Assembly: GCF_022846255.1 (NCBI RefSeq)
Contig: NZ_AP025682.1
Direction: 5' to 3' (one strand)
Length of the DNA stretch: 64,000 nt
Source of the DNA: Escherichia coli
Lineage (GTDB): Bacteria; Pseudomonadota; Gammaproteobacteria; Enterobacterales; Enterobacteriaceae
Shown: positions 1 through 64,000 of the stretch, one piece after another
Numbering within the stretch: the first letter of the stretch is position 1
How the letters are laid out: the number at the start of each line of letters is the position of its first letter
The notes under the pieces: generated by a model
Seen by the model: only the letters and a program-made list of their open reading frames with translations
Database searches by the model: none
Told to the model about the DNA's origin: nothing
Position numbers and translations under genes: made by a program

Positions 1-1371
1 ATTGAGCAAGGGCTGTATCGTCACGGGGAGAAATTGCCGTCGGTGCGCAGCTTAAGTCAGGAGCACGGCGTCAGTATTAGCACCGTGCAGCAGGCGTACC
101 AGACGCTGGAGACGATGAAGCTCATCACTCCGCAGCCGCGTTCGGGTTATTTTGTCGCACAACGTAAAGCCCAGCCGCCAGTACCGCCGATGACGCGTCC
201 GGTGCAGCGCCCGGTGGAAATTACCCAGTGGGATCAAGTGCTGGATATGCTGGAGGCGCATAGCGACAGTTCCATTGTTCCGTTAAGTAAAAGCACGCCG
301 GATGTCGAAACGCCCAGCCTGAAACCGCTGTGGCGGGAGCTAAGCCGGGTGGTGCAGCATAATCTGCAAACCGTTCTCGGTTATGACTTGTTAGCCGGTC
401 AGCGAGTGTTGCGAGAGCAGATTGCCCGCCTGATGCTCGACAGCGGCTCGGTGGTCACCGCCGATGACATCATTATCACCAGCGGCTGCCATAACTCGAT
501 GTCGCTGGCGTTAATGGCGGTATGTAAACCGGGCGATATTGTCGCAGTCGAATCCCCCTGTTATTACGGTTCAATGCAGATGCTGCGCGGTATGGGCGTG
601 AAAGTGATTGAAATCCCAACCGATCCAGAAACTGGCATCAGCGTTGAAGCGCTGGAACTGGCGCTGGAACAGTGGCCGATTAAAGGCATCATTCTGGTGC
701 CAAACTGTAATAATCCGCTGGGATTTATTATGCCGGACGCACGCAAACGGGCCGTTCTCTCTCTCGCTCAGCGTCATGATATTGTGATTTTTGAAGATGA
801 TGTCTACGGCGAACTGGCGACGGAGTATCCGCGCCCGCGGACCATTCATTCCTGGGATATCGACGGGCGAGTGCTGCTGTGCAGCTCGTTCAGTAAAAGT
901 ATTGCACCTGGCCTGCGCGTGGGTTGGGTCGCACCGGGGCGTTATCACGATAAACTGATGCATATGAAATACGCCATCAGCAGCTTTAATGTGCCGTCCA
1001 CGCAAATGGCGGCGGCAACGTTTGTGCTGGAAGGTCACTATCATCGCCATATCCGGCGGATGCGGCAGATCTATCAGCGCAATCTGGCACTTTATACCTG
1101 CTGGATACGGGAATATTTTCCCTGCGAAATCTGTATTACGCGCCCGAAAGGCGGATTTTTACTGTGGATAGAATTGCCTGAACAGGTCGATATGGTCTGC
1201 GTCGCGCGGCAGCTGTGCCGCATGAAAATCCAGGTGGCAGCAGGCTCGATTTTCTCAGCTTCCGGCAAATACCGTAATTGTCTGCGCATCAACTGCGCTT
1301 TGCCGCTCAGCGAAACCTATCGCGAAGCACTGAAGCAAATTGGCGAAGCCGTGTATCGGGCAATGGAATGA
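1..1371 (+). CDS. yjiR: MocR/GabR-family PLP-dependent transcriptional regulator (HTH plus aminotransferase-like domain); 5' end lies beyond the window start
   Basis: Reading frame is open from nt 1 (in frame with the track ORF 34..1371). The product has aminotransferase class I/II-like sequence after an N-terminal HTH segment. Position next to rpnD and mdtM matches the K-12 map. Confidence 0.85.
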   Translation: MEQGLYRHGEKLPSVRSLSQEHGVSISTVQQAYQTLETMKLITPQPRSGYFVAQRKAQPPVPPMTRPVQRPVEITQWDQVLDMLEAHSDSSIVPLSKSTPDVETPSLKPLWRELSRVVQHNLQTVLGYDLLAGQRVLREQIARLMLDSGSVVTADDIIITSGCHNSMSLALMAVCKPGDIVAVESPCYYGSMQMLRGMGVKVIEIPTDPETGISVEALELALEQWPIKGIILVPNCNNPLGFIMPDARKRAVLSLAQRHDIVIFEDDVYGELATEYPRPRTIHSWDIDGRVLLCSSFSKSIAPGLRVGWVAPGRYHDKLMHMKYAISSFNVPSTQMAAATFVLEGHYHRHIRRMRQIYQRNLALYTCWIREYFPCEICITRPKGGFLLWIELPEQVDMVCVARQLCRMKIQVAAGSIFSASGKYRNCLRINCALPLSETYREALKQIGEAVYRAME

Positions 1372-1477
1372 ATTCAAAATAGTGGCGAGCCCCCTGATTT
1401 CCTCTCACGAATAGCGTGTGACTCGTTTTATCTTTGCAGGGTCATCTCCACGTTCCAGCATGGCTTAGGCAAAATGC

Positions 1478-1596
1478 GCTTCGTTCATGCCGGATGCCAT
1501 GTGAACGCCTTACCAGGTCTACAAAATTTTTAAAGTTCAATATATTAAATGGGTTATGTAGACCTGATAAGCGTAGCGCATCAGGGTGCTTTGCGT
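1478..1596. repeat. REP/BIME-type extragenic palindromic repeats
   Basis: Inverted REP-like units (gccggatgc...gtgaacgcc...ggtctacaaa / tgtagacctgataagcg...gcatcagg) in the yjiR-rpnD intergenic gap. Confidence 0.6.
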
Positions 1597-1613
1597 TTGT
1601 CATCAGTCTCTGA

Positions 1614-2570
1614 TTAGTACTCGATCCATGGATCGCGCTTGCTTTCAGGCAAGGGCTGATCTAATGCCTGCATTTGCTCTGCCGAAAGTCCGGTATATCG
1701 TTGTATCCATTCAGGATCCGCCCCATTCTGCAACAACAATCGGAGGAGGCTCTTTTCCCCTTCTTCTTTCCCTTCTTTCCTCCCCCTCTCCCTTCCCAAT
1801 AGCCATCCATCATTATGAATTCGCTCTGCAATCGTCATTATTCGCTCCCTGTGTTGTGGCATTCGACTGGTTAGTTCGCTGATAAACTCTTTAAAACTCG
1901 CTTCATCGCCAGCCAGTAAAATGTAATTTAACAGCGCAGTTATCTGGCTGTCATTAGCACACTCTGTAACCAGTAATACTACCAGTTGGTCAATAAGCCC
2001 CATCAGATCGCGCTGGCGAATATGCTTTTGGATCAACTCCAACAGGGCGACTCTGCGATGCTGCACAATCTCGTCGTCTGGCACGACAGTGATATCCACC
2101 AGCGGGAACGCGGCGGTATAAAGCTTCCGTGCGGTAGTTGGGTCGGCAAATTCGTCCAGCCAGCACAAAGACCAGGGATAAGGGCTACGGCTACCGTGAT
2201 AAAACAGCATCGGGATGACCAGCGGTAGCTGCCGGCGTTTATCATGTTCGATATGGCGCTGCATCACCGCCATGGAATATCGCATCAGACGAAAGGCCAT
2301 ATGAATATCCTCACGGCTCTGATGTTCAATCACTACATAAATATAGCCATCGCCTTCACGGGTCTTTACCGACCACAGAATATCGGAATGTAGCGCCCGC
2401 AATTTTTCATCGACAAAGCTGGCGGATTCCAGTTTTAAGCTATCGAGATCGCACAGTTCACGTAAATCTTTGGGTAAGTGGATCTCCATAAAATCCCGCG
2501 CGGTGTCAGAGTGTGTGAGAAAGGATTTAAATAATGCGTCATGCGGCGTGCTGGTCGTAAAGTTTGTCAT
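1614..2570 (-). CDS. rpnD: Rpn-family recombination-promoting nuclease (PD-(D/E)xK, YhgA-like), intact 318 aa
   Basis: Uninterrupted 318-codon ORF with a stop at 1614-1616 on the reverse strand. Product has the Rpn/YhgA-like N-terminal nuclease region. Position between yjiR and mdtM corresponds to K-12 yjiP/yjiQ. Confidence 0.8.
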
Positions 2571-3036
2571 GGCGATCCGTCACCTGTAGATAAGATGGCC
2601 CAACTTTAGCGACTAACAAAGCCATTCACACCTGGCTATTTCCTATTCCCCGAGGCGGTTTCCAGGCTATTTTTATTCTTCTGCAAACGATACATTTTTC
2701 CGGAAACAGGCTCGCATTTTACATTTCCTGTACCCGGCAGATATTCCCCTTTCCACCGCACTCTTTTGATTAACCGCAAATTTTAATTACACTTAAGGTG
2801 TATATTTTCTATGCAACCCATCAATTCAAGAGGTGTAATGTGCTGATGACTATTTGTAATCGTTATACATTCTGACCCGAAGTCAGAAGGTATTTCTCTG
2901 TCTGTGTGTTCACAGGCAGTGTGGTTGATTACATGAAATTCAGTACATTTGTCCTTCTCGCCTGCCTTTCGTCATTACCGACGGTATTGAATTTCGTTTT
3001 CCCCATTGGGGTTCTCCGGACAAGGAGTAGTTTGTT

Positions 3037-4269
3037 ATGCCACGTTTTTTTGCCCGCCATGCCGCCACGCTGTTTTTCCCGATGGCGTTGATTTTGTATG
3101 ACTTTGCTGCGTATCTGTCGACGGACCTGATCCAGCCAGGGATCATTAATGTGGTCCGTGATTTTAATGCCGATGTCAGTCTGGCCCCGGCTGCCGTCAG
3201 TCTCTATCTCGCTGGAGGCATGGCATTGCAGTGGCTGCTGGGGCCGCTTTCCGACAGGATTGGCCGCAGGCCGGTGCTGATTAACGGGGCGTTAATTTTT
3301 ACCCTTGCCTGCGCCGCGACAATGTTCACCACGTCAATGACACAATTTCTTATCGCGCGTGCAATTCAGGGCACCAGTATCTGTTTTATTGCCACCGTTG
3401 GTTATGTCACGGTGCAGGAGGCGTTCGGACAGACAAAAGGGATCAAGTTGATGGCGATTATCACCTCCATCGTACTGATTGCGCCGATTATCGGCCCGCT
3501 TTCCGGCGCAGCTCTGATGCACTTTATGCACTGGAAAGTCCTTTTTGCCATCATTGCGGTTATGGGTTTTATCTCATTTGTCGGCTTGCTGCTGGCGATG
3601 CCAGAGACGGTGAAGCGCGGCGCGGTTCCGTTTAGCGCCAAAAGCGTCTTGCGCGATTTTCGTAATGTCTTTTGCAATCGGCTGTTCCTCTTTGGCGCAG
3701 CAACCATCTCTTTAAGCTATATCCCGATGATGAGCTGGGTGGCTGTCTCGCCGGTGATCCTTATCGATGCAGGCGGCTTAACAACTTCGCAGTTCGCCTG
3801 GACACAGGTTCCGGTGTTCGGCGCGGTGATTGTCGCGAATGCCATCGTGGCGCGTTTCGTTAAAGATCCGACCGAACCGCGGTTTATCTGGCGTGCCGTA
3901 CCCCTTCAACTGGTCGGCCTCTCGCTGTTGATTATCGGCAATCTGCTGTCGCCGCACGTCTGGCTGTGGTCGGTGCTGGGCACCAGTCTGTATGCTTTCG
4001 GGATTGGTTTGATTTTCCCGACCTTATTCCGCTTTACGCTGTTTTCCAATAACTTACCGAAAGGGACCGTCTCCGCATCGCTAAATATGGTGATCCTGAT
4101 GGTGATGTCTGTCTCGGTCGAAATCGGCCGCTGGCTGTGGTTTAACGGCGGTCGCTTGCCGTTTCATCTGTTAGCCGTTTTAGCGGGCGTTATCGTCGTT
4201 TTCACCCTGGCGGGATTGCTCAATCGCGTGCGCCAGCATCAGGCAGCCGAGCTAGTGGAGGAGCAGTGA
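3037..4269 (+). CDS. mdtM: MFS multidrug efflux transporter
   Basis: 410-aa polytopic membrane protein with MFS features; synteny with yjiN. Confidence 0.9.
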
Positions 4270-4309
4270 TTTTTGCGCGATCCTGCCGTCAGGCTCTATT
4301 CTTAACGTT

Positions 4310-5590
4310 ATGAATAAACTCATTGAACTCAGACGCGCCAAAATGTTGGCGCTCTCTTTACTGCTTATCGCCGCTGCTACCTTTGTCGTTACGCTGTTTT
4401 TGCCGCCCAATTTTTGGGTGAGCGGCGTGAAGGCGATTGCTGAAGCGGCGATGGTCGGCGCGCTGGCGGACTGGTTTGCGGTGGTGGCGCTGTTTCGCCG
4501 CGTGCCGATTCCGATCATTTCTCGTCATACGGCGATTATCCCGCGTAATAAAGACCGGATTGGCGAAAATCTCGGTCAGTTCGTGCAGGAAAAATTTCTC
4601 GATACCCAATCGCTGGTGGCATTGATTCGACGTCACGAACCGGCGTTGTTGATTGGCAACTGGTTTAGTCAGCCGGAAAACGCCTGCCGCGTTGGTCAGC
4701 ATCTGTTGCAGATCATGAGCGGTTTTCTTGAACTGACCGATGATGCGCGTATTCAGCGCCTGCTTAAGCGCGCAGTCCATCGGGCGATTGATAAGGTCGA
4801 TCTCTCCGGCACCAGTGCGTTGATGCTGGAGAGTATGACCAAAAACGATCGTCATCAGGTGCTGCTCGATACGCTGATCGCACAGTTGATCGCCCTTCTC
4901 CAGCGCGATAAATCGCGCAAGTTTATTGCCCAGCAGATTGTTCGCTGGCTGGAGAGCGAGCATCCGCTAAAAGCCAAAATTTTGCCCACTGAATGGCTGG
5001 GCGAACATAGCGCGGAGTTAGTTTCTGACGCGGTGAATTCTTTGCTTGATGATATTAGTCGCGATCGTGCGCATCAGATCCGCCATGCGTTTGATCGCGC
5101 CACCTTTGCCCTGATCGACAAGCTGAAAAACGATCCTGAAATGGCAGCGCGAGCCGATGCCGTAAAAAGCTATCTGAAAGAAGATGAAGCTTTTAACCGC
5201 TATCTCAGTGAATTGTGGGGGGATTTACGGGAATGGCTGAAAGCGGATATCAACAGTGAAGATTCTCGTGTGAAAGAACGTATCGCACGAGCGGGTCAAT
5301 GGTTTGGCGAAACGTTAATTGCCGATGATGCCTTGCGGGCGTCGTTAAATGGTCATCTGGAACAAGCCGCGCACCGCGTTGCGCCTGAGTTTTCCGCATT
5401 CCTGACGCGCCACATCAGCGATACGGTAAAAAGCTGGGATGCGCAGGATATGTCGCGGCAAATCGAGTTAAATATCGGCAAAGATCTGCAGTTTATCCGT
5501 GTCAACGGTACGCTGGTTGGCGGTTGTATTGGGCTAATTTTGTATTTGCTTTCGCAGCTCCCGGCCTTGTTCCCCCTCGGCAATTTTTAG
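4310..5590 (+). CDS. yjiN: DUF445-family inner membrane protein
   Basis: 426-aa ORF with N-terminal TM segments; conserved position downstream of mdtM. Confidence 0.85.
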
Positions 5591-5705
5591 AAATCCATGA
5601 AAAACTAAGTGGCTAACCGCGAGAGAGATCAAATAAACCACACTAAAAGAATGGTAATAATGTGGCCTCTTTTCATTATCTCCCGTGGTACGGGGAAGGA
5701 AAATC

Positions 5706-6857
5706 ATGTCACTTGTCACCGATCTACCCGCCATTTTCGATCAGTTCTCTGAAGCTCGCCAGAAAGGCTTTCTCACCGTCATGGATCTCAAGGAGCGCGG
5801 CATTCCGCTGGTTGGCACTTACTGCACCTTTATGCCGCAAGAGATCCCGATGGCAGCCGGTGCGGTTGTGGTTTCGCTCTGTTCCACCTCTGATGAAACC
5901 ATTGAAGAAGCCGAGAAAGATCTGCCGCGCAACCTCTGCCCGCTGATTAAAAGCAGCTACGGCTTTGGCAAAACCGATAAATGCCCCTACTTCTACTTTT
6001 CGGATCTGGTGGTCGGTGAAACCACCTGCGACGGCAAAAAGAAAATGTATGAATACATGGCGGAGTTTAAGCCTGTTCATGTGATGCAGCTGCCGAACAG
6101 CGTTAAGGACGATGCCTCGCGTGCATTGTGGAAAGCCGAGATGCTGCGCTTGCAAAAAACGGTAGAAGAACGTTTTGGGCACGAGATTAGCGAAGATGCT
6201 CTGCGCGATGCCATTGTGCTGAAAAACCGCGAACGTCGCGCACTGGCCAACTTTTATCATTTGGGGCAGTTAAATCCTCCAGCGCTTAGCGGCAGCGACA
6301 TTCTGAAAGTGGTCTACGGCGCAACCTTCCGGTTCGATAAAGAGGCGTTGGTTGACGAACTGGATGCAATGACCGCCCGCGTTCGTCAGCAGTGGGAAGA
6401 AGGCCAGCGACTGGACCCGCGTCCACGCATTTTAATCACCGGCTGCCCAATTGGCGGCGCAGCAGAGAAAGTGGTGCGCGCGATTGAAGAGAATGGCGGC
6501 TGGGTTGTCGGTTATGAAAACTGCACCGGGGCGAAAGCGACCGAGCAATGCGTGGCAGAAACGGGCGATGTCTACGACGCGCTGGCGGATAAATATCTGG
6601 CGATTGGCTGCTCCTGTGTTTCGCCGAACGATCAGCGCCTGCAAATGCTCAGCCAGATGGTTGAAGAATATCAGGTCGATGGCGTAGTTGATGTGATTTT
6701 GCAGGCGTGCCATACCTACGCGGTGGAATCGCTGGCGATTAAACGTCATGTGCGTCAGCAGCACAACATTCCTTATATCGCTATTGAAACAGACTACTCC
6801 ACCTCAGATGTCGGGCAGCTCAGCACCCGTGTCGCGGCCTTTATTGAGATGCTGTAA
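5706..6857 (+). CDS. yjiM: 2-hydroxyacyl-CoA dehydratase component D-like protein
   Basis: ATG at 5706 preceded by ggaagga; HgdB/D-component-like sequence; paired with the activator-like yjiL immediately downstream. Confidence 0.85.
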   Translation: MSLVTDLPAIFDQFSEARQKGFLTVMDLKERGIPLVGTYCTFMPQEIPMAAGAVVVSLCSTSDETIEEAEKDLPRNLCPLIKSSYGFGKTDKCPYFYFSDLVVGETTCDGKKKMYEYMAEFKPVHVMQLPNSVKDDASRALWKAEMLRLQKTVEERFGHEISEDALRDAIVLKNRERRALANFYHLGQLNPPALSGSDILKVVYGATFRFDKEALVDELDAMTARVRQQWEEGQRLDPRPRILITGCPIGGAAEKVVRAIEENGGWVVGYENCTGAKATEQCVAETGDVYDALADKYLAIGCSCVSPNDQRLQMLSQMVEEYQVDGVVDVILQACHTYAVESLAIKRHVRQQHNIPYIAIETDYSTSDVGQLSTRVAAFIEML

Positions 6858-6860
6858 GGA

Positions 6861-8813
<1,953 letters not shown>

Positions 8814-8880
8814 CAGGCTGGCATGTTTCACCTTTTTGTTATTAACTTGTTAACAGCAAAAATGACAAACAAGGTTAAAC

Positions 8881-10059
8881 ATGCCTTCGCCCTCGCATCC
8901 CGTAGAACGCTTTTCTTTCAGCACCGCGCTTTTCGGGATGCTGGTTCTGACCTTAGGTATGGGTTTAGGCCGCTTCCTTTATACACCTATGTTGCCCGTC
9001 ATGATGGCGGAAGGATCGTTCTCATTTAGCCAGCTCTCGTGGATTGCCAGCGGCAACTATGCGGGGTATCTGGCTGGCAGTCTGCTATTTTCTTTTGGCG
9101 CATTTCACCAGCCATCGCGCCTGCGCCCATTTCTGTTGGCTTCTGCCCTGGCGAGCGGGTTGTTGATCCTCGCAATGGCATGGTTGCCGCCATTTATTCT
9201 GGTGTTATTGATTCGCGTCCTGGCGGGTGTCGCCAGCGCCGGAATGCTGATTTTTGGTTCGACGCTGATTATGCAGCACACGCGCCATCCTTTTGTGCTG
9301 GCAGCTTTGTTTTCTGGCGTTGGCATTGGCATCGCACTGGGCAATGAATATGTTCTGGCAGGCCTGCATTTTGACCTCTCCTCGCAAACGTTATGGCAAG
9401 GCGCCGGGGCGCTTTCTGGCATGATGCTGATTGCACTTACGCTTTTAATGCCCTCGAAAAAACACGCCATCACACCAATGCCATTGGCAAAAACGGAGCA
9501 ACAGATAATGAGCTGGTGGTTACTGGCTATTCTGTACGGCCTGGCGGGATTTGGTTATATCATCGTCGCAACTTACCTGCCGCTCATGGCGAAAGATGCA
9601 GGCTCACCATTGTTAACCGCCCATCTCTGGACGTTAGTCGGCTTATCAATTGTGCCTGGTTGCTTTGGCTGGCTATGGGCAGCAAAACGTTGGGGGGCTT
9701 TGCCCTGCCTGACGGCGAATTTGCTGGTGCAGGCTATTAGTGTGTTGCTTACTCTCGCCAGCGACTCGCCTCTCTTGCTTATCATCAGCAGTCTTGGTTT
9801 TGGCGGTACCTTTATGGGCACGACATCTCTGGTGATGACTATCGCCCGCCAACTGAGCGTACCGGGAAATCTCAATCTTTTAGGCTTTGTGACGCTCATT
9901 TACGGCATTGGGCAAATTCTTGGCCCGGCGCTGACCAGTATGCTTGGCAATGGAACATCGGCGCTTGCCTGCGCCACTCTCTGCGGCGCGGCGGCGTTGT
10001 TTATTGCTGCGCTTATCAGCACAGCGCAATTATTTAAGCTGCAAGTGGTCACTTCATGA
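8881..10059 (+). CDS. yjiJ: MFS-type membrane protein (DUF1228 family)
   Basis: 392-aa polytopic membrane protein in the conserved position. Confidence 0.85.
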
Positions 10060-10071
10060 GGGAAGTTTCCC

Positions 10072-10626
10072 TTACCACTCAAGAAACTCAACCGCAACCG
10101 TTGATGTCAGCCAGACCCCGTTTTCCGCTTGCCAAAAAGGGATGCCTCGTTTCGCCATTTCCTGTGCTTTGACGGTTAAAATAACTGGCGATCCGTGTCT
10201 TGCTCCCACTTTGCGTGCCGTTGCTTCATCAGCAGAGAGATGCACGTAATGGCGCTCCCCTGCAATCAGCCCTTGTTTTTTTATCTCGTCAAGAAAACGG
10301 CTTGCCGTACCATGGTAGAGAAATTGTGGCGGTGTTTTTTCGATGAAGCCAATGGCGACCTGCGAAGTCGAATGCCCCTGAACGGCGCGAATACACGTAC
10401 CATCACTGGAATAACTAAAGCGCTTTTTATCGCTGGTAGCGACAACGATATCCAGTAATGCGCGGGTTAACCGCTTGCCCGCTTTTTGGGCACAGAGTAT
10501 GAGCTTATCGATATCCGCCCATCCTTCACGGTCCAGCACGATACCAATCGCCTCTGGTTTATGTCGGAGGACAAAACTTAAAAACTTGCTCGTCTCTGCC
10601 AGCTCTTTGTCGTTGTATTTTGCCAT
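10072..10626 (-). CDS. kptA: RNA 2'-phosphotransferase (Tpt1 homologue)
   Basis: 184-aa product beginning [26 protein letters not shown]...; the track ORF extends 34 codons upstream (to 10728), in frame. Confidence 0.9.
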
Positions 10627-10875
10627 CGCGTTTTCGTCCCTGGATTTTCTGTTTTTATTTACTGATGTCATTGTCACTGGGTTTATGAATTTTCTGCAAC
10701 TCAATCCTGCGCAGAACCTTTGCCACACAGCGTCATTTTTCCGCTATGCAAAAAACGCATAGCAAGAAACATACTTGCATTTTCCCCATACCCACATGAC
10801 TGATAAGGTTTTTCAGCTCCAGGAATTTTCCTGGCTCAAGCAACACACATACACAAAAAAACAATGGGGATTGTT

Positions 10876-11559
10876 ATGACACAACAAGGGGATGCTGTAG
10901 CTGGGGAGCTGGCGACAGAAAAAGTGGGTGTTAAAGGGTATCTGGCCTTTTTTCTCACGATTATCTTTTTTTCCGGAGTTTTTTCCGGGACAGACAGTTG
11001 GTGGCGCGTTTTTGACTTTTCCGTTCTGAACGGATCGTTTGGGCAACTGCCTGGTGCGAATGGCGCTACCACCTCGTTTCGCGGCGCAGGTGGCACAGGA
11101 GCTAAAGATGGCTTTCTCTTCGCACTGGAACTGGCTCCGTCAGTGATTCTCTCTCTGGGAATTATCTCGATTACCGATGGTCTTGGCGGATTGCGCGCCG
11201 CGCAGCAGTTAATGACGCCCGTGCTAAAACCGTTGTTGGGCATTCCAGGCATCTGTTCACTGGCGCTGATTGCTAACCTGCAAAACACCGATGCCGCCGC
11301 AGGTATGACCAAAGAACTGGCGCAGGAAGGGGAAATTACCGAACGTGATAAAGTGATATTCGCCGCCTATCAAACCAGCGGTAGCGCCATCATCACCAAC
11401 TACTTCTCTTCCGGCGTCGCGGTGTTTGCCTTTCTGGGCACGTCCGTAATCGTACCTTTAGCCGTCATCCTGGTGTTTAAATTTGTCGGAGCCAACATTT
11501 TGCGCGTCTGGCTTAACTTCGAAGAACGTCGCAACCCAACGCAAGGAGCGCAAGCATGA
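10876..11559 (+). CDS. yjiH: Nucleoside-recognition-domain membrane protein
   Basis: Membrane protein; its stop overlaps the yjiG start (ATGA at 11556). Confidence 0.85.
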   Translation: MTQQGDAVAGELATEKVGVKGYLAFFLTIIFFSGVFSGTDSWWRVFDFSVLNGSFGQLPGANGATTSFRGAGGTGAKDGFLFALELAPSVILSLGIISITDGLGGLRAAQQLMTPVLKPLLGIPGICSLALIANLQNTDAAAGMTKELAQEGEITERDKVIFAAYQTSGSAIITNYFSSGVAVFAFLGTSVIVPLAVILVFKFVGANILRVWLNFEERRNPTQGAQA

Positions 11560-12017
11560 CAACTCAGGTCCGCAAAAACGTCATGGATATGTTTATTGAT
11601 GGCGCGCGCCGTGGCTTTACTATCGCTACCACCAACCTGCTGCCAAACGTGGTGATGGCCTTTGTCATCATCCAGGCGCTGAAAATTACTGGCCTGCTCG
11701 ACTGGGTGGGACATATCTGTGAACCCGTAATGGCGCTGTGGGGATTGCCCGGTGAAGCGGCAACCGTCCTTTTAGCCGCATTGATGAGCATGGGCGGCGC
11801 AGTCGGTGTTGCCGCCAGTCTGGCAACCGCTGGCGCATTAACCGGCCACGATGTCACCGTTTTACTGCCCGCGATGTATTTAATGGGCAACCCGGTGCAA
11901 AATGTCGGTCGCTGCCTGGGAACAGCCGAAGTGAATGCCAAATATTACCCGCATATCATTACGGTCTGCGTGATTAACGCATTGCTGTCGATCTGGGTTA
12001 TGCAGCTTATTGTTTAA
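11556..12017 (+). CDS. yjiG: SpmB-like inner membrane protein
   Basis: 153-aa membrane protein coupled to yjiH. Confidence 0.85.
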   Translation: MTTQVRKNVMDMFIDGARRGFTIATTNLLPNVVMAFVIIQALKITGLLDWVGHICEPVMALWGLPGEAATVLLAALMSMGGAVGVAASLATAGALTGHDVTVLLPAMYLMGNPVQNVGRCLGTAEVNAKYYPHIITVCVINALLSIWVMQLIV

Positions 12018-12029
12018 CAAGGAGTTACC

Positions 12030-13202
12030 ATGATTGATTATTCCGCAGCCGGTTTTACCCTGCTGCAGGGAGCGCATTTGTATGCGCCGGAAGATCGGGG
12101 AATTTGCGATGTCCTCATCGCTAACGGCAAAATTATTGCCGTTGCCAGCAACATCCCTTCTGACATCGTACCGGACTGCACGGTTGTCGATCTCAGCGGG
12201 CAGATCCTCTGCCCAGGTTTTATTGATCAACACGTCCATTTGATTGGTGGTGGCGGCGAAGCAGGTCCCACGACACGCACGCCAGAAGTGGCGTTAAGTC
12301 GTCTGACGGAAGCGGGCGTCACGTCAGTGGTTGGTCTGCTGGGCACCGACTCTATCTCTCGCCACCCGGAATCCCTGCTCGCCAAGACCCGTGCGCTCAA
12401 TGAAGAAGGCATCAGCGCCTGGATGCTGACCGGCGCTTATCATGTCCCTTCCCGCACTATTACGGGTTCCGTGGAAAAAGACGTGGCGATTATCGATCGC
12501 GTGATTGGTGTGAAATGCGCCATCTCTGATCACCGTTCTGCCGCACCGGACGTTTATCACCTGGCTAATATGGCGGCGGAATCCCGCGTTGGCGGTTTGC
12601 TTGGCGGTAAACCTGGCGTCACCGTGTTCCACATGGGCGACAGTAAAAAGGCGTTACAGCCTGTCTATGACCTGCTGGAAAACTGCGATGTGCCGATCAG
12701 CAAGCTGCTGCCGACCCACGTTAACCGCAACGTACCGTTGTTTGAGCAGGCGCTGGAGTTCGCGCGCAAAGGCGGCACTATCGACATCACCAGCAGCATT
12801 GACGAACCGGTCGCCCCTGCCGAAGGTATTGCCCGCGCCGTTCAGGCGGGTATTCCGCTGGCACGCGTCACCCTCAGCTCTGACGGCAACGGTAGCCAGC
12901 CGTTCTTCGATGACGAAGGGAATTTAACCCATATCGGTGTTGCAGGTTTTGAAACGTTGCTGGAAACCGTGCAGGTGCTGGTCAAAGACTATGATTTCAG
13001 TATCAGCGATGCCCTGCGCCCGCTCACCAGTAGCGTAGCCGGTTTCCTTAACCTGAGCGGGAAAGGCGAAATTCTGCCAGGCAATGACGCAGACTTACTG
13101 GTCATGACGCCAGAATTGCGCATTGAGCAGGTATACGCTCGCGGCAAACTGATGGTCAAAGACGGCAAAGCCTGCGTGAAAGGAACGTTTGAAACGGCTT
13201 AA
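12030..13202 (+). CDS. iadA: Isoaspartyl dipeptidase
   Basis: 390-aa amidohydrolase-fold protein with an N-terminal metal-binding HxH motif (FIDQHVHLIGGG). Confidence 0.9.
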   Translation: MIDYSAAGFTLLQGAHLYAPEDRGICDVLIANGKIIAVASNIPSDIVPDCTVVDLSGQILCPGFIDQHVHLIGGGGEAGPTTRTPEVALSRLTEAGVTSVVGLLGTDSISRHPESLLAKTRALNEEGISAWMLTGAYHVPSRTITGSVEKDVAIIDRVIGVKCAISDHRSAAPDVYHLANMAAESRVGGLLGGKPGVTVFHMGDSKKALQPVYDLLENCDVPISKLLPTHVNRNVPLFEQALEFARKGGTIDITSSIDEPVAPAEGIARAVQAGIPLARVTLSSDGNGSQPFFDDEGNLTHIGVAGFETLLETVQVLVKDYDFSISDALRPLTSSVAGFLNLSGKGEILPGNDADLLVMTPELRIEQVYARGKLMVKDGKACVKGTFETA

Positions 13203-13266
13203 ACGGTTGTCAGCCGCCCGAATGGACGTAGAATGCCCGCAAGGGCGGCTGACAGAGTAAAACGTA

Positions 13267-14178
13267 ATGGATGACTGTGGTGCGGTTTTGCATAATATTG
13301 AAACAAAATGGCTTTATGATTTTCTGACCCTGGAAAAATGCCGCAACTTTTCCCAGGCGGCAGTCAGTCGCAACGTCTCGCAACCAGCATTCAGCCGCCG
13401 CATCCGTGCGCTGGAACAGGCGATTGGTGTTGAATTGTTTAACCGCCAGGTAACGCCGCTGCAACTCTCAGAACAAGGGAAAATCTTCCATTCGCAGATC
13501 CGCCATCTGTTGCAACAGTTAGAGAGCAATCTGGCAGAGCTGCGTGGCGGCAGCGATTACGCGCAACGTAAAATCAAGATAGCCGCTGCACACTCTCTTT
13601 CCCTCGGTCTGTTACCGTCCATTATCAGCCAGATGCCGCCGCTCTTTACCTGGGCAATTGAAGCCATTGATGTCGATGAAGCGGTCGATAAACTGCGTGA
13701 AGGGCAAAGTGACTGTATTTTTTCCTTTCACGACGAAGATTTGCTGGAAGCGCCGTTTGACCACATCCGCTTATTTGAATCTCAATTGTTCCCCGTCTGC
13801 GCCAGTGACGAACACGGAGAAGCACTTTTTAACCTCGCTCAGCCACACTTTCCGTTACTGAATTACAGCCGCAACTCCTACATGGGGCGATTGATTAATC
13901 GCACCCTGACGCGCCACAGCGAGTTAAGTTTCAGCACCTTTTTTGTCTCTTCGATGAGCGAGCTATTAAAGCAGGTTGCCCTCGACGGCTGTGGGATTGC
14001 CTGGCTGCCGGAGTATGCCATCCAACAAGAAATTCGCAGCGGGCAGCTCGTTGTACTGAATCGGGACGAACTGGTGATCACGATTCAGGCCTATGCATAC
14101 CGGATGAATACCCGCATGAATCCAGTTGCCGAACGCTTCTGGCGTGAACTGCGCGAGCTGGAGATTGTGCTTAGCTGA
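13267..14178 (+). CDS. hypT: LysR-type transcriptional regulator (hypochlorite-responsive HypT)
   Basis: 303-aa LysR-family protein with an N-terminal HTH (FSQAAVSRNVSQPAFSRRIRALE). Confidence 0.9.
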   Translation: MDDCGAVLHNIETKWLYDFLTLEKCRNFSQAAVSRNVSQPAFSRRIRALEQAIGVELFNRQVTPLQLSEQGKIFHSQIRHLLQQLESNLAELRGGSDYAQRKIKIAAAHSLSLGLLPSIISQMPPLFTWAIEAIDVDEAVDKLREGQSDCIFSFHDEDLLEAPFDHIRLFESQLFPVCASDEHGEALFNLAQPHFPLLNYSRNSYMGRLINRTLTRHSELSFSTFFVSSMSELLKQVALDGCGIAWLPEYAIQQEIRSGQLVVLNRDELVITIQAYAYRMNTRMNPVAERFWRELRELEIVLS

Positions 14179-14213
14179 CATTATTCTGCAAAACATGGAA
14201 TTTTGACATTAAC

Positions 14214-14239
14214 GCCGGATGGAGATTAATCCATCCGGC
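14214..14239. terminator. 10-bp perfect inverted repeat (gccggatgga / tccatccggc) between convergent genes
   Basis: Hairpin read directly from the sequence between the hypT stop and the NhaC-like gene stop; no strong U-tract, so terminator function is uncertain. Confidence 0.35.
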
Positions 14240-14264
14240 AAACGCATTTATTATCTTGAATAAC

Positions 14265-15668
14265 TCAGGCCTTTGCTTCGTTGAAGCGCAGTAAACGGAA
14301 ACCTGTAGAAGCATAGATCAACGCAAATATCATCGAGCAGAAACAGAATACACAGTACGGCAAGTAACTAAACGTCGGCACGCCTAGTGTTGTCGCCATA
14401 TACAATCCGGCAGCTGACCACGGAATAATTGGCGCGCTCATGGTGCCAAAATCTTCCAGCGTTCGGGCTAAGACTAACGGTGATAAATTAAGATCTTCGA
14501 ATTTCTTCATCATCAATTCAGATATAACAATCTTATTCAAACCATCAGAACCGGTAAGTAAGTTAATGATGATCGCTAAAACACCGCTTGCCAGAATAGC
14601 GCCAAAGGCACTTTTTATTTTGTTTGCCGCACTTTGTAATGTGACATCCATCATTCCTGTTCCCGTCAGGATGCCAGCAAACATCATGGCGCAGATAATA
14701 AATGACAGGAATCCGCCCTGATTATTCAGGCCGCCTTGTTCAAGCAGTTCTTTCACAGAAGGTAACAGCGTCGTTGAATCAGTGATCATCGTCAGACGGA
14801 AACCACTCATTGTGGCCTTAATACCTTCGGCCAGCGGGAAACCTTGATACAGCCATCCAACCAATACGGCCACGAACGCACTGCTTAATAATGCCGGTAC
14901 TGTAGGCAAACGCAAAAAGGTAAAGCACAGAACAATAAGCATAGGCAGTAGCGGTAACAGACCAAACTTATATAACTCTTTGAGCTGTACCAGCATCTGC
15001 ATGCTTTCTGGTGAAATAGAGCCCGTAGAAGTATGAATCATTCCCAGCCAGGTAAAAAACAGCAGGCTAATAATCGTTGATGGGATGGTCGTCCAGAGTA
15101 GATATTTAATCAGATCATAAAGTTTAGTTTTGGTTACCGCTGAAGTCAGGTTAGTGGTATCACTTAACGGTGAAAGTTTGTCGCCAAAATAAGCCCCGGT
15201 AACAATGGCTGCCGCCAGAATTGGAAGATCGGCATGTAAGCCGGAACCGATGCCCATTAATGCAACACCAATAGAAGCGACAGATCCCCATGATGCCCCG
15301 GAAACATAGGACAATACTGCGTTCAGAAAAAACGCTATGGCATAAAGCCATGCGGGCGCAACCAGTAACATACCGTAATAAACCAGCATCGGCAGTGTAC
15401 CTGCATAGCTCCATGTCGCGACCATAAAGCCAACGAAAATAACGATAAGTACTGGTGCCATCACCGCCGAAATCTTATCGATAATAAACCCCTGGATTTC
15501 ATCCCAGGTATATTTCAGCTTAGCCATTGCAATAATGCAGGAAAACGCCGCTGAAATTAATAAACAGACGCTGGCAGGCCAGCCCATAACACCGATGCCA
15601 ACAACCAACACGATCATCATAAAAATGATCGGTGTAAGCGCGACATAAAAACTGGGTTTTTCTCTCAT
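14265..15668 (-). CDS. NhaC-family transporter (Na+/H+ antiporter or organic-acid antiporter superfamily)
   Basis: 467-aa polytopic membrane protein; 14-nt gap after the FAD oxidoreductase gene upstream on the same strand. Confidence 0.7.
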   Translation of the reverse strand: MREKPSFYVALTPIIFMMIVLVVGIGVMGWPASVCLLISAAFSCIIAMAKLKYTWDEIQGFIIDKISAVMAPVLIVIFVGFMVATWSYAGTLPMLVYYGMLLVAPAWLYAIAFFLNAVLSYVSGASWGSVASIGVALMGIGSGLHADLPILAAAIVTGAYFGDKLSPLSDTTNLTSAVTKTKLYDLIKYLLWTTIPSTIISLLFFTWLGMIHTSTGSISPESMQMLVQLKELYKFGLLPLLPMLIVLCFTFLRLPTVPALLSSAFVAVLVGWLYQGFPLAEGIKATMSGFRLTMITDSTTLLPSVKELLEQGGLNNQGGFLSFIICAMMFAGILTGTGMMDVTLQSAANKIKSAFGAILASGVLAIIINLLTGSDGLNKIVISELMMKKFEDLNLSPLVLARTLEDFGTMSAPIIPWSAAGLYMATTLGVPTFSYLPYCVFCFCSMIFALIYASTGFRLLRFNEAKA

Positions 15669-15682
15669 AACTTTATTCCCTG

Positions 15683-17053
15683 TTAAAAGACTTTTACGCC
15701 ATTTTGCTGTAAGCGTTCCTGTACCGTCTGAATATCTACCTGTGAAACGGTAGTGTTATTTTTAATGGCAATAGCAGCGGCAGTCCCTGCACCTTCTCCA
15801 GTGACAATACAACACCCCATATTACGGATTGTCGCGTAGGCGAAATTATCTGCATCGATTGCCCGTCCGCAAACCAACAGGTTTTCAACTTGCTGCGGAA
15901 TCATTACGCCATAAGGGATTTGAAAATAGTTCGCTTCAAGAGGTAATTTAAGATGACCATTTCCATCTATAAACTCAGGGAATACCCCTATTGAATCCGC
16001 ATGACGTCCCTCATTACAAATATCATTTTCAGTTAATTGTGTTCGCCCGAGAATATGTCTTGATTCCCTTGTTCCCACCGTCATACCGAAGTTTTTTAAT
16101 TGTGCCTGTTCAAATCCTGGCTGGAATTGACGCAACGCTTCTATCGCCTGCATGGCTTGTTTGCGGCCCTCTATTTCGGCACGCGTCAGGTCAAAAACAT
16201 CTGTACAATCAACGGCAGGGATGCTGACAACGTTCAAGTAATTCGCATCACCATACTCGGTGACCGTACTCCAGGAACCGCCTAATGTCACATCTTCAGG
16301 AATAATTCCTGCCGCCTTTCCTTTCGCAAAGACTTTACCCAGATAAGGGCTAAACATATCGCGACAAGATTCATGAACATCATAAGACCAGTTTTTATTT
16401 TCTTCATCCGCCCCCCAGTCTCCATATTTAGGTTCCGTGCTCTTAATATTTTGCATGAACGCGTTTTTATTTATATTTGCGCAACTAAAAACGGTTGTCA
16501 TACACATTAGCTCTTCGCGTTCACGCTTAATAAATGGTGCTCCGGCAAACCATGCAATATCAGCATCGCCAGTACAGTCAATAATGACATTTGCCAAAAT
16601 AGCCTGACGACCAGATTTACTCTCTGTTATTACGCCGAGTAAATTATTGCCCTGCTTGATAACATCAACGGCGGTAATGTGTAGTACGCGGCGCACACCT
16701 GCCTGTTCAAGCATTGCATCCGCAACCAGTTTGAAACGCTCGGCGTTAATAGCCTGACTATTCGATTGCGGCTCAGGGCTGGACGCCCCCATTGATTTTG
16801 CCGTTTCTTCTATTTCGCGTGCCAGTCCACCTGACTCTACCGTATTTTCATGACGCCACCAGGCAATTGACTCGACGCCAGCCGTTGTCATCATTCCGCC
16901 AAAACAACCGAAACGTTCAATCAGCATAGTAGCTGCGCCTTCACGAGCGGCACTCATTGCTGCGGCAATACCCGATGGACCACCACCAACAACTAACACT
17001 TCCGTGGTTGCCAGCACAGGTATATTACGAGCGGGTTCCAGATAAAATTCCAT
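15683..17053 (-). CDS. FAD-dependent oxidoreductase, paralogue A
   Basis: N-terminal dinucleotide-binding motif VLVVGGGPSGIAAA; ATG at 17051-17053 with a ggaga SD; paralogous to the ORF at 26207..27601 (shared motifs GGxLTxxGVESxAWxRH, CTGDADIA, FQIPYG). Confidence 0.8.
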   Translation of the reverse strand: MEFYLEPARNIPVLATTEVLVVGGGPSGIAAAMSAAREGAATMLIERFGCFGGMMTTAGVESIAWWRHENTVESGGLAREIEETAKSMGASSPEPQSNSQAINAERFKLVADAMLEQAGVRRVLHITAVDVIKQGNNLLGVITESKSGRQAILANVIIDCTGDADIAWFAGAPFIKREREELMCMTTVFSCANINKNAFMQNIKSTEPKYGDWGADEENKNWSYDVHESCRDMFSPYLGKVFAKGKAAGIIPEDVTLGGSWSTVTEYGDANYLNVVSIPAVDCTDVFDLTRAEIEGRKQAMQAIEALRQFQPGFEQAQLKNFGMTVGTRESRHILGRTQLTENDICNEGRHADSIGVFPEFIDGNGHLKLPLEANYFQIPYGVMIPQQVENLLVCGRAIDADNFAYATIRNMGCCIVTGEGAGTAAAIAIKNNTTVSQVDIQTVQERLQQNGVKVF

Positions 17054-17339
17054 ACTTTATCTCCGTATTCAATAATTGAGTAAAACAATCCCCCGCGCTT
17101 ATATAAGCGCGTTGATATTTTTAATTATTAACAAGCAACATCATGCTAATACAGACATACAAGGAGATCATCTCTCTTTGCCTGTTTTTTATTATTTCAG
17201 GAGTGTAAACACATTTTCCGCCTCCCTGGCTAATAACCACATTGGCATTTATGGAGCACATCACAATATTTCAATACCATTAAAGCACTGCACCAAAGTG
17301 AAACACTGCGACATTAAAATTATTTCAATTTGAAAAGCA

Positions 17340-19289
17340 TCAATCTGCATGCTCAACATTTGGATAGAGATTATAGATTTTAAGTTTGCGCCATAATGTT
17401 GTACGACCAATTTTTAATACTTCAGCTGCTTTAGTTAGATTCCATTCGCAGACACGACATGTATGCTCAATAGCTTGCATCTCCAATTCTGCCAGTGAAG
17501 TAAGATGAGGGATATCATCGTCGCCACTACTGTTATTTTGTCGGATATCCAGAGGAATATTCTCTAACCCGAGGACAAGTCGATTGCAGTTAATAAATAC
17601 CTTCTCCATTCGATTTTTGAACTCGGAGATGTTCCCAGGCCAACGGTACTCAAGCAGAACTGAATTTGCGTCAGGCGTGATTGTCATTTTTTTTCGAGTG
17701 CGCTCCTGATACTTATCAATAATATCGTCAATCATTTGCTTGAGATCTTCACGACGTTTGCGCAATGGCGGAATTTCAATTTCATTCATGGAGATCTCAT
17801 AATATAGCTGTCGGCTAAAAGCCCCTTGTTGCACGTACTCACGTAAAGAACTACTGGTACATGTAATCAGGCGAAAGCGTACGGGGATCAAACGATGGCT
17901 GTCTGAGCGAGTAACAAGCCCCGTTTTCAATACTTTCAATAAAACACTCTGAACTTCCCCTGATAGATATTCGACTTTATCCAGATATAAGGTGCCATTA
18001 TGAGCCAGTTCAAATTTCGATGGCGAAGGGCCAACATCAGAGCCAAGAAGTTCGTGTAAGATATTTTCTGGTGATAGCATCTGACAATCTACAGAAATAA
18101 ATGGCCCATCACGTTGCTCGCTCTCATTATGTATTGCCATCGCCAAACTCAATTTTCCCACACCTTCTTCGCCATTGATCAAAATCGGAGAGATGGATTT
18201 AATTGCCCGGCGAGCGATAAGTAATACCTGCTTCATACCACCTGAAGCCGCATGTAAACTGTCAAAGGTAAAATTTGCATTAGTGCTTATTTGCTGTTGG
18301 GCTATTTTCCTGATTTTGTCTAATGGATGAAGAAAAAGCAAAAACGAACCATCGCTTAACGGGCGAAGGGTAACCATAAGTTCAATAAATTCGCCACGGC
18401 ATTCGAGGACAATTTGCTTTTGCGATAGTTTGTTTCGTTGTGTAATTGCCTCATTCAAAATCGGCGGAAATACGAATCCTTTTCGGATGTTCTGACCAAT
18501 TAAACTTTCTTTATCAATATTCAGTAATGTTTGTGCTTGAGAATTAACCATCGTAATTAAAGAATGACTATTCCAACAAATAAAACCGTCATCCATACAT
18601 TCAATCACAGCATTATGCTGGCAAAGTACTTTGTTTATTAACTTTTGTTCATTCTCAATATAGATATAATTAGCGATTTCTGTTGCACATGAATATGATG
18701 TTTTTAATTTAACAAGCTCGGCGGTGGTTTCAATTATACATACAATGTATCCATGTATATTACCATAATAATCAATGACCGGAGCTGCGCTCATCGCATA
18801 ACAATGTAGCTGTTCACTAAAATGTTCTGCTCCTTCCAGTTGTGTATATAAATTTGTTTCCCGACAAAGACTATATACATTGGTTCCAATGCCATCTTCG
18901 GCCCATGACATACCAGATTCAATTCCTAACTCTCGCAATTGACTGGAATAATCGCCTGCTGCATTCAACGATAGAACCCAGCCGTGTGGGTCAATGATCA
19001 AAAATGCCAACCGGTCGTCACCAGCCAGGGTGAAATGGTCTTCAACAACTCTTTGTGAAATTCTAATAAACTCTTCGTTACGAGAAAAAATCGTCTGCAA
19101 TGTTTGCCCGGAAGCTTTGACAGGCGTGTTCCAGTGGCGAGGGTCACAATGCTTGAGACATTTTTGCCATGACCTCAGCATCACATGATTAGTCGAATTT
19201 GTCGCGACCCAACCATGCTTAACAAACATTTTCCATTTATTTTTTAGATCATTATGATACGACTCTTTATTCATTATAATAATATCCAT
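17340..19289 (-). CDS. DhaR-type transcriptional activator (sensory N-terminal region + AAA+ domain + C-terminal HTH) lacking the GAFTGA sigma-54 contact motif
   Basis: AAA+ Walker A GEEGVGK, ...HNESEQRDGPFISVDC..., C-terminal Fis-type HTH (IGRTTLWRKLK). The usual GAFTGA position reads GSDVGPSPSKFE, as in DhaR-like regulators that act with sigma-70. Confidence 0.8.
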   Translation of the reverse strand: MDIIIMNKESYHNDLKNKWKMFVKHGWVATNSTNHVMLRSWQKCLKHCDPRHWNTPVKASGQTLQTIFSRNEEFIRISQRVVEDHFTLAGDDRLAFLIIDPHGWVLSLNAAGDYSSQLRELGIESGMSWAEDGIGTNVYSLCRETNLYTQLEGAEHFSEQLHCYAMSAAPVIDYYGNIHGYIVCIIETTAELVKLKTSYSCATEIANYIYIENEQKLINKVLCQHNAVIECMDDGFICWNSHSLITMVNSQAQTLLNIDKESLIGQNIRKGFVFPPILNEAITQRNKLSQKQIVLECRGEFIELMVTLRPLSDGSFLLFLHPLDKIRKIAQQQISTNANFTFDSLHAASGGMKQVLLIARRAIKSISPILINGEEGVGKLSLAMAIHNESEQRDGPFISVDCQMLSPENILHELLGSDVGPSPSKFELAHNGTLYLDKVEYLSGEVQSVLLKVLKTGLVTRSDSHRLIPVRFRLITCTSSSLREYVQQGAFSRQLYYEISMNEIEIPPLRKRREDLKQMIDDIIDKYQERTRKKMTITPDANSVLLEYRWPGNISEFKNRMEKVFINCNRLVLGLENIPLDIRQNNSSGDDDIPHLTSLAELEMQAIEHTCRVCEWNLTKAAEVLKIGRTTLWRKLKIYNLYPNVEHAD

Positions 19290-19667
19290 TCAAGTCATTT
19301 TCAGAACTTGTATCAGAATGCTATGCCAGTAAGCTTGATCAAACGCAATAATATCTAGCCTGGATCATTACAAAAACAGACCTTATCAACAATGTAATCA
19401 CACATACATTAGAAATAATAACCGTTAAAGCAATAAAAAACGAATGATACATTAGATAAATTTTAAAACTGCCAACAACATCTGAAATCTTTGCGTTTGA
19501 TATTTATAATTATTCAAACTGAAACAACACAGGCATACGAGTTGTTTCACTGTGAAACAGTGCAGCGAAATTTGTTCTGCCCTTTTATTTCCTCAAAGAT
19601 ATTTCATCGTTAAATTCCAAAATTGACTGACTATTCAACTCAGCGTAAATATCAGGAGAAATAATGT

Positions 19668-21407
19668 ATGGCGAGGATGCGTGCAATCGAAGCTGCAGTA
19701 GAAATACTGAAAAAAGAAGGCATTAGCGTTGCTTTTGGTGTACCCGGCGCAGCAATAAACCCACTCTATGCCGCGATGAAAAAATCAGGCGGTATTGATC
19801 ATATTCTGGCCCGTCATGTTGAGGGCGCCTCGCATATGGCTGAAGGTTACACCCGCAGTCAGAATGGCAATATTGGCGTGTGTATTGGCACATCAGGCCC
19901 TGCGGGCACTGATATGATTACCGGGCTGTATTCTGCCTCTGCGGATTCCATTCCTATTCTCTGCATTACTGGTCAAGCTCCCGTAGGAAAACTTCATAAA
20001 GAAGATTTCCAGGCCGTCGATATTGAGGCTATCGCCACGCCAGTAACCAAAATGGCTCGCACAATTCTCGAAGCGGGTCAGTTGCCGGGGATATTCCAGA
20101 AAGCCTTCTGGGAAATGCGTTCAGGCCGCCCTGGCCCGGTTCTTTTAGATCTCCCTTTTGATGTTCAGATGACCGAAATTGAGTTTGATATCGATCTCTA
20201 TCAGCCACTCACTCCCTGGAAACCCCAGGCGACGCTGGCCCAGGCCGTACGCGCATTAGAAATGCTAAATGACGCCGAAAAGCCCGTCATCATCGCTGGC
20301 GGTGGCATTATTAACGCCGAAGCGAGTGAATTGTTGCGTGAGTTTGTCGAGTTAACTGGCGTTCCCGTCATTCAAACCTTACGCGGTTGGGGCGCTTTAT
20401 CAGACGATCACCCCCTAATGATTGGTCGCATGGGATGTCAGGCGGGTCATCGCTATGGTAACGCCAGTTATCTGGCCTCAGATTTTGTTTTTGGTATCGG
20501 TAACCGTTGGGCAAACCGCCATACCGGAGCCATTGAGACCTACACCGAAGGCCGCAAATTCATTCATGTTGATATCGAACCTGCACAAATTGGCCGGATA
20601 TTTGCGCCGGATCTGGGCATTGTTTCTGATGCTGAAAGCGCCTTAACGCTATTTATTCAGGTCGCCCGTGATATGAAGTCACGTGGAGAACTGAAAGACC
20701 GCAGTCGCTGGATTGCCGAATGTGCCGAGCGTAAACGCACAATGCTTCGTCGTTCAGACTTTGACTGCAATCCAATTAAACCGCAGCGCGTGTATCACGA
20801 AATGAATAAGGTTTTCGGACCGGAGACACGCTATATTTCGACAATTGGTCTGGCGCAAATCGCCGCAAACCAATTTTTACATGTTTACCGCCCACGCCAC
20901 TGGATTAATGCCTGTCAGGCTGGGCCGCTAGGCTGGACAATGCCCGCAGCACTGGGCGCGGTAAAAGCTGATCCATCTGTTCCCGTTGTGGCAATATCCG
21001 GTGATTACGATTTTCAGTTCTTGATTGAAGAATTAGCCGTCGGCGCACAATTTAATCTTCCGTATATCCATATTTTACTTAACAACGCTTATCTTGGTTT
21101 GATTCGTCAATCACAACGTGCATTTGATATTGATTATTGCGTTCAACTGTCATTTGAAAATATTAATGCTCCAGAAATTAATGGTTATGGCGTTGATCAT
21201 AAAGCTGTGGTTGAAGGATTAGGATGTAAAGCGATTCGCGTATTCGCATCACAGGATATTGCGCCTGCACTGCAAGAAGCCCAGCGTTTGCGTGACGAAT
21301 TTCACGTACCTGTTGTTGTGGAAATTATTACTGAACGCGTGACTAATATCGCTATGGGACCTGACATTAATAAAGTCACAGAATTTGAAGAAATTCTCGA
21401 TTTATAA
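19668..21407 (+). CDS. gcl: Glyoxylate carboligase-like thiamine-diphosphate enzyme
   Basis: 579-aa TPP enzyme whose N-terminal region (GVPGAAINP...[19 protein letters not shown]...[32 protein letters not shown]) closely resembles Gcl as I recall it; followed by hyi-, glxR- and glxK-like genes. The symbol denotes a paralogue, not necessarily the allantoin-regulon gcl. Confidence 0.75.
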
Positions 21408-21419
21408 GGAAACAGGATT

Positions 21420-22202
21420 ATGGCAAAGTTTGCAGCAAATTTATCTATGCTCTTTACCGAGTATCCATTTATTGAACGTTTTGCACAAGCAAGTCACGCA
21501 GGATTCCACGGCGTTGAGTATCTTTTCCCCTATGACTTTTCCGCAGATGAGTTGGTTTCGCAACTGCATCAACATAATCTGACGCAGGTTCTGTTTAATC
21601 TTCCTGCGGGTAACTGGCAAGAGGGTGAACGGGGTATTGCATGTCATCCTGGTCGGGCAAAAGAATTTCAGGAGGGCGTTTCCAGGGCAATAGAGTATGC
21701 ATTGGCCCTTAATTGTTCACAAGTTAATTGCCTTGCAGGAAAACATCCAGGTGGTTATTCGCATGAACAATGTCATGAAACACTGGTCGAAAATTTGCGC
21801 TATGCAGTAGATAAATTGGCTTCTCATGGCATAAAGTTAGTTCTGGAAGCCATTAATACAAAAGATATTCCCGGTTTTTTTGTTAACAACACCAGACAAG
21901 CTCTCAATATTATTCATGATGTAAATCATCCTGATTTTCGCTATCAATACGATATTTATCATATGCAAATCATGGAAGGGAATATTGCTACAACAATCAA
22001 AAACAACCTGAATAACATTGGACATATTCAATTAGCCGATAACCCTGGGCGTCATGAACCAGGGACGGGAGAAATTAATTACCCGTGGTTGTTAAATTAT
22101 ATAGACCAGATTGGTTATCAGGGATGGATTGGTTGCGAATATGTTCCATCTACGACAACGACTGAAAGTCTACGCTGGCTAAAAAACGAGACTCAATTTT
22201 AA
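21420..22202 (+). CDS. hyi: Hydroxypyruvate isomerase-like TIM-barrel protein
   Basis: 260 aa with N-terminal FAANLSMLFTEYPF and Hyi-like motifs (GEINYP, GWIGCEY); 12-nt gap after the gcl-like gene. Confidence 0.75.
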   Translation: MAKFAANLSMLFTEYPFIERFAQASHAGFHGVEYLFPYDFSADELVSQLHQHNLTQVLFNLPAGNWQEGERGIACHPGRAKEFQEGVSRAIEYALALNCSQVNCLAGKHPGGYSHEQCHETLVENLRYAVDKLASHGIKLVLEAINTKDIPGFFVNNTRQALNIIHDVNHPDFRYQYDIYHMQIMEGNIATTIKNNLNNIGHIQLADNPGRHEPGTGEINYPWLLNYIDQIGYQGWIGCEYVPSTTTTESLRWLKNETQF

Positions 22203-22219
22203 TCCCTGAGGTATTTATC

Positions 22220-23107
22220 ATGAATATTGGATTTATCGGCACCGGCATAATGGGTAAGCCGATGGCTTATAATTTACAACAAGCCGGACATACTCTTTAT
22301 TTTTCAGCGCATTTTGAACCTGCACCGCAAGAGCTTATTGGTGAACGTGGCATTGTTTGCTCTACACCGCGTGAAGTCGCGCAGGAGTGTGAGGTCATCA
22401 TCACCATGCTCCCTGATACCCCACATGTTGAGGATGTTCTTTTTCATCCCAACTATGGCGTAATACACGGTTTAAGCCACGGGAAAATTGTGATTGATAT
22501 GAGTTCAATTTCCCCGGTTGCCACCAAAGCATTTGCACAACGTATTATCGCGGGAGGCGCGGAATATATCGATGCGCCCGTCTCTGGCGGTGAAGTTGGC
22601 GCGAAAGCCGGGACGCTTTCCATTATGGTTGGCGGATGTGAAGAGGTTTATTTGCAGATCAAACCGATTCTGGAATTGATGGGTAAAAATATCACTCTGG
22701 TCGGTAACGTCGGTGATGGTCAAACGTGCAAAGTCGCTAACCAAATTATTGTTGCACTGAATATTGAAGCGGTGGCTGAAGCCCTGCTCTTTGCCAGTAA
22801 ATCAGGTGCCGATCCCGCCCGCGTACGTGAAGCGCTGATGGGAGGGTTTGCCTCCTCTCGCGTGCTGGAAGTTCATGGCGAACGGATGATTAAAGGAACA
22901 TTCGAACCCGGTTTTCGTATTAGTCTGCATCAAAAAGATCTGAATCTGGCGCTGGAGAATGCCCGCCTGTTGAATACCCCGCTTCCTAACACGGCGACGA
23001 CACAGCAGTTATTTAGCGCCTGCGCCGCGCTCGGTGGTAAAGAGTGGGATCATTCTGCGTTAATTCGGGCGCTTGAAACACAAGCCAATTTCACTATCCG
23101 TAAATAA
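22220..23107 (+). CDS. glxR: Tartronate semialdehyde reductase / 3-hydroxyisobutyrate dehydrogenase-family NAD(P) oxidoreductase
   Basis: N-terminal Rossmann motif GFIGTGIMG and conserved GDGQTCKVANQIIVALNIEAV...MGGFASSRVLEVHGERMIK block. Confidence 0.75.
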   Translation: MNIGFIGTGIMGKPMAYNLQQAGHTLYFSAHFEPAPQELIGERGIVCSTPREVAQECEVIITMLPDTPHVEDVLFHPNYGVIHGLSHGKIVIDMSSISPVATKAFAQRIIAGGAEYIDAPVSGGEVGAKAGTLSIMVGGCEEVYLQIKPILELMGKNITLVGNVGDGQTCKVANQIIVALNIEAVAEALLFASKSGADPARVREALMGGFASSRVLEVHGERMIKGTFEPGFRISLHQKDLNLALENARLLNTPLPNTATTQQLFSACAALGGKEWDHSALIRALETQANFTIRK

Positions 23108-23181
23108 TGAATTAAGGGAACCACCGGTTCCCTTCGTTCACTCATTGCCCTGCCCCATTCCCCTATTTTGAGAGACCTGCT

Positions 23182-24324
23182 ATGAAGATAGTTATCTCCC
23201 CCGACTCCTTTAAAGAATGCCTTCCTGCATGGAAAGTCGCCGAAGCGCTGGCAACCGGCTGGCGCAAGGTCCTGCCTGGCAGCCAACTGGTGTGTTTGCC
23301 CGTGGCTGATGGCGGCGAAGGCACGCTCGAAACACTCATTCATGCGACTGACGGTACGTTTTACACTAAAAAAGTCACCGGACCGCTTGGCGAATCAATA
23401 CATGCGCAATACGGTATTTTAGGCAACCAAACCACCGCAGTGATAGAACTGGCACAAGCTTCAGGGCTGGAACTGGTTTCTCCTGTCCAGCGTTCTCCCC
23501 TTTATACGACGTCGTTTGGCACTGGCGAACTTATTCTCGCCGCCCTGGAACACAATATTGATACCGTTATTCTATGCCTGGGTGGCAGTGCTACAAATGA
23601 TGGCGGTATTGGGTTGATGTCGGCACTTGGCGCATCGTTTACAGACGCCGAAGGGCTATCAGTCTCTGTTAATGGGATGGGGCTGGCGGCAATTCACCAC
23701 ATTGACTTACAGCACCTCGATCCACGATTGAAAAATGTGAAATTTATTGCGGCCTGTGATGTCACCAACCCACTAACCGGCGATAACGGCGCGACCCGGG
23801 TTTTTGCTCAACAAAAAGGGGCCAGTGCTAACGACCTTGAGCAACTGGAACAGGGAATGAAAAACTATGCCCGTTGCATCTACCGTTGTTGTGGTAAAGA
23901 CGTCGATACGATACCCGGTTCTGGGGCGGCTGGCGGCGTTGGCGCGGCCTTGATGGCTTTTCTCGATGCTCGCTTACAACCGGGTATTTCGCTCGTGCTG
24001 GAAGCGATTCAATATACCCAACATTTAAAATACGCAGCATTGGCCATTGTCGGTGAAGGGAAATTAGATAGTCAGAGCCTGAATGGCAAAGCGCCCGTAG
24101 GCGCAGCCAAAGTTGCCCAGATGATGGGCGTTCCGGTTATCGCAATTGCCGGGTATATCGATGATCAACTTGATCTGAATGAGTTACGCCAGTGTGGAAT
24201 AGAAGCCTGTTTTTCCGTCGTCAATGGTCCTTGTGATTTCCCCACCGCGCTGAGTCAGGGAGAAAATAATTTAATTCGTCTTGGGGAAAATCTGGCGGGA
24301 TATTTTCGTGCGATCCTGAGTTAA
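23182..24324 (+). CDS. glxK: Glycerate kinase
   Basis: 380-aa glycerate kinase-family protein (MKIVISPDSFKE...LPVADGGEGT...); last gene of the gcl-hyi-glxR-glxK operon. Confidence 0.75.
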   Translation: MKIVISPDSFKECLPAWKVAEALATGWRKVLPGSQLVCLPVADGGEGTLETLIHATDGTFYTKKVTGPLGESIHAQYGILGNQTTAVIELAQASGLELVSPVQRSPLYTTSFGTGELILAALEHNIDTVILCLGGSATNDGGIGLMSALGASFTDAEGLSVSVNGMGLAAIHHIDLQHLDPRLKNVKFIAACDVTNPLTGDNGATRVFAQQKGASANDLEQLEQGMKNYARCIYRCCGKDVDTIPGSGAAGGVGAALMAFLDARLQPGISLVLEAIQYTQHLKYAALAIVGEGKLDSQSLNGKAPVGAAKVAQMMGVPVIAIAGYIDDQLDLNELRQCGIEACFSVVNGPCDFPTALSQGENNLIRLGENLAGYFRAILS

Positions 24325-24379
24325 TTCCCGTTCGTTAAAATGCCCGATAATGCAAATTACCGGGCATTCCTGAATATCA

Positions 24380-25906
24380 TTATTCATCTCTCGCGGTTTT
24401 CTCTTCAGCCGCAAGCTGTGTCAAAAAACTCTTCAATAAAATAAACACTACGCCGCAAAGCGGTAGTCCGGCCAGGATAGAGACCGTTTGTAGCGGCTGC
24501 AAACTCTGCGCATCAAGAAGATAGAGTGTGATGGCGACGATTCCAGTCATAATCAACCAAAATGCCACGTTCCAGAATGCCGGTTCACTCTCACTATCTG
24601 CCCGTTTTTGCGTCGCAAAACCGAGGGCATAACCCACAGTACAGTGTCCGGTAATATATGAAATTAATGCTATAGCCCCAAAAGCAACCAAAAACACCTG
24701 ACTTGCGGGTAGCTGCTCCAGTAAACGAGAAACGACAACGCCTCGCCCTTGTTCGTTAAGTATGGGAACAAAATCGATGACATGAGTTGTCTGCAACGAT
24801 AAGCCGAAATTAGCCAGTACCATGTAAAAAAACATGCATCCCAATGAACCTGCCAGAGCTCCACATACAATCAATTGCCGGATCGTCCTTCCTTTTGAAA
24901 TACGGGCGATAAATAAACCGAATGGGATGGCATACACGACCCACCATGAAAAATAAAATACGGTCCACATCTGTGGAAATCCGCTACGACCAATAGCATC
25001 GGTACTTAAACTCATCGCTACAAAATTTTGCAGCATCAGGCCGAGACCATCAATTGATTGATTAAGTATAAATGCCGTTGGTCCACAAATCAGTATTGCA
25101 AGTAGCATCAAAATGTCAGCACGAATATTCCAGTTACTGGCCCATGCCACACCTTTTTTAAGTCCAAAAAAGAGAATGAATAATGGCACTAGCGTCCAGA
25201 TAAAAATAACCATGACATTGATAAACTGCCCGGCAGGATCCAGATGAAACACATGGCAAAATACGGCAGAAATCATCGGCGTTCCCAGCGCCAGAGACGT
25301 TACCGCGCCGCCGAGCAAACCAAACATGTAGAAAAAATTCACACAATGCCCGCAAAAACCATCCGCACGCGCTCCCAAACATCCACGACATAAATCACTG
25401 ACCTTTAATGAGTTTGTTTTCTTAACATGCATAAACCAACCAATAGGAACGGCACAAATCAGATACCACGCCCATGCGGACGGCCCCCAATGGAACATGC
25501 CATAAGCAGAGGCCCAACGAGCAGCCTGAGCGCTTCCTGCTGTTGCGCCAAAAGGCGGTTGCTGAATGATCCAAATCCACTCTACAGAGGCCAGATATAA
25601 CAAGCTGCCCCCCGTTCCAGAAGTAAAAATAAGTCCAAGCCAGGTTAACAAGCTGAAGTCAGGTTTTTCTCCCGACTGACCTAACAAGATATCGCCATAA
25701 CGTGAGAAGGCCAGCCACAGACAACAAAGTACAACCAGAAAAATCCCGCCCATTTCCCAGGTTAAAAAATGATGTATTTTATTTATATACCGGCTGGTAT
25801 CTTGTGGATATATCGTCAAACACAGAATGATTACCGCAATAAATAATATTGCTGGGATAAACACATTCAGTTCAATCAAAGAAAAGCGTTTTTTTAAATA
25901 TTGCAT
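24380..25906 (-). CDS. BCCT-family transporter (betaine/carnitine/choline type)
   Basis: Polytopic protein with a BCCT-like signature (WTVFYFSWWVVYAIPFGLFIARISKGRTIRQ). The start is placed at the internal ATG 25904-25906, which has an aggag SD; the track ORF extends to 26032. Confidence 0.7.
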   Translation of the reverse strand: MQYLKKRFSLIELNVFIPAILFIAVIILCLTIYPQDTSRYINKIHHFLTWEMGGIFLVVLCCLWLAFSRYGDILLGQSGEKPDFSLLTWLGLIFTSGTGGSLLYLASVEWIWIIQQPPFGATAGSAQAARWASAYGMFHWGPSAWAWYLICAVPIGWFMHVKKTNSLKVSDLCRGCLGARADGFCGHCVNFFYMFGLLGGAVTSLALGTPMISAVFCHVFHLDPAGQFINVMVIFIWTLVPLFILFFGLKKGVAWASNWNIRADILMLLAILICGPTAFILNQSIDGLGLMLQNFVAMSLSTDAIGRSGFPQMWTVFYFSWWVVYAIPFGLFIARISKGRTIRQLIVCGALAGSLGCMFFYMVLANFGLSLQTTHVIDFVPILNEQGRGVVVSRLLEQLPASQVFLVAFGAIALISYITGHCTVGYALGFATQKRADSESEPAFWNVAFWLIMTGIVAITLYLLDAQSLQPLQTVSILAGLPLCGVVFILLKSFLTQLAAEEKTARDE

Positions 25907-25929
25907 TTCAGTCTCCTGAATGTTTTCAT

Positions 25930-26154
25930 TCAATGAGGACGAATATTTCGCCGTTCCTTTTTCATGTGTTGCAATTGTCGGGAAAGGCGTAAAGAAAAAA
26001 AGGCGCAAATAAGTGAAAGAGCCGCAATACAATACAGAGCTAAACCACGCTGATGCTGTTGCAGCATGAACAGGAATATCCCCAAAAAGAGGCCGCAGAG
26101 AACTGTGGTTATCCAGTAATTGGCACTTAAGTGCTCCAGGTCATCATCCCTCAT
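25930..26154 (-). CDS. Small 2-TM membrane protein (74 aa) immediately upstream of the BCCT transporter gene
   Basis: ATG at 26152-26154 (reverse strand) preceded by aggaga; stop 23 nt before the BCCT start; two hydrophobic helices. Codon-by-codon reading places this ORF on the minus strand although the supplied track labels it +. Confidence 0.5.
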   Translation of the reverse strand: MRDDDLEHLSANYWITTVLCGLFLGIFLFMLQQHQRGLALYCIAALSLICAFFSLRLSRQLQHMKKERRNIRPH

Positions 26155-26206
26155 GGTCTTTCTCCTGCAAGGCGCAGACAGGCTTTCAGCTCTCTGCGCC
26201 TTGTTG

Positions 26207-27601
26207 TTATGCCAGACGTACGCCCTGCTGTTGCAGCGTGTTTTGCAAATCAGGGATAGCAACCTGACGCACGGTGCAATTTTGCTGTAGCGAAACCACG
26301 GCGGCAGTACCTGCGGCCTCACCGGTAACGGCACAACACATCATGTTACGCATAGAAGTATGTGCAACTACGCCTGCGGAAATACAGCGACCGGCGACCA
26401 AAAGGTTCTCCACTTTTTGCGGCACCAGACAACCATAAGGGATCTGAAAGAAACGCCCGGTCGTTGGCAAAATGAGATAACCGGAACCATCAATAAATTC
26501 CGGGAAAATCCCTACACTGTCCGAACAACGCCCCTGATTAAGGACGTAATCATCAGCAATACGTATTTCCCCCTCAATAAGCCGTGATTCACGCGTCCCC
26601 AGCGTGGCACCAAAATTGCGTAACCGTACATTTTCAAAGCCCGGAACATAATGGCGTAGAGCGTCAATTGCCCATAATGCTTGCTGCCTTCCGGCAATCT
26701 CAGCTTTGGTTAAATCGAAGACATCGGTACAGTCAAAACCAAAGGCGTACACCATATTCATCTGGAAAGCCTCACCGCTTTCAGAAAAGGTCGACCAGGT
26801 TCCGGCAATCGCCTGGGCGTCACCTGGAATCACACCATCCTGTTGCGCGCGGGTAAAAATATCCTCCATATACGGGCTAAACATCGGGTCTTCTTTACCC
26901 GTGGTTTGAATCGTCCAGTTTTTGCCCCAATCCGCGTAGGTCGGCTTAAGTTCTTCCGCAACAAAACGGTTAAAGCGTGCCACATCAACACCTGCGCAAC
27001 TGAACATCACGGTGACGCCCATCAGTTGGTCCTTGCTCCGTTTCGTCCAGGGCGCGCCTGCACGAGCGGCAATATCAGCATCCCCCGTGCAATCGACGAT
27101 TCTTTTCGCCAGAATTGCCCCTCGACCTGATTTATTCTCGACGATAACACCGCATAACGTATTCCCGTCCTTGATCACGTCCACAACCCAGGAGTGATAT
27201 AACGGCTCAACGCCAGATTCCGTAATCATCTGATCGGCGACAACTTTAAATCCTTCAGTATCTATAACTTCGCTAATTGACTGAGGTTCTGGTCGTGTGA
27301 AGCCCAATGCTCGCGCGCGGCCTTCATATTCACGACAAATCCCTTCACAATCTTCCGTCCCCGGATGGCGATACCAGGCAAAACTTTCCACACCAACCTG
27401 CGTCAATACGCCGCCTAGTGAGCCGTAACGCTCAACAATCATGGTTCTGGCACCTAGCCGCCCCGCCGCTATCGCCGCCGTTAATCCTGCCGGACCGCCC
27501 CCGATAACCAGAACGTCCGTTTGTGCAATGACTGGCGTTTGCCGTGCACTTTCATTAATCATGTCCACCATTGGTTCCCCCGTCAGATTCAGGATGCGCA
27601 A
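26207..27601 (-). CDS. FAD-dependent oxidoreductase, paralogue B
   Basis: N-terminal VLVIGGGPAGLTAA FAD-binding motif; paralogue of 15683..17053. The start may be one of the downstream in-frame ATGs, because 27589..27601 overlaps the MFS gene. Confidence 0.8.
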   Translation of the reverse strand: MRILNLTGEPMVDMINESARQTPVIAQTDVLVIGGGPAGLTAAIAAGRLGARTMIVERYGSLGGVLTQVGVESFAWYRHPGTEDCEGICREYEGRARALGFTRPEPQSISEVIDTEGFKVVADQMITESGVEPLYHSWVVDVIKDGNTLCGVIVENKSGRGAILAKRIVDCTGDADIAARAGAPWTKRSKDQLMGVTVMFSCAGVDVARFNRFVAEELKPTYADWGKNWTIQTTGKEDPMFSPYMEDIFTRAQQDGVIPGDAQAIAGTWSTFSESGEAFQMNMVYAFGFDCTDVFDLTKAEIAGRQQALWAIDALRHYVPGFENVRLRNFGATLGTRESRLIEGEIRIADDYVLNQGRCSDSVGIFPEFIDGSGYLILPTTGRFFQIPYGCLVPQKVENLLVAGRCISAGVVAHTSMRNMMCCAVTGEAAGTAAVVSLQQNCTVRQVAIPDLQNTLQQQGVRLA

Positions 27602-28857
27602 TCCGCATTGTTTTGAGTGATTTCATTGACTTGATTTTTACTTTTACGATTCACACGCTGGAGGACCAGTGCGGCGATAAGGCCGATGAATGCGCAAACC
27701 AACATGAACAGGAAAACATCCTGATAACCGGCAATACCCGGTTTGCGGTCGACCATATTGCCCACCATCGTGTAGCAGTAGATTTCCGGGAAATAGGTCA
27801 GTAAAGAGATCAGACCCGCAGCAGTCCCTGTGACTTTTGCCGGGATCCGAACCTCATCAATAATTGAGAAGAACACGGCATTCGCAGAGTAAATAAACAC
27901 GCCCAACGCAACCATATTCGCCAGCGCAATAGTGACGTAGCGCGACTCACCGGGCAGGAAGAAATAAACGGTAGTAAAGACAATCATGCCGATAAAGGCG
28001 TAAATCATAAAACGCGTGCGTGACGCACAGCGGTCGGCCAGTTGTCCGCCAATTAATCCCCCCATCGCAAATAACACATAGGCGCGAAGAATACTGGCAA
28101 CTGCCACTTCCGATTCGCCCATATGCAGGATCTGCGTGAGATACGGCGTGACCATGCCAAAGCCGATATAAATTGACCACATACAAAAGGTCACAACACC
28201 TGCCAGCCAAACCGTCGGCATTTTCAGCACGAATGCCATATCTGCCAGACGGAAATTCGCTTTATCTTCGCTGTGCGTTTCATCCTGACAAACAAACCAG
28301 GCTAAAACACCGGCCAGAATAGTCACTACGGAATAAAAAATAATTGTCGCCCGTAAACCATCAACACCTTCGCCAAATTTGGCAAATACCGGCACGGAAA
28401 GAAATCCCAGTACAATGGAGGTTAATCCCTTACCCAGAAACCAGTAACCGTATAAGCGACCTTGTTCTTCGCTGGTTCCCAGGGTACGAATAATTCGCAC
28501 ACACACGGCCCAAAACGTAAATACGGTTGTAACAGCCCAAAGTGCATGTAACAAACAGATCATGGTATACGAGGGGAAGGTCGCATAATAAAAACCACTT
28601 ATCCCGGTGGAAATTAATGAAAAGGTCATTAATTTACGTGCAGAAAATCTATCGGCAGCCCAACCGCCAGGTAGATATAATAAAAAGTTCACCAGACCAT
28701 AGGCTGTCATTAGAAAACCAAGTTCAGCATTAGTCGCTCCTGTAGCCTGCTGCATCGCGTCGTAATAGGTTTCCCGTAAATAAGGCAATTTATATATTGC
28801 ACTTCCGGCAATACCACATAACGCCAGCGTGATCCAACGTTTCCAGTTACTGGTCAT
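27589..28857 (-). CDS. MFS transporter
   Basis: 422-aa 12-TM-type protein; first transporter of the gldA-like / MFS / FAD-oxidoreductase / BCCT minus-strand gene string. Confidence 0.75.
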   Translation of the reverse strand: MTSNWKRWITLALCGIAGSAIYKLPYLRETYYDAMQQATGATNAELGFLMTAYGLVNFLLYLPGGWAADRFSARKLMTFSLISTGISGFYYATFPSYTMICLLHALWAVTTVFTFWAVCVRIIRTLGTSEEQGRLYGYWFLGKGLTSIVLGFLSVPVFAKFGEGVDGLRATIIFYSVVTILAGVLAWFVCQDETHSEDKANFRLADMAFVLKMPTVWLAGVVTFCMWSIYIGFGMVTPYLTQILHMGESEVAVASILRAYVLFAMGGLIGGQLADRCASRTRFMIYAFIGMIVFTTVYFFLPGESRYVTIALANMVALGVFIYSANAVFFSIIDEVRIPAKVTGTAAGLISLLTYFPEIYCYTMVGNMVDRKPGIAGYQDVFLFMLVCAFIGLIAALVLQRVNRKSKNQVNEITQNNADCAS

Positions 28858-28922
28858 ATTTATTCCCGAATGAAGTATTTAAAATGACACCAACGGCCTG
28901 CTTTGCACAGGCCGTATTATTT

Positions 28923-30005
28923 TTAAAGTCCCAAATGATGTGCAGTTAAAATTGCACAAAGAACGTCCTGCGCTGTTACTACGAATGGCATATTATGGAT
29001 AGTTTCCCCTTCAGCAGTCGCGGCTTTAGCCACTGCCCGTAATTTATCTTTATTAATTTCCTTCACGCCTAACATATGAAGATTTGTCGGCAAGCCAACG
29101 CTATGGCAGAAATTGAGTACGGTTTCAATTTCCTCCTGTGGTGCGTTTTCCAGTACGAGCTGTACCAGGACGCCAAATGCCACTTTTTCACCGTGGTAGC
29201 AATGATGGCATTCCTCCAGTTGCGTCATGCCGTTATGAATGGCATGAGCTGCCGCCAGGCCGCTACTTTCAAATCCAATGCCGCTAAGATAGGTATTAGC
29301 TTCGATAATATTCTCTACCGCTTTGGTGCTAACACCTTGTTCAACCGCGACTTTTGCCTTATAGCCATCTTCCAGTAGCGTGGTATAACAGAGTCGGGCA
29401 ATAGCCAGTGCCGCCAGTGTCGACGCCCCACCTGCCATTGTGGCTTTTCCTGACGCCTGATTGGCTCTCGCCTCAAACCAGGTTGACAATGCATCTCCCA
29501 TACCGGCCACCAGCAGACGCACTGGCGCGGCTGAAATGACGCCAGTATCCATAATCACCATATCCGGGTTTTTCGGGAAAAACAGATATTCGCTAAACTG
29601 ACCTTCCGGGGTGTAAATTACCGCCAGAGAACTGGTTGGCGCATCTGTGGAAGCAATTGTCGGCACCACCACCACCGGAATTTTTTGGTAATACGCTACG
29701 GCTTTTGCCGTATCCAACGTTTTACCGCCGCCAATACCAATAACGACATTATATTTACGCTGATTAAATTTCTCACGAATTCGAGAAATTTCATTTTGCG
29801 AGCATTCACCACAAAAGATATCAAAATCTGCAGTAATATTTTCTTTTGCAAAGCTCTGGCTTACTCTGTCACCCACCAGACCGGTCACAAATTCATCTGC
29901 AATAATTAATGGTTCTGTTCCCAAACTCGCCGCATATGTAGCAATATTATCCAGAGAACCATTTCCCTGGATATATTTAGCCGGACTTATAATAATCTTA
30001 TCCAT
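28923..30005 (-). CDS. gldA: Glycerol dehydrogenase-like iron-containing/group III polyol dehydrogenase
   Basis: 360 aa with GldA/DhaD-family motifs (GGGKTLDTAKA, metal-binding His cluster); divergent from dhaKLM. Symbol denotes a paralogue. Confidence 0.75.
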   Translation of the reverse strand: MDKIIISPAKYIQGNGSLDNIATYAASLGTEPLIIADEFVTGLVGDRVSQSFAKENITADFDIFCGECSQNEISRIREKFNQRKYNVVIGIGGGKTLDTAKAVAYYQKIPVVVVPTIASTDAPTSSLAVIYTPEGQFSEYLFFPKNPDMVIMDTGVISAAPVRLLVAGMGDALSTWFEARANQASGKATMAGGASTLAALAIARLCYTTLLEDGYKAKVAVEQGVSTKAVENIIEANTYLSGIGFESSGLAAAHAIHNGMTQLEECHHCYHGEKVAFGVLVQLVLENAPQEEIETVLNFCHSVGLPTNLHMLGVKEINKDKLRAVAKAATAEGETIHNMPFVVTAQDVLCAILTAHHLGL

Positions 30006-30324
30006 ATCATTCCTCGCGTAACTTGTTTTGCTTCACTGTTAACCTACTCGTTGCATCCAGTAGCGGCAAACATTTCATTCGCGAAAAATTATGTTTTATG
30101 ATCGCGCTGTAAAAAACATCATCTGCAGATGATAATAAAAAACACTTTTCATGCCTTAATCACAATATATCAATATCCACGCTGGTCCCATTTCATTTTG
30201 GAACAACACAATGAATTAACTGTTTCATTATGAATCTTATTATCGTGCGATTTGTTTTATTGCGGCTGGAGAATTAATCTCGCAAGCATATTTAGCGCGA
30301 TTTACGTAATTTATCAGAACAGGA

Positions 30325-31395
30325 ATGACTATGAAGAAATTAATTAACCAGATTGATTCTGTTGTCACAGAACAAATGGAAGGACTCATCGCCACCTGGC
30401 CACACCTGCAGGCAAATTACGCGCCCCGATATGTGTGGTGCAAACAAACCGATAATGCAGTGGCGCTGATTTCAGGCGGCGGCTCAGGCCATGAACCACT
30501 GCATGCAGGTTTTGTCGGTATGGGAATGTTAACCGGTGCATGTCCTGGTGAAATCTTCACATCGCCCACACCAGATCAAATGATCGAATGTGCCAAAGCG
30601 GTTGATAATGGTTCTGGCGTTCTGTTTTTCATCAAAAATTACACTGGCGATATTCTGAATTTCGAAACGGCAGTCGAGATGTTACACGAAGAAGGCATCG
30701 CCGTTGGGACCGTCATTATTGATGATGATGTAGCGGTAAAAGATAGCCTGTATACAGCCGGACGTCGCGGTGTTGCGGGTACAGTTTTTGTTGAAAAGAT
30801 TGTCGGTGCGGCTGCACTTCAGGGATATAACCTGGGGCAGTGCGAGCAACTTGGCAAAGATGTTAACAATGCCACCCGTTCTTTTGGCATCGCACTGTCA
30901 GCCTGTACGGTTCCCGCCGCGGGAAAACCCTCATTTGAACTGGCTGATAATGAAATCGAATTTGGTGTCGGGATCCACGGTGAACCCGGCATTGAACGCC
31001 GCACTTTGCAAGATCTGAACACTTTAATCGACAGCGTGATAGCGCAATTACTGGATAATACCCCCTGGCGACGCACATTACGCCATTGGGATCGCCATGC
31101 GGGGGGATGGATTGACGCATCATCAATGAATGAGTCATTCGATCAAAATGCCGAATATATTGTGTTAATTAACGGACTTGGCAGCACGCCTGAATCAGAG
31201 TTATATGGTGTAGCCAGGGTATTTATGTGCGCCGCACAGCGCCAGGGAATTAAAATTAGCCGCCAGTTGGTCGGTAATTATTGTACATCATTAGATATGG
31301 CCGGATTTTCCATTAGCCTGCTGAAATGTACCCCAGAGTTTTTGCAACTTTGGGATGCCCCGGTCAATACGCCAGCGCTTCGTTGGGGATGTTAA
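30325..31395 (+). CDS. dhaK: Dihydroxyacetone kinase, substrate-binding subunit DhaK
   Basis: 356-aa DhaK-family protein (GGGSGHEP motif). Confidence 0.8.
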   Translation: MTMKKLINQIDSVVTEQMEGLIATWPHLQANYAPRYVWCKQTDNAVALISGGGSGHEPLHAGFVGMGMLTGACPGEIFTSPTPDQMIECAKAVDNGSGVLFFIKNYTGDILNFETAVEMLHEEGIAVGTVIIDDDVAVKDSLYTAGRRGVAGTVFVEKIVGAAALQGYNLGQCEQLGKDVNNATRSFGIALSACTVPAAGKPSFELADNEIEFGVGIHGEPGIERRTLQDLNTLIDSVIAQLLDNTPWRRTLRHWDRHAGGWIDASSMNESFDQNAEYIVLINGLGSTPESELYGVARVFMCAAQRQGIKISRQLVGNYCTSLDMAGFSISLLKCTPEFLQLWDAPVNTPALRWGC

Positions 31396-31407
31396 TAAGG
31401 ACATTAT

Positions 31408-32040
31408 ATGAAAATTCAAAACAAACATGTTATTGCCTGGCTGGAGAGTTGTGCTGCACATCTTACTGAACAACAAGATTTTCTAACCGCACTTGACAGA
31501 GATATTGGTGATGCCGACCACGGCCTCAATATGAATCGTGGTTTCAGTGCCGTGAAAGCGACGTTGCCCGACATTGAACGTCAGCATATTGGCAATATCC
31601 TTAAAAATACTGGCATGAAACTACTTTCCAGCGTTGGCGGTGCCAGTGGTCCTCTTTACGGCACATTATTTATTCGCGCTTCTGCGGCAGTGGGAGCCAG
31701 AACAGAATTAAGTCTGGAAGAGTGGCTGGCGTGTCTGGAAGAAGGGATTGCAGGCGTTATCGCACGAGGAAAAGCAGAACAAGGGGATAAAACACTGTGT
31801 GATGTCTGGGTTCCAGTCCTCCACGAAGCCAAAAAGAACCTGCAAGCCGGAATGTCGCCTTCCCTTCTGCTGAATACGATGGTGCAAGATGCGGCAACAG
31901 CCGTCGATAACACCATCAATATGCAGGCGAAAAAAGGACGTGCCAGTTATCTCGGCGCTCGCAGTGTGGGCCATCAGGATCCAGGCGCGACCTCCTCCTG
32001 GCTGATGATTAAGGCTATGCAGGAAGGATTCGCGGGATAA
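31408..32040 (+). CDS. dhaL: Dihydroxyacetone kinase, ADP-binding subunit DhaL
   Basis: 210-aa DhaL-family protein (DRDIGDADHG motif). Confidence 0.8.
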   Translation: MKIQNKHVIAWLESCAAHLTEQQDFLTALDRDIGDADHGLNMNRGFSAVKATLPDIERQHIGNILKNTGMKLLSSVGGASGPLYGTLFIRASAAVGARTELSLEEWLACLEEGIAGVIARGKAEQGDKTLCDVWVPVLHEAKKNLQAGMSPSLLLNTMVQDAATAVDNTINMQAKKGRASYLGARSVGHQDPGATSSWLMIKAMQEGFAG

Positions 32041-32043
32041 ATT

Positions 32044-34425
32044 ATGGTTGCCATTGTTATTGTTTCTCATAGTCTACGTCTCGCCCAGGGGATTGAGGAA
32101 TTAGCACTACAGATGTCTGGAGGGGACGTTCCTCTGGCCATTGCTGCAGGTATTGATGATCCGCAACATCCGATTGGCACTGATGCTATTGCCATTATGT
32201 CTGCGATTGAATCGGTCTGGTCACCGGATGGCGTTCTGGTACTCATGGATATGGGCAGTGCGCTGCTTAGTACCGAGATGGCGCTGGAGCTGCTTTCTGA
32301 AGAGCAAAGAAGTGCAATTTATCTGCTCGCCGCCCCTGTAGTGGAAGGTGCCATGTCAGCGGTAACGTCTGCCGCAGCGGGGCTTTCGGTGACGGAGATT
32401 ATCGCTGAAGTGGATCTTGCGCTGTGCGCTAAACAGCAGCAGCTCATGCCATCCCCGCCTGCAGGCGAGGTTATTCCAGCAATATCACCAGTCAATCATT
32501 CCGGTGAATGGCAAACTTTTTGCTGGACGATATGTAATCCCCACGGCATTCATGCTCGTCCGGCAGCCAGCATCCTGAAAGTATCAGCACAATATTCGGC
32601 AAACATTATCGTCATCAAAGGCGATAAACGCGCCAGCACCCGCAGTCTCAACGAACTGGCAATGCTGGGCGTCCGCTGTGGCGATGAAATCATCTTCCAG
32701 GCCGAAGGCACCGATGCCAGTGACGCTCTCAAGGCAATTGAAACGTTGGCGAAAAATCATTTTGGTGAAGCTCACCTGCTCGCTTCTTCAGAGATTCCGC
32801 TAACGGAAACGCCGGTGGTCAGCGCCCCTGTCGATGGCGCAATATCAGGCTTGTCAGTACAAAATGGTATCGCTATTGGTCCTGTTAAATGGTTTACCTG
32901 CGAACGACCAGAAATTACGCAGCGCACCGTCGATTCTCCGCAAGAAGAGCTGTCGCGAATCGAGTCTGCTATCGACATTGTTGTTTGTGAACTTGCCGAT
33001 AAAGCGGCAGGCCCTGAAGGCGATATTTTTGCCGCCCATAAAATGATGCTTGAAGATCCAGAGATTAACCGGCAATTACAGCAACGTCTGGCAAAGGGCA
33101 AACAGGCGGAATTCGCATGGTTAGAAGTCATGCAGGCATTAGCAGAGCAATATTGTCAGGCGGAAACACTGTATTTACGTGAACGCGAGGCAGATATCCG
33201 TGACCTTACACGTCAGGTACTGAACCAGCTTTGCGGGGTAAGTGAACAACACTTTATCACTACCGCGCCCTGCATTTTGTTAGCCAACGATCTGTTGCCA
33301 TCACAGATAACCAGCCTGAATAAAGCACACATTCTTGGCATTTGTCTTCATAACGGCGGAACAACTTCACATACAGCGATCCTTGCCAGAGCAATGGGAA
33401 TCCCCGCTATTGTGAAAGCGGCGATTACCCCGCAAAACGTCCGCGATAACGACACGGTCATTCTTGATGGTGAAACAGGCCGTTTGTGGCTACAGCCGGA
33501 TGAGGTCACCCGCCTGGATTTACTGCAACGCGCCGAAGCATGGCGGCAACAAAGGGATCGTCAGTTAGCTGATGCCATGCTGCCCGCTGTCACGCAAGGT
33601 GGGCGTAAAATCAGCGTGCTGGCGAATATTGGTGATCTGCAAGACATTGATGCCGCACTGTCTCACGGCGCTGAGGGCGTTGGCTTGCTGCGTACCGAGT
33701 TTTTATTCCACGATTCTGCGACATTACCTGATGAGGAAGAGCAGTTCCGTGTGTATTGTTCTGTCGCCCGAGTTTTTGGCGACAAACCAGTCACGATCCG
33801 GACTCTGGACATTGGTGGTGATAAACCGCTACCTTCATACCCTTTACCCACAGAGGACAACCCCTTCCTGGGACTTCGAGGTATCCGGTTGTGTCTGGCG
33901 CATCCACAAATATTTATTCCTCAATTGCGCGCACTTATCAGGGCCGGGAAAGAATACCCAACGTTGCAAATTATGCTGCCGATGGTTTCAACGCTCGAGG
34001 AGGTCAGGGCCGTCAAAACATTGATACATGCTCAGGCAAAACTGCTGGAACTTACTGCAGAAAATCTTCCGGCGCTGGGAATTATGATTGAGGTTCCTGC
34101 CGCAGTCATGATTGCAGACAAATTAGCCAGTGAAGTCGATTTCTTTTCCATCGGCACCAACGATCTGACGCAATATATTATGGCGGCAGACAGAGGAAAT
34201 AGCACCGTCGCGAAACTGGTCGATTATTGTAATGACGCGGTGATTAACGCTATTGCTATGGTGTGTCAGGCCGGACGTAATAATGAAATTCCGGTCAGTA
34301 TGTGCGGCGAAATGGCTGGAGATATCCAGCAAACAGCACGACTGCTCACCATGGGGATTGATAAGCTCAGTGCCAGTCCATCCCGGCTTCCGGCCTTGAA
34401 AGCAGCAATCAGAATCTCCCACTAA
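32044..34425 (+). CDS. dhaM: Multiphosphoryl transfer protein: DhaM-like EIIA + HPr + full-length PTS Enzyme I fusion
   Basis: N-terminal DhaM/EIIA-Man-like segment (IVSHS...GIDDPQHPIGTDA...MDMGSALLS), HPr-like segment (GIHARPAA), and a complete EI domain. From memory, K-12 DhaM carries a truncated EI domain. Confidence 0.75.
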   Translation: MVAIVIVSHSLRLAQGIEELALQMSGGDVPLAIAAGIDDPQHPIGTDAIAIMSAIESVWSPDGVLVLMDMGSALLSTEMALELLSEEQRSAIYLLAAPVVEGAMSAVTSAAAGLSVTEIIAEVDLALCAKQQQLMPSPPAGEVIPAISPVNHSGEWQTFCWTICNPHGIHARPAASILKVSAQYSANIIVIKGDKRASTRSLNELAMLGVRCGDEIIFQAEGTDASDALKAIETLAKNHFGEAHLLASSEIPLTETPVVSAPVDGAISGLSVQNGIAIGPVKWFTCERPEITQRTVDSPQEELSRIESAIDIVVCELADKAAGPEGDIFAAHKMMLEDPEINRQLQQRLAKGKQAEFAWLEVMQALAEQYCQAETLYLREREADIRDLTRQVLNQLCGVSEQHFITTAPCILLANDLLPSQITSLNKAHILGICLHNGGTTSHTAILARAMGIPAIVKAAITPQNVRDNDTVILDGETGRLWLQPDEVTRLDLLQRAEAWRQQRDRQLADAMLPAVTQGGRKISVLANIGDLQDIDAALSHGAEGVGLLRTEFLFHDSATLPDEEEQFRVYCSVARVFGDKPVTIRTLDIGGDKPLPSYPLPTEDNPFLGLRGIRLCLAHPQIFIPQLRALIRAGKEYPTLQIMLPMVSTLEEVRAVKTLIHAQAKLLELTAENLPALGIMIEVPAAVMIADKLASEVDFFSIGTNDLTQYIMAADRGNSTVAKLVDYCNDAVINAIAMVCQAGRNNEIPVSMCGEMAGDIQQTARLLTMGIDKLSASPSRLPALKAAIRISH

Positions 34426-34434
34426 TTGTGACCT

Positions 34435-34463
34435 AACGCGATACGTCTTGCGCGTATCGCGTT
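34435..34463. terminator. 11-bp stem hairpin (aacgcgatacg / cgtatcgcgtt) between the convergent dhaM-like and iraD genes
   Basis: Perfect inverted repeat 10 nt after the dhaM-like stop, followed by ttt; plausible factor-independent terminator. Confidence 0.45.
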
Positions 34464-34472
34464 TCCCGTCAT

Positions 34473-34865
34473 TTACTGCGGCATCGTGCGATGCCAGTTC
34501 CCCTTCTGCCAGACCAGGTCAAACGTTAGCGGCTCATCATCGTGGTACAGCATCATCTCCAGACTAATGGCCAACTCGTGGCAATAGGCTTCTTTCAGAT
34601 TGACCTGCAATGCCGCAATACGTGGCTCATGAAATAAAAGCGCGGAACGTAACTGGCGGCAATACCAACTCTGGAGAAGCTTGTCGCTCTGATTATGCCC
34701 TTGCCACTCAGGCATGCCTGAAACAAGTAATATTGGTAGCGGTGAATGGGGAGAACTAAAAAGTTGAAAGAGATCCCGGCATACGGAATCACGCAGCGAT
34801 AACGTATTGTTTCCTGTACTTTCAGGTAATACCGTCTGAACTGATTGGCGCATCATTTTGCGCAC
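34473..34865 (-). CDS. iraD: Anti-adapter protein IraD (inhibits RssB-mediated RpoS degradation)
   Basis: 130-aa product (…[18 protein letters not shown]…[50 protein letters not shown]…) matching IraD as I recall it. Confidence 0.85.
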
Positions 34866-35269
34866 TCCTGACGTTTAGTGGCATCTGTATCCTGCCCTGG
34901 CTGCCGGACACCACTGGGTTGATGCTCATATTCCATAATCATTCCTTTATGCTCATTGCGTCCCTGGCACTTTCATAAAGGATTTATAAGATCCGCCAAA
35001 GATAAAACACTGTACAGAAAAGAATATCCACTGACTTTTAATTTAAAAAGGTATCATTTGACAAAAGTCATTAAACATAACGGAAATACGTTAACATATT
35101 CTGATTATTCCGAATAATTTCTCAGCGTTAAACTGATATATAATTATTCCAAAACAATATATCGTACGTAATGATTAAATTACGCATAATATATTCTGCA
35201 GAACATAATTAACTATTCAGGGAACATACATAGTGCAAAGCGGTTAAACTTTGCACCAGAAATGAGGGA

Positions 35270-36043
35270 TCAGGCGTCGACTTTATCCAGCGGCCATGAA
35301 TCAAACAGATAGCCATCGAAATAGATGTCATCAACATTAGAGAACTCCAGCAAGCGCTGCTTCACATTCTCCAGATGCTGCCACATTGCCAGCTTCGCCG
35401 CTCGGGCATCTTTTTTGATTAACGCGGCGAGGATCTGTTTGTGATCGCCCAACCACTCTTTGCGATACAGGCTGTCATCCAGGTGGCTGTGCAACTGGAT
35501 CCACATTGGATTGTTTTCCCGCCACTGCCAGGACTGACGGAATAACTCCACCAGCATGCTGTTATGCGTTGCTTCGGCAATAGCGAGATGGAACTGCATG
35601 TCACCGCTTTCGCTGCTGCCCGGCGCGCTGGAAGCCAGTTCACGCTCTTCCAGTTGCAATGCCTGGCGCATTTTGACGATATCTTCGCGGGTAGCCTGCA
35701 GGGCGGCAAACTCGGCGATGTTACTTTCCAGTAACTGCCGCGCCTGTAACAGCTCAAAAGGACCGGCATCGTTGCAGACGTTGGCATCCGGACTGTCTGC
35801 GTTGTGGCTGCCTGAGCTATCAAGAACATAGATACCTGCACCCCGACGCACTTCCACCAGCCCTTTGATCTCCAGCATGATCAGCGCTTCACGTACCACC
35901 GTCCGCGTGACATCAAGCATTTCTGCAATTTCACGCTCCGGTGGCAGCCGTTCGCCAGGATTGTACGGCGTCTTTATGATCAGATCGCGGATCATCGCCC
36001 CGACTTCCTGGTAAGGTCTTTGCGCAGAGGTGGCAGATTTCAT
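35270..36043 (-). CDS. uxuR: GntR/FadR-family repressor of the uxu regulon
   Basis: 257-aa GntR-family HTH protein with FCD domain. Confidence 0.9.
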   Translation of the reverse strand: MKSATSAQRPYQEVGAMIRDLIIKTPYNPGERLPPEREIAEMLDVTRTVVREALIMLEIKGLVEVRRGAGIYVLDSSGSHNADSPDANVCNDAGPFELLQARQLLESNIAEFAALQATREDIVKMRQALQLEERELASSAPGSSESGDMQFHLAIAEATHNSMLVELFRQSWQWRENNPMWIQLHSHLDDSLYRKEWLGDHKQILAALIKKDARAAKLAMWQHLENVKQRLLEFSNVDDIYFDGYLFDSWPLDKVDA

Positions 36044-36082
36044 GGTGTTGTGTCCGTTAGGTGCGGTTAATCAAATTTTTTC

Positions 36083-36114
<32 letters not shown>

Positions 36115-36257
36115 AACGGGCAATTTTACGGCACCCGTTAAGCTCAAACTATACCATTAGCACTGGATGTTGGCACGTACAGGTGGGCAAAAAAACGAAA
36201 ACTGGTCAACCAAATATTAGTTTGATTGACCAGTAAGTCTGTAGGGTAATCAGTTAG

Positions 36258-37718
36258 TTACAGCGCAGCCACACACTCGCGCGCACCGCGCTCACACAGC
36301 TGCTGATATGCCGCCGTCACCGCGCCGACAAAGTCGGCGTTCTGCGGCAGATCATCGGCAAAGATACCGCTCAGGCCCAGCAGTGCTTTCACGCGGTCTG
36401 CACCCTGATACTGCGCGTTGATCTTCTGGAACTCCGCCAGCATCGGGTCAACCACGTCAATGGCATTACCCTGCTCATCCACGCCCTGGGTGTAGCGCAT
36501 CCAGCCCGCCACGCCCAGCGCCAGGTGACGCCAGCTGCCGCCGTTTTGCAGGTGCAGACGCACAGGGTCCAGCAGACGCTGCGGTAACTTCTGGCTGCCG
36601 TCCATCGCAATCTGCCAGGTGCGGTGACGCAGAGACGGGTTGCTGAAACGCTCGATCAGCAGCGTCGCATAGGCGTTCAGGTCCGTACCTTCCGGCATCG
36701 ACAGCGTTGGCGCTTGTTCCTGCATCATCAGGGCAAAGGCCGCTTTGCGATAATCCGGATTAGTCATGGTGTCGGCAATAGTTTCATAGCCACCGAGGTA
36801 ACCGAGGTACGCCAGGAAAGAGTGGCTACCGTTCAGCATACGCAGCTTCATCATTTCGAACGGTACAACATCCGCAACAAACTGCGCGCCGACTTTATCC
36901 CAGTCCGGGCGACCATTAACGAAGTTATCTTCAATCACCCACTGACGGAACGGTTCGCAGGCAATGGCGCACGGGTCGTAAACACCCAGCTGGTCAGCAA
37001 TTTCCTGTAAGGTTTCTGGCGTCGCCGCCGGAACGATGCGGTCAACCATGGTGCACGGGAAGGTGACGTTTTCTTCAATCCATGCCGCCAGCTGTGGATC
37101 ACGCGCCTGAGCCAGCCCAAGAACGGCAACCTTCGCCACATGACCGTTTTCACGCACGTTGTCGCAGGACATCACCGTAAATGCTTTCAGCCCTTTTTCA
37201 CGACGCAGACGCAGGGCTTCTACGATGTAACCAATCGCGGACTTCGGCGCAGTCGGGTTTTCCAGATCGTGCTTAATCAGCGGATTATTGAGATCCAGCT
37301 GACCGCTTGCCGCATCGGCGCAATAACCTTTCTCTGTGACCGTCAGGGAGACAATCGCCGTCTGCGGACGCGCCATCGCGTTGAGAATACCTTCACAACC
37401 GTCGATTTCCGGATGCAGGGCTTCTTTCATTGAACCGATAATTTTCAGCTCGGTGCTTTCCGCGCCTTTTTCCGCCACGGTGTACAGCAGTTGCTGTTTT
37501 TTCAGGTTTTCGATCAGCACGCGGTCGTTGCCTGGCATCAGGTTAACTTCGCAGATACCCCAGTCGCTGTCGGTGCTTTCCAGCAGATGATGGGTGTACA
37601 GCGCCTGGTGCGCGCGGTGAAACGCCCCGCAACCGAGATGCACAATGCGTGATTCCAGACGAGAATGATCCCATGACGGGCGGGCAACCGGCAGATTGCT
37701 GTCAACAATAGTAGTCAT
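36258..37718 (-). CDS. uxuB: D-mannonate oxidoreductase
   Basis: 486-aa mannitol dehydrogenase-family protein. Confidence 0.9.
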   Translation of the reverse strand: MTTIVDSNLPVARPSWDHSRLESRIVHLGCGAFHRAHQALYTHHLLESTDSDWGICEVNLMPGNDRVLIENLKKQQLLYTVAEKGAESTELKIIGSMKEALHPEIDGCEGILNAMARPQTAIVSLTVTEKGYCADAASGQLDLNNPLIKHDLENPTAPKSAIGYIVEALRLRREKGLKAFTVMSCDNVRENGHVAKVAVLGLAQARDPQLAAWIEENVTFPCTMVDRIVPAATPETLQEIADQLGVYDPCAIACEPFRQWVIEDNFVNGRPDWDKVGAQFVADVVPFEMMKLRMLNGSHSFLAYLGYLGGYETIADTMTNPDYRKAAFALMMQEQAPTLSMPEGTDLNAYATLLIERFSNPSLRHRTWQIAMDGSQKLPQRLLDPVRLHLQNGGSWRHLALGVAGWMRYTQGVDEQGNAIDVVDPMLAEFQKINAQYQGADRVKALLGLSGIFADDLPQNADFVGAVTAAYQQLCERGARECVAAL

Positions 37719-37798
37719 CGTAAACTCCAGAATCCGTCTTCAGAGAGTGACGGCAAGGAAGAAGGAACCGGCACGGCGCGCAGCCATGCCGGTGGATA

Positions 37799-38983
37799 TT
37801 AACGGCTAAAGAAAGCGCGCTGGATCGCCAGTTCGACACCGCGAACTTCGGCCAGGCCTTTCAGACGACCAATTGCGGAGTAACCTGGGTTGGTTTTCTT
37901 CTTCAGGTCGTCCAGCATCTGATGACCGTGGTCCGGACGCATCGGGATCAGGTCTTCTTTGCCTTCCGCTTTACGACGGTGTTCTTCTTCAACAATCGCT
38001 TTCACCACTTCGTACATATCAACGTCACCGTTCAGGTGCGCCGCTTCGTGGAAGGTTTTCGGGTTATCTTCACGCATGGTGGAGCGCAGATGGGTGAAGT
38101 AAATACGCGGACCGAACTGCTTGATCATATCAACCAGATCGTTGTCAGCACGCACGCCGTAGGAACCGGTGCACATGGTGAAACCGTTCGCCATGCTGTT
38201 TACGGTATCAACCATCCACTGCATATCTTCAATGGTGGAAACAATGCGCGGCAGGCCGAGGATCGGGCGCGGCGGATCGTCCGGGTGAACCGCCATACGC
38301 ACGCCAACTTCTTCAGCAACCGGAATAATCGCTTTCAGGAAGACAGCGAAGTTTTCGCGCAGTTTGGCTTTGTCGATATCTTTGTACAGCTCCAGGTGCT
38401 TACGGAACTGGTCGAGGGTATACCCTTCTTCCGCACCTGGCAGACCGGCAATGATGTTACGGGTCAGACGCGCTTTGTCTTCGTCGCTCATGGTGGCGAA
38501 GCGTTCAGCTGCCTGAGCAATTTCTTCTTCGGTGTAATCCGCTTCCGCGCCTGGACGCTTCAGGATATGCATTTCGAATGCAGCGAATTCGATCTGGTCG
38601 AAGCGCAGAGCTTTGGAGCCGTCTGGCAGCACGTATTCGAGGTCAGTACGGGTCCAGTCGAGCACCGGCATGAAGTTGTAGCACACGGTGCGAATGCCGC
38701 ACTGCGCCAGGTTGCGCAGAGTCTGCTGATAGTTAGCGATCCACTGCTCATAGTTGCCAGTGTGGGTTTTGATATCTTCGTGAATTGGCACGCTTTCTAC
38801 GACAGACCACACCAGGCCTGCGTCTTCAACGATCGCCTTGCGTTTGAGGATCTCTTCTACGGACCATACTTCGCCGTTCGGGATATGGTGCAGCGCGGTA
38901 ACCACGCCAGTTGCGCCCGCCTGACGGACATCAGCTAAAGAAACCGGATCGTTTGGGCCGTACCAGCGCCAGGTCTGTTCCAT
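37799..38983 (-). CDS. uxuA: Mannonate dehydratase
   Basis: Start placed at ATG 38981-38983 ([10 protein letters not shown]...) with an agagga SD; the track ORF extends 10 codons further upstream. Confidence 0.9.
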
Positions 38984-39145
38984 GATTTTTCCTCTTTCAC
39001 ATAGTGGGTTCAACAGCGAAGAGACGCGGAACCCCGGAGTTGTTTAGGTATCCGGATGAACAACCCGGCCACAGCCGTAGCGTCGCATCGGATGAGATGG
39101 CGTATAAGTTCTACCTTTTGGTAAGACATGTCAACCCGAATTCTG

Positions 39146-39160
39146 AAATTGGTTAACCAC
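39146..39160. promoter_or_regulatory. Candidate UxuR/ExuR operator (AAATTGGTTAACCAC) upstream of uxuA
   Basis: Palindromic TGGT-N-ACCA core typical of FadR-subfamily GntR operators, about 165 bp upstream of the uxuA ATG. Confidence 0.45.
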
Positions 39161-39252
39161 ATCACAAGAATTTTACTCTCACGGTTGTTGCTGCAAATTG
39201 CAGCAAAGGGTAATCGATGGTTATTGATCAGAGGATGTGACATTCATCGCAA

Positions 39253-39267
39253 TAATGGTTGACCAAT
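39253..39267. promoter_or_regulatory. Candidate UxuR/ExuR operator (AATGGTTGACCAATT) upstream of the gntP remnant
   Basis: Second TGGT-N-ACCA palindrome about 60 bp upstream of the gntP start codon. Confidence 0.4.
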
Positions 39268-39322
39268 TTGCATAACATGTCGCCCAAAATAACAACGGTT
39301 CAACCAGGTAAGGTAAAACGTT

Positions 39323-39539
39323 ATGCATGTGCTTAACATTCTCTGGGTGGTATTCGGCATTGGCCTGATGCTGGTACTGACAATGACCGCAGGTTCAGAC
39401 ACATTCCCTACATTAGCAATGCCTCTTAGATTACTTTGACCTGTCAGTAAAAGACACGTTGAAAACCTGGGGTCTGCTGGAGCTGGTCAACTCCGTGGTT
39501 GGGCTGATTATTGTGCTGATTATTAGCATGGTAGCGTAA
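39323..39539 (+). pseudogene. gntP: gntP (gluconate/fructuronate permease) deletion remnant
   Basis: ATG at 39323 encodes a permease-like N-terminus (MHVLNILWVVFGIGLMLVL...) that stops after 38 codons. From about 39432 a different frame encodes a GntP-family C-terminus ([35 protein letters not shown], stop at 39537-39539). About 1.1 kb of the expected ~1.3-kb gene is absent. Confidence 0.75.
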
Positions 39540-39559
39540 AAGAGCACCTGAGCCTGCCA

Positions 39560-39650
39560 TTGGCAGGCTCTGTTCGGATTGTCGGTAAAGTGCGCTTTGT
39601 TTATGCCAGATGCGACGCTGACGCGTCTTATCTGGCCTACAAAGGGCTAA
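39560..39650. repeat. REP element between the gntP remnant and fimH
   Basis: gcctgccattggcaggctc hairpin followed by ...tgccagatgcgacgctgacgcgtcttatctggcctacaaa, a REP-type palindromic unit. Confidence 0.6.
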
Positions 39651-39711
39651 CGTGCAGGTTTTAGCTTCAGGTAATATTGCGTACCTGCATTAGCAATGCC
39701 CTGTGATTTCT

Positions 39712-40614
39712 TTATTGATAAACAAAAGTCACGCCAATAATCGATTGCACATTCCCTGCAGTCACCTGCCCTCCGGTACGTGCGTAATTTGCCGTTAATC
39801 CCAGACTTACCGCCGAAGTCCCTACTGCTCCTAACGATACCGTGTTATTCGCTGGAATAATCGTACCGTTGCGCGTCAACTGTACGCCGACGCCCTGCGC
39901 GGGTGAAAACGACGCGGTATTGGTGAAAATCGAGTTGCCCGCATCTGCGGTTGTGCCGGATAGGTAATACCCCAGGTTTTGGCTTTTCGCACAATAAACG
40001 GTAAGAGGAATCGGCACTGAACCAGGGTAGTCCGGCAGAGTAACGGTGACATCACGAGCAGAAACATCACAGCCGCCAGTGGGCACCACCACATCATTAT
40101 TGGCGTAAATATTCCACACAAACTGGAAATCATCGCTGTTATAGTTGTTGGTCTGTCGCAAAATAAGCACGGCAATTAATGAGCCAGCTTTAATCGCCAC
40201 TCCCCCCGCACTGCTCACCGGCGTCAAATAAAGCGCCACCGGCCACGGCTTATCCGTTCTCGAATTATAAACAACCCGCGGCGTTTCGCTGGTAGTAGGG
40301 AAAGGATAGCTACTGCCATTATATTTTACGGTCCCGGAAAAACTAGATAACACACCGCCATAAGCCGAACCTCGTTGCAGTGTGACATAGTCTGTAATGG
40401 TTTCTGGGTAATCGTTATGGCAAAAGATTTGCGTCGAAAGATCTACGACCAGGTTTTGCCCCACATTCACGGCAGGCGCAAGGTTTACATAAACATTGGC
40501 GCTGCCACCGCCAATAGGGATTGCGGTACCATTGGCGGTTTTACAGGCGAATGACCAGGCATTTACCGACCAGCCCATCAGCAGTACAGCAAACAGGGTA
40601 ATAACTCGTTTCAT
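39712..40614 (-). CDS. fimH: Type 1 fimbrial tip adhesin (mannose-binding)
   Basis: Signal peptide MKRVITLFAVLLMGWSVNAWS followed by mature FACKTANGTAIPIGGG...; last gene of the fim operon. Confidence 0.95.
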   Translation of the reverse strand: MKRVITLFAVLLMGWSVNAWSFACKTANGTAIPIGGGSANVYVNLAPAVNVGQNLVVDLSTQIFCHNDYPETITDYVTLQRGSAYGGVLSSFSGTVKYNGSSYPFPTTSETPRVVYNSRTDKPWPVALYLTPVSSAGGVAIKAGSLIAVLILRQTNNYNSDDFQFVWNIYANNDVVVPTGGCDVSARDVTVTLPDYPGSVPIPLTVYCAKSQNLGYYLSGTTADAGNSIFTNTASFSPAQGVGVQLTRNGTIIPANNTVSLGAVGTSAVSLGLTANYARTGGQVTAGNVQSIIGVTFVYQ

Positions 40615-40633
40615 TACAATCATCTCTTTGGGT

Positions 40634-41137
40634 TCAGCTGTAGGTATAGGTGATGCTAATCACTGCCTGAATGGTTCCCTGAGTGGCTCCACCATTTACG
40701 GTCAATGCTCTGACCTGTAACGGGAAGTGCGCTGATTGTGAGGAATCATCCACCTGAACTGTTTTGGTTGCGCCAGTATTCAATGTGTTGCCACTGTCAT
40801 CCTGTAGCTCTAACTGGATGTTTTGCGCGGTCCCCTGATTTTTATAATATCCGGTACTGTCGGCTGCCCCGCTGAAGCTGGCAGTGACCCTCGACGTTCC
40901 CACCGGACAATGAGTCAACTCAAGCGCAACATCATGCCAGGCCGATGCCGCCCCGGCAGACATCAGACTGAAAGAATAAAGATCGCCGAGATCTACCGTG
41001 GCATTGGTGGTGGAAACCGTACACGGTTTGGCGACGACCTTACCGTTAACCGTGATGGTGACATCGGCTGCCTGTATCGTCGCACTTGCGAGCGCCAATA
41101 TTGCCGCCAATACATACCCACGTTTGCACCATTTCAT
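40634..41137 (-). CDS. fimG: Type 1 fimbrial minor subunit
   Basis: 167-aa pilin-like protein with signal peptide; conserved position. Confidence 0.9.
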   Translation of the reverse strand: MKWCKRGYVLAAILALASATIQAADVTITVNGKVVAKPCTVSTTNATVDLGDLYSFSLMSAGAASAWHDVALELTHCPVGTSRVTASFSGAADSTGYYKNQGTAQNIQLELQDDSGNTLNTGATKTVQVDDSSQSAHFPLQVRALTVNGGATQGTIQAVISITYTYS

Positions 41138-41149
41138 GAGCATCTCCAG

Positions 41150-41680
41150 TTACTGATATTCAAGAGTGAAGGTAGCCGTGGCATTGATATGCCCCGCAGT
41201 GACAGGCACCTGTGTCGCCATTAGCCGGGCGTAAAAATTCAACGTATTTGGTTTACCCGGCGTCAGGGTCGTCCACGAAATCGCGGACGATGGGGCATTA
41301 AGGGGTATCTCATTTTGCTGCTCATTCAGAAGCTGTATTCCCAGTCCCGCAGCCGCTGACACCGTATTTTCAAGTGCAAGCAGGTTGGCATTGTGGCTAT
41401 CTGCAACGCCAGTAAACCCAACCTTTACGGCAGAAACAGCGTTACCACAGGGTGACAGCAAAATACGAAATGGAACGACAGGAGTCGTCGCACCAATGTT
41501 GTTAAATTGCTTCGCCGCGTTTTCCATCAGATCAACAGTAAAATTGGTTGATTCAGCGGCCACACTACAGCCATTATCTCTGACATAGCCGCGGATAGTA
41601 ATCGTGCTATCCGCAGCCAAAGCGTGACTTACCGCCAGCCACAAAAAAGCGCAAAGAAGATAAAAAGGTTTGTTTCTCAT
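41150..41680 (-). CDS. fimF: Type 1 fimbrial minor subunit (adaptor)
   Basis: 176-aa pilin-like protein with signal peptide. Confidence 0.9.
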
Positions 41681-41689
41681 CACGCCCCC

Positions 41690-44326
41690 TTAACGACATT
41701 CAGCTGATAGCTGGGTTAATAACTGCTGCTGACTCTCTGGTGGCAGTTGATAATTGGCGACACAGTGAGCATTTTCCTCTTCTCCCCATTTCACCTGCAC
41801 TTTTCCCGCTAAAGGCATTCCGCTGAGGTAAACCTGACCATTATCCGCAACAATGCCGCTACTCTGGCTACTCTCTGATGTCACCATCGCCCCAAACGGC
41901 AGCGGCTTATTATTGTGGGTTAGCGTCATGAGCAGTTTTATCCCAACGCGCGCTTTAAACTCTGCTCGCACGATCGCCCCACGGGTGGGAACAACGTTAG
42001 CGACCGCGTTATCTAAATCGACGTTATCAGCCAGGGTATTGGTATCCAGCGCTACTCTGTTTTCCCGATATTCAGTGGCATAAGGCAGCACGGCATAACC
42101 GCGCCAGTCGGTACGCACCCCCGTCTGGTTTTCGACTTTTGCATCTTTTGCGCCAGGCGCTTTAACAAGCACCACCGTATCGTTTAACGGCTGCCCCAGC
42201 GTTACGCCATTGGCATGAGCCAGTACCCCACCGCTGACTCCGTAATAGAGCTGCTTAATATCATCGCTATGGCTGTAACCGATATTGGCATTGCCGTAAC
42301 CACCGCGATAATTCAGCGTGGCGTAGCCTGTACTTCCGCTATTACCATCGCCTCCCCCGGCATAGCCGGTTTGCACGCTATAGCTGAGGTTGTTGTCTTC
42401 CAGCAACGTACCGTATACACCAGCCAGATTGGTCATCCGACCGTTGAGATCGTGTGACATGCTGTAGCTGGCACTGGCATGTCGCCACTGAGATTTACTG
42501 TCAGAACGCAGCCAGTGGCTGAAAGGAATATTGACGTTAAGCGCTAACATCTGATCACGTCCTTTTTGCCAGGCGTTTTTCGTCAGGCTATAGCTGAGCG
42601 TCCAGTTAATATCTTCGAACGCAGTATTTAATCCAGCCTGGAATTGCTCATCGACATTACTCGTTCCCCAATAAGTTTGATGGCTACCACTCAAATACAG
42701 TGTTGATGTGCGCCCGAGTTGCTGAGTAACGGTGAGTTGTAATTTCCCGCGTTTGTTATAAGCGAGATTGTAATAGTCGGTGAATTTCGGCTTAACCTGA
42801 ATAACACCATCCTGTGTTTCGATGTTGTAGCCATTCATTCGACTGTATGTTGTATCAGCGAAATTAAAATACCCACTGGTCGAATAACGGTAACCCACTA
42901 ACTGAATATTCGTGCCTGACTCATTGAGCGATTTGTTATAGAGAAAACGCACCGATTGTCCGTCATGCTGACTGTCATCGGGAAGTGTGGAATTAGCCTG
43001 CGTCATATCCACAGACAGAGCGCCCAGTGCCCCCATGTTTTTCCCGATACCGAAATTAAAAGCACGATAACGATCCGCCAGTTGCGTTCCACCATATATT
43101 GTCCAGCCAGCCGGAAGGCCGTGGAGTAATGTACTCTGGAAAAAGCGGGGTTTTTCCTGTTGCGCATTTCCACTACGGTATTCTCCTGCCGTAATGGAAT
43201 AACGTGTATGCCCTTCACGCTGCAAAAGCGGGACTGACGAATAGGGTACGGTAAAAATCTGCGTACTGCCGTCAGCCTCTTTAATCGTTACCTGCAAGTC
43301 ACCACTATTACCTGCGGCATAGATATCGTTGATGGTAAAAGGCCCCGGTGGCACCGTACTATTATAAATGTCATACCCATTTTGTTTAATAGTGACCTGT
43401 GCAGTACCACGAGCAATACCGTGGATCACCGGGGCAAATCCTCTTTGGCTATCGGGTAACATATTGTCATCTGAGGCCAATTGTGCGCCGCGAAAGTTAA
43501 TACCATCGAAAATATCGCCCTGAGTATAACCATCACCCAGCGTCAGCCGGGAACGTAACGGAATTATGTCTCGCTCAAGCCAGGTATTGATATGCTGCCA
43601 TTTATTTTTGCTACCTGATGAACTGTCGCTACTGTTATAACTCCAGGTGGTATTGTCGCGTAAACGCCACGCACCAATATTTAACCCACTCTGTAGGTTT
43701 AAATATGCATAATGGCTGTTACCCCCAATTCGATTCTGTACACTATTTCCGCTGAAATTATAATTGAGCAATCCGGCATTAATACCGGGATCCCATAACT
43801 CAGGAGGAATATAACCACGCGCGCGATTACTCATAAATGCCTGAGGGATCGTCAGGTTGAGTCGCTGCTGACCCACATCCAGTTGCGCAGTAGCGTCATG
43901 GATCATTGAGGTTAATGGCACGCAGGCATCATCCGCCAGCAGATTCATACCGGAGACAGAAGCCGTATTCAGCCCCATACTGGCAAGTTGCGCGCGTGTC
44001 AGGCAGGGAACAATCCCTTGTTCGCTGTCGCCCGTATTAAATGTGACATCACGCGTTGCCATATAACCATTATTCAAATAGATATCAACACGATACGTCC
44101 CTGGCGGTAATTCTTGCCCATTTTCAAAACGCGATAAATCAGCCACAGCCTGGGGATCATCCGCTAAAAAACGCGGGTTAAAATAGAGTTCGGCAGATGA
44201 CAAAGGTGCCTGTGCGGCAAAAGCACAGGCAACAAAGAGTCGGACAAAAAAACCAGCCAAACGATGCTTACGAATATGCAAGCATTGTGTGTTTCGCTGG
44301 TAAAGTCTTAAATTCAGATATGACAT
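41690..44326 (-). CDS. fimD: Type 1 fimbrial outer membrane usher
   Basis: 878-aa usher-family protein. Confidence 0.95.
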   Translation of the reverse strand: MSYLNLRLYQRNTQCLHIRKHRLAGFFVRLFVACAFAAQAPLSSAELYFNPRFLADDPQAVADLSRFENGQELPPGTYRVDIYLNNGYMATRDVTFNTGDSEQGIVPCLTRAQLASMGLNTASVSGMNLLADDACVPLTSMIHDATAQLDVGQQRLNLTIPQAFMSNRARGYIPPELWDPGINAGLLNYNFSGNSVQNRIGGNSHYAYLNLQSGLNIGAWRLRDNTTWSYNSSDSSSGSKNKWQHINTWLERDIIPLRSRLTLGDGYTQGDIFDGINFRGAQLASDDNMLPDSQRGFAPVIHGIARGTAQVTIKQNGYDIYNSTVPPGPFTINDIYAAGNSGDLQVTIKEADGSTQIFTVPYSSVPLLQREGHTRYSITAGEYRSGNAQQEKPRFFQSTLLHGLPAGWTIYGGTQLADRYRAFNFGIGKNMGALGALSVDMTQANSTLPDDSQHDGQSVRFLYNKSLNESGTNIQLVGYRYSTSGYFNFADTTYSRMNGYNIETQDGVIQVKPKFTDYYNLAYNKRGKLQLTVTQQLGRTSTLYLSGSHQTYWGTSNVDEQFQAGLNTAFEDINWTLSYSLTKNAWQKGRDQMLALNVNIPFSHWLRSDSKSQWRHASASYSMSHDLNGRMTNLAGVYGTLLEDNNLSYSVQTGYAGGGDGNSGSTGYATLNYRGGYGNANIGYSHSDDIKQLYYGVSGGVLAHANGVTLGQPLNDTVVLVKAPGAKDAKVENQTGVRTDWRGYAVLPYATEYRENRVALDTNTLADNVDLDNAVANVVPTRGAIVRAEFKARVGIKLLMTLTHNNKPLPFGAMVTSESSQSSGIVADNGQVYLSGMPLAGKVQVKWGEEENAHCVANYQLPPESQQQLLTQLSAECR

Positions 44327-44391
44327 TATTCCTCCGGTTTAAATCACCCGGCAGTCAATTCTTTTTATTCAGGCGAAAAAATCCCCCTGCG

Positions 44392-45117
44392 TTATTCCAT
44401 TACGCCCGTCATTTTGGGGGTAAGTGCGCCATAATCATTTATTGTTCGGTAAGTAATATTGCTTCCTGCATCAGAAGGCAATTTAACCGCGCTTTCGCCC
44501 ATTGGAGGCACCAATGCATTTTCAAGAACCCGAGTTCCGGCATTCAACTCTGTTACCGTCAGGTAATAGGGTGTCGGGTTGATCAGCGTCAGAGAATTCG
44601 CGCTACGACGAAATCTTAATTTTTCTGCGGCCTGATCGGGTGGCAACGCTAATTTAGCCGGACGATAGTACAGTTTAATGCGGCTGATAATTGCGAGCTG
44701 TAGCGTATTCTCAGTCAATTTTGATTTATCCATTGACGGAATCGCTTTAACATTCATCCAGAATAAACTTTCCCGATCCTGTGGCAATTGGTTATTTGTT
44801 GCATCAAGAATACGCAAGGTATTCTCTTTTTTTCCCTTCATCGCAAACAGAGGTGGCGTCACGATAAAACGGCCATCCTTTACACCATCGGCATTTTCTA
44901 CCCATGATTGAATTAAATAGGTGCTATTTTCATCATTATTTGTCACGGCAAGTTGCACTTGTTTTTGCCCTGCCGGATAAATTACGCGAGTCGCACCTAA
45001 GGCCACTCCCGCTTCAGCGCGTCCGGCAACCATCATTGCCATGAACATCAGGATACCTGCCAGCAAGCAGAATGTTATTTCCTGCGATTTCCTTACATTG
45101 ACGTTTTTATTACTCAC
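44392..45117 (-). CDS. fimC: Type 1 fimbrial periplasmic chaperone
   Basis: 241-aa PapD-like chaperone. Confidence 0.95.
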   Translation of the reverse strand: MSNKNVNVRKSQEITFCLLAGILMFMAMMVAGRAEAGVALGATRVIYPAGQKQVQLAVTNNDENSTYLIQSWVENADGVKDGRFIVTPPLFAMKGKKENTLRILDATNNQLPQDRESLFWMNVKAIPSMDKSKLTENTLQLAIISRIKLYYRPAKLALPPDQAAEKLRFRRSANSLTLINPTPYYLTVTELNAGTRVLENALVPPMGESAVKLPSDAGSNITYRTINDYGALTPKMTGVME

Positions 45118-45153
45118 TGTCCTGTTCCTGTTATCACATTATCTGCTGAACAA

Positions 45154-45693
45154 TTACTGATAGGTTAAAGAGAACCAGGCCTGGGCATTGGCGATGCCGC
45201 CAGTAACCCGACGCCCGGTAGCACGATATTTGGCGATGAAATGTAGCGAAGTAGAGCCTGAGTAAAGCCGTTTCCAGTTTACTGGAGGACGATTAATCGG
45301 TACGAGGTTTCCTTCATCATCAAACAACGCTACGCCAATATTGGTGGCTATCCCTGGCCCCTCTCCCACGGAAAGCACATCCGGATTTTTACCATCCGCG
45401 ACACCGTGAAACGCCACACCCACACGTTCACTCACCACCGTGCTACATTCCCGTAAATGAATAACAAAAGGCACCGGTGAGCTATCTTCCCCTACCGCAT
45501 GAAACCGGTTACTGCTGATTTGCCCCATATTGACCGTCATTTGTTTATCACCGGCTTCAATCCGGCAAGCTTCCGCAATAATGACGCCCTGAAATTGCAT
45601 ATTTCCGCCGGGCAGCGTGGTATTCCATTTATTTCCGGCCAGAGCAAACATTGGCAGCAACGACGCTAACAGAAATAATCTCTTCCTTTTCAT
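45154..45693 (-). CDS. fimI: Fimbrin-like protein FimI
   Basis: Start placed at [19 protein letters not shown] (signal peptide); the track ORF extends upstream to 45825. Confidence 0.85.
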
Positions 45694-45757
45694 CGTTATT
45701 TTTATCGCACAAGGGTGGGCATCCCTGCCCGTAATGACGTCCCTGAACCTGGGTAGG

Positions 45758-46312
45758 TTATTGATACTGAACCTTGAAGGTCGCATCCGCATTAGCAGCA
45801 CCTGGGGTTGCAGCACCGGTTGCAAAATAACGCGCCTGGAACGGAATGGTGTTAGTACCGTTATTCAGGGTTGTTTCTGCACTAAATGTCGCACCGTCCA
45901 GCGTCAGCTCATTACCTGTTCTGTCCAGAATCTGCACGCCAACGTTTGTTGCGCTACCCGCAGCTGAACTCTGTAGAGCCAGGACTTTAGGATGAGTACT
46001 GTCAATCGCCGTCCCCAAGAAGGCAACAGCGGCTTTTGTGGCAACAGTGGTATCGCAATCATTCAGCTGAATGTTAAAACCGACAGCAGAGCTGGTTGCT
46101 CCAGCCTGCTTCAAAGTGGCGGTACGAACCTGGCCCAACTGAACGGTTTGATCAACAGAGCCTGCATCAACTGCGCAAGCGGCGTTAACAACTTCCCCTT
46201 TAAAGTGAACGGTCCCACCATTTACCGTCGTGGGTGTAGTATCAGCCAGAGCCGCTGTAGAACTCAGGGACAGAGCCGACAGAACAACAATTGCCAGAGT
46301 TTTAATTTTCAT
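45758..46312 (-). CDS. fimA: Type 1 fimbrial major subunit
   Basis: [23 protein letters not shown] signal peptide and conserved C-terminal ...[15 protein letters not shown]; the internal region is allelic relative to the K-12 sequence as I recall it. Confidence 0.95.
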
Positions 46313-46431
46313 ACTGCTTTCCTTTCAAAAAACTATTTCTAAATCGACATGGGCAGTCGTTCTGTACACTTTGTTTTGTCAACGAGTTTGACTGCCAACA
46401 CTGCACAGTTTTCCCCCAAAAGATGAAACAT

Positions 46432-46745
46432 TTGGGGCCATTTTGACTCATAGAGGAAAGCATCGCGCACAAACTTTTTCAGTTTATTTGTTGGCTTAAT
46501 GTTCTATGGTTATCTTTATTTGCAGTTTTTTATATTGCATGAGGTGGTTTTTGGAGAGAAGAATGAGGAAGTTGCGTCGAGCTACAGAAACGTTAGCTTT
46601 ACATATAGCGGAGGTGATGTGAAATTAATTTACAAGAGAAATAATTTACATATCAAACAGTTAGATGATTTTTGTCGTTTTTTAATATTTTTATGCTTGA
46701 GAAAAAATACGTAACTTATTTATGATATAGACAGTTTGGCCCCAA
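46432..46745. promoter_or_regulatory. fimS: fimS invertible element (314 bp) flanked by 9-bp inverted repeats TTGGGGCCA, carrying the fimA promoter; orientation as assembled appears phase-OFF
   Basis: IRs ttggggcca at 46432-46440 and tggccccaa at 46737-46745. The best sigma-70 promoter inside (TTGAGA 46697-46702, 18-bp spacer, TATGAT 46721-46726) is on the + strand and reads toward fimE, away from fimA. Confidence 0.8.
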
Positions 46746-46792
46746 TTGTCTTGTATTTATTTATTTTTTAAGTTTATTATCAATAAGTTAAA

Positions 46793-47389
46793 TCAAACTT
46801 CTTCTCTTTTTAATTTTTCGTTTATGAGATTATTTCTTTCCCATAATCCGGCAAAACGAGCAGCATTACTGGCGGTATAACGCACAGTATGGCGAATATT
46901 TCGATGCCCGAGATAATCCTGAATTAAACGGGTATCTGCACCACGCTCCGCCAGTTCATAACCGCAAGCATGCCTTAACATATGAGGATGAGTCTGCGTT
47001 ACGGTTCCAGCTTCAATACCGGCATCGCGAATAATGCGATAGGCCTGCTGGCGAGAAAGCCGACTCCCGCGGCGAGAAATAAATATAGCGTCGGTCCGGT
47101 CAGCACCTTTCCAGTTAGCACGTTCCTGGGTCCAGCGTTCCACAGCTTCACGCTCATCAAAACGTAACGGGTGAACGGTAGAAAATCCGTTCTTCAGTCG
47201 GCGAATATTTATTCGACCTTCATTAAGGTCAAGATCCTGATAATGCAGATCAAGCAGTTCACTAATACGCATCCCATGCCGATATGCCAACAGAATAAGA
47301 CAATAATCTCTGGCTCCCGTTGCCCCGTAACACACCGCCTGCATCATGGCCTGAACTTCTTTACCGGTAAGATAACGACGTTTACTCAC
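46793..47389 (-). CDS. fimE: Tyrosine site-specific recombinase (ON-to-OFF inversion of fimS)
   Basis: 198-aa lambda-integrase-family recombinase adjacent to fimS. Confidence 0.95.
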   Translation of the reverse strand: MSKRRYLTGKEVQAMMQAVCYGATGARDYCLILLAYRHGMRISELLDLHYQDLDLNEGRINIRRLKNGFSTVHPLRFDEREAVERWTQERANWKGADRTDAIFISRRGSRLSRQQAYRIIRDAGIEAGTVTQTHPHMLRHACGYELAERGADTRLIQDYLGHRNIRHTVRYTASNAARFAGLWERNNLINEKLKREEV

Positions 47390-47866
47390 AATAGTAGTAC
47401 TCCTGACTGAGATATATTTGAATGAATACCTATAGGAAACCTCAATCGGTCAAAATTAGCCCAATAGATAAAAAGATAACCACACACGAAGTGATGTGGC
47501 TATCAGTCAATTACATTAAATATCATACAAAAATAAAATATCACTGATGTGACAACATCTATTTTCATTGATTTGATTCAATATAACAATAGATTGCAGT
47601 GGATTAACTTCCAGTTGCTTAAAAAATAAAGAAAAAAGTATGAAAACAGGCGAATTTAAGTGATGTGTAAATTTATGAATGATTTTGTTTATTTATTTTG
47701 AAGAACATAAACCATTGTATTTTGTATGGATATGGTTAACTTAATGTTTATTATGATAATTAAGAATCATACTTACAATAACATCAATTAATAAATGGTT
47801 AATCATTTTTGATATATCGTAAGAATAATGTAGTTTTTAACACCATCCCTGGTATCTCAACTATCT

Positions 47867-48469
47867 CTATAAAACAGCGTGACGCTGTCGTCCTCTGGCT
47901 CTATCCCAGATGCCGTAAAAACGCCCTGCATTGCTGGCGGTATACCAGACAGTATGACGAATATTGCGATGTCCAAGATAATCCTGGATAAGTCGCGTAT
48001 CTATTCCCATATTCGCCAAAGCAAAACCACACGAATGGCGTAACATGTGCGGATGAATCTCCAGTGACAACCCGGCATTACCACCGGAAGTCGAGATAAT
48101 ATGGTAAAACTGTTGCCGAGAAAGTGGATTCCCCTTACGTGATAAAAATACCCACTCGCTCTCAGCATGCGGATAAGAAGTACGGATACTCAACCAGTTT
48201 TTTAAAGCCTGAATTTCTTTGTTCAATAGCGGGTGCGTTGTTGAAAAGCCTTTTTTTAATCGATGGATATATATACACTTTGCCTTAAGATCAATATCCG
48301 AAATCCTCAATCGGCAAATTTCACTCGCCCGGAAACCATGAATAAAACAAAGTAATGTCAGACAATAATTACGTGCAGCATGAGGCCCGGTATTTGCTGC
48401 TTTAAGGAGTGATTCGATTTCACTATGGGTCAGGAAGTTCCTTTTTTTGTTATCAGCCTTATTCTTCAT
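47867..48469 (-). CDS. fimB: Tyrosine site-specific recombinase (bidirectional fimS inversion)
   Basis: 200-aa paralogue of FimE. Confidence 0.95.
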   Translation of the reverse strand: MKNKADNKKRNFLTHSEIESLLKAANTGPHAARNYCLTLLCFIHGFRASEICRLRISDIDLKAKCIYIHRLKKGFSTTHPLLNKEIQALKNWLSIRTSYPHAESEWVFLSRKGNPLSRQQFYHIISTSGGNAGLSLEIHPHMLRHSCGFALANMGIDTRLIQDYLGHRNIRHTVWYTASNAGRFYGIWDRARGRQRHAVL

Positions 48470-49494
48470 CGTTTTCCCTTATAATTACAGACGCGCACTA
48501 GCTGTGCTGGGTTAGCAATAATCCAACATTTTAATCCTGATTATGTTTATAAAAGCGAACGTTTGCTTAATAACTAACGTAAGTGGACCAGTTCTTCTGA
48601 GTGAACTTAAATGGAGTAGCGATAGTTACTTATAATAACTTTGCCATACAAACGCCATGCTCTTGCATGCTATGTATCTTTATATATTTATCAATCTGAT
48701 ACGAATCGAATAATAACCCTCATCATTAATGCAACTAATCTTATCTATATATCATGTGATATGTTCTGTAACAAGTAAAATCAACATAAAAAATTCAGCA
48801 AAATTTAATATTTGTTCAACTAGCCGTCTCACATATGACATTATTAGTCAACTGCATTTGCCACAAAATGGCTATTTCATGGAACACAGTAATTTCTTAG
48901 TGGCTATTATCATGCTAATGCTTAGGTCCCTAGCGATTATTCCTGCCTGGTTCGTCAGCTTACGCCATGAGATTGTTACATTCCTTTTTCAGACTGTGTA
49001 TTTCCTGGAGATATGGGGGAACGCAGGAGACGCTTTTTCATCTACATTCGTTGGTAAATATGGCTTTGGTCACTGCGACTTAAACCTTCCTCAATCACAG
49101 CTATTCGCCGGGCGATACGGCAAACAAACTATCTGAAACATCATCCTGAAAACACCAACATCTACAAGCCTTTCCAGATCGACTTCAGGGATGACCACTT
49201 ACAAGCCAAAAACCAGGAAACATATTTCATGATGAGAATTATGATCAGCCTGATGGCGGGTAAACACTTATTTTCACCACGCTCACTGAGTTAGCTTGCA
49301 AAGCTTCCCTTGTTTAGACCCTAAATAAATCATTTATAAAACAAATAGTTAAAAGAATGCCTTTAGTTTTTGAAGACCACCTCAAGTGTTCGTCTGGCTT
49401 CACATGGCATCTTCCTCTTAGAAAAAGATCGACATATTTTGTGACACGAATTGCAAATCTCGTTTTGTTGTATGGATTGCGTGATTTTTGATCT

Positions 49495-49509
49495 GGTATA
49501 ACAGGTATA
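49495..49509. promoter_or_regulatory. NanR-type operator: tandem GGTATA repeats (GGTATAACAGGTATA) in the fimB-nanC intergenic region
   Basis: Two exact GGTATA hexamers spaced by 3 nt, followed by a degenerate third (GGTGCA); NanR is known to bind GGTATA repeats controlling nanC and fimB. Confidence 0.55.
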
Positions 49510-49933
49510 AAGGTGCACCGCGATAGTCAATGAGACAGGGCATCTCGCAATCTATGGCAAACATCACTTCAGTTCTTTCTCATCGGGTGATGAAAACGCA
49601 CTTCAGTCTGAAAGGAATATGAAAATGAGATCAACAGACACTCTATTTTATGACTCTGGGTAAAATGGATTGAGTAAGTGATATAGCTTACAAACATTCA
49701 AATCAATTAAACATCAGAAGAGATTTTATACTCAGGTATTTAATCTGGTTCTCTGTTTATTTAAATAATGTGGAAAGAGAATTTTCACAGGAGACCTTAT
49801 ACAAAAAATATAAAATACAGCTACTCGTTGCCAAAGACACTATAAGCCTGGCAAAAAATATTACACAACATAAATGCTAATTGTTTATGCGGGCTTTGTA
49901 TTGCTTTCTGTATCCTACAAATGAGTGAAATAT

Positions 49934-50650
49934 ATGAAAAAGGCTAAAATACTTTCTGGCGCATTATTACTGTGCTTTTCGTCACCACTGATTTCTCAGG
50001 CTGCGACACTGGACGTACGTGGTGGATATCGTAGTGGAAGCCACGCCTATGAGACTCGACTCAAAGTCAGTGAGGGATGGCAAAATGGATGGTGGGCAAG
50101 TATGGAAAGTAATACCTGGAATACCATTCATGATAATAAAAAGGAAAATGCCGCACTCAATGATGTTCAGGTGGAAGTTAATTACGCGATTAAACTTGAT
50201 GATCAATGGACGGTGCGCCCGGGAATGTTAACGCATTTTAGCAGCAACGGCACACGCTACGGACCCTACGTAAAACTGTCCTGGGACGCGACAAAAGATC
50301 TTAATTTTGGCATTCGCTATCGTTACGACTGGAAAGCTTACCGACAACAAGACTTATCCGGTGATATGTCTCGTGATAACGTTCATCGTTGGGATGGATA
50401 TGTCACTTACCATATTAATAGTGATTTCACCTTCGCATGGCAAACGACGCTATACAGCAAACAGAACGATTATCGCTATGCAAACCATAAGAAATGGGCG
50501 ACGGAAAATGCATTTGTTCTACAATACCATATGACGCCCGATATTACGCCATACATAGAATATGACTACCTTGACCGTCAGGGTGTTTACAACGGCAGAG
50601 ATAATTTATCGGAAAACAGTTATCGCATTGGTGTGTCATTTAAACTGTAG
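49934..50650 (+). CDS. nanC: N-acetylneuraminic acid outer-membrane channel (KdgM-family porin)
   Basis: Signal peptide MKKAKILSGALLLCFSSPLISQA and beta-barrel-like sequence; an alternative GTG start at 49925. Confidence 0.9.
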   Translation: MKKAKILSGALLLCFSSPLISQAATLDVRGGYRSGSHAYETRLKVSEGWQNGWWASMESNTWNTIHDNKKENAALNDVQVEVNYAIKLDDQWTVRPGMLTHFSSNGTRYGPYVKLSWDATKDLNFGIRYRYDWKAYRQQDLSGDMSRDNVHRWDGYVTYHINSDFTFAWQTTLYSKQNDYRYANHKKWATENAFVLQYHMTPDITPYIEYDYLDRQGVYNGRDNLSENSYRIGVSFKL

Positions 50651-50669
50651 TAGACAGGAGACAGTCACA

Positions 50670-51776
50670 ATGAATAAAACAATAACAGCGCTTGCTATCC
50701 TAATGGCTTCATTTGCCGCAAACGCGTCTGTATTACCGGAAACTCCTGTGCCATTTAAAAGTGGTACCGGAGTAATTGATAACGACACTGTCTACATTGG
50801 TTTAGGTAGCGCTGGTACGGCATGGTACAAGCTGGATACACAGGCCAAAGATAAAAAATGGACAGCGTTAGCTGCATTCCCTGGCGGACCGAGAGATCAA
50901 GCAACCTCTGCATTTATTGATGGCAATCTGTATGTGTTTGGCGGCATTGGCAAAAACAGCGAGGGCTTGACTCAGGTATTTAATGACGTACACAAATACA
51001 ACCCCAAAACCAATAGCTGGGTTAAATTGATGTCGCACGCGCCGATGGGCATGGCGGGCCATGTGACTTTTGTACACAACGGCAAGGCTTATGTTACTGG
51101 CGGTGTTAACCAGAATATCTTCAATGGCTATTTTGAAGATCTCAACGAAGCTGGAAAAGATTCAACCACTATAGATAAAATCAACGCCCACTATTTTGAC
51201 AAAAAAGCAGAAGATTATTTCTTCAATAAGTTTCTGTTGTCTTTTGATCCCTCTACACAGCAATGGAGTTACGCTGGCGAATCTCCCTGGTACGGAACGG
51301 CTGGTGCGGCGGTTGTGAATAAAGGTGATAAAACCTGGCTTATTAATGGCGAAGCCAAACCAGGATTGCGAACGGATGCCGTATTTGAACTTGATTTCAC
51401 CGGTAATAATTTAAAATGGAATAAGCTTGCTCCCGTCGCATCACCAGATGGCGTCGCTGGCGGTTTTGCAGGCATGAGCAATGACTCACTTATATTTGCC
51501 GGAGGGGCCGGATTCAAAGGTTCACGAGAAAATTACCAGAACGGTAAGAACTATGCGCATGAAGGCCTGAAAAAATCATATAGCGCTGATATTCATCTTT
51601 GGCATAACGGGAAATGGGATAAATCAGGCGAATTATCGCAAGGTCGGGCCTACGGAGTATCATTGCCCTGGAATAATAGTTTATTAATTATTGGCGGTGA
51701 AACTGCAGGCGGCAAAGCGGTGACGGATTCAGTTTTGATTTCTGTGAAGGATAATAAAGTCACAGTACAAAACTAA
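50670..51776 (+). CDS. nanM: N-acetylneuraminate mutarotase (Kelch-repeat beta-propeller)
   Basis: ATG at 50670 with an aggaga SD; signal peptide MNKTITALAILMASFAANA; the track ORF extends upstream to 50562. Confidence 0.9.
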   Translation: MNKTITALAILMASFAANASVLPETPVPFKSGTGVIDNDTVYIGLGSAGTAWYKLDTQAKDKKWTALAAFPGGPRDQATSAFIDGNLYVFGGIGKNSEGLTQVFNDVHKYNPKTNSWVKLMSHAPMGMAGHVTFVHNGKAYVTGGVNQNIFNGYFEDLNEAGKDSTTIDKINAHYFDKKAEDYFFNKFLLSFDPSTQQWSYAGESPWYGTAGAAVVNKGDKTWLINGEAKPGLRTDAVFELDFTGNNLKWNKLAPVASPDGVAGGFAGMSNDSLIFAGGAGFKGSRENYQNGKNYAHEGLKKSYSADIHLWHNGKWDKSGELSQGRAYGVSLPWNNSLLIIGGETAGGKAVTDSVLISVKDNKVTVQN

Positions 51777-51840
51777 CGCTTCAGGGCCCCGGTAAAGGGG
51801 CCCTGCTATCAATTTGTCATTTGTATTACGCGAAAATTAT

Positions 51841-52821
51841 ATGAACGCAATAATATCGCCCGATTATTACTATGTTCTTACCGTTGCTGGTCAGTCTAAT
51901 GCCATGGCGTATGGCGAAGGACTACCATTACCGGACAAGGAAGATGCGCCTCATCCCAGAATTAAACAATTAGCGAGATTTGCGCATACACATCCCGGAG
52001 GCCCGTCATGTCACTTTAACGACATTATTCCACTGACTCACTGCCCACACGATGTTCAGGATATGCAGGGTTATCACCATCCTCTGGCAACGAATCATCA
52101 AACACAGTACGGCACCGTTGGCCAGGCACTGCATATAGCACGGAAATTACTGCCCTTTATTCCTGATAATGCAGGGGTTCTCATCGTTCCGTGTTGCCGT
52201 GGCGGATCGGCTTTTACCGCGGGCAGCGAAGGGACATATTCAGAACGGCACGGAGCCAGCCATGATGCTTGTCGTTGGGGAACGGATACTCCGCTGTACC
52301 AAGATTTAGTCAGCAGAACGCGAGTCGCACTGGCAAAAAATCCGCAGAACAAATTCCTCGGCGTATGCTGGATGCAAGGCGAATTTGACTTAATGACCAG
52401 TGACTACGCGTCACACCCTCAACACTTTAATCATATGGTTGACGCCTTTCGTAGGGATCTAAAACAATACCATTCTCAGCTTAATAAAATTACTGACGCG
52501 CCGTGGTTTTGCGGCGATACCACCTGGTACTGGAAAGAAAATTTCCCTCATGCGTATGAAGCTATTTATGGCAATTATCAAAATAATGTTTTAGCCAATA
52601 TTATTTTCGTCGACTTCCAGCAACAAGGTGCAAGAGGACTGACGAACGCGCCTGATGAAGATCCAGACGATTTAAGCACGGGATATTACGGTTCAGCGTA
52701 CCGGTCACCGGAGAACTGGACGACGGCACTGCGAAGCAGTCATTTCAGCGCGGCAGCCCGTCGGGGGATTATTTCTGACAGGTTTGTAGAAGCAATTTTG
52801 CAGTTTTGGCGCGAAAGGTGA
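51841..52821 (+). CDS. nanS: 9-O-acetyl-N-acetylneuraminate esterase
   Basis: Product begins MNAIISPDYYYVLTVAGQSNAMAYGEG... (SGNH-like esterase motif). Confidence 0.9.
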   Translation: MNAIISPDYYYVLTVAGQSNAMAYGEGLPLPDKEDAPHPRIKQLARFAHTHPGGPSCHFNDIIPLTHCPHDVQDMQGYHHPLATNHQTQYGTVGQALHIARKLLPFIPDNAGVLIVPCCRGGSAFTAGSEGTYSERHGASHDACRWGTDTPLYQDLVSRTRVALAKNPQNKFLGVCWMQGEFDLMTSDYASHPQHFNHMVDAFRRDLKQYHSQLNKITDAPWFCGDTTWYWKENFPHAYEAIYGNYQNNVLANIIFVDFQQQGARGLTNAPDEDPDDLSTGYYGSAYRSPENWTTALRSSHFSAAARRGIISDRFVEAILQFWRER

Positions 52822-52874
52822 GCGTTCATTAATTTGATTTATTCGCATCCATCAACGCTTTTAACTGCTCCGGC

Positions 52875-53626
52875 GTGCGGCACTATAATGGTTTTCACAA
52901 CAAGGAGCCATTTTCTTATACCACTTTCAGAGACCATCCGCTTATGCCACCGCCCTCTACGCAACTGTTTGCAGAGCACCTTCCCACCGAGTGGATACAG
53001 CACCTCCTGACGCTTTCTGCTCATGCGACCATTTGTCGTCTTAACCTGAGCGCGGATGGCGAAGCGGGGATTAGCCTGCTGGCCCGCAGCGCTGTCACCC
53101 AGGAGCGCCAGCGCGTGGGGGCCCCCTGGTGGAATGGCTCTTCCGCCAGACCGCACAGACATGGGGCGCGGAACGTTACCTGAAGGATGACTGGCACGGC
53201 CTGCAACTTTTTGCCATTGATGGCGCACAGTTCAGGACACCTATGAACCTGAGTTGCGCGAATATTATGGCTCTGCCAACACATCCACTGAGCGGCAGAG
53301 CGCCTACCCGGTCATGCGTCTGGTGGCGTTAATGAATCTGGGAATCACATTCTGCTGAATGCCATGACCTCGGCCTACCGGCGGAGCGATACAGCGTGAG
53401 GCAACTAAAGCGGCGTCAGAAATCAGCTTTAAGTTCGCATTCCAGTTTATCGTGACAGAAATGATAGTGCAGGGAAATACGGCGTCACCAGGAACCATCC
53501 CGAAACGGCTGGAGCATCTGCGGGGTGCTCTGGAAGCGGTGTTCCCACGACTATCAAGGCCGAGGGCTGTTAAGGTATCAAAAACCCGTTATCCGGTGAA
53601 ACACAGTGCCGCCCCGCTTAAGTGAC
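52875..53626 (+). mobile_element. Degenerate IS4-family transposase remnant (frameshifted, internally deleted; no intact DDE core)
   Basis: Three frames carry stretches resembling the IS4 transposase N- and C-terminal regions (SAVTQERQRVG; TAQTWG...LQLFAIDGAQFRTP; AYPVMRLVALMNL; AVFPRLSRPRAVKVSKTRYPVK), interrupted by stops. The comparison is from memory of IS4 InsG. Confidence 0.55.
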
Positions 53627-53794
53627 GGCATTGTGTTTCTGACTGGCCTTAACTTTCCCTGAATCTCTGACGATCCTCACCATTGATATTTTCTTCATTC
53701 CTCACCAGAGAAATAAAAAATCACTATACTCATCAAAATATGAGATTACATTTATTCAGGCGATCACCTTACTATTTTATACGGAAAATAAATC

Positions 53795-54445
53795 ATGAAT
53801 ATCCGTCAATCATTACATGACCGAATCTATGCAGAATACCCTCAACAGGCTAAAGATATATTACTGTATTTCCCCACTTATGAAATTATGCCATCGACCA
53901 TAAAAATGGTTATGATTAATGAGGTGGTAGCTATAACACCGCAAGAAGATTTTTATACACCAGAGTCTGGTTATTTTACGACTGTCGCCCGACAGTTAGC
54001 GCTGGCTGGATTATCGGCAAGTAGTGGCGAAGTCTTACTCAACCATGGTATCTACCTGACCTCCGCACTGAAACTACCTAAAACACAGATCACAGCCACA
54101 CCCGCGGAGATCATTCTCTGGTCACCTATTGTAGAATGGGAGCTCGAACTCTTTGCCAATATAAAAGTTATTTTCGTTGGCGGCGATATCGCGCGAAAAT
54201 GCCTTAACATCATCGCGAAAAAGCAAACACGTAAACATGCCATCCCTTCAACTCCGACGTACAAACTGATGAATAGCGAATTAGTCTGGAAAGGAATAAG
54301 CATACTTCCTGGATATATTCTTACCGGAAAAAACCTGCTCATTGAAAAGTCAAAAATCGAAATGAATGTCGAACAATTAAGAAAAGGAATTGCGATTTAT
54401 CGCAATAGTAACAGTAACCATACGAATAATTCAGTTCATGAATAA
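53795..54445 (+). CDS. Hypothetical protein (216 aa) in an AT-rich islet; possible distant uracil-DNA-glycosylase-like fold
   Basis: ATG at 53795; clean 216-codon ORF in a markedly AT-rich segment between the IS4 remnant and the helicase operon. The order of conserved-looking blocks is reminiscent of UDG-superfamily topology but without a canonical GEGPG motif. Confidence 0.5.
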   Translation: MNIRQSLHDRIYAEYPQQAKDILLYFPTYEIMPSTIKMVMINEVVAITPQEDFYTPESGYFTTVARQLALAGLSASSGEVLLNHGIYLTSALKLPKTQITATPAEIILWSPIVEWELELFANIKVIFVGGDIARKCLNIIAKKQTRKHAIPSTPTYKLMNSELVWKGISILPGYILTGKNLLIEKSKIEMNVEQLRKGIAIYRNSNSNHTNNSVHE

Positions 54446-54958
54446 GAGATGAATCATTAATAACAAGAAATCACTGACAAACCACCTGTAAAAGGTCAAT
54501 CATTTTAGTTCAATTTCCTTTGTCATGATTATATTTTTATCGTCCTGACGATACTATTAACAATTACAATATTTATACCCTCCCCTGAACAAACAGAAAA
54601 GAACTCATACATTCGTTTATAATTCTGGTAATCCTGGCATCATACGTTTAAAATTTAAGGTGTTTGTTTTATAATCATGATTCCAAAGACTATTGGTCAC
54701 CAGAAAATGCCAGCCTTTTCGTGCCAGCTATATTTGTCCAGTGTGTTACCCCATCCAAAAATCATCCACATCCTGATGTTACGTTAGATATAGAGAAAAC
54801 AGGTTGTACTGTGCAATATGCTAACCGCATAAGCGAATATAATTTCTAAGCTGATATTGTCTGGCTGTTGGGAGCTAAACAATATAAATATCGCCAGTTG
54901 CCAGAACGGTTATATAGACCAGGAGCGTTTCGGCTCCTGGTCTGTTTCGGACATATTA

Positions 54959-57073
54959 TCAATCAGCCACTAATAGCGGACTAGGGATACCAGATGATGA
55001 AACAAACAGCCCTTTTACGGCACGGGTTGCAGCCACATGCAGTAACGCGCGCTCATTAAATAATGCATCACGCTGTTCAACGGGATCATCGGATGCTAAT
55101 GCTTTTATTTCCGGCACAACGCCTTCGTTAATCCCCACCAGGAACACATACTGGAACTCAAGCCCTTTAATACGGTGCATCGTTGCAACTCGCACGCCTG
55201 GGCGTTCATCGCTGTCACCGCTATCATTGCCTAAATTAAATGTCTCAATTCCGGCGTCATTGAGTGCTGATGCGTAGCGGTCGCAAGCATGTTTAGTACG
55301 CGCAGTAATGCAGATATCCTGAGAACGAACCTGACTCGCCAGCAATGCCTGAATTTGCTTGACGAGTGTTGCAGCCTCTTCTTTGAAATCTGCCGCATGC
55401 GTAATCATGGGCTTTTCCCCGTGCAGTAATGACAAATAATCATTACTGGTATCCGCTTCGCCATCGAGGTTATCAACCTTCACACCAGTTAACAGCCCAA
55501 CAGCAAATTGACGCGTCTCTTCTGTGGTCCGATAGTTAATCTTCAATTTTTTACTGCGACGACCACGGACGTTAATACCACACTGACCAAGAACGACCTT
55601 ATTGCGATAAATACGCTGATGCCCATCCCCGACAATAAACAGATCGTTGGGCGACTCGGGAACCAGGCTGCGAATAAGAGTAAATGCCGGGGCACCGATA
55701 TCTTGAGCTTCATCGACGACAATACTGCTATAAGGTAGTTGGACCTGCTTTTCTTTAAACAGAACAATAGCCTCATGCATGGCATCGCCCATTTCGCGCA
55801 GTTTGGCACGCGCCATTTGTGCTCTGAATTCTTCGAAAACTGGCCAGATTTTCGCCCGTTGAATACGGGATAACGCTGTACCACGTCCAACCCGGCTGAC
55901 TTTGAGGTATTCCTCCCGGGTGTAAACCGCATTTGGCTGGACAACGCGTTGCCACTCTTCAGCATAGAAATTGTCAGGTAGCCCCAGTTCGGCAGGTGCC
56001 TGCTGCAAGGCATAGTTCCAGCATTTACGTCGCCCTTCATCGCTGTCGTATACCACGCGGAAATCATAACCGTGGCGTTTTAGTTGGTCGCTCATCCAGG
56101 CATCAATGTTAACGACGTCAATACGCGCCATCTCTTCTCGCGTACACAACCGCTGGAGATTAGCGCGAATATCTGCCGCCAGGTTACGCGTAAAGGTCGT
56201 GAAAAGTACCTTCTTACCGGGTTTATCTGCCAGACGCTGAGATAACCACCGCGCACGGTGCATTGCAACAACCGTTTTCCCTGTACCTGCACCGCCCAGT
56301 ACTCGTACCGGACCATTAGCGGGCGACTCCACCAGTTTTCGCTGGCTCGGATGCAGAAATACACGCCATTTTTCTAAAGGCGCATTAAGCATCTGCAACA
56401 GCTCCTGTTCATTTTCAACGACATGGAAGCGACGTTTACTTCGTTCAATCGCCTCCATAAAGTCGTTGGTATCAACAGGCTCGTCACGATGATCGTTAAA
56501 CTCTTCCAGCACTTCCTGGTAATCCAGCCCTTCTGCCAGCCAATGCAGGGGTTCCCAGGCTTCTGCTGGCATTATGCTTTCAAGTTGATTAAGCCCGGCT
56601 TCATCGGTAAGCGCCATCACCTGATCAATAAAGACAGGCGGCACACCCAGGGCCAGAATCTGTTCCGCGCTGTAAGCTGCGAAGAGTTTCGGTTTATCTA
56701 GCACCGTTTCCGCCGCCGGTTTGATATAGCTAATATCAATAACCTGAATTGCGCCGGTAACCGGGTGAATTGAACAATCATGCCGCCGCGCCCAGTCGTA
56801 TGCTTCGTCGTGTTTATCCACCCACATCAGCATATACAGGGCACCCTGTTCAGGTTTCAGAACAATGCCGCGATAAGTTTGATCGATTCGCACCGAATGG
56901 ACATTTTTACTGCGCGCATCGTGGATCTTTTCATAGTTAAGTCCATTACTGGTCGGGTCCTGACGGAATTTGGAGATGAATTCCTGCACCTTTTTTTGCT
57001 GTGCTTTTGGGATCCGCGCGAATGCGCCCAGAAAACCATCAGAAAGTGCCACCTTGGGCGTTTGCACCGTCAT
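54959..57073 (-). CDS. UvrD/Rep-family (SF1) helicase, 704 aa, with an uncharacterised ~230-aa N-terminal domain
   Basis: Walker A GGAGTGKT (aa 260-267), motif II IVVDEAQDIG, motif III-like VGDGHQRIYR, C-terminal TMHRIKGLEFQYVFLVG. Its start ATG overlaps the stop of the 2113-aa gene by 4 nt (57070-57073). Confidence 0.8.
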   Translation of the reverse strand: MTVQTPKVALSDGFLGAFARIPKAQQKKVQEFISKFRQDPTSNGLNYEKIHDARSKNVHSVRIDQTYRGIVLKPEQGALYMLMWVDKHDEAYDWARRHDCSIHPVTGAIQVIDISYIKPAAETVLDKPKLFAAYSAEQILALGVPPVFIDQVMALTDEAGLNQLESIMPAEAWEPLHWLAEGLDYQEVLEEFNDHRDEPVDTNDFMEAIERSKRRFHVVENEQELLQMLNAPLEKWRVFLHPSQRKLVESPANGPVRVLGGAGTGKTVVAMHRARWLSQRLADKPGKKVLFTTFTRNLAADIRANLQRLCTREEMARIDVVNIDAWMSDQLKRHGYDFRVVYDSDEGRRKCWNYALQQAPAELGLPDNFYAEEWQRVVQPNAVYTREEYLKVSRVGRGTALSRIQRAKIWPVFEEFRAQMARAKLREMGDAMHEAIVLFKEKQVQLPYSSIVVDEAQDIGAPAFTLIRSLVPESPNDLFIVGDGHQRIYRNKVVLGQCGINVRGRRSKKLKINYRTTEETRQFAVGLLTGVKVDNLDGEADTSNDYLSLLHGEKPMITHAADFKEEAATLVKQIQALLASQVRSQDICITARTKHACDRYASALNDAGIETFNLGNDSGDSDERPGVRVATMHRIKGLEFQYVFLVGINEGVVPEIKALASDDPVEQRDALFNERALLHVAATRAVKGLFVSSSGIPSPLLVAD

Positions 57074-60000
57074 TTGTCACCTCCGGACAGATGTTGCAAT
57101 GTATTTTCGTCAATTGGCCCGAATGCTACGTGCCAACCCCTGGTTGTGAATAATGGAATAAATTCTTGATTATCAATAATCAATGCCCATTTTTGTGATG
57201 GCCAGGCGAGATCGGCTTCCGCAATAATTTCCCCCTCATCATTTTGCAATTCGTAGCCGAGAGTCGGCGCAGAGAGAGAATGAGACTGAAGCAACGCGAT
57301 CTCTTCAGCGCTTAATAAGCCAAACTCAATAATCTCAGCCCAACTCTCATCAGTCTCTGGTACTGCCTCTGGCGTTGCCGAAACTTTAGTGTCAACGCTT
57401 TCCTGCGGTAAATGCACGGCTTTACGGCTGGTAAAGGTTATATCCGGCAGGAACTGTAACAGGTTTACCAGTCGCCAGAAGCCATTGAGTCCCGCTTCAT
57501 AACCGTCATCCTGCGTATAGCGATCGTCAAAACAGATATGCAAACGCAGCCAGCTGCGCATTTGTGCGACACTGGTCGTCGGTTTAATGGCTTGTTGTGG
57601 CAACACCGAAGCCAGCTCAATAAATTGCTGCGATGAGTTACAGCTATCGAGTAAACCACCAAAGACAAACGGTTCGTCTGGCAAAAGCTCTGCTAGCCGC
57701 CAGGCTGGCGCGTTTTCCTGCATTTCATAGGCATACTTTTGTTTCGTTCCCGCGTCCTGTGACTTCTTCACATCCAACCACACCCAGGCATGTGCAGCAG
57801 CCATTTTCTGCCATAACTGCGTTCTTCCTCCCGGATCGGCGAGATAATCCAGCAGCAGTGCAAAACTGTTGCGTTCCCGGAACGACGCTTCAAGGGCCGC
57901 AAAGTTGGTATCGTGAAACAGGTTATAAAACTTAGGCTGTTTCATATCCGGGTTATGCCCAAGCCCCAGGACATCCTGAACATGTTTAAGCCCAGGCTCT
58001 TTGAGATCGGCCCACGTGACTGTCCACACCCAGAAATTATCGCTATCCCGAATCGCCTGGCGTTTTTGCACATCCTCTGCGACGCTATTTTTGTGAAACG
58101 CAAAGCCATCAAGGAAAATAGCTACCGGTTTAATGGCATCAGACTGCATAAGCGGATATAGCACGTAATCCGGGCGACAAGGGATCCCCACCGCCTCTTT
58201 AGCGCCTAAATCCACCTGAGCTTTAAGATGCCAGCTCATCATCGGTTCGCTGCGGGTGTTAATAATCCACCCAGCGCCCTGATGCGCGTAACTGCGACTG
58301 ACAATCAGGTTTTTATTTTCTTGCAGGCAGCTAATAAACCGTTTTTCCAGCTCACTGCCCATCATGGCTTCGAGGGAAATGTTTTTGATGGAATCAATTA
58401 CCCGTATCGAATCTCTTGCCTGCAAAATTTTCGCCAGCAAGAGACGCGCCTGATCGCGGGAGACATACTTCATGCGCCCACGGTCACGGTAAGCGTAAAC
58501 GCAACGATAACAACCATCTTTATGCGTATCATGGTTGCAACTGCATTCCACTATCGCCTGATAGGCCAGTTCAAGTAATTTCAGCAAATTGTCGGGAGTG
58601 CGCATCAGCTCTTTAAGAGAACCAGTTCCCCCCGGGACGGTATCGTAAATCACCAGATACTGCCGCCAGGATTCGCCTTCATTTTCCGGCTCGCGGTACA
58701 CAACGCCTTTCAGGTGATCGACATTCCCCTTGAAGTAATGTTTAAGACCTAGCTGGATCGCCGCCCCAAGAGAAGCCTCCACGACACGGTCATTACTGTA
58801 ACTGCTTACCGGGAGCAGAATACGCAACGCTTCTGACTCCAGCTGGCGATAGAGATAGAGATAATCTTCGAACTTCGCCTTTTCGGGTTCCGTGCGATAT
58901 TTGCAGCTCAAATCATGACGGGGTTCATGATCGCGAGGACGCTGTACCATGCCGCACCCGAGGCAAACTTTAAACCCGGTTCGCTTCTTCGCTTCTCCGG
59001 CAATCATCAACTCATTGGCATCATCCGCCATTTTGCCGAAGTTGATATCCCGCAGGGTGACTTTGCTTAAAAATTCAAAACCAAACGGAACTTCGCCTTC
59101 CTCAATCGCGTATGCCGCCGATACATCTTCTTTTTCGAAACTAACCAATAGCTGACGCTGGAAGAAAGCAGGTTCACGGCTGTCGCTCTCGTCGCTGATC
59201 TGGCTATCACGTGCGCTGGCGCGGGCATACACCTGGCGAAGTTTCAGCAGCGTGGTTTTTTGTCCGGCGTCGGCCCACCCCGGTGTGCCACATTTCGGGC
59301 AATATTTATGCTGGTCGCCCGTCTGGTCGATATTTTCGCTGTAGTTACAGTGGCTACAGATACGCCAGTTCTCCGGCTCAGAGACCTTCAGGTCTATCTG
59401 CTCAATTTCAACTTTATGCCCACCGGCATAGAAATTATTCAGCGGAGCCAGCTCAGCCAGCGCCGTTGATGCCGGGCGTTCATATTCGAAAGTGGTGTTT
59501 TGATATTCACGTGCTTCCCCGCCTTCTTTACGCCGCCAGAGCACAGAACGTAACGTAATACCGGCTTCCGGGAAGGCGTAGTTAGGCAGCAGACCTTCAT
59601 CCGTGAGGAAATTCAGCGTCTGCTTATTGTTGATTTGATTGACCAGCGCCATCAGCGCCTGCCGTTCTGAAGTTAACTCGCGCATATCGCTGTCAAAGTT
59701 TTGATCGCGCGGCGCGTTCTCCAGCTTATCGATACTGCGCTTGAGTTTATCGATGCGTGAACGCAGAGATTTGCGATCTTCCACCAGCAGTTTTAACGCC
59801 TCTTCGATACGCTGCACCAGAGAGCGTTGTCCTGGCGCGCCCTGAAGATAAGACAACAACTGTTGGCGAGTTTCTGCGGCAAGATCGGGGAAGATCGCCG
59901 TAAATTGTGCAGCAATCTCCGCATGATGCTGTTCGATATATCTCAGTAAGTTATACGGAAAACCCGATTTACGCCCGAACTCCAGCTCATCCAGCATCTG

Positions 60001-63000
60001 TTTGACGTTTTTACAGATAGCGGATTCTGGTACACCGGTTTTCACCCAGTTATCCATACAAAAAGCTGCCAGCTGGCGTTCGAGAATAGCCGTTGCATTG
60101 AGGAAGACGCCAGGAGCCTGCACCTGGCCCTGCATCATCTCCAGTGGTTCTTCAAAGAAAAACTGATCGTGCGGGTTCCCTTCTGCCACGGTAATGTTTA
60201 ACGCGTTACCATCTTTACGACCGGCGCGACCAATACGCTGCAAGTAGTTGGCCTGAGCAGGTGGGACAGAACAGAGTAAAACGGTGGAAAGATCCCCAAC
60301 GTCGATACCCATCTCCAGCGTCGGTGTTGCCGACAACAGGTTGATATTCCACGGTTGGTTGCCGCGGTAGAACGATTTTTCGGTGGCTTCGCGATCTTCA
60401 CGGCTAAGCAGCCCCGTGTGTTCTGCGCCCTGCACGCGCGCGATGTCCATGTTCTCCCAACGCCAGGTCGCCGTATTGTCGACTTCCTGGTAACGACCTT
60501 CACAACGTAAAGAGAGACAAGGCGCATTACGCCACTGCCACCCTTGATCGGCCGGAGCCCGGACAACCTCACGGCAACATGAGCAATTAAGCTGAACGAC
60601 GTCACGGCTCACCACCAGCGCCGAAGGCACCAGTCCCCAGGCTTCACGCCCTTTGGTGTCAAAATCTTTTACTACTCCGGCTATTTTCAACGCCGTAAAC
60701 AGGCGTCGTAACACCGTTTCCGCAACGCTACTGATAAACAGATTATTGCCGTTACTCAGCGTGCGATTGATCCAATGCTGATACCAACTGGGGTTAGACT
60801 TCGCGCCAATCAGGCGATGGAAACCATTAATTTTTTCAAACGACGCGTAAGCCGGTTTACGCGTTTTCGGACCGATAGAAGGCATATAGCGCGAGGTACG
60901 CTCTTTTTGCGTCATCATAAAGGTCGTGCCATCACGGCGATAACTTTCGAACGCCGGATGCATAACGGCCCCGGCCTGGCGTTGATACCAGATAACCCCC
61001 AGCGCCAGGTGCGCTACCTGCTCGACGCTCACACCGGACATCTCATCACCCAGCTCTTCACAAAGCTGTTGATGCAGGGCGGTAATTGCCGGATTAAAGC
61101 GATCTTTATCCACTCCAGCAACGGCATAACCGGTGGCTTCCAGCGTACGTCCGATACGCGCGCGCAGGGTGAATTCGCTGTACACCTCCCAGTCGAGGCG
61201 CAGGGAAACCAGCTCCGGCAGATCGGAGTTCTCCGCCAGTTTGCCTTCATTTTTCAGTGTCTGATAATCATTCAGCCACTGCATATTTGGTGCGATGAAG
61301 TTCGCTGCAAAATGAGCATCGTCCGGTGAACGTTCACGCGTTTGTTGGCAAACACGCGCCGCGAACGCATCCAGCGGTAATGTCTCTTTTTCGCCAAGAA
61401 CACTGGCGATTTGCCCACGAATCATCAGCGGCCAGGTTCGGGCAGTAAAAAAGCTGGCACGATGCGCGGCGTCTTGTACCGAGTCAGAAAACGTAATCAG
61501 CTTTTTATGTTCGTTGAACTGGCTGCCATAAAGCTGGTGAATCATCACCGCCGACAGACTGGCAGCCCGTGACCCCAGAATCGAAATCCCCTGTTTGCTG
61601 TTGCAGTACGGGCATTCATTAGCAAACTCCAGCTCGTCCTTACGCTCTTTGAGCATATCTGGGATCAGTACCTGCAACAGCTCTGTATGACCACAATGTC
61701 CACACTGGACGCTGGACTGTCGGTTCAGTTTCAGGCAGGTAGGGCACAGTTTCTGGTGTGCGCCACTGACCGCTTTTTCGTTGTTATCCGGGAAAGCAAG
61801 GACGATGGAGCGCCCTTTTTCAAAGAACTGGCGATAAATGCCGTCGAGGTCTGTTTCCAGCTGAACGCTTTGCCCATGACGCAGGCTGGCCCAGCCGGTT
61901 GCGTGGCAGTCACGGCAGTGGATAACCGGCAAATAGTGTTCGCGATCTTCCACCGCCACATCATCGGCAAACACCAGTCTCGGTGTTTTCGCCACGCTGG
62001 CGACCAGACGACGCATCTCACGAAGCCACAACTGGGAGCGCAGTTGCACAAACGGCAGCACCGGGCGCGCTTTCTTCGCCTGGAGACGTTTTTGCCGATC
62101 GTGGTCCGTTTCCGGTACTTCGAGACGTGCCTGCGCGATCAGCGCCAGAATGCTTTGCAGCACGCGTCGGGCATGGTCGGCGCTTTCTGCCAGCATGACC
62201 TGGAGATTTTCCAGACACTCTCGTTCAGAGAGGATCCCGCCTTGCAGATCATGGAGTAAGACATGCATCACGCTGTGGCGGCGTAACAGTGACCCCAGCG
62301 CAATACGCTTTTCACGCCCGTCGTCGCTCTCCAGATCGTCCGGGAGTTGCAAGTCGCTGTCGGGGAACCACAAAGGGATTTGTCCGTTGAGATACGCCAC
62401 CGGGGTAGCGTAACTCTGCGGGTCCAGGGCCGAAGCGACCTCCGGCCCCGGATACTGACTGTACGCAATGGCGTAATCCTGCAAGTACTCCGCTGCCGTG
62501 TAGCGATCTTCGCGAATAACGGCGTCATCGGTAAACGGCTGGTCAAAGATTGTTTTTGCGTAATCGAGCAGTTGCCCCAGTTCGTCGCCGACGGTCGCTG
62601 ATGTCCCGACGCAGGCGAATCGTTGGTTATCTACACCTATGTGATGCTTCAGACGTCGCACCAGACAGGCCAGATCCGACCCTTGCGCGCCATCAAACGT
62701 ATGCAATTCATCCACGACCAGGTAACGCAATGAACCGGGCTGGTTGTAACGCCAGAGCGGCTGATCGCCAGGGCGCATCAGCAGGTAGTCGAGCATTTTG
62801 TAGTTGGTCAACAGGATGTCCGGCGGGCTTTCGCGCAGCGTGTGCTTACAGGTAATGACCTTTTCTGCCGACATTTTTTTGCTGGGTTCGATTTCGCTGT
62901 CGCCGACAAACAGGCCGACGGTCACCTTGCCATGCAGTTGTGGATCGCTGGCGATGGTTTTGGCGAAACGGCTGGCCTGATCGGTTGCCAGGGCGTTCAT

Positions 63001-63411
63001 CGGGTAGATGATAATCGCTTTAACCCCGGCTTGTGACGCGCCCGCGCAGTGGTTGAGCAGCGGGAACATAAAACATTCTGTTTTACCGGAGCCGGTACCG
63101 GTAGCGACCAGTGTCGGCTGTGGCGCGTCGCTTCCCAGACGCTGAAATGCCCGGGCCTGATGCGCGTGCGGCGGGAACGGCAGCGTCAGATTAGGGAAGA
63201 AATTCAGCGGTAAGTCACTTTTACAAAACGGCAACTGGGCGGAAAGGTATGGTCCTTTCAGCAGCGTTTCAGGCTGGGCCAGAAATTGCTCCAGCATTGA
63301 GACATTATCGTTATTCTCGCCGTTAAACAGCGGGCTGTTTAGCGGGAACGCCGCCCGTAAAAAGGCGGCAACGCTGTCGGCGACCTGCCGACTGACAACG
63401 GATGGCAGCAT
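57070..63411 (-). CDS. Giant (2113 aa) DEAH-box SF2 helicase with Zn-ribbon insertions, DUF1998-like Cys cluster and a Vsr/DUF559-like endonuclease motif; DruE-like (Druantia) candidate
   Basis: Walker A VATGTGSGKT (nt 63079-63105), motif II VVDELH (62701-62718), motif VI QRIGRAGR (60217-60240), several CxxC pairs, CSCNHDTHKDGCYRC cluster (about 58501-58545), and VAIFLDGFAFHK...RQAIRD...VWTVTW (about 58090-58140). Confidence 0.8.
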   Translation of the reverse strand: MLPSVVSRQVADSVAAFLRAAFPLNSPLFNGENNDNVSMLEQFLAQPETLLKGPYLSAQLPFCKSDLPLNFFPNLTLPFPPHAHQARAFQRLGSDAPQPTLVATGTGSGKTECFMFPLLNHCAGASQAGVKAIIIYPMNALATDQASRFAKTIASDPQLHGKVTVGLFVGDSEIEPSKKMSAEKVITCKHTLRESPPDILLTNYKMLDYLLMRPGDQPLWRYNQPGSLRYLVVDELHTFDGAQGSDLACLVRRLKHHIGVDNQRFACVGTSATVGDELGQLLDYAKTIFDQPFTDDAVIREDRYTAAEYLQDYAIAYSQYPGPEVASALDPQSYATPVAYLNGQIPLWFPDSDLQLPDDLESDDGREKRIALGSLLRRHSVMHVLLHDLQGGILSERECLENLQVMLAESADHARRVLQSILALIAQARLEVPETDHDRQKRLQAKKARPVLPFVQLRSQLWLREMRRLVASVAKTPRLVFADDVAVEDREHYLPVIHCRDCHATGWASLRHGQSVQLETDLDGIYRQFFEKGRSIVLAFPDNNEKAVSGAHQKLCPTCLKLNRQSSVQCGHCGHTELLQVLIPDMLKERKDELEFANECPYCNSKQGISILGSRAASLSAVMIHQLYGSQFNEHKKLITFSDSVQDAAHRASFFTARTWPLMIRGQIASVLGEKETLPLDAFAARVCQQTRERSPDDAHFAANFIAPNMQWLNDYQTLKNEGKLAENSDLPELVSLRLDWEVYSEFTLRARIGRTLEATGYAVAGVDKDRFNPAITALHQQLCEELGDEMSGVSVEQVAHLALGVIWYQRQAGAVMHPAFESYRRDGTTFMMTQKERTSRYMPSIGPKTRKPAYASFEKINGFHRLIGAKSNPSWYQHWINRTLSNGNNLFISSVAETVLRRLFTALKIAGVVKDFDTKGREAWGLVPSALVVSRDVVQLNCSCCREVVRAPADQGWQWRNAPCLSLRCEGRYQEVDNTATWRWENMDIARVQGAEHTGLLSREDREATEKSFYRGNQPWNINLLSATPTLEMGIDVGDLSTVLLCSVPPAQANYLQRIGRAGRKDGNALNITVAEGNPHDQFFFEEPLEMMQGQVQAPGVFLNATAILERQLAAFCMDNWVKTGVPESAICKNVKQMLDELEFGRKSGFPYNLLRYIEQHHAEIAAQFTAIFPDLAAETRQQLLSYLQGAPGQRSLVQRIEEALKLLVEDRKSLRSRIDKLKRSIDKLENAPRDQNFDSDMRELTSERQALMALVNQINNKQTLNFLTDEGLLPNYAFPEAGITLRSVLWRRKEGGEAREYQNTTFEYERPASTALAELAPLNNFYAGGHKVEIEQIDLKVSEPENWRICSHCNYSENIDQTGDQHKYCPKCGTPGWADAGQKTTLLKLRQVYARASARDSQISDESDSREPAFFQRQLLVSFEKEDVSAAYAIEEGEVPFGFEFLSKVTLRDINFGKMADDANELMIAGEAKKRTGFKVCLGCGMVQRPRDHEPRHDLSCKYRTEPEKAKFEDYLYLYRQLESEALRILLPVSSYSNDRVVEASLGAAIQLGLKHYFKGNVDHLKGVVYREPENEGESWRQYLVIYDTVPGGTGSLKELMRTPDNLLKLLELAYQAIVECSCNHDTHKDGCYRCVYAYRDRGRMKYVSRDQARLLLAKILQARDSIRVIDSIKNISLEAMMGSELEKRFISCLQENKNLIVSRSYAHQGAGWIINTRSEPMMSWHLKAQVDLGAKEAVGIPCRPDYVLYPLMQSDAIKPVAIFLDGFAFHKNSVAEDVQKRQAIRDSDNFWVWTVTWADLKEPGLKHVQDVLGLGHNPDMKQPKFYNLFHDTNFAALEASFRERNSFALLLDYLADPGGRTQLWQKMAAAHAWVWLDVKKSQDAGTKQKYAYEMQENAPAWRLAELLPDEPFVFGGLLDSCNSSQQFIELASVLPQQAIKPTTSVAQMRSWLRLHICFDDRYTQDDGYEAGLNGFWRLVNLLQFLPDITFTSRKAVHLPQESVDTKVSATPEAVPETDESWAEIIEFGLLSAEEIALLQSHSLSAPTLGYELQNDEGEIIAEADLAWPSQKWALIIDNQEFIPLFTTRGWHVAFGPIDENTLQHLSGGDK

Positions 63412-64000
63412 CAGGCGCTCTCCTTATCTTGTGCAAAGAACGCCCAGGCCACTTTGTAGTCGTCCTCGCGATCTGGCTTGATAAACGGAGCCTGCCAAGT
63501 GACGGTACGGCGCTCGCCTTCGTCGCTGCGGGTATAGTCATCAAAGGTGACGCTGACGGTACCGGTTTGCAGATGTTTGACATCATCCCAACCGATGGCT
63601 TGATCGGTGCAGTCACCGCCGGTCCACTCTGGGCTATCGACGTTAAAGACAAAGCCGTTTTTCAGGTCAGCTTTACGCGCGGTGCGAGGCAAGCCAACGC
63701 CCACCAGCCCTTTGCTTGGGGTAAAGATAATGCGACCGTTTTGATCGTACCAGGTATCCGCTTCGTACTGGCGCATCACCGGGAACTGTACACGGTAAAT
63801 GGTAAGCAGTTCTTCGAGGGTTAACCCCAGCGCCTGCGCCACCAGTACGTCGATTTCCACCAGCGCCTGACGGCGACTGTAGTCAGAGCGTAAGGCGCAG
63901 TTACGCTGCCACTCTGGGGTCAGATTGGTGAAGAAATCTTGTGGGAGCTGCGGGAGATCGCGGCTCCAGCGTTGGGTATTGAAGTCTGGGGTGTAGCAGG
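63411..64000 (-). CDS. Hypothetical protein, C-terminal part only (gene continues beyond the window end); candidate partner of the giant helicase (DruH-like?)
   Basis: Reverse-strand frame is open from the window edge down to the TGA at 63411-63413 (about 196 codons visible). The stop overlaps the ATG of the 2113-aa gene by 1 nt (TGATG). No recognisable catalytic motif in the visible part. Confidence 0.6.
   Translation of the reverse strand, partial: CYTPDFNTQRWSRDLPQLPQDFFTNLTPEWQRNCALRSDYSRRQALVEIDVLVAQALGLTLEELLTIYRVQFPVMRQYEADTWYDQNGRIIFTPSKGLVGVGLPRTARKADLKNGFVFNVDSPEWTGGDCTDQAIGWDDVKHLQTGTVSVTFDDYTRSDEGERRTVTWQAPFIKPDREDDYKVAWAFFAQDKESA

Follow-up and report, generated by a model that had tools for sequence, protein, structure and literature searches.

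An intact rpnD orthologue, most likely a gene-within-gene nuclease toxin–antitoxin pair, on an Escherichia coli chromosome

Results

The window analysed here is a stretch of 64,000 nucleotides of Escherichia coli DNA (NCBI RefSeq assembly GCF_022846255.1, contig NZ_AP025682.1). Near its beginning, rpnD is encoded on the minus strand with yjiR (34-1371, +), mdtM (3037-4269, +), yjiN and yjiM as its neighbours. Because the order of these four genes is that of K-12, the locus was identified as the K-12 rpnD locus. The list of open reading frames (ORFs) gave an ATG start and 0 internal stops for the gene and agreed with the Pfam match to PF04754, confirming the single unbroken 318-codon frame with a complete Rpn/YhgA-like region that an earlier note on this DNA had described (Table 1). 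PF04754 matched residues 8-210 over profile positions 1-202 of 203 (E 4.5e-86, 288 bits, cutoff 21), and the NCBIfam model of the Rpn family, TIGR01784, passed with a score of 170.8 against a cutoff of 52.1; as profile scores go, both matches are far beyond chance. The RpnA equivalog NF007361 matched the product strongly at a score below its threshold (374.4, cutoff 583), and the product is, judged by its sequence, a paralogue of RpnA and not RpnA itself. The gene has the position of the rpnD orthologue group, between yjiR and mdtM/yjiN, and shares 92.5% nucleotide identity with K-12 b4584 in a pairwise DNA alignment, as compared with 54% amino acid identity to RpnA. By these comparisons, it is essentially certain to be an intact rpnD orthologue. 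A frameshift or sequencing artefact, which had been named as an outcome that would overturn the intact reading, is countered by the identical 318-aa protein in public E. coli records (WP_137501638.1, BDH35005.1 and GDA50916.1). The 90%-identity cluster around window RpnD holds 3,918 sequences, and thousands of full-length members of the family, mainly of 310, 314, 318 and 322 aa, are present in the protein database. Between yjiR and rpnD, shortly after the stop codon of rpnD, there is a REP/BIME-like palindromic pair (window 1490-1600; arms 1509-1526 and 1554-1571).

Table 1 Features of rpnD in the window.
Feature	Position	Strand	Basis
rpnD coding sequence (RpnD_L), 318 codons and stop	1614..2570	-	ORF list, PF04754, TIGR01784, synteny, nucleotide identity
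YhgA-like / PD-(D/E)XK nuclease domain, residues 8-210	1941..2549	-	Pfam match; RpnA alignment
Catalytic core codons D63 ... E82-H-Q84	2319..2384	-	Alignment to same-numbered RpnA residues
Codon 104, CAG (Gln) in the window, TAG in K-12	2259-2261	-	Pairwise DNA alignment and translation
Candidate internal promoter (ATGACA, 18-nt spacer, TG-TAAATT), ~87 nt before the internal ATG	1925..1954	-	Consensus scan
Internal Shine-Dalgarno sequence (AGGGAG), 6 nt before the internal ATG	1845..1850	-	Read from the sequence
Predicted rpnD_S, residues M245-Y318 (74 aa), same frame as RpnD_L	1614..1838	-	Alignment of M245 with RpnA M244
4-aa repeat tract, 20 residues (codons 256-275), coding strand purine-rich	1746..1805	-	Protein alignments
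36 nt that K-12 lacks, three repeat units in 12 codons	1769..1804	-	Pairwise and multiple DNA alignments

Two further regions of the window were noted. Between hypT and iraD, at ~14265-34425, synteny to E. coli A20 identified a GimA-like island containing ibeT, ibeA, ibeR/dhaR, gcl-hyi-glxR-glxK, a BCCT transporter gene and dhaKL-ptsP; the ibeA ORF (15683-17053, 456 aa) is open in the window and frameshifted in A20. Beyond the nan genes, a minus-strand ORF of 2,113 aa (57070-63411) has DEAD-box helicase and MZB/DUF1998 domains, matches the PADLOC models DruE3 (4e-104) and DruE1 (9e-97), and contains a C-terminal HNH-like stretch that resembles ZorE2. It adjoins an ORF for a 704-aa UvrD/GajB-like helicase (54959-57073, -), and the region 54959-63411 looks like a Druantia-like defence locus. 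The PADLOC v2 scan returned no model matching RpnD, so that this library provides evidence neither for nor against a defence role of rpnD.

According to the earlier note, rpnD is a pseudogene in K-12. This is correct: b4584 is annotated as a pseudogene in NC_000913.3 (4568998-4569918), and the copy in the K-12 derivative DH1 carries the remark 'internal stop'. The names yjiP/yjiQ, by which the note referred to the K-12 locus, are presumably those of rpnD in older K-12 annotation. 'Formerly yjiP' is the only old name given by Kingston et al. (2017), who already stated that K-12 rpnD has a premature stop (Table S1, footnote c). The alignment of window rpnD with the K-12 gene that had been suggested for locating the lesion was performed and placed it at codon 104, where the K-12 TAG is the sole frame-breaking difference between the two genes; apart from this codon, the main differences are the 36 extra nucleotides of the window and a divergent C-terminal end. 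The K-12 lesion is an in-frame amber nonsense mutation, not a frameshift. The description of the K-12 gene as split was right in that the stop cuts it into a 103-codon N-terminal piece and a remainder, and wrong in that current RefSeq annotates one pseudogene feature and not two genes. TAG was found at codon 104 in MG1655, DH1 and T177A. The same 921-nt K-12 allele with CAG at this codon is present in APEC E16002 and FUJ80154 and is annotated as intact in both; a single C>T substitution thus accounts for the K-12 lesion.

The residues D11, D63, E82, Q84 and R94 of window RpnD occur at the same numbers as in RpnA, the PDDE motif (164-167) is also present, and the nuclease domain aligned with that of K-12 RpnA with just one gap, one residue long. 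Among 32 homologues with 56-96% identity, D11, D63, E82 and R94 were invariant and Q84 was at least 90% conserved. In published work on RpnA, the D63A, E82A and Q84K substitutions abolished all phenotypes, and mutants at D11, D63, E82, Q84, R94 and D165 had altered activity. Mg2+-dependent DNA endonuclease activity in vitro has been reported for RpnA only, and toxicity and SOS induction in vivo for the repaired K-12 RpnD. Expression of the repaired gene ('rpnDc') lowered the CFU of recipients by 94% and made RecA-independent recombination 4.7-fold more frequent, and its product was one of the two paralogs earliest to induce an SOS reporter (Kingston et al. 2017). An amber suppressor as the source of this active 'K-12 RpnD' was considered and ruled out, since the footnote to Table S1 of that study states that a repaired allele was used. 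The overexpression and recombination assays proposed in the earlier note had thus already been published for a close allele, with toxicity as one outcome, and the reported toxicity, recombination and SOS phenotypes back its suggestion that an intact rpnD may be functional. The sequence of window RpnD contains nothing that suggests an inactive enzyme.

The rpn genes have been described as genes within genes, in which RpnS, translated from an internal start that heads the variable C-terminal domain, blocks the toxic RpnL (Zhong et al. 2023). The internal ATG of window rpnD (M245, window 1836-1838) aligns with RpnA M244, the verified start of RpnA_S, and M245 is invariant in the 32 homologues despite the variable tail around it. 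Of the 12 E. coli rpnD alleles compared, 11 keep the Shine-Dalgarno sequence AGGGAG, and O157:H7 has AGAGAG. Window rpnD accordingly combines an in-frame internal start and a ribosome-binding site at the head of the C-terminal domain, the arrangement by which a gene-within-gene is recognized. Internal transcription start sites have been reported for all rpn genes (Zhong et al. 2023), and the position of the candidate promoter in the window (1954-1925) fits them; the consensus scan gave 3 sites against 3.1 expected, so the candidate itself is no better than chance. By immunoblot, all five K-12 RpnS proteins were seen (Zhong et al. 2023), and the S product of the K-12 rpnD pseudogene is therefore among the proteins detected. 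An AF2 model of the full protein, built from a 32-sequence alignment, was of low confidence (mean pLDDT 59.8, pTM 0.40) and placed helices at residues 247-261, 267-281, 286-293 and 297-302 of the tail. The S domain of the family is described as a three-helix bundle that carries the repeats in helix 1 (Zhong et al. 2023). In a PDB sequence search, the tail matched 7TH0, the crystal chain of RpnA_S, only marginally (E 0.028). Designed ankyrin repeats, the top PDB sequence matches to the tail motif at residues 266-288, were set aside as weak and probably a coincidence of short motifs.

The extra 36 nt of window rpnD lie after codon 255, and K-12 reads YIKG-EQRI at the matching position of the tail. 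Tandem Repeats Finder (TRF) detected a weak period-12 signal in the tract (1758-1784). In protein alignments, the classes of full-length proteins step by 4 aa, and the RpnD_S sizes across alleles are 62, 66, 70 and 74 aa, including intermediate repeat numbers. Hypervariable 4-aa repeats that begin 8-20 residues after the internal Met are a feature of the family (Zhong et al. 2023); those of the window begin 11-15 residues past M245, inside this range. Inhibition of L by S has been demonstrated for RpnA, RpnB and RpnC, and the S and L proteins of RpnC pair only at equal repeat numbers (Zhong et al. 2023).

Matches to the rpnD ORF were found in 4,242 of 5,426 complete E. coli genomes, at a median of 1 place per genome, and about 1,180 genomes had none. 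The annotation of 20 carriers, taken as every second row of an evenly spaced listing, was examined. In this sample, which is small, follows similarity ranking and is drawn from a collection where laboratory and O157 strains are over-represented, rpnD was intact in 14 carriers, with lengths of 921, 945 or 957 nt, and a pseudogene in six: two with the K-12 amber codon (DH1 and T177A), two with an O157:H7-type frameshift, one with a frameshift in 22AR0750 and one with IS1 in E. coli B. Even with these limits of the sample, an intact rpnD is clearly commoner in E. coli than an inactivated one.

The inactivated copies differed in what they left of the tail. The copy of 22AR0750 is frameshifted around codon 132. 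That of O157:H7 (ECP19-2498, L007 512-1469; also L025) has a tandem duplication of 25 nt at the internal start, between two ATAATGA microhomologies; the duplication truncates RpnD_L, yet recreates an ATG-led RpnD_S ORF of 66 aa. In E. coli B (B-LamR, L008 747-2266), IS1A interrupts rpnD at nt 766, precisely at the start of the repeat tract, and a DUF1998 pseudogene is found beyond the element; this was the only inactivation seen to remove the RpnD_S region entirely. All three independent point-type inactivations (K-12, 22AR0750 and O157:H7) left an ATG-led RpnD_S ORF. With these three point lesions, all outside S, sparing of RpnD_S was not significantly beyond chance (p ~0.45). It is conceivable, albeit quite improbable, that such lineages lost the toxin alone and kept an expressible RpnD_S, and that these orphan antitoxins may be selected, for instance as immunity to incoming rpnD alleles of the same repeat number, in which case the window allele, with three more repeats, would be an active defence toxin that escapes a K-12-type S.

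The surroundings of rpnD varied as well. The strains whose rpnD is closest to that of the window in its 5' part, 23AR0806, AHB6 and GN4738, lack mdtM and have rpnD directly next to yjiN; GmrSD/DUF262 restriction-type genes stand in place of yjiR in AHB6 and GN4738. The rpnD flanks are a variable junction of defence genes.

The gene itself also appeared to be composite. Over its first 480 nt, window rpnD showed 0-1 base differences to AHB6 and 23AR0806, and over its last 225 nt, 1 base difference to FXCREC145, whose 5' part had 9-13 differences per segment. AHB6 rpnD shares its nuclease module with the window gene, but its 62-aa tail resembles that of K-12, and the last 225 nt show 68 differences. 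By this distribution of differences, window rpnD is a recombinant mosaic, its nuclease and tail modules exchanged by recombination, which is in line with known behaviour of the family and not new in kind. Because of this mosaicism, no complete genome exceeds 98.3% identity over the whole of rpnD. Considering the best identities of 96.6-98.3% at rpnD and 98.2-99.0% in the flanks, an origin of the window outside E. coli was examined; it was rejected on the basis of the exact protein in E. coli records and the mosaicism. Among complete E. coli genomes, there is no close match to the window (best 98.2% over 3000-9000 and 99.0% over 22000-44000), and the lineage of the strain is therefore thinly sampled among complete RefSeq genomes.

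Discussion

An intact rpnD such as that of the window is ordinary, and such genes are already published and catalogued. For this locus, K-12 is the exception and not the reference state, the intact form being the commoner one. We consider it very probable that window rpnD is an intact chromosomal orthologue that constitutes a gene-within-gene toxin–antitoxin pair, comprising the nuclease RpnD_L and the internal RpnD_S, with a likely role in phage defence. RpnD_L (318 aa) would be a DNA endonuclease of the PD-(D/E)XK type, non-specific and dependent on Mg2+, whose free form damages the chromosome, and RpnD_S (74 aa) would be translated in the same frame from the internal Shine-Dalgarno sequence and the ATG at M245. 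As the variable C-terminal domain, RpnD_S is predicted to bind and inhibit RpnD_L via its first helix, which bears the 4-aa repeats. The number of repeats probably decides which S neutralises which L, and the 62-aa RpnD_S of K-12 would probably fail to neutralise window RpnD_L, which has three more. The pair would probably serve to defend the cell against phages by setting the nuclease free, and its promotion of RecA-independent recombination would be a side effect. From the published work on its relatives, we infer that the window allele may be expressed, active, self-neutralised and protective.

A different main role, RecA-independent acquisition of DNA at the adjoining immigration-control (restriction) island instead of phage defence, was weighed and is rather unlikely. 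The gene was first studied as a neighbour of the island, and its expression promoted RecA-independent replacements spanning the island (Kingston et al. 2017); GmrSD/DUF262 genes have replaced its flank in AHB6 and GN4738, where mdtM is missing, and IS1 and a DUF1998 gene occur there in E. coli B. However, the recombination effect required overexpression, and deletion of K-12 rpnA-D left the basal rate unchanged (Kingston et al. 2017). Acquisition of DNA at the island is, moreover, compatible with a toxin–antitoxin and defence mechanism.

The same deletion result speaks for an intact frame that is silent, being poorly transcribed or held off by excess RpnD_S, and of no phenotypic consequence. 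In K-12, the long forms are scarce, RpnB_L, RpnC_L and RpnE_L alone being detectable, and the S forms are abundant (Zhong et al. 2023); in addition, many lineages have lost or inactivated rpnD without obvious cost, as judged by the roughly 1,180 genomes among 5,426 that have no copy and by the pseudogenes in 6 of the 20 sampled carriers. Against silence, most carriers keep an intact frame and invariant catalytic residues, and the tail is still diversifying, which argues for selection on rpnD function; we regard a silent gene as an unlikely explanation.

That rpnD is the self-moving transposase of an unrecognised insertion sequence, as in the older 'transposase_31 / ISNCY' annotation, is scarcely credible: in spite of the Pfam family name, the match to NF007418 'ISNCY family transposase' (E 7e-117) and the patchy presence among E. 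coli genomes, this reading was rejected because the NF007418 score is below its cutoff (389.9 against 583), because no inverted or direct repeats bracket rpnD, the REP-like pair at 1509-1571 being the only notable palindrome, and because the gene occupies the same chromosomal site in almost all carriers, in agreement with the report that rpn genes have no terminal repeats, target duplications or defined ends (Zhong et al. 2023). We recommend annotating the gene as an intact rpnD (RpnD_L/RpnD_S) system and not as a transposase. With three more repeats than K-12 and a mosaic of nuclease and tail modules, the window gene is a natural allele with which to address chromosomal RpnD phage defence and repeat-number specificity; beyond annotation, its importance is little.

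Among the known systems close to window RpnD, K-12 RpnD shares the yjiR-rpnD-mdtM locus, the catalytic residues and the internal Shine-Dalgarno sequence and ATG. It differs in the TAG at codon 104, in the absence of the 36 nt that encode three 4-aa repeats and in its C-terminal end (...ERERYSWLKS), and its RpnD_S has 62 aa as against 74 aa in the window. RpnA (YhgA), the biochemically characterised exemplar, is 54% identical to window RpnD over the whole length and has a homologous internal Met, but is a paralogue at another locus and is without the 12-residue repeat block. Like the window protein, RpnC_L/RpnC_S has 4-aa repeats close to the start of S that vary in number and are rich in charged residues and glycine; the unit is KGIE in RpnC and R/K-E-x-G in window RpnD. 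Protection against phages has been shown for plasmid RpnP2 only: RpnP2_LS of ECOR13, which belongs to the same family and has the same gene-within-gene layout, is plasmid-borne, unlike the chromosomal gene of the window, and protects against T-even phages.

Follow-up and report, generated by a model that had tools for sequence, protein, structure and literature searches.

Site and identity of the hypT-iraD block

The genes hypT and iraD, convergent neighbours in K-12-type E. coli, are separated by a long block of DNA in the 64-kb window (the whole stretch of sequence that was analysed), raising the question of what this block is, how it came to lie there and what its genes might do. ORF calls placed hypT (yjiE) at 13267..14178 on the plus strand, with 693 bits against the NCBIfam HypT equivalog (cut-off 301), and iraD (yjiD) at 34473..34865 on the minus strand, with 297 bits against NF010728 (cut-off 196). 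In the K-12-type genome L003 the two genes are convergent with an overlap of 8 bp. As the two ORFs end at 14178 and 34473 in the window, positions 14179-34472 represent an insert of 20,294 bp relative to K-12, in agreement with the preliminary description, which had reported about 20 kb at this site. The hypT C-terminus is identical to that of K-12, and K-12 homology is lost within about the last 13 codons of iraD and not precisely at its stop codon. The block showed a deviating base composition, with a G+C content of 46.17% against 49.5% in the remaining window and a spread from 39% to 52% among its modules. In the aligned genome, uxuRBA and the fim operon lie downstream of the locus.

These features correspond to those of GimA, first described in 2001 as the locus of the "brain invasion" gene ibeA (Huang 2001). 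The published GimA is situated close to the fim operon, flanked by yjiD (iraD) and yjiE (hypT), measures 20.3 kb with 46.2% G+C, and includes ibeA, a pptE gene of 2,382 bp and four operons named ptn/ppt, cgl, gcx and ibeRAT (Huang 2001; Homeier 2010, PMC2878320). Published tables assign its content to dihydroxyacetone, glycerol and glyoxylate metabolism. In the block, the ORF at 32044-34425 has the same length of 2,382 bp as the published pptE/ptnI, and the NCBI pipeline uses the name ibeA in a locus 99.3% identical to the block. The identification is thus based on position, size, G+C content, the 2,382-bp pptE, the gene families and the pipeline name ibeA. Site, size, G+C content, pptE/ptnI, the four operons and ibeA are alike in the GimA of E. 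coli K1 RS218, UTI89, APEC O1 and BEN2908, no essential difference from the published locus was found (Huang 2001; Homeier 2010, PMC2878320), and its full, remnant and empty allelic states were all recovered in the present analysis. Judging from these sequence comparisons, we assign a probability of about 0.85 to the reading that the hypT-iraD block is the GimA locus with ibeA, and that it is non-mobile and ancestral. As the GimA/ibeA locus has been under study for 25 years, the block is already known; what the analysis adds is that a conserved ORF of 74 aa separates cglE from the BCCT gene, that the remnant deletion has its exact joint inside the last codons of hypT and that E. albertii carries the entire locus at this site, together with counts among 5,426 complete genomes.

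Gene content and second copies of gcl and dha

Gene families were scored with NCBIfam models and their cut-offs, and also with Pfam, and the names cglC, cglE, cglT and cglD were assigned by gene order. The genes fall into four transcription units, ibeR-ibeA-ibeT, gcl-hyi-glxR-glxK, gldA-MFS-cglE-orf74-BCCT and dhaK-dhaL-dhaM::HPr::EI. The first of them (GimA4) lies on the minus strand and contains ibeT (14265..15668), an NhaC-family transporter gene named nhaC by the pipeline, which scored 380 bits against TIGR00931 (cut-off 370) and had the ArcD arginine/ornithine antiporter as second-best model (291 bits, under its cut-off); ibeA (15683..17053), named as such by the NCBI pipeline and encoding a PF12831 FAD-dependent oxidoreductase (E = 3e-93); and ibeR (17340..19289), a DhaR-type regulator gene with 986 bits against the NF008485 DhaR equivalog (cut-off 551). 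The NCBI pipeline sets the ibeR start at 19274.

IbeR was considered as a sigma-54-dependent enhancer-binding protein and this assignment was rejected. Its sequence has a Walker A motif and no GAFTGA-like motif at up to two substitutions, and no intergenic sigma-54 -24/-12 promoter was found in the island, the only matches lying within genes. The DhaR of K-12 also lacks the sigma-54 contact motif and IbeR, being like it in this respect, probably acts at sigma-70 promoters.

On the plus strand, the second unit (GimA3) encodes a putative glycerate pathway in which all four enzyme families exceeded their cut-offs and whose genes form one transcription unit, with gaps of 12, 17 and 74 bp. It consists of a gcl paralogue (gcxC, 19668..21407; TIGR01504/NF008431, the latter with 1077 bits, cut-off 791), a hyi paralogue (gcxI, 21420..22202; TIGR03234, 388 bits, cut-off 353) that was also above the cut-off of the 2-oxo-tetronate isomerase model (376 vs 325), the glxR gene for a 2-hydroxy-3-oxopropionate (tartronate semialdehyde) reductase (gcxR, 22220..23107; TIGR01505, 385 bits, cut-off 341) and a glycerate kinase gene (gcxK, 23182..24324; TIGR00045, 547 bits, cut-off 168). 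The allantoin regulon of E. coli K-12 has the same four enzyme families, here in the order gcl-hyi-glxR-glxK; the island set is a paralogue of it with 68% nucleotide identity between the two gcl genes, lacks allB, ybbW, ybbY, allA, allC and allD, and has flavoenzyme and transporter genes as partners instead.

The third unit (GimA2), on the minus strand, includes a gene for a CaiT-like BCCT transporter (cglC, 24380..25921; 513 aa in the pipeline annotation), whose top NCBIfam match was the carnitine/gamma-butyrobetaine antiporter at 386 bits, under the cut-off of 541. It is followed by the 74-aa ORF (25930..26154), annotated as hypothetical by the pipeline, which has two hydrophobic segments, is kept in E. 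albertii and C. freundii and matched no family in the family searches. The remaining genes of this unit encode a second PF12831 flavoenzyme (cglE, 26207..27571; E = 2e-97), an MFS transporter (cglT, 27589..28857) whose only matches, to the PgtP and D-galactonate transporter subfamilies, are weak, and a GldA-family glycerol dehydrogenase (cglD, 28923..30005; NF006941, 561 bits, cut-off 336).

The fourth unit (GimA1), on the plus strand, carries paralogues of dhaK (30325..31395; TIGR02363, 460 bits, cut-off 406) and dhaL (31408..32040; TIGR02365, 248 bits, cut-off 138) and the ptnI/pptE gene (32044..34425). According to the domain models, the 793-aa product of the latter is a fusion of DhaM (TIGR02364, residues 2-123, 118 bits against a cut-off of 98), HPr (residues 161-235) and full-length Enzyme I (TIGR01417, residues 267-790). 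DhaK, DhaL, the DhaM domain and DhaR of a predicted PTS-dependent dihydroxyacetone (DHA) kinase thus all exceeded their equivalog cut-offs and are shared with dhaR-dhaKLM of K-12, of which the island genes are paralogues (about 70% nucleotide identity for dhaK). The two systems differ in that a full-length Enzyme I including the PEP-binding domain is joined to DhaM in the island, while the K-12-type DhaM profile has 473 residues and ends at residue 483 of the island protein, and in that the island regulator adjoins gcl and lies 10 kb from dhaK.

Every gene listed in the preliminary description was recovered, including the two paralogous FAD-dependent oxidoreductases, the second gcl-hyi-glxR-glxK set and dhaKLM with the Enzyme I fusion; the list had omitted the conserved 74-codon membrane ORF.

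Distribution and origin of the locus

The whole locus was found in about 245 of the 5,426 complete E. coli genomes (4.5%). The 3' end of ptnI occurs in 511 genomes, about 266 of which keep only this remnant, and all 511 occurrences are single-copy and chromosomal, and at the same site where inspected. Alignment with strain JCH8249 (L002) revealed a deletion that joins the last codons of hypT to ptnI at 34043, the segment 34043..34472 (plus strand) being the one that persists elsewhere as the 'GimA remnant'; as read from this alignment, the remnant form is a deletion derivative of the locus. In E. albertii a complete locus occupies the same position, with 87.1% nucleotide identity in the locus against 88.5% in the flanks. 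As the locus is as diverged as its surroundings, this result supports the published view that it is ancestral and was then lost, a status likewise concluded by Homeier et al. 2010 (PMC2878320).

Two other origins were weighed. A mobile genomic island, recently acquired and horizontally spread among pathogenic E. coli, would be in keeping with the low G+C content, the patchy distribution and the occurrence of collinear copies at a different locus in Citrobacter. Such an origin is nevertheless very improbable, given the constant site and copy number, the E. albertii copy, the remnant being a deletion product and the published finding that ibeA alleles track the MLST phylogeny. Moreover, no tRNA gene was detected in the 64-kb window, the best repeat common to both block ends is a chance-level 9-mer, and no integrase or transposase occurs among the island ORFs, every one of which is accounted for as metabolic, transport or regulatory. 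The reading as an ancestral indel, which the preliminary description had drawn from the lack of integrase, tRNA and flanking direct repeats, was thus borne out. The same description had considered that the canonical allantoin gcl and dha loci might have been relocated by misassembly, an idea for which nothing speaks beyond the shared gene names. It is refuted, as the second copies of gcl and dhaKL in the island share only 68-70% nucleotide identity with the canonical genes, the island-bearing genomes have two places each for gcl and dhaKL, and the locus is present in some 245 independent complete genomes.

A possible catabolic role of GimA

IbeA and CglE, both members of PF12831, are 51% identical. 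In IbeA the FAD-binding fold starts at residue 19, with the Rossmann GxGxxG motif at residues 23-28, no signal peptide was found in the sequence check, and the AlphaFold2 model (pLDDT 89) is a compact two-domain globular flavoprotein. CglE is nearer than IbeA to the wider family (56-75% identity), whose members share over 50% identity across phyla. DAO-type flavoenzymes, i.e. amine, opine, glycine or sarcosine oxidases, may be considered as a candidate reaction class for both proteins.

Gene contexts of the flavoenzyme were inspected in 12 cases outside Escherichia, which are not a systematic sample, and the neighbours were annotated by family-level matches, mostly under equivalog cut-offs. 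In 11 of these 12 contexts the flavoenzyme gene lies beside families handling glyoxylate or hydroxypyruvate: gcl-hyi-glxR in five (Pluralibacter, Vibrio 99-8-1, Serratia, Citrobacter and Vibrio VB16), a class-V AGXT/BhcA-like aminotransferase in four, and in the others a GhrB-like reductase and a hyi-containing purine-catabolism cluster. The flavoenzyme gene usually also adjoins a transporter of the BCCT, NhaC or Opp type (Vibrio, Serratia and Chloroflexi-type contigs). This recurrent association with transporters and glyoxylate-handling genes favours a catabolic flavoenzyme.

On the basis of gene families and contexts, a mechanism can be proposed in which GimA would be a catabolic locus, a reading to which we give about even odds. 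One or two cationic N-containing compounds would be taken up by IbeT, the CaiT-like BCCT transporter and/or the MFS carrier and would be oxidized by the cytoplasmic flavoenzymes IbeA and CglE. A C2 product, glyoxylate, would be converted to phosphoglycerate by Gcl, Hyi/GlxR and glycerate kinase, while a C3 product, glycerol or DHA, would be turned into DHAP by the GldA-like dehydrogenase together with the DhaK/DhaL kinase. The latter would be charged from PEP by the DhaM-HPr-EI fusion and, as this is self-contained, should work independently of the general PTS proteins. IbeR would serve as the DhaR-type activator. It is plausible that a single imported substrate might be split into the C2 and C3 units; however, since the modules also occur separately in other genomes, two related substrates are equally possible and a single one is not required.

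Such separate occurrences also speak for modules that are merely co-located, in which case the locus would hold an additional glycerol/DHA system, an additional route from glyoxylate to glycerate and two pairs of transporter and flavoenzyme with unrelated substrates. In Vibrio sp. 99-8-1 and Pluralibacter, ibeR/ibeA/ibeT are accompanied by the gcl operon alone; in Endozoicomonas and the Chloroflexi-type contigs, a CglE-like gene is found with just a transporter and an aminotransferase; and some genomes have the BCCT and flavoenzyme module alone. The differing G+C contents of the modules point the same way. This reading is rather unlikely, as one DhaR-type regulator, placed next to gcl rather than dhaK, is present for the whole locus, and Serratia sp. 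H1w (L006) and Vibrio sp. VB16 (L019) again possess the full set, with the genes arranged differently. Like GimA, both have a DhaR-like regulator, one or more PF12831 flavoenzymes, a BCCT transporter, gcl-hyi-glxR and dhaKLM with the Enzyme I fusion; unlike GimA, Vibrio sp. VB16 lacks the IbeA/IbeT pair and additionally encodes a further PF12831 protein of 425 aa, a porin, a chemoreceptor and a cyclophilin-like protein. A quite different function is described in a body of published work, where IbeA is treated as a surface invasin binding host vimentin and PSF, a view that sequence alone cannot refute. Those studies credit GimA with a contribution to brain endothelium invasion and virulence, reporting mutants that invade brain endothelial cells less well and are attenuated in animal models (rat and chicken), along with vimentin/NF-kB signalling, and the locus has also been published as overrepresented among meningitis and avian pathogenic isolates. 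That GimA is primarily a virulence island, in which IbeA drives invasion of brain endothelium and the metabolic genes only modulate IbeA expression, is nonetheless improbable in our view. The missing signal peptide, the FAD-binding motif and the modelled flavoprotein fold of IbeA argue against it, and NCBI at present lists the protein as 'putative intracellular survival FAD-dependent oxidoreductase'. Furthermore, transporter-plus-catabolic clusters of free-living marine and anaerobic bacteria encode proteins with 52-75% identity to IbeA or CglE, and the locus is found in commensal B2 strains (published) as well as in E. albertii.

In the proposed catabolic mechanism, the published effects of ibeA mutation on virulence, H2O2 resistance and fimbriation would be indirect metabolic consequences. 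More broadly, and with a confidence falling slightly short of even, we tentatively propose that IbeA and CglE might be the signature enzymes of a widespread catabolic module, consisting of a PF12831 flavoenzyme, a BCCT/NhaC/Opp-type importer, a glyoxylate sink and often a PEP-driven DHA kinase. The module would serve a cationic N-compound, candidates being an N-carboxymethyl or opine-like amino acid, a betaine or an aminopropanediol, and GimA would be its enterobacterial version, with the virulence phenotypes as metabolic side-effects.

Identity and gene content of the hypT-iraD island

The ORF table placed hypT at 13267-14178 (plus strand) and iraD at 34473-34865 (minus strand) with 15 large ORFs between them and, together with NCBIfam models, confirmed the block that the preliminary description had proposed. 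The island (14179-34472) is 20,294 bp long and has a G+C content of 46.17%, compared with 49.5% for the remaining window. A K-12-type genome has the two genes convergent with an 8-bp overlap, confirming the K-12 map of the preliminary description, in which they are neighbours.

The gene families originally listed were all recovered, mostly with NCBIfam scores above the curated cut-offs (in brackets, bits versus cut-off). HypT (693 vs 301) and IraD (297 vs 196) delimit a region encoding an NhaC transporter, IbeT (380 vs 370), a DhaR-type regulator, IbeR (986 vs 551), glyoxylate carboligase, Gcl (1077 vs 791), hydroxypyruvate isomerase, Hyi (388 vs 353), tartronate semialdehyde reductase, GlxR (385 vs 341), glycerate kinase, GlxK (547 vs 168), a CaiT-like BCCT carrier, an MFS carrier, a GldA-family dehydrogenase (561 vs 336), DhaK (460 vs 406) and DhaL (248 vs 138). 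In the 793-aa ptnI product, DhaM and HPr domains are fused to a full-length Enzyme I. Between cglE and the BCCT gene is a 74-codon ORF (25930-26154, minus strand) encoding two hydrophobic segments; it returned no family match, is outside the published gene names of the four GimA operons and is kept in Escherichia albertii (L009 894-1118) and Citrobacter freundii (L010 904-1134).

By megablast against 5,426 complete E. coli genomes, the island was recovered at 99.3% identity in strain MS20657, whose first flavoenzyme gene is annotated by the NCBI pipeline as ibeA, [quoted passage not shown]. GimA, according to its 2001 description, is a 20.3-kb cluster (46.2% G+C) extending from yjiD to yjiE and adjoining the fim operon; it comprises four operons (ptnIPKC, cglDTEC, gcxKRCI and ibeRAT), and its pptE/ptnI gene measures 2,382 bp (Homeier et al. 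2010, PMC2878320). The ORF at 32044-34425 (plus strand) measures exactly 2,382 bp, and all the published features, namely site, size, G+C, operons and pptE/ptnI, agree: the island is GimA. Another paper tabulates the same island as RDI 22 of strain RS218, in an entry beginning "Invasins (IbeA)" that also names dihydroxyacetone, glycerol and glyoxylate metabolism, so that the metabolic reading had already been published. The preliminary interpretation was therefore largely right, but it rediscovered a known locus, described in 2001 and argued in 2010 to be ancestral and non-mobile.

Ancestry, loss and neighbouring variation

The search of E. coli genomes suggested at the outset recovered 80% or more of the island in 245 of the 5,426 (4.5%), with island-type gcl in 246 and island-type dhaKL in 245. 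The island copies share only about 68% (gcl) and 70% (dhaKL) nucleotide identity with the canonical genes, which occur in nearly all genomes, and island-bearing genomes have two places for each. The idea that the island genes are canonical loci relocated by misassembly is thus refuted.

The last 373 bp of ptnI were present in 511 of the 5,426 complete genomes, every copy being chromosomal and single; as 245 carry the whole island, about 266 (4.9%) hold a GimA remnant alone, a state already described by Homeier et al. 2010 (PMC2878320). In the remnant strain JCH8249 (L002 2660-2690) a deletion fuses the last three codons of hypT to the interior of ptnI, near window position 34043, changing the HypT C-terminus from VLS* to EPG*, with the EPG residues encoded by ptnI-derived DNA. 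Since the deletion joins the end of hypT to an internal point of ptnI, the remnant clearly derives from the full locus. On the iraD side, homology with K-12 breaks within the last 13 or so iraD codons. A further, recent loss of GimA has been reported in clade C of ST131.

Recent acquisition of GimA as a mobile element is unlikely. As the preliminary description had stated, mobility signatures are absent: no tRNA gene occurs in the 64-kb window, no integrase or transposase is found among the island ORFs, and the best repeat common to both island ends, direct or inverted, is 9 nt, which is at chance level. IbeA homologues with 93% identity occur in E. albertii, where the full GimA occupies the same chromosomal position (two stretches of one contig) in the order iadA, ibeT through ptnI, iraD, yjiC. 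Compared with the window, the E. albertii island shows 87.1% nucleotide identity over 12.9 kb (ibeT to cglE) and the yjiH-yjiG-iadA flank 88.5%. The equal divergence of island and flank argues that GimA was inherited from an ancestor shared by E. coli and E. albertii, or was exchanged very long ago, and was then lost repeatedly. The result supports the ancestral indel initially proposed and broadens the published view of GimA as an ancestral trait of phylogroup B2 and not a mobile island. C. freundii has a collinear cglE-to-ibeT segment with 75.5% nucleotide identity in another chromosomal context. In E. albertii (L008 11386-14147) hypT is absent and iadA directly follows ibeT.

Other variation was observed in the window. 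The iraD-uxuR gap measures only 404 bp (34866-35269); K-12-type genomes have idlP, ytiD and yjiC (DUF2686) in this interval, and yjiC adjoins iraD in E. albertii. The interval is thus another indel, next to that of GimA. Between uxuA and fimH (39380-39431), about 1.18 kb of gntP is absent; MS20657, otherwise 99% identical, has this stretch (L023 23935-25111), and gntP appears to have been deleted in the window strain. The region 52800-64000 encodes one DEAD/DEAH and one UvrD-like helicase as well as a class I SAM-dependent DNA methyltransferase and hypothetical proteins, is covered to at least 80% in only 525 of 5,426 genomes, with plasmid copies in some, and looks like a variable defence-type island.

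Predicted metabolic arms and regulation

With gaps of 12, 17 and 74 bp, the genes gcl, hyi, glxR and glxK make up a single tight unit, and their products would constitute a glyoxylate arm. The dihydroxyacetone (DHA) arm would consist of the GldA-like dehydrogenase, DhaK, DhaL and the DhaM-HPr-EI fusion, which includes the PEP-binding domain. As the fusion holds a full-length Enzyme I, phosphorylation of DHA from PEP should be independent of the general PTS proteins.

IbeR reached the DhaR equivalog score and has a Walker A motif. A GAFTGA-like sigma-54 contact motif was not found in IbeR, and a scan of -24/-12 sigma-54 promoters gave matches inside genes only and none in intergenic regions; IbeR therefore probably activates sigma-70 promoters as a DhaR-type regulator, comparable to K-12 DhaR, which is not known to carry the sigma-54 contact motif. 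The PADLOC scan returned no defence-system match except the generic AAA+ domain of IbeR. Three intergenic regions (17054-17339, 19290-19667 and 30006-30324) were compared in search of an IbeR operator. The ibeR-gcl region contains a perfect 8-1-8 palindrome, TGTTTCACTGTGAAACA, at 19543-19559, occurring once in the window. It was rejected as an operator since it is found in E. coli GimA only, being absent in E. albertii, Citrobacter and all the other loci compared, and 20 of 100 shuffles also gave at least one match. Sigma-70 consensus counts were at shuffle level in both island halves; terminator consensus matches numbered 19 in the left half against a shuffle mean of 10.6, most of them intragenic, and in the right half showed no excess over shuffles. 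These scans are uninformative on operon structure.

The flavoenzymes and the predicted function of GimA

IbeA (15683-17053, minus strand) and CglE (26207-27571, minus strand) both belong to PF12831, with 51% identity along their full length. The family is extensive and highly conserved: IbeA shares 52-56% identity with homologues from Chloroflexi, Desulfobacula, Endozoicomonas and others, whereas CglE shows 56-60% with most members of the wider family and 67-75% with those of Vibrio sp. VB16, Polycladidibacter and Endozoicomonas. As the wider family is closer to CglE than to IbeA, IbeA with IbeT looks like a gammaproteobacterial offshoot. The literature searched yielded no characterised PF12831 enzyme and no GimA substrate.

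IbeA has been considered a surface invasin, and published work has it binding vimentin. Such a role, though possible, is difficult to square with the protein's sequence and fold and with its free-living homologues. The N-terminus, MEFYLEPARNIPVLATTEVLVVGGGPSG, shows no signal peptide, with a dinucleotide-binding motif starting at residue 19. The AlphaFold2 model, based on 41 homologues, is of high confidence (pLDDT 89.4, pTM 0.92) and describes a compact two-domain flavoprotein, and matches to PDB sequences are limited to the Rossmann FAD motif.

We inspected 12 contexts of the flavoenzyme gene outside Escherichia. The gene stands beside gcl-hyi-glxR in five (Pluralibacter, Vibrio 99-8-1, Serratia H1w, Citrobacter and Vibrio VB16), a class-V aminotransferase of the AGXT/BhcA/PhnW type in four, a glyoxylate/hydroxypyruvate-reductase-like dehydrogenase in one and a purine-catabolism cluster with a hyi homologue in another; the remaining context has none of these neighbours. 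The adjoining importer is a CaiT-like BCCT, NhaC-family or Opp/Dpp-type ABC system. In Serratia H1w and Vibrio VB16 the GimA gene set is essentially complete but ordered differently; it includes dhaKLM with the Enzyme I fusion, and VB16 adds a chemoreceptor. The Vibrio VB16 set (L019 259-16893) is arranged independently, starting with dhaK, dhaL, dhaM::HPr::EI, a porin, BCCT and a CglE-like gene and continuing with a 425-aa PF12831 gene, a cyclophilin-like gene, the chemoreceptor, gcl, hyi, glxR and a DhaR-like regulator. Its pair of 452-aa and 425-aa PF12831 genes recurs in two further loci (L017 and L021).

In Rhodobacteraceae bacterium 63075 (L007 1571-11350) an IbeA homologue (47% identity) ends a purine-catabolism cluster of xdhA, xdhB, guanine deaminase, hyi-like isomerase and adenine deaminase genes, and that of Desulfobacula (L012) adjoins XdhC and molybdenum-cofactor genes. 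IbeA homologues may be linked to purine/ureide breakdown, another source of glyoxylate.

The contexts outside Escherichia, including Serratia H1w and Vibrio VB16, provide moderate evidence that the GimA flavoenzymes are catabolic with glyoxylate as a product, and that a functional link joins the C2 and C3 arms. The modules also occur separately, and it is therefore possible that they are independent pathways, merely co-located. For a catabolic GimA, the substrate is probably cationic and nitrogen-containing, as suggested by the BCCT carrier, the second-best model match of IbeT (the ArcD arginine/ornithine antiporter) and the Opp/opine-type binding proteins. The candidates weighed were carboxymethyl-lysine, strombine, sarcosine and glycine betaine, serinol, and DGCC, a betaine lipid, by way of its headgroup; on the evidence they are left unranked.

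The remaining value of GimA lies in its biochemistry, namely the substrate and the reactions of IbeA, CglE and the whole locus. The comparative contexts point to a cytoplasmic flavoenzyme with a glyoxylate product and a cationic substrate, within a set reassembled in Vibrio and Serratia. Many schemes for typing extraintestinal pathogenic E. coli score ibeA among their virulence markers. The contexts give a testable frame that could decide between the invasin and the enzyme reading of IbeA.

Follow-up and report, generated by a model that had tools for sequence, protein, structure and literature searches.

The window, the 64-kb stretch of DNA analysed here, contains an island of 20.3 kb (positions 14179..34470) with a G+C content of 46.2% (0.462), against 0.517 in the left flank. 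The island is inserted between hypT (yjiE) and iraD (yjiD), near the fim/uxu region: a HypT equivalog is encoded at 13267..14178 (693 bits), iraD comes after the ptsP-like gene in an annotated copy of 99.4% identity, and positions 34391..52876 of the window align to iraD-uxuRBA-gntP-fim-nanCM. The locus is not new. It is GimA, an already published island of extraintestinal pathogenic E. coli (ExPEC), for which an insertion between yjiD/iraD and yjiE/hypT, a size of 20.3 kb and a G+C content of 46.2% have been given (PMC2878320), and its DNA is 99.4% identical to annotated E. coli copies; to ExPEC specialists it is textbook material. Four operons, ptnIPKC, cglDTEC, gcxKRCI and ibeRAT, with 14 or 15 genes in all, have been described for GimA (PMC2878320, PMC4359115), and the gene content and strands found in the window correspond to these four predicted transcription units. 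Within each same-strand run the intergenic gaps are 14-65 nt, except for that between ibeR and ibeA (286 nt), and the runs are putative operons. Promoter and terminator scans of the window showed no enrichment of promoter-like sites over shuffled sequences and were left unused for defining operons. The sole return of a repeat search was the coding-level similarity of the ibeA and cglE paralogues.

The ibe genes are located on the minus strand. ibeR (17340..19289) encodes a DhaR-type regulator (AAA+, HTH_8; DhaR equivalog NF008485, 985.8 bits, cut-off 551), 41-47% identical to the regulators of Vibrio clusters. The next gene, ibeA (15683..17053), encodes a 456-aa FAD-dependent oxidoreductase that is 99% identical to P0001 and carries the RefSeq label 'putative intracellular survival FAD-dependent oxidoreductase IbeA'. 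It is followed after 14 nt by ibeT (14265..15668), which encodes an NhaC-family membrane transporter (TIGR00931 NhaC, 379.9 bits, cut-off 370; RefSeq name nhaC) with 60% identity to an NhaC-type gene in the V. jasicida cluster. A perfect 18-bp palindrome, CGCGCTTATATAAGCGCG (17094..17111), lies 40 nt upstream of the ibeA start codon and, with up to 3 mismatches allowed, has no other match in the 64-kb window (chance expectation 0.05). It is possibly an operator or a hairpin; a shared operator was rejected, as the window has no second copy.

Two pathways of small-carbon metabolism are encoded on the plus strand. In the GimA3 operon, gcl (19668..21407), the first gene, encodes a glyoxylate carboligase (NF008431, 1076.9 bits, cut-off 791), hyi (21420..22202) a hydroxypyruvate isomerase (TIGR03234, 388.5 bits, cut-off 353) that also scores above the 2-oxo-tetronate isomerase cut-off (375.6 bits vs 325), glxR (22220..23107) a tartronate semialdehyde (2-hydroxy-3-oxopropionate) reductase (TIGR01505, 384.6 bits, cut-off 340.75), and the gene at 23182..24324 a glycerate kinase (TIGR00045, 547.1 bits, cut-off 168). 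The region 30325..34425 (GimA1, ptn operon) encodes a PEP-dependent dihydroxyacetone kinase, with dhaK (30325..31395; TIGR02363, 460.4 bits, cut-off 406), dhaL (31408..32040; TIGR02365, 248.2 bits, cut-off 138) and a dhaM–enzyme I fusion (32044..34425; TIGR02364, 117.9 bits, cut-off 98; PTS enzyme I, 459.2 bits, cut-off 342). Equivalogs of DhaR, DhaK, DhaL and DhaM are thus all present.

The cgl genes are again on the minus strand. The product of cglD (28923..30005) is a glycerol dehydrogenase of the GldA type (NF006941, 560.7 bits, cut-off 336), an assignment made tentatively by Zhang et al. 2009, as listed among the references of PMC4359115. cglT (27589..28857) encodes an MFS transporter of 422 aa with only weak subfamily matches (PgtP 58 bits, DgoT-type 50 bits), which is 82% identical to the gldA-adjacent MFS protein of Serratia sp. 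S1B. The second flavoprotein gene (26207..27571; 454 aa) occupies the position of cglE and is so named here. Between it and the BCCT gene lies a 74-aa ORF (25930..26154), a hypothetical protein in RefSeq, with AGGAGA 6 nt before its ATG and two hydrophobic stretches resembling membrane spans (maximum Kyte-Doolittle 19-residue score 2.24); in Citrobacter sp. NCU1 a homologue of 42% identity immediately precedes the FAD gene. The run ends with cglC (24380..25906), which starts with the ATG at 25906 and encodes a BCCT-family transporter of 508 aa. Each flavoprotein gene therefore adjoins a different transporter family, as had been predicted originally: NhaC 14 nt downstream of ibeA, and MFS upstream and BCCT downstream of cglE.

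IbeA and CglE share 232 of 452 aligned residues (51% identity, 70% positives; BLASTP E 7e-171), far more than chance would give. Each aligns with PF12831 (FAD_oxidored) along the entire model, positions 1-416 of 416 (E 3.2e-93 for IbeA, 2.4e-97 for CglE), and both bear an N-terminal GxGxxG dinucleotide-binding motif (VVGGGPSG and VIGGGPAG). The original prediction had described two diverged proteins with length, FAD motif and internal motifs in common; pairwise alignment and Pfam assignment confirm this and place them in one flavoprotein family as true paralogues. Neither gene looks like a pseudogene, and in a family alignment of 16 sequences, in which the subfamily is tight (mean column identity 70%), both proteins retain all the invariant columns. 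IbeA is described as homodimeric and FAD-binding (Paris et al. 2024, according to the summary in PMC12940985), and CglE, with its GxGxxG motif, is a putative FAD-binding protein. The predicted extent of ibeA stands, and that of the second gene (26207..27601) needs correction: the ORF is real, but its most likely start is the ATG at 27571, which follows a GGGGAA Shine-Dalgarno-like sequence, lies 17 nt past the MFS gene stop and is annotated alike in the RefSeq copy. A start at the upstream TTG (27601) would overlap the MFS gene.

Similarity searches stopped at the level of the family. Both flavoproteins are far from every NCBIfam cut-off. PDB sequence searches with IbeA, a third Vibrio paralogue and a cyclophilin-like protein gave nothing but FAD-motif matches or structural-genomics proteins of unknown function; the PDB has no IbeA entry, and the hits cover just the N-terminal part of IbeA, up to about residue 65. 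With an AlphaFold model, Foldseek retrieved from the PDB generic two-domain flavoproteins only (TM-score at most 0.47, about 10-15% identity), among them geranylgeranyl reductase, class A monooxygenases, halogenases, sarcosine oxidase beta and FixC, a model-based result that says nothing on chemistry. Confidence in the model is low (pLDDT below 50) for residues 49-66, 343-381 and 398-411, segments that presumably include the active-site region. The searchable literature yielded no activity or substrate for any PF12831 member, and no substrate proposal for cglE, for IbeA-like proteins, for the Ruegeria pomeroyi homologue SPO0708 or for a BCCT transporter combined with gcl and DHA kinase.

More was learned from gene neighbourhoods in other genera. 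A neighbour-joining tree resolved three clades with one transporter type each, namely IbeA with NhaC, CglE with BCCT, and a 459-aa clade with MFS (loci L002/L003, L004, L010, L011, L016, L091, L092 and L093). The pairing of an IbeA-type protein with NhaC was found in Serratia, Photobacterium and Vibrio, and that of a CglE-type protein with BCCT in Vibrio (two species), Photobacterium, Pseudovibrio and Endozoicomonas, where the BCCT-linked orthologues are 67-78% identical to CglE. Since the NhaC and BCCT pairings are conserved across genera, the dedicated uptake proposed at the outset is a reasonable inference.

The pathway genes recur as well, with products 47-80% identical to their GimA counterparts. 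The gldA-dhaKLM genes adjoin a family member in E. coli, V. jasicida, Vibrio sp. VB16, Photobacterium, Serratia sp. S1B, Citrobacter sp. NCU1 and P. stylochi (L016). Likewise, gcl-hyi-glxR, in some cases with glycerate kinase, belongs to the cluster in E. coli, Vibrio sp. VB16, Citrobacter sp. NCU1 and P. stylochi L016, the last with the single-strand order gcl-hyi-glxR-glycerate kinase-gldA-dhaKLM-FAD gene-MFS. In V. jasicida just the start of a gcl-type gene is visible, and no gcl genes were found within 10 kb of the Serratia cluster. The PatB-type C-S lyase gene seen only in V. jasicida, and the third paralogue and cyclophilin-like gene of the Vibrio and Photobacterium clusters, are absent from E. 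coli GimA. The expectation that each oxidoreductase has its own transporter operon holds for the pairing and fails for autonomy: around the modules lie gldA-dhaKLM, gcl-hyi-glxR-glxK and a regulator of the DhaR type, which make up a conserved downstream context. Farther out in the family, members 46-49% identical to IbeA have as neighbours PhnX (above its cut-off at 318.7 bits), a methyltransferase of the MttB family, and BetA with BetB, and PhnW/AGXT-like class V aminotransferase genes follow members with about 54-57% identity; these are contexts of small-amine or onium metabolism.

CglC gives an indication of a substrate class. Its scores are below the cut-offs (TIGR00842, 354.5 bits; CaiT model, 385.6 bits). 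Among solved structures its best match is DddT, an importer of DMSP (325.7 bits), with CaiT scoring lower (233 bits). Residues W140, W320, W321, Y324 and S204 of DddT, which form the cation-pi box and the carboxylate-binding serine (PMC13270143), correspond to W140, W321, W322, Y325 and S204 in CglC. The TM4/TM8 aromatic box and the carboxylate contact are thus conserved in the alignment; CglC has an onium/carboxylate-type binding pocket and a predicted substrate of that kind.

We propose that IbeA and CglE, two members of one old family, would each oxidise a different small polar compound delivered by the transporter of an adjacent gene. IbeT would import for IbeA, and CglC, perhaps also CglT, for CglE, whose substrate could be a betaine-, DMSP- or carnitine-like zwitterion; the substrates of both enzymes are probably onium or zwitterionic. 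The carbonyl products, for example glyoxylate or dihydroxyacetone/glyceraldehyde, would enter a C3 route through glycerol dehydrogenase and the PEP-dependent dihydroxyacetone kinase, and a C2-to-C3 route through glyoxylate carboligase, hydroxypyruvate isomerase, tartronate semialdehyde reductase and glycerate kinase. IbeR, encoded between the ibeA and gcl operons, probably controls the island, and the virulence and H2O2 phenotypes of ibeA would be consequences of catabolism. As a general scheme, that of cytoplasmic catabolic flavoenzymes with separate imported substrates feeding the dihydroxyacetone and glyoxylate pathways, we hold this to be probable by a small measure; the heterogeneous contexts of members 45-55% identical to IbeA, the three cluster genes missing from E. 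coli GimA and the Serratia cluster with no gcl genes within 10 kb count against it. The specific chemistry, oxidation at the carbon adjoining N or S with release of an aldehyde or ketone, is doubtful. Classical flavin amine oxidation requires a lone pair, which quaternary ammonium and sulfonium groups lack; the oxidation suggested here would thus be unusual, and we know of no single compound that accounts for the production of both DHA and glyoxylate. Several variants were dropped. A formaldehyde-condensing role of Gcl is disfavoured by its canonical partners Hyi, GlxR and glycerate kinase, which favour ordinary glyoxylate use, and glycerophosphodiester substrates leave gcl and the onium pocket unexplained. 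The head group of the betaine lipid DGCC, which consists of glycerol, glyoxylate and choline, fits the products but requires acetal hydrolysis, not oxidation.

The best-known alternative is that IbeA is primarily an invasin or adhesin, exposed or released, which binds vimentin, PSF and Caspr1 and drives entry into brain endothelium, its fold and neighbours being incidental. According to a large experimental literature (abstracts of papers, the summary in PMC12940985, and PMC2878320), ibeA mutants invade less and recombinant IbeA binds vimentin and PSF, and the many papers on IbeA as a ligand of these host proteins, as summarised in PMC12940985, count against the catabolic scheme. The sequence of the protein argues against a surface factor. 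Its N-terminus, MEFYLEPARNIPVLATTEVLVVGGGPSG, is not hydrophobic, the Rossmann motif for FAD begins at residue 18, and the flavoprotein domain fills the whole length; no signal peptide, membrane anchor or autotransporter/usher-type feature, and no signal-like or membrane-spanning stretch, was found (maximum Kyte-Doolittle 19-residue score 1.43). Orthologues 68-76% identical are encoded within catabolic clusters of Serratia sp. S1B, marine Vibrio and Photobacterium, the paralogue CglE has all the conserved residues too, and RefSeq now calls IbeA an intracellular FAD-dependent oxidoreductase. Flechard et al. in 2012 reportedly located it in the cytoplasm. A primary invasin function is therefore unlikely in our view; IbeA may have a moonlighting surface role.

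The original prediction had left a choice between two related substrates and two oxidation steps on one scaffold. Successive oxidations of one imported compound would suit the presence of both genes in one island or cluster, with downstream genes in common, in E. coli, V. jasicida and Photobacterium. Each gene, however, is next to a transporter of its own, the families of the transporters being different, and the duplication is old, the clades having split before these lineages exchanged genes. The modules are also found apart from each other, in Serratia, Vibrio, Photobacterium, Pseudovibrio, Endozoicomonas and Citrobacter: within 10-kb flanks, IbeA-NhaC is alone in Serratia sp. S1B and BCCT-CglE is alone in Vibrio sp. 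VB16, P. stylochi L010 and Endozoicomonas. This independence favours two separate substrates over two steps, which we consider quite unlikely.

Very unlikely is also a role as alternative glycerol or glycolate oxidases acting on island intermediates (glycerol, glycerate, glycolate) imported by the transporters. The remaining island enzymes all act on C2/C3 hydroxy or carbonyl acids and alcohols, and the MFS protein is weakly similar to organic-anion carriers, but the BCCT partner has a complete onium cation-pi box and these compounds carry no onium group; moreover, GldA already covers glycerol oxidation, and distant family members are linked to amine, phosphonate and betaine genes. Least probable of all are stress-defence enzymes (e.g. 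peroxide- or thiol-related reductases), which would explain the reported H2O2 sensitivity of ibeA, ibeR and double mutants (PMC4359115, PMC12940985; the latter, in its summary, cites Flechard et al. 2012 for a role of IbeA in H2O2 resistance) and could draw on the family's invariant C414-C415, its nearly invariant C50 and N-terminal matches to thioredoxin reductase and AhpF in the FAD-binding motif only, but the disulfide reductase matches stay in the first ~100 residues (mostly ~60), far under family cut-offs, a match to a second NAD(P)H-binding Rossmann motif is absent, and a peroxide enzyme is not expected in tight conserved linkage with solute transporters, dha and gcl.

The catabolic reading, with transporter-coupled flavoenzymes at its centre, can be extended. 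Tentatively, and with less confidence than in the general scheme, IbeA and CglE might be the founders of a widespread transporter-coupled flavoenzyme class that converts onium or zwitterionic osmolyte-like compounds to dihydroxyacetone/glyceraldehyde and glyoxylate; GimA would then be a type of catabolic island shared with marine bacteria (Vibrio, Photobacterium), and the phenotypes of ibeA mutants in invasion, fimbriation and H2O2 tolerance would be side-effects of metabolism, not the action of an invasin. The substrates considered for such a class are betaine-, DMSP- or carnitine-like compounds or S-substituted amino acids.

IbeA is in worldwide use as a virulence marker for meningitis-causing, avian and Crohn's-associated E. 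coli. It has been studied for 25 years as an 'invasin', a "brain invasion" factor of pathogenic E. coli. The conserved transporter-enzyme modules, their dihydroxyacetone/glyoxylate linkage in several genera, marine ones included, and the onium-pocket BCCT make the function of IbeA directly testable and reduce the candidate substrates to a short list. If the metabolic reading is true, the invasin literature would need re-reading.

Compared with known systems, the island shares insertion site, size, G+C content, gene content and gene order with GimA of strains RS218, APEC O1, UTI89 and BEN2908, with no material difference; the 74-aa ORF between cglE and the BCCT gene is present both in the window and in the RefSeq copy. 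PF12831 is a family whose name implies no reaction, within which the IbeA/CglE subfamily has transporter-linked contexts of its own. The two-domain FAD fold class is also that of the DAO-type flavin amine oxidoreductases (sarcosine oxidase beta subunit, dimethylglycine oxidase, glycine oxidase ThiO), which are among the Foldseek hits. These oxidases cleave the C-N bonds of N-methylglycines, so that small zwitterionic amines yield glyoxylate or formaldehyde, the kind of product that the co-encoded Gcl pathway would use. DAO is, however, another Pfam family, to which IbeA and CglE do not belong: sequence likeness is confined to the FAD-binding N-terminus (DAO Pfam match at residues 19-49, E 0.0045), TM-scores are 0.37-0.40, and a functional likeness would be one of analogy, suggested by gene context only. 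CglC retains the pocket of DddT, yet is below the NCBIfam cut-offs for CaiT, betaine and choline transporters, and the alignment places Leu at the DddT entry-path residue W105. The partners of DddT are the DMSP lyases dddD/dddX (PMC13270143), whereas the genomic partner of CglC is a PF12831 flavoprotein. Finally, the GimA proteins resemble those of the E. coli K-12 dhaR-dhaKLM regulon and the allantoin-regulon gcl-hyi-glxR-glxK genes, each passing at least one NCBIfam cut-off (for glycerate kinase, that of a subfamily model). In contrast to K-12, the GimA genes are second copies on an island, the dha and gcl genes are joined to each other and to the transporter-flavoprotein modules, and DhaM forms a fusion with a full enzyme I (793 aa).

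The prediction of two paralogous FAD-dependent oxidoreductases was borne out by pairwise protein alignment and Pfam assignment. IbeA, encoded by ibeA (15683..17053, minus strand, 456 aa), and CglE, the product of the second flavoprotein gene, are 51% identical (70% positives over 452 residues, E 7e-171), and both match the whole model of family PF12831 (FAD_oxidored), with E-values of 3e-93 and 2e-97, respectively; matches to other flavoprotein families are confined to the N-terminal GxGxxG region of both proteins. The coordinates first proposed for ibeA stood, while for the second ORF, initially read as 26207..27601 (minus strand, 464 aa counted from a TTG), the ATG at 27571 is the more likely start and gives 454 aa; this ATG is preceded by GGGGAA and lies 17 nt past the stop of the upstream MFS gene. 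The RefSeq copy is likewise annotated from the ATG. All invariant columns of a 16-member family alignment are retained in IbeA and CglE, so neither gene looks like a pseudogene. Family models also confirmed the expected transporter neighbours: an NhaC-family gene lies 14 nt downstream of ibeA, and the second flavoprotein gene is flanked by an MFS transporter gene upstream and a BCCT transporter gene downstream.

Small elements were also observed around these genes. A 74-aa ORF at 25930..26154 (minus strand), between cglE and the BCCT gene, has two hydrophobic stretches resembling membrane spans and is preceded by its own AGGAGA ribosome-binding site. It matched no NCBIfam family, and a homologue (42% identity) is encoded just upstream of the flavoprotein gene in Citrobacter sp. 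NCU1 (locus L093, 9389..9604). The perfect 18-bp palindrome CGCGCTTATATAAGCGCG at 17094..17111, 40 nt upstream of the ibeA start and within the 286-nt ibeR-ibeA gap, is present as a single copy in the window (0.05 expected by chance) and may serve as an operator or form a hairpin in the RNA. The 65 nt that separate gldA (cglD) from the MFS gene contain a hairpin rich in G+C, ACGGCCTG...CAGGCCGT (28893..28915), which is followed by only a weak T-run on the transcribed strand and may be a partial terminator or a stabiliser within the cglDTEC operon.

The locus corresponds to GimA, a genomic island of extraintestinal pathogenic E. coli, which is described as 20.3 kb long with 46.2% G+C and organized in four operons, ptnIPKC, cglDTEC, gcxKRCI and ibeRAT (PMC2878320; PMC4359115). 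Window positions 14179..34470 cover 20.3 kb with a G+C content of 0.462 (left flank, 0.517). When region 14000..30100 was compared by megablast with 5,426 complete E. coli genomes, the entire stretch was matched at 99.4% identity, and 246 of these genomes reached at least 80% coverage. In an annotated E. coli copy, ibeA is the name given to the first gene and its product is listed as 'putative intracellular survival FAD-dependent oxidoreductase IbeA'; the block is flanked by hypT (yjiE) and iraD (yjiD). Since the locus is GimA and the second flavoprotein gene stands where cglE lies in cglDTEC, both genes and the island itself are already known. Among the other products, IbeR scores 985.8 bits with the DhaR equivalog model (cut-off 551), Gcl 1076.9 bits (cut-off 791) and the GldA-type glycerol dehydrogenase 560.7 bits (cut-off 336); Hyi, GlxR and glycerate kinase each pass the cut-off of at least one model, as do DhaK and DhaL with theirs, and the DhaM domain, which also passes, is fused to a complete PTS enzyme I. 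On the right flank, iraD, uxuR, uxuBA, gntP, the fim operon (fimH to fimB) and nanC-nanM of E. coli MS20657 match window 34391..52876 at ~99%, and synteny with this strain ends at 52876. The low-G+C stretch at ~46-50 kb corresponds in this alignment to fimA-fimE-fimB and the intergenic region up to nanC. In published work, inactivation of ibeA and ibeT is linked to reduced expression of type 1 fimbriae.

The dha and gcl genes of the island accompany these flavoproteins in other bacteria. Seven lineages have gldA and dhaKLM adjoining a family member, namely E. coli, V. jasicida, Vibrio sp. VB16, Photobacterium, Serratia sp. S1B, Citrobacter sp. NCU1 and P. stylochi (locus L016). The gcl-hyi-glxR genes, in some cases with glycerate kinase, are part of the cluster in E. 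coli, Vibrio sp. VB16, Citrobacter sp. NCU1 and P. stylochi L016, and the V. jasicida locus ends within a gcl-type gene, of which only the start is seen. In L016 the order gcl-hyi-glxR-glycerate kinase-gldA-dhaKLM-flavoprotein-MFS is kept on one strand throughout. The cluster proteins are 47-80% identical to their GimA counterparts, and this linkage across lineages indicates that GimA represents one form of a metabolic cluster conserved beyond E. coli rather than having been invented there. Only two exits are encoded by GimA, one from DHA (or glycerol/glyceraldehyde) to DHAP and the other from glyoxylate through glycerate to phosphoglycerate. The DhaM-enzyme I protein (32044..34425, plus strand) is a 793-aa EIIA-HPr-EI fusion shared by every Vibrio, Serratia, Citrobacter and Pseudovibrio cluster examined, and owing to this fusion the dihydroxyacetone kinase of the island may be independent of the general PtsI. 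Hyi (21420..22202, plus strand) passes the curated cut-offs of both hydroxypyruvate isomerase (388.5 vs 353) and the 2-oxo-tetronate isomerase OtnI (375.6 vs 325), which makes its predicted substrate assignment ambiguous.

Protein searches found IbeA orthologues (68-93% identity) in E. albertii, Citrobacter, Pluralibacter, Serratia, Photobacterium and Vibrio, and a very large set of proteins at ~52% identity in marine Alpha- and Gammaproteobacteria, Chloroflexi and Desulfobacteraceae; among the matches listed in a genome scan, relatives at ~30% identity came from Bacteroidota, Clostridia and Streptomyces. In the published reading, IbeA is an invasin that binds vimentin and PSF. Invasion as its primary role appears improbable, however, as a search of the IbeA sequence for an export signal found none, the flavoprotein domain spans its entire length, and the orthologues in Serratia, Vibrio and Photobacterium lie within catabolic clusters. 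A moonlighting role as invasin is possible.

Gene neighbourhoods, their clustering (91 sequence sets, consisting of 90 fetched loci and the window region) and a neighbour-joining tree distinguished three orthologous clades with one transporter type each. The IbeA-type clade has an adjacent NhaC-type transporter (E. coli, Serratia sp. S1B, Photobacterium, V. jasicida). The CglE-type clade has a BCCT gene directly upstream (V. jasicida, Photobacterium, Vibrio sp. VB16, Pseudovibrio/Polycladidibacter stylochi, Endozoicomonas), its non-E. coli members being 67-78% identical to the E. coli protein, and a clade of 459-aa proteins has an MFS gene of 466-471 aa directly downstream (Citrobacter sp. NCU1, P. 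stylochi L016). The proposed dedicated uptake is therefore supported by pairings in several genera, and the duplication is older than the spread of the genes among them. The original prediction had left a choice between two related substrates and two oxidation steps on one scaffold. Within the 10-kb flanks examined, the IbeA-NhaC module occurs alone in Serratia and the BCCT-CglE module alone in Vibrio sp. VB16, P. stylochi L010 and Endozoicomonas, which favours two separate substrates and makes successive steps of IbeA and CglE on one compound distinctly improbable.

Among proteins of solved structure, the GimA BCCT protein (24380..25906) matches the DMSP importer DddT best (325.7 bits; CaiT, 233 bits). 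In DddT, cation-pi contacts to the sulfonium are assigned to W140, W320, W321 and Y324, and a hydrogen bond to the carboxylate to S204 (PMC13270143). These residues align with W140, W321, W322, Y325 and S204 of the GimA protein and, given this conservation, the substrate of the BCCT partner of CglE is very probably an onium-carboxylate zwitterion; whether this is DMSP, a betaine or carnitine is not discriminated by the pocket. Direct action of the flavoproteins on the common intermediates glycerol, glycerate or glycolate fits this onium pocket poorly and is quite unlikely. Members 46-49% identical to IbeA are found directly beside PhnX (phosphonoacetaldehyde hydrolase model, 318.7 bits, cut-off 220), a non-pyrrolysine MttB-family methyltransferase, or choline dehydrogenase BetA and betaine-aldehyde dehydrogenase BetB. 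PhnX was seen with an MFS gene (locus L036, 9151..12611), the MttB-family gene at L018 4403..5986, and betA-betB with BCCT-like genes (L032, 1458..7062). PhnW/AGXT-like class V aminotransferases come after members ~54-57% identical to IbeA. These contexts share small amine, betaine or phosphonate metabolism, in which a carbon next to N becomes an aldehyde, and the PhnX, MttB-family and betA-betB neighbours suggest that the wider family acts on such compounds. A stress-defence function would account for the H2O2 sensitivity of ibeA and ibeR mutants (PMC4359115) and draws weak support from an invariant Cys-Cys pair in the family alignment, but linkage to transporter and catabolic genes does not support it and we regard it as very unlikely.

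In the mechanism that we propose, each adjacent transporter would import a compound to be oxidised by its flavoprotein partner, one per module, and the products would be C2 and C3 carbonyl compounds entering the Gcl-Hyi-GlxR-glycerate kinase and GldA-DhaKLM routes. K-12 DhaR senses DHA through DhaK and DhaL and, by analogy, IbeR, as the putative regulator of the island, probably couples expression to DHA flux. We lean slightly towards this general scheme of transporter-paired oxidation feeding the dha and gcl routes; oxidation next to the N or S of an onium or zwitterionic osmolyte, as its specific chemistry, is doubtful. To our knowledge, quaternary centres are not oxidised by classical flavin amine oxidation, and we know of no single compound that yields both DHA and glyoxylate. 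No PF12831 enzyme with an assigned reaction was found in the searchable literature, and a solved-structure search with the predicted model returned generic flavoprotein folds only (TM-scores up to 0.47); pLDDT is below 50 in three loops of this model, which presumably include the active-site region. Tentatively, the flavoproteins may form a new class of enzymes that are coupled to transporters and act on onium or zwitterionic compounds, and the virulence phenotypes of IbeA would then be metabolic. IbeA is a much-cited virulence marker, and the conserved modules and the onium-type pocket provide a concrete, testable shortlist for its reaction.

The marine clusters differ from E. coli GimA by extra genes. 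A third, distant PF12831 paralogue (~25% identity) is encoded in V. jasicida, Photobacterium, Vibrio sp. VB16 and P. stylochi L010. It was seen as a 425-445 aa protein followed by a cyclophilin-like gene (L002/L003 3546..11371; L092 6395..12982; L011 10001..13109). The cyclophilin-like PF04126 protein belongs to all three Vibrionaceae clusters, and a PatB-family C-S lyase (309 bits, cut-off 340), whose gene lies between the NhaC gene and ibeA, to V. jasicida only, whereas E. coli GimA carries the two diverged flavoproteins without the third paralogue, the PF04126 gene or the C-S lyase.

Follow-up and report, generated by a model that had tools for sequence, protein, structure and literature searches.

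IbeR of the Escherichia coli GimA island is a DhaR-family regulator with predicted paired operators at the gcl, dhaK and ibeA promoters

DhaR of Escherichia coli K-12 (b1201), the activator of dhaKLM, has a GAF-PAS-AAA+-HTH architecture with a deleted GAFTGA loop and a replaced Walker B glutamate, and is documented as sigma-70-dependent (PMC10084136, PMC3162934). TyrR is another descendant of the enhancer-binding proteins that works at sigma-70 promoters with an AAA+ core devoid of GAFTGA (PMC3162934). In Vibrionaceae the DhaR-type regulator is convergent with dhaK-dhaL-dhaM, gldA is divergent, and at most loci neither a gcl operon nor ibeA/ibeT adjoins the regulator. Glyoxylate assimilation in K-12 belongs to the core gcl-hyi-glxR...glxK pathway, controlled by AllR, whose palindrome TTGGAAAAATTTTCCAA lies in the gcl promoter.

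GimA is a virulence marker and contributor in neonatal-meningitis and avian pathogenic E. coli. The island and its ibeRAT genes have been described before (PMC2878320, PMC4359115), and its genes fall into the groups ibeRAT, gcxKRCI, cglDTEC and ptnIPKC (PMC2878320). IbeR, studied in E. coli RS218 and in APEC DE205B, is treated in the literature as an RpoS-like regulator of stress and virulence, and neither an operator nor a direct target or a mechanism of sensing is described for it in the literature searchable here; a 2026 paper still calls the regulation of GimA "elusive" (PMC13128420).

The gene at 17340-19289 (minus strand) of the window, which is the whole 64-kb stretch of DNA analysed here, is ibeR itself, the same gene as in those strains and in the same position. 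It is named dhaR in RefSeq, where it starts 5 codons later, at 19274, and encodes 644 aa, against 649 aa for the longest open reading frame. The surrounding low-GC insert of about 20 kb (46.2% GC) carries the ibeA, gcx, cgl and ptn genes between hypT (yjiE) and iraD (yjiD), as GimA does, and the window is a part of an ExPEC E. coli chromosome, about 99.9% identical at the DNA level to the GimA-positive E. coli (246 of 5426 complete genomes), in which ibeA, gcl and dhaR are annotated. ibeR is a previously described gene of a known family, and knowledge of the protein family itself is unchanged by our results; the new part is a predicted operator and a testable regulon.

As the initial annotation had stated, ibeR is divergent from gcl-hyi-glxR-glxK (19668-24324, plus strand; the published gcx operon, assigned by NCBIfam equivalogs) and is followed by ibeA, a FAD-dependent oxidoreductase (15683-17053), and the NhaC-family gene ibeT (14265-15668), which together occupy 14265-17053 on the minus strand. 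The estimate of about 10 kb between the regulator and the dha genes also held: in the island's own dha module (28923-34425) gldA, on the minus strand, is divergent from dhaK-dhaL-ptsP/dhaM, on the plus strand, and the latter operon starts at 30325, 11 kb from ibeR. Since Rfam gave no matches over 13000-36000, we see no riboswitch or leader in this region.

Membership of IbeR in the DhaR family is supported over its full length. The protein matches the NCBIfam DhaR equivalog NF008485 with 985.8 bits (cut-off 551) over residues 15-647, is 33% identical to K-12 DhaR from end to end, and has the same architecture, with Pfam matches to GAF (weak), PAS, Sigma54_activat, AAA_lid_14 and HTH_8. Its N-terminal domain matches the DhaR structures PDB 4lrx/4lry/4lrz (phmmer; 4lrx_C, residues 36-334, E = 5e-40). 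The recognition helix of the Fis-type HTH, IGRTTLWRKLK (17379-17411, minus strand), is nearly identical to IGRTTLWRKMK of K-12 DhaR, and the pattern [IV][GS]R[TA]TLWRK is found in all 37 regulators aligned. Linkage to dhaK-dhaL-dhaM, here on the same island, becomes adjacency in Citrobacter (loci L005 and L019) and in Vibrio; at three Vibrio loci where the regulator is linked to gcl (L029, L033, L035) there is no dhaK or dhaL within 10 kb.

The Sigma54_activat domain, as well as the words "sigma-54-dependent" in some database names of relatives, could be taken to mean that IbeR is a genuine sigma-54-dependent enhancer-binding protein, a reading to which we assign practically no likelihood and which the sequence refutes. 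Alignment with PspF, NtrC, TyrR and K-12 DhaR confirms what the initial annotation had proposed, that this DhaR-type protein lacks GAFTGA: the loop is deleted, as it is in 37 of 37 aligned family members, and a degenerate L1 loop, GSDVGPSPSKFE (residues 416-427; 18009-18044, minus strand), occupies its place, 4 residues shorter than this region of K-12 DhaR. In Walker B, LYLDKVE (17970-17990, minus strand), lysine stands for the catalytic glutamate of the canonical "DE" (LFLDE in PspF and NtrC, LFLEK in K-12 DhaR), unlike TyrR, which keeps the DE and, moreover, senses amino acids through ACT/PAS and has a different HTH and operator. The arginine finger is lost too, with FSRQLYYEI where FR(E/A)DL..(D/H)RL would be expected. 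No match to TGGCAC-N5-TTGCW with up to 2 mismatches was found in the ibeR-gcl gap, and even the bare GG-N10-GC core is absent from all three relevant gaps, so that neither the canonical GAFTGA nor the -24/-12 promoter, named beforehand as the observations that would overturn the proposal, is there. Descended from the enhancer-binding proteins but deprived of the loop that contacts sigma-54, of the Walker B glutamate and of the arginine finger, IbeR would act at sigma-70 promoters. A consensus sigma-70 scan returned 13 promoter-like sites against 9.2 expected, and the best of them, at 19482-19510, is not conserved in E. lignolyticus.

The candidate operator was derived by phylogenetic footprinting across the family, and not from a published footprint; a full-text literature search for the K-12 operator sequence returned nothing. 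It is a 17-bp palindrome, YGTTYCA-N3-TGRAACR, occurring in pairs 31-34 bp apart. The strict form TGTTTCA-N3-TGAAACA missed sites in Citrobacter and Vibrio, and the degenerate form came later, from the family, and was in turn put to the controls. In the dhaK-dhaR gap of K-12 it matches TGTTTCATAGTGAAACA and a second box 31 bp off; paired boxes stand upstream of dhaK in K-12 and about 25 other species, and upstream of dhaK, gldA or dhaB in Pantoea, Serratia, Vibrio, Photobacterium, Salinivibrio, Moritella and Psychromonas. The 64-kb window contains 8 single matches, six of which form exactly 3 pairs, all in promoter gaps of GimA, while 200 Markov simulations of 64 kb and 194 kb of real control E. 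coli DNA contained no pair at all.

One pair, O1 (19510-19559), lies in the ibeR-gcl gap, 378 bp of AT-rich DNA (19290-19667; 31.5% GC) where the initial annotation had expected an operator, and where this inverted-repeat pair now provides a predicted one: a distal box TTATTCAAACTGAAACA at 19510-19526 and a perfect proximal box TGTTTCACTGTGAAACA at 19543-19559, 33 bp apart, the centre of the latter being 117 bp ahead of the gcl ATG. O1 is unchanged even in the E. coli copy that differs most and is kept, with variable spacers, in at least four lineages (loci L003, L005, L006 and L018); E. coli, L006, E. lignolyticus and Citrobacter all have the pair 114-117 bp ahead of gcl. The second pair, O2 (30189-30237), is in the gldA-dhaK gap, with CATTTCATTTTGGAACA at 30189-30205 and TGTTTCATTATGAATCT at 30221-30237, 32 bp apart, and has equivalents at L005/L019 and about 20 Vibrionaceae loci. 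The third, O3 (17289-17337), directly follows the ibeR stop codon, its boxes at 17289-17305 and 17321-17337 being 32 bp apart and some 240-280 bp upstream of the ibeA ATG, and it is kept in L003, L006 and L018. Each box at dhaK and ibeA departs from the consensus at 1-3 positions. A terminator scan found no minus-strand terminator between ibeR and ibeA. O3 bears on the proposal that ibeR heads an operon with the oxidoreductase and NhaC-family genes: the gene order stands, but headship is doubtful given a conserved operator pair in the 286-bp gap between them, and ibeA-ibeT probably has its own IbeR-controlled promoter.

The regulator and the island's dha proteins share one ancestry. The GimA regulator, DhaK, DhaL and the long DhaM all resemble the Vibrio type more closely than they do the K-12 core proteins, and the catalytic motifs of the island DhaK and DhaL are intact. 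Vibrionaceae DhaR is the nearest non-enterobacterial lineage (44-46% identity for the regulator, 63-66% for DhaK and DhaL), with the long DhaM carrying a full Enzyme I domain and the box pair in the dhaK-gldA gap in common with GimA, and IbeR stands in this Vibrio-type clade, separate from K-12 DhaR. To describe the regulator as divergent from gcl "rather than from dhaKLM" was, accordingly, misleading, as the island dhaK promoter has an operator pair as well. Being a part of the island's own Vibrio-type dha system, IbeR has not left dha: its regulon has expanded, and the regulator has not moved away.

We consider it probable, with moderate confidence, that IbeR is a DhaR-family factor which acts at sigma-70 promoters, controls GimA through the three paired operators and may read the state of DhaK and DhaL. 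Through the recognition helix common to the family, it would bind palindrome pairs spaced three helical turns apart, an occupancy we infer from the motif, and the pairs would place gcl-hyi-glxR-glxK, dhaK-dhaL-ptsP (with the divergent gldA) and ibeA-ibeT under its control. Its GAF-PAS region would monitor the dihydroxyacetone kinase of the island itself, the presumed sensor partner, with DhaK as a co-repressor and ADP-loaded DhaL as a co-activator, by analogy to K-12 DhaR. The earlier suggestion that a glyoxylate module is controlled by a regulator of the DhaR type gains support at the DNA level from the conserved pair upstream of gcl. This pair is of the K-12 dhaK type, is kept in other genera and stands as far from the ATG as in K-12, with about 115-125 bp between the operator and the first target gene. 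The up-regulation of ibeA in a delta-ibeR mutant (PMC4359115) fits direct local control; it is the sole experimental datum, and points to repression at the ibeA site. Promoter geometry, for its part, does not discriminate activation from repression.

It may be argued that IbeR is merely the cognate DhaR of the island dhaK-dhaL-ptsP/gldA, the boxes between ibeR and gcl serving autoregulation of ibeR only and gcl being controlled otherwise. Its closest non-enterobacterial relatives, in Vibrio and Photobacterium, adjoin dhaKLM with a sole box pair in the dhaK-gldA gap, and K-12 DhaR has one operator region for both dhaK and dhaR. Autorepression by K-12 DhaR is, reportedly, also on record (Bachler, 2005). 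We find this unlikely, since the pair lies 109-158 bp from the gcl ATG and more than 220 bp from that of ibeR, and in three Serratia loci (L009/L030, L034, L048) in which regulator and gcl are not arranged divergently it stays upstream of gcl with none directly upstream of the regulator. The gcl site is, besides, the best match in the island. The core gcl operon, whose Gcl is about 69% identical to the island paralogue over the first 428 residues, has an AllR box, of which the window contains no copy even with 3 mismatches allowed; GimA gcl has DhaR-type boxes instead.

It is also improbable, in our opinion, that IbeR is the global stationary-phase or stress ("RpoS-like") regulator proposed in the literature, acting directly on katE, osmC, sodC, tnaA, ompA and others. 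This reading draws on the altered phenotypes and gene expression of delta-ibeR mutants in APEC DE205B, and on the role described in RS218 (PMC4359115). The published phenotypes are indeed broader than a local regulon, but IbeR is a DNA-binding DhaR homologue and no sigma factor, 150 kb of K-12 DNA around tnaA, katE and osmC, their promoters included, contains no paired boxes, and metabolic knock-on effects are able to explain the pleiotropy. All three pairs of the window being inside GimA, at the gcl, dhaK and ibeA promoters, IbeR would be a local master regulator and not a sigma-like global factor. The boxes could, on the other hand, be bound mainly by core DhaR or by mixed DhaR/IbeR oligomers, in which case the chromosomal dha circuit would take in the island, and IbeR would be dispensable or would only modulate. 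Nearly all E. coli genomes (99%) have the core dhaR-dhaK (core DhaR in 5385 of 5426) and the recognition helix is the same, hence the boxes cannot be assigned to one or the other protein by sequence alone. We give this little credence: the operator arrangement is kept where an IbeR-type protein is the neighbouring regulator, the island has a complete dha set, and loss of ibeR alone alters ibeA expression.

Returning to control of GimA by IbeR, one may suggest, tentatively, a still wider reading, that the whole island is switched locally by IbeR alone. The glyoxylate-to-glycerate pathway and the IbeA "invasin" would then be coupled to a second, self-contained dihydroxyacetone kinase of the Vibrio type through its phosphorylation state, with core DhaR working alongside, its DNA specificity in common and its sensor partners different. 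Rather than an oddity of GimA, the DhaR regulon linked to gcl would be an old module that recurs in Vibrionaceae, Serratia and Enterobacteriaceae. If true, this would explain a carbon-source-dependent invasion phenotype, and GimA-positive strains, holding two DhaR paralogues of equal DNA specificity, would offer a natural case for the study of insulation and cross-talk. Should the three operators be real, IbeA expression would answer to a metabolic trigger-enzyme circuit, and the effects of IbeR that look "RpoS-like" would be indirect.

As for the signal, the three Vibrio loci with a gcl link and neither dhaK nor dhaL within 10 kb count against sensing through DhaK/DhaL. Of 46 sensing-domain positions near-invariant in dhaK-adjacent regulators the IbeR clade keeps 78%, and most of the changes are conservative; its sensing domain is nevertheless the most diverged, and a different signal is for this reason possible.

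According to our analysis, the DhaR-type regulator of the window (649 aa, 17340-19289, minus strand) is IbeR of the GimA island, whose gene and neighbourhood were already known and whose RefSeq annotation already reads DhaR. A megablast of 17000-20000 gave at least 95% identity in 246 of 5426 complete E. coli genomes, every copy being chromosomal, with annotations such as dhaR, gcl and 'putative intracellular survival FAD-dependent oxidoreductase IbeA'. The order in strain NC101 is hypT, then nhaC-ibeA-dhaR divergent from gcl-hyi-glxR-glxK, then genes for a BCCT transporter, an FAD-oxidoreductase, an MFS protein and gldA, the last divergent from dhaK-dhaL-ptsP, and finally iraD. Published GimA comprises about 20 kb with 46% GC in the yjiD-yjiE interval and the operons ptnIPKC, cglDTEC, gcxKRCI and ibeRAT (PMC2878320); the GC content of our copy agrees with this value, and IbeR deletion mutants with their phenotypes have been described (PMC4359115). 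In the literature accessible to our search no paper describes an IbeR operator or its direct targets, and it is the prediction of these that is new here. For an island associated with virulence such a regulon prediction is useful and testable; the system is not of a new type.

The initial annotation had described the regulator ORF, the divergent gcl-type genes and the AT-rich gap accurately: gcl, hyi, glxR and glxK, upstream of ibeR, each match an NCBIfam equivalog, and the gap (19290-19667) has 378 bp and a GC content of 31.5%. Its assignment to the DhaR family was right as well, IbeR scoring 985.8 bits against the NCBIfam DhaR equivalog NF008485 (cut-off 551) and sharing 33% identity with K-12 DhaR over nearly the full length. 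Pfam finds GAF (weak), PAS, Sigma54_activat, AAA_lid_14 and HTH_8 domains, and the solved structures of the DhaR sensing domain (4lrx/4lry/4lrz) match the N-terminal 300 residues of IbeR (E = 5e-40). Aligned by MAFFT with PspF, NtrC and TyrR, IbeR lacks the GAFTGA loop, as had been proposed, through a deletion that K-12 DhaR and all other DhaR-family members aligned have as well; the string GSDVGPSPSKFE forms IbeR residues 416-427 (nt 18009-18044, minus strand). Walker B 'DE' is changed to 'DK' in IbeR and 'EK' in K-12 DhaR, and the arginine-finger segment FR(E/A)DL..(D/H)RL to FSRQLYYEI in IbeR. From these losses the AAA+ module looks catalytically dead and incapable of contact with sigma-54. 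A canonical loop together with a -24/-12 promoter ahead of gcl would have spoken for a sigma-54 activator, and neither was found: TGGCAC-N5-TTGCW, with up to 2 mismatches, has no match in the ibeR-gcl gap, and the GG-N10-GC core is missing from both strands of the three relevant gaps. DhaR, which lacks the sigma-54 motif, works at a sigma-70 promoter (PMC10084136; PMC3162934).

The gap between K-12 dhaK and dhaR contains the palindrome TGTTTCA-TAG-TGAAACA and a degenerate second copy 31 bp off. The inverted-repeat search suggested earlier for the ibeR-gcl gap was rewarded by a similar pair, TGTTTCA-CTG-TGAAACA at 19543-19559 and a second box 33 bp off at 19510-19526. Since the C-terminal recognition helix IGRTTLWRK is common to IbeR, K-12 DhaR and all 37 of 37 family members examined, a shared DNA specificity is expected. 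Boxes paired at 31-34 bp, mostly without mismatches to YGTTYCA-N3-TGRAACR, occupy the dhaK-gldA or dhaK-dhaR gap of Pantoea, Serratia, Vibrio, Salinivibrio, Photobacterium, Moritella and Psychromonas and, as judged from sequence, are a phylogenetic footprint of the DhaR-family operator. Another pair precedes the glycerol dehydratase large-subunit gene in the dha regulon of a Serratia metagenome contig (L015, 9758-9805), which suggests that the operator also serves the 1,3-propanediol branch. Scanning the whole 64-kb window with the degenerate pattern (up to 2 mismatches) gave 8 single matches, six of which make three pairs: O1 (19510 / 19543) in the ibeR-gcl gap, O2 (30189 / 30221) in the gldA-dhaK gap and O3 (17289 / 17321) 3' of the ibeR stop and upstream of ibeA. 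First-order Markov simulations (200 sequences of 64 kb) yielded no pairs with this pattern; with the strict one the mean was 0.005 pairs per 64 kb. Against three pairs in 20 kb of GimA, real-sequence controls gave none even at up to 3 mismatches, in 150 kb of K-12 (tnaA, katE and osmC regions) and the non-GimA 44 kb of the window.

It might be supposed that the boxes of the ibeR-gcl gap serve autoregulation only. In all four relatives at 62-81% identity (locus L006, [Enterobacter] lignolyticus, Pluralibacter and Citrobacter sp. NCU1) gcl is divergent from the regulator and the pair is present, with its proximal box centred 114-117 bp from the ATG of gcl, the arms kept and the 3-bp spacer varying (CTG, CCT, TAG). 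The Citrobacter locus is minimal, gldA divergent from dhaK-dhaL-ptsP, then glxK-glxR-hyi-gcl divergent from the regulator, with neither ibeA nor ibeT. In three Serratia species, however, gcl-hyi-glxR is co-directional with the regulator and the pair still stays upstream of gcl, so the boxes go with gcl rather than with the promoter of the regulator itself, which speaks against autoregulation as their only role; a second pair lies there 3' of the regulator, before genes for a BCCT transporter and an IbeA-like oxidoreductase. In three Vibrio loci, one of them from Vibrio mediterranei, the regulator adjoins gcl as well, and the pairs are weaker. In a neighbour-joining tree gcl-linked regulators are not monophyletic, and all fall in a Vibrio-type clade separate from the enterobacterial core DhaR. 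An AllR box, perfect in the gcl promoter of K-12, is missing from that of GimA. The idea of DhaR-type control of a glyoxylate module thus gains solid DNA-level support, which is not confined to gcl of this island but takes in the promoters of dhaK and ibeA as well as several further genera.

The FAD-oxidoreductase and NhaC-family transporter genes do lie 3' of ibeR, but that the regulator heads their operon holds only in part, as the O3 pair, present also in the relatives' loci L003, L006 and L018, suggests a separate IbeR-controlled promoter for ibeA-ibeT. Up-regulation of ibeA in a non-polar ibeR deletion mutant (PMC4359115) fits either ibeR autorepression with read-through or repression at O3; a consensus promoter scan gives no handle on activation versus repression. 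The distribution of sites does not support the published picture of IbeR as a global, RpoS-like regulator: the tnaC, katE and osmC promoters lack boxes, and effects on such targets are therefore probably indirect. Core dhaR-dhaK occurs in 5385 of 5426 E. coli genomes; GimA-positive strains thus hold two paralogues with an identical recognition helix, between which cross-talk may occur.

The GimA regulator, DhaK, DhaL and DhaM share 46, 64, 66 and 52% identity with the Vibrio proteins and 33, 60, 54 and 40% with those of the K-12 core. Island 'ptsP' (32044-34425) is a long, Vibrionaceae-like DhaM in which EIIA-Man, HPr and a complete Enzyme I are joined, so that the dihydroxyacetone kinase may use PEP without the general PTS proteins. 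With catalytic motifs intact in DhaK (GGGSGHEP, GIHGEPG) and DhaL (GDADHGLNMNRGF), GimA has, by these sequence features, a complete second dha system with IbeR as its regulator, to which the glyoxylate and ibeA promoters would be additions. We infer that IbeR senses through DhaK and DhaL; of 46 positions in the sensing domain that hardly vary among regulators adjacent to dhaK, its clade retains 78%, most changes being conservative. Against such sensing speak three Vibrio loci with the regulator beside gcl-hyi-glxR (L029, V. mediterranei; L033, Vibrio sp. UBA2441; L035, Vibrio sp. 99-8-1), where neither dhaK nor dhaL lies within 10 kb of it. Two of these three genomes have a second regulator paralogue elsewhere (L026, L047).

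IbeA (15683-17053) and CglE (26207-27571), the second FAD-dependent oxidoreductase of the island, are paralogues at 51% identity, and in Serratia and Vibrio, too, IbeA- or CglE-like genes are found together with gcl and the regulator, an association that suggests a metabolic function for this supposed invasin. Between the BCCT transporter and FAD-oxidoreductase genes, an ORF at 25930-26154 (minus strand) encodes a conserved small membrane protein of 74 aa (MRDDDLEHLSANYWITTVLCG...), predicted as a gene in [Enterobacter] lignolyticus and L006 but unannotated in the NC101 RefSeq record. A perfect 18-bp palindrome at 17094-17111 (CGCGCTTATATAAGCGCG), 41 bp ahead of the start codon of ibeA and partially conserved in L003 and L006 (GCGCAT.TATTTGCG), may form a hairpin in the 5'-UTR or bind another regulator. 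An 18-nt inverted repeat in the ibeR-gcl gap (ATCAAACGCAATAATATC / GAAATCTTTGCGTTTGAT, 19338-19355 and 19484-19501, arms 128 nt apart) may be an element of the ibeR promoter or the site of a second regulator; its ibeR-proximal arm (ATTATTGCGTTTGATCAA) shows strong conservation in L003 and L006 and partial conservation in Citrobacter.

Follow-up and report, generated by a model that had tools for sequence, protein, structure and literature searches.

In the window, a stretch of 64,000 nucleotides of Escherichia coli DNA, a small open reading frame takes up 225 of the 300 nt that lie between a gene for a FAD-dependent oxidoreductase (stop at 26207) and a gene for a BCCT-family transporter. Is this ORF a gene, does it belong to the operon around it, and what might its product do there? 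A sequence-only reading had described a 74-aa minus-strand ORF with an ATG at 26152–26154, a near-consensus Shine-Dalgarno sequence and a stop 23 nt before the BCCT gene, and all of these elements were borne out. The ORF runs from the ATG (26154–26152) to a TGA (25932–25930) and encodes the protein MRDDDLEHLSANYW...RRNIRPH. It starts 52 nt downstream of the oxidoreductase gene, whose length agrees with that of its PGAP CDS in L001, and ends 23 nt upstream of the BCCT ATG (25906–25904), which is preceded by an AGGAG spaced like that of the small ORF. The features of the locus are collected in Table 1.

Table 1 Features of the small ORF and the surrounding operon, in window coordinates. The cgl names follow gene order, as explained in the text.
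Feature	Position	Strand	Remarks
cglC, BCCT-family transporter, 508 aa	24380..25906	-	Pfam BCCT, E 3.8e-115; directly downstream of the small ORF
Predicted small inner-membrane protein, CDS, 74 aa	25930..26154	-	225 nt including the stop; between cglE and cglC
T7 homopolymer inside the small ORF	25995..26001	-	Codons A51-F52-F53-S54; recurrent frameshift site
Shine-Dalgarno sequence AGGAG of the small ORF	26162..26166	-	7 nt before the ATG
RNA stem-loop	26168..26203	-	Between the cglE stop codon and the Shine-Dalgarno sequence of the small ORF; no U-tract
cglE, FAD-dependent oxidoreductase, 454 aa	26207..27571	-	Pfam PF12831, E 2e-97; directly upstream of the small ORF
cglT, MFS transporter	27589..28857	-	Pfam MFS_1; same operon
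cglD, gldA-like glycerol dehydrogenase	28923..30005	-	NCBIfam, E 1e-168; first gene of the operon

The length of the ORF alone is no evidence for a gene, since the ORF listing for 8 kb has 62 entries of 40 aa or longer; it stands out from chance because it is conserved. The same listing gives the enclosing frame (25930..26334, 134 aa, with a GTG start that lies within the upstream gene) as minus-strand, and the earlier remark that this frame was labeled as plus-strand could not be reproduced. Two short unrelated ORFs on the plus strand overlap the region (26120..26290 and 26131..26259). The 134-aa GTG-initiated ORF was considered as the true product and rejected, because its extension is not conserved: the extension is open in E. 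coli only, and in the five other lineages compared the frame is closed 4–20 codons before the ATG. The ATG at 26154 is thus the conserved start. No alternative start is found in the upstream stretch in four of these five lineages; Pluralibacter has one in-frame start, seven codons upstream.

E. albertii, Pluralibacter and two metagenomic enterobacteria have homologs of the small ORF with 66–81% identity, and the gene order MFS transporter, FAD oxidoreductase, small ORF, BCCT transporter is common to five lineages. A sixth lineage (L009) keeps the oxidoreductase, the small ORF and the BCCT gene, with a small protein that is 40% identical and an oxidoreductase that is 82% identical. An AGGAG or GGAGG-like Shine-Dalgarno sequence is present at the same place in five of the six lineages. 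In pairwise Nei-Gojobori comparisons across five lineages, the dN/dS of the small ORF was 0.05–0.14, with synonymous sites near saturation, and that of the neighboring genes was 0.02–0.08. The pN/pS ratio was 0.24 in the frame of the small ORF, with values of 1.14 and 1.70 for the remaining two frames, and the numbers of variable sites at the three codon positions were 33, 21 and 60, respectively. The purifying selection is specific to the frame of the small ORF. Within E. coli, strain L023 differs from the window by six synonymous changes and one non-synonymous change.

It might be argued that the ORF is spurious, an untranslated spacer that is open by chance, given that PGAP omits the CDS in about two-thirds of the sampled genomes and that Pfam and NCBIfam contain no matches. 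Against this extremely improbable reading, which the evolutionary data have effectively refuted, stand the confinement of purifying selection to a single frame, the conserved start and Shine-Dalgarno sequence, and about 50 homologs of like length, with invariant residues, in five genera. The minus strand of 25930–26154 almost certainly carries a genuine protein-coding gene, and short of direct protein detection its coding status may be regarded as settled. What the sequence-only reading had proposed, a genuine small membrane-protein gene with good translation signals that is co-encoded with the BCCT transporter, is supported. The T7 homopolymer varies among strains: strain N41 has T6 in its place, which results in a 63-aa product, and C-termini shifted like that of N41 occur in the database variants P0009, P0010, P0012 and P0014.

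Matches to the region at 95–99% identity occur in 246 of 5426 complete E. coli genomes. Of these 246 GimA-positive complete genomes, 60 were sampled at even spacing, and 19 of the 60 carry the gene as a PGAP CDS, WP_001204018.1 (‘hypothetical protein’), which is also present in L001 and LF82. The PGAP CDS is absent from IHE3034, which encodes an identical small protein, and from SMS-3-5, in which an intact small ORF encodes a variant with two substitutions; in both genomes a locus-tag number is skipped exactly at the small ORF. This inconsistency bears out the earlier suspicion that gene callers miss such ORFs. The accompanying description of the ORF as unannotated-looking holds for most of the sampled genomes, from which the gene has been dropped, but not for those in which it is already WP_001204018.1. 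A tblastn search of the small protein against plasmids yielded no match beyond the query’s own record, which carries no annotation, and neither the accession or locus tag (WP_001204018, LF82_RS23090) nor a description of the gene was found in the literature searched.

The locus that surrounds the gene belongs to GimA, an island found in extraintestinal pathogenic E. coli. Window positions 5915–46215 (40 kb) align to the genome of E. coli LF82 at 98.9%. In LF82, the locus lies between hypT (yjiE) and iraD (yjiD), and its genes follow the order nhaC, ibeA, dhaR, gcl, hyi, glxR-like reductase, glycerate kinase, BCCT transporter, small ORF, FAD oxidoreductase, MFS transporter, glycerol dehydrogenase, dhaK, dhaL and ptsP. 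The LF82 copy of the small CDS (4681417–4681641) falls inside the published coordinates of GimA in this strain, 4673091–4693405 (PMC7545054), and the locus has the makeup of the island, 20.3 kb between iraD and hypT that carry ibeRAT, gcxKRCI, cglDTEC and ptnIPKC. GimA was described as four operons, ptnIPKC, cglDTEC, gcxKRCI and ibeRAT, with 14 ORFs counted (PMC2878320), and elsewhere as 15 genes (PMC4359115). The small ORF is not one of these 14–15 named genes. From the gene order we infer that the names cglD, cglT, cglE and cglC belong to the glycerol dehydrogenase, the MFS transporter, the oxidoreductase and the BCCT transporter, respectively; with all four names taken by the gldA-like, MFS, FAD oxidoreductase and BCCT genes, the small ORF corresponds to no named GimA gene. 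It is the unnamed fifth gene of GimA2, which reads cglD, cglT, cglE, small gene, cglC.

The virulence-associated island GimA has long been studied in E. coli of the neonatal-meningitis, avian-pathogenic and adherent-invasive types and has always been given as 14–15 genes. Its cgl operon contains one more conserved gene, which is unnamed and dropped from most RefSeq annotations. Because this gene was overlooked, earlier work with cglE and cglC deletions, including polarity and complementation analyses, may have hit it unknowingly. Among its neighbors, CglC has DddT (E 5e-96) and CaiT as its closest solved structures. The cglC gene of the window lacks five codons (FLVMT) of an early transmembrane helix through an in-frame deletion between direct repeats. 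This deletion is private to it: none of the 246 GimA-positive complete E. coli genomes has it.

The interval between cglE and the small gene contains an RNA stem-loop. The 76-nt stretch that includes it folds at −24.9 kcal/mol (z −3.3 versus shuffles), and each of the five other lineages has a hairpin at this place too, of different sequence (z −2.1 to −4.2). The stem-loop was not called by a terminator scan, and Rfam had no match in 24000–30500.

The sequence-only reading had suggested a two-helix membrane protein, and a transmembrane check supports this. The Kyte-Doolittle profile of the small protein (19-residue windows) has two peaks, 2.14 at residues 13–31 and 2.24 at residues 37–55, and the AlphaFold2 model, calculated with an alignment of 52 homologs, contains helices at residues 3–32 and 38–71 with a mean pLDDT of 72. 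Hydropathy and the model together describe the protein as a predicted helical-hairpin inner-membrane protein. Judging from the charge bias, the protein is predicted to have both ends, an acidic N-terminus and a strongly basic C-terminal tail, in the cytoplasm, with a periplasmic loop of about six residues: the tail contains seven K/R versus one D/E in the window protein (family means, 5.1 and 1.6), and the inter-helix loop has a mean length of 5.7 residues and 0.3 K/R across the family. A Foldseek search of the PDB with the modeled hairpin returned generic helical hairpins only, none at E ≤ 0.001. Conservation of a single helical face was not significant in either helix 1 (p 0.45) or helix 2 (p 0.11), and we therefore claim no packing face for the protein.

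About 50 relatives of 69–92 aa were identified by profile searches, first of 1.84 billion representative proteins and then of a collection of 5.8 billion proteins. They belong to Escherichia, Pluralibacter ([Enterobacter] lignolyticus), Serratia, Vibrio and Photobacterium and are all annotated as ‘hypothetical’, with family-profile E-values of 1e-10 to 1e-31. A scan of a genome collection with a narrower alignment found eight loci, and a degenerate DNA pattern for H-x-R-A-N-Y-W-I-L-T found three loci in metagenomes, all of the Photobacterium type already found. In the alignment of 52 sequences (A4), residues N12, Y13, W14 and T17 are invariant, H8, L24 and L57 are conserved in at least 90% of the members, and C20, G21 and K65 are strongly conserved too. 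The resulting N-Y-W-x-x-T motif is located at the cytoplasmic entry of helix 1, within the fuller consensus D-x-L-x-H-[AL]-R-A-N-Y-W-I-[LV]-T-x-L-C-G-x-F-L. Conservation is concentrated at residues 4–27, that is, from the juxtamembrane segment up to the middle of helix 1, and is weak in the loop and the tail. The window protein has the length, the two hydrophobic helices and the motif of the family and deviates from it at position 10, with S instead of R.

Searches of Pfam, NCBIfam, PHROGs and PDB sequences assigned the proteins to no family and gave only scattered sub-threshold hydrophobic matches, with 11 sub-threshold Pfam hits at E ≤ 1 for the window protein. These relatives constitute a family of proteins of about 75 residues in Enterobacterales and Vibrionaceae that is previously undescribed in the literature and databases searched. 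The sequence itself is already in databases; what is undescribed in the searched sources is the family as such, together with its motif, its coupling to DeoR and the fact that GimA contains a member. To the catalog of small membrane proteins it adds a family with a sharp motif and two recurrent partners, BCCT and DeoR.

The sequence-only reading had suggested looking for the ORF upstream of BCCT homologs in other genomes. Such conservation extends over the Escherichia/Pluralibacter-type clade and one divergent metagenomic lineage and does not reach Serratia, Vibrio or Photobacterium; outside the clade, the small gene is not beside a BCCT gene. In two Serratia genomes and one Serratia-like contig, it follows a gene for a DeoR-family regulator with an ATGA overlap or a 19-nt gap. 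In Vibrio aestuarianus and a Vibrionaceae metagenome-assembled genome, it is the last gene of an operon composed of Dak1/Dak2, MFS, Zn-ADH, an uncharacterized gene and DeoR, with an ATGA overlap to the latter. Photobacterium sp. DA100 has an operon of the V. aestuarianus type, preceded by a gldA-type Fe-ADH gene that is divergent from dhaK-dhaL, so that the outline of the E. coli locus is mirrored here. The order is LamB, DeoR, small gene in Vibrio sp. ES.051 and LamB, small gene in V. ruber. Among four Photobacterium species, the small gene follows a LysE exporter gene in three (loci L016, L018 and L020) and stands alone in one. No BCCT gene was found within 6–9 kb of the Vibrio and Photobacterium members. 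The Vibrio operons that end in the DeoR-small pair carry an MFS gene homologous to cglT (tblastn E 1e-46 to 1e-47), and the Photobacterium operon L027 carries an MFS_1 gene (Pfam).

In S. fonticola, the DeoR-small pair lies just upstream of gcl, hyi, glxR, a gene for a DhaR-like regulator, a BCCT gene and a FAD oxidoreductase gene. The last two encode proteins 58% and 79% identical to those of GimA, respectively, so that the same gene set is present in a rearranged form. The orthologous BCCT gene has its own 300-nt upstream region with no adjoining small ORF, and the family member, which overlaps the stop of the DeoR gene, is 6 kb away.

In total, seven loci of the Serratia type, Vibrio and Photobacterium have the small gene immediately after a DeoR gene (HTH_DeoR and DeoRC in Pfam); the junction is an ATGA overlap in five, TAATG in one and a 19-nt gap in one. 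A DeoR regulator gene is the commonest immediate neighbor outside Escherichia. Across the seven pairs, the identities of the DeoR proteins (26–75%) and of the small proteins (29–77%) co-vary. The flanking genes vary (AegA-like/ferredoxin, Dak/MFS/Zn-ADH or LamB) while DeoR and the small gene stay together, and the pair thus behaves as a module. Members of the family recurrently accompany catabolic loci of the dha, glyoxylate and polyol kinds, and the position before a BCCT gene is a derived feature of one clade.

What the small protein does in GimA can be approached from these neighborhoods. We tentatively favor, at a likelihood well short of probable, a role as an accessory subunit of a secondary transporter of its own locus, in which the small membrane-embedded protein would bind the transporter and support or tune its activity. 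The BCCT transporter CglC is the favored partner, a possible if rather doubtful assignment; the MFS transporter CglT is a second and quite unlikely candidate. Six lineages keep the genes for the oxidoreductase, the small protein and the BCCT transporter in this order, the gap between the last two being 23 nt in E. coli, and in all six the hairpin sets the small gene and the BCCT gene apart from the upstream genes. The adjacency to LysE in L016, L018 and L020 and the co-operonic MFS genes in the catabolic operons of Vibrio and Photobacterium point in the same direction. There is also a precedent, in that small proteins with two transmembrane segments are required for adjacent LeuT-fold permeases (bioRxiv 10.1101/072470). 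Against an accessory role, no transporter family is a constant neighbor: the Serratia CglC ortholog lacks an adjoining small ORF, the Vibrio and Photobacterium loci lack a nearby BCCT gene, and DeoR rather than a transporter is the commonest neighbor outside Escherichia. No conserved single face was detected in helix 1 (p 0.45), and the structurally studied BCCT transporters (DddT, CaiT and BetP) are homotrimers, with the DddT paper never using the word ‘accessory’.

The DeoR pairs suggest another possibility, which we regard as somewhat unlikely but as a serious rival, namely that the ancestral role of the family is that of a membrane partner of the translationally coupled DeoR-type repressor. 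The small protein could anchor the repressor to the membrane or adjust its activity there, or it could itself exert a second layer of negative control, on transport. In E. coli, its copy would then have become an orphan that now serves another cytoplasmic partner, e.g. IbeR/DhaR or components of the Dha kinase. Besides the seven mostly overlapping DeoR-small junctions, the co-variation of the two proteins and the module-like behavior of the pair, this is supported by the location of the best-conserved part of the protein, a cytoplasm-facing juxtamembrane segment. However, GimA contains no DeoR gene and the E. coli small gene is nevertheless under strong purifying selection; no DeoR gene adjoins the small gene in four Photobacterium loci, V. 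ruber and P. frigidiphilum; no fusion of DeoR and the small protein occurs among the hits, all of which are 69–92 aa long; and we are aware of no earlier case in which a microprotein with two transmembrane segments controls a DeoR repressor. A new regulatory module, in which a translationally coupled two-helix microprotein holds or modulates a DeoR-type repressor at the membrane, is in our view unlikely. If it existed, transcription of dha, glyoxylate and polyol loci would respond to the state of transport or of the membrane, and GimA would contain a copy uncoupled from DeoR and set before a BCCT gene in meningitis-, poultry- and Crohn’s-associated E. coli.

An improbable third reading links the small protein to the enzyme encoded upstream, with the small protein as an anchor or electron-transfer adaptor that recruits the soluble flavoprotein CglE to the membrane and perhaps provides a quinone site through its conserved H, N, Y, W and T residues. 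The small gene lies just downstream (52 nt) of the oxidoreductase gene in six lineages, the N-terminus of CglE has neither a transmembrane segment nor a signal peptide, the Serratia-type members lie two genes downstream of genes for an AegA-like flavoprotein and a ferredoxin-like protein, and the invariant polar and aromatic residues are located at the membrane interface. Nevertheless, a conserved hairpin separates cglE from the small gene, and in L004 and L005 the oxidoreductase is in three pieces while the small ORF is still intact and constrained. The orthologous oxidoreductase gene of Serratia is not beside the small gene, the paralogous IbeA has no such partner gene, and the Vibrio and Photobacterium contexts contain no FAD oxidoreductase. 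Finally, a holin-like or toxic small membrane peptide unconnected with the metabolism of the operon, which might be suggested by the resemblance to class II holins in size, two transmembrane segments, N-in/C-in topology and a basic C-terminal tail, is highly improbable and effectively excluded, as the window protein has no PHROG match (three weak hits at E > 0.001 among 52 members), the E. coli-type loci contain no phage or toxin-antitoxin genes and are metabolic in context, and the gene has been under long-term purifying selection within catabolic operons. The share of likelihood beyond these readings goes to a function not yet conceived.

Known systems offer parallels to each of the better readings. 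GutM (PF06923) is encoded beside the DeoR-family repressor SrlR in the glucitol operon; it is a 119-aa protein with one hydrophobic segment whose gene lies upstream of the repressor gene. Its small size, its hydrophobic N-terminus and the place of its gene next to a DeoR-type gene in a polyol catabolic operon make it a parallel to the pairs in Serratia, Vibrio and Photobacterium, but the small protein of the window has no PF06923 hit at E ≤ 1 and GimA has no DeoR gene.

For the favored accessory role, one of the closest likenesses is that to YjcH/DUF485 (PF04341) and ActP, where a small protein with two transmembrane segments is encoded directly upstream of a LeuT-fold transporter in a catabolic operon, and where mutant fitness data indicate that the small protein is needed for the permease (bioRxiv 10.1101/072470). 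The window protein differs in having no PF04341 hit at E ≤ 1. ActP is an SSS permease, whereas the downstream neighbor of the small gene is a BCCT gene and its candidate partner is a BCCT or an MFS transporter, and transporter adjacency is not conserved across the N-Y-W-x-x-T family. DUF4212 (PF13937/TIGR03647), a small hydrophobic subunit of sodium:solute symporters, offers a likeness of its own: its role was first inferred from hydrophobicity and gene context and later supported by cofitness (bioRxiv 10.1101/072470). The gene context of DUF4212 is, however, far more constant, and the small protein has no Pfam or NCBIfam match. A broader likeness is that to KdpF, AcrZ, MgtS, MgtR, SgrT and CydX, hydrophobic proteins of less than 100 aa, often unannotated, that bind and tune large membrane complexes. 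These mostly have one transmembrane segment and none has the N-Y-W-x-x-T motif, and the interaction of the GimA protein is putative. Although by sequence a member of none of these groups, the small protein of the cgl operon would by analogy work most like the small subunits of secondary transporters or the small modulators of membrane proteins.

In Serratia, Vibrio and Photobacterium, a DeoR-family regulator gene and a gene of the small two-helix membrane-protein family make up a conserved module of two genes. In these loci, the regulator gene precedes the relative of the small ORF that lies between cglE and cglC in the window. Its stop codon overlaps the start of the family member, as ATGA in five loci and as TAATG in one; in L010, a gap of 19 nt lies between the pair. 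A further conserved protein of ~275–284 residues is encoded in the operons of Vibrio and Photobacterium, between the Zn-dependent dehydrogenase and DeoR genes (L015, 4312-5166; L027, 7329-8156), and has no Pfam match at either locus.

Features of the small-ORF region in the window and in loci of other genomes (L-numbers)
Feature	Locus	Coordinates	Strand	Position or content
DeoR-family regulator gene	L015 (Vibrio-type operon)	5255-6189		precedes family member
DeoR-family regulator gene	L017	5243-6189		precedes family member
DeoR-family regulator gene	L024/L025	8273-9234		precedes family member
DeoR-family regulator gene	L027 (Photobacterium sp. DA100)	8294-9228		precedes family member
DeoR-family regulator gene	L019	5273-6198		precedes family member
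DeoR-family regulator gene	L010	2074-3040		precedes family member
Stem-loop without U-tract	window	26168-26203	-	between oxidoreductase stop and small-ORF Shine-Dalgarno
Equivalent stem-loop	L007	7955-7985
Equivalent stem-loop	L002	7958-7981
Equivalent stem-loop	L004	7954-7987
Equivalent stem-loop	L006	7958-7981
Equivalent stem-loop	L009	2551-2575
T7 homopolymer	window	25995-26001	-	small-ORF codons A51-F52-F53-S54
Stretch with the whole GimA island	window	5915-46215		ibeT/nhaC, ibeA, ibeR/dhaR, gcl-hyi-glxR-glxK, cglDTEC, dhaK-dhaL-ptsP

The junction between the oxidoreductase gene and the small ORF carries a strong stem-loop, with no U-tract, in all six lineages (z from -2.1 to -4.2). The stem sequence differs in each lineage, and an Rfam search returned no match for the structure. 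It is probably an element for transcript processing or stability between the cistrons.

In one enterobacterial lineage (L006), an insertion of ~220 nt containing inverted repeats (8226-8446) lies between the small ORF and the Shine-Dalgarno sequence of the BCCT gene, with both genes still intact. In another lineage (L004/L005), the FAD oxidoreductase is broken into three ORFs (6584-7945), and within 8250-8295 ATA stands in place of the otherwise conserved ATG start codon of the BCCT gene. Beside this split oxidoreductase, the small ORF is intact and its dN/dS is still low.

The RefSeq locus-tag series jumps over RS24910 in IHE3034 (L021, 2506-2805) and over RS24440 in SMS-3-5 (L022, 2508-2807), exactly at the small ORF, although the ORF is intact in both strains. 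The missing numbers suggest that this CDS was formerly called and afterwards withdrawn. In CSF isolate N41, T6 replaces the T7 run, cutting the product to 63 residues, and the same shifted C-terminus occurs in several assembled database variants (P0009, P0010, P0012 and P0014). These T-run variants may reflect sequencing error or slipped-strand variation.

The window copy of cglC, the BCCT transporter gene, lacks 15 nt encoding residues FLVMT, at codon 55/56 (~25741/25742, minus strand) inside a hydrophobic helix. Direct repeats, TTTCTGGT, bracket the deletion. Since every one of the 246 complete E. coli genomes that carry GimA has the 15 nt, the deletion is private to the window strain, where it may impair the CglC transporter.

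The annotation of E. coli strain 2022H047 marks another GimA gene, cglD for glycerol dehydrogenase, as a pseudogene with a frameshift (L001, 9940-11021). The GimA island lies whole within the window; hypT and iraD border it, and uxuRBA and the fim operon follow farther out. The stretch 5915-46215 that holds it is 98.9% identical to LF82.
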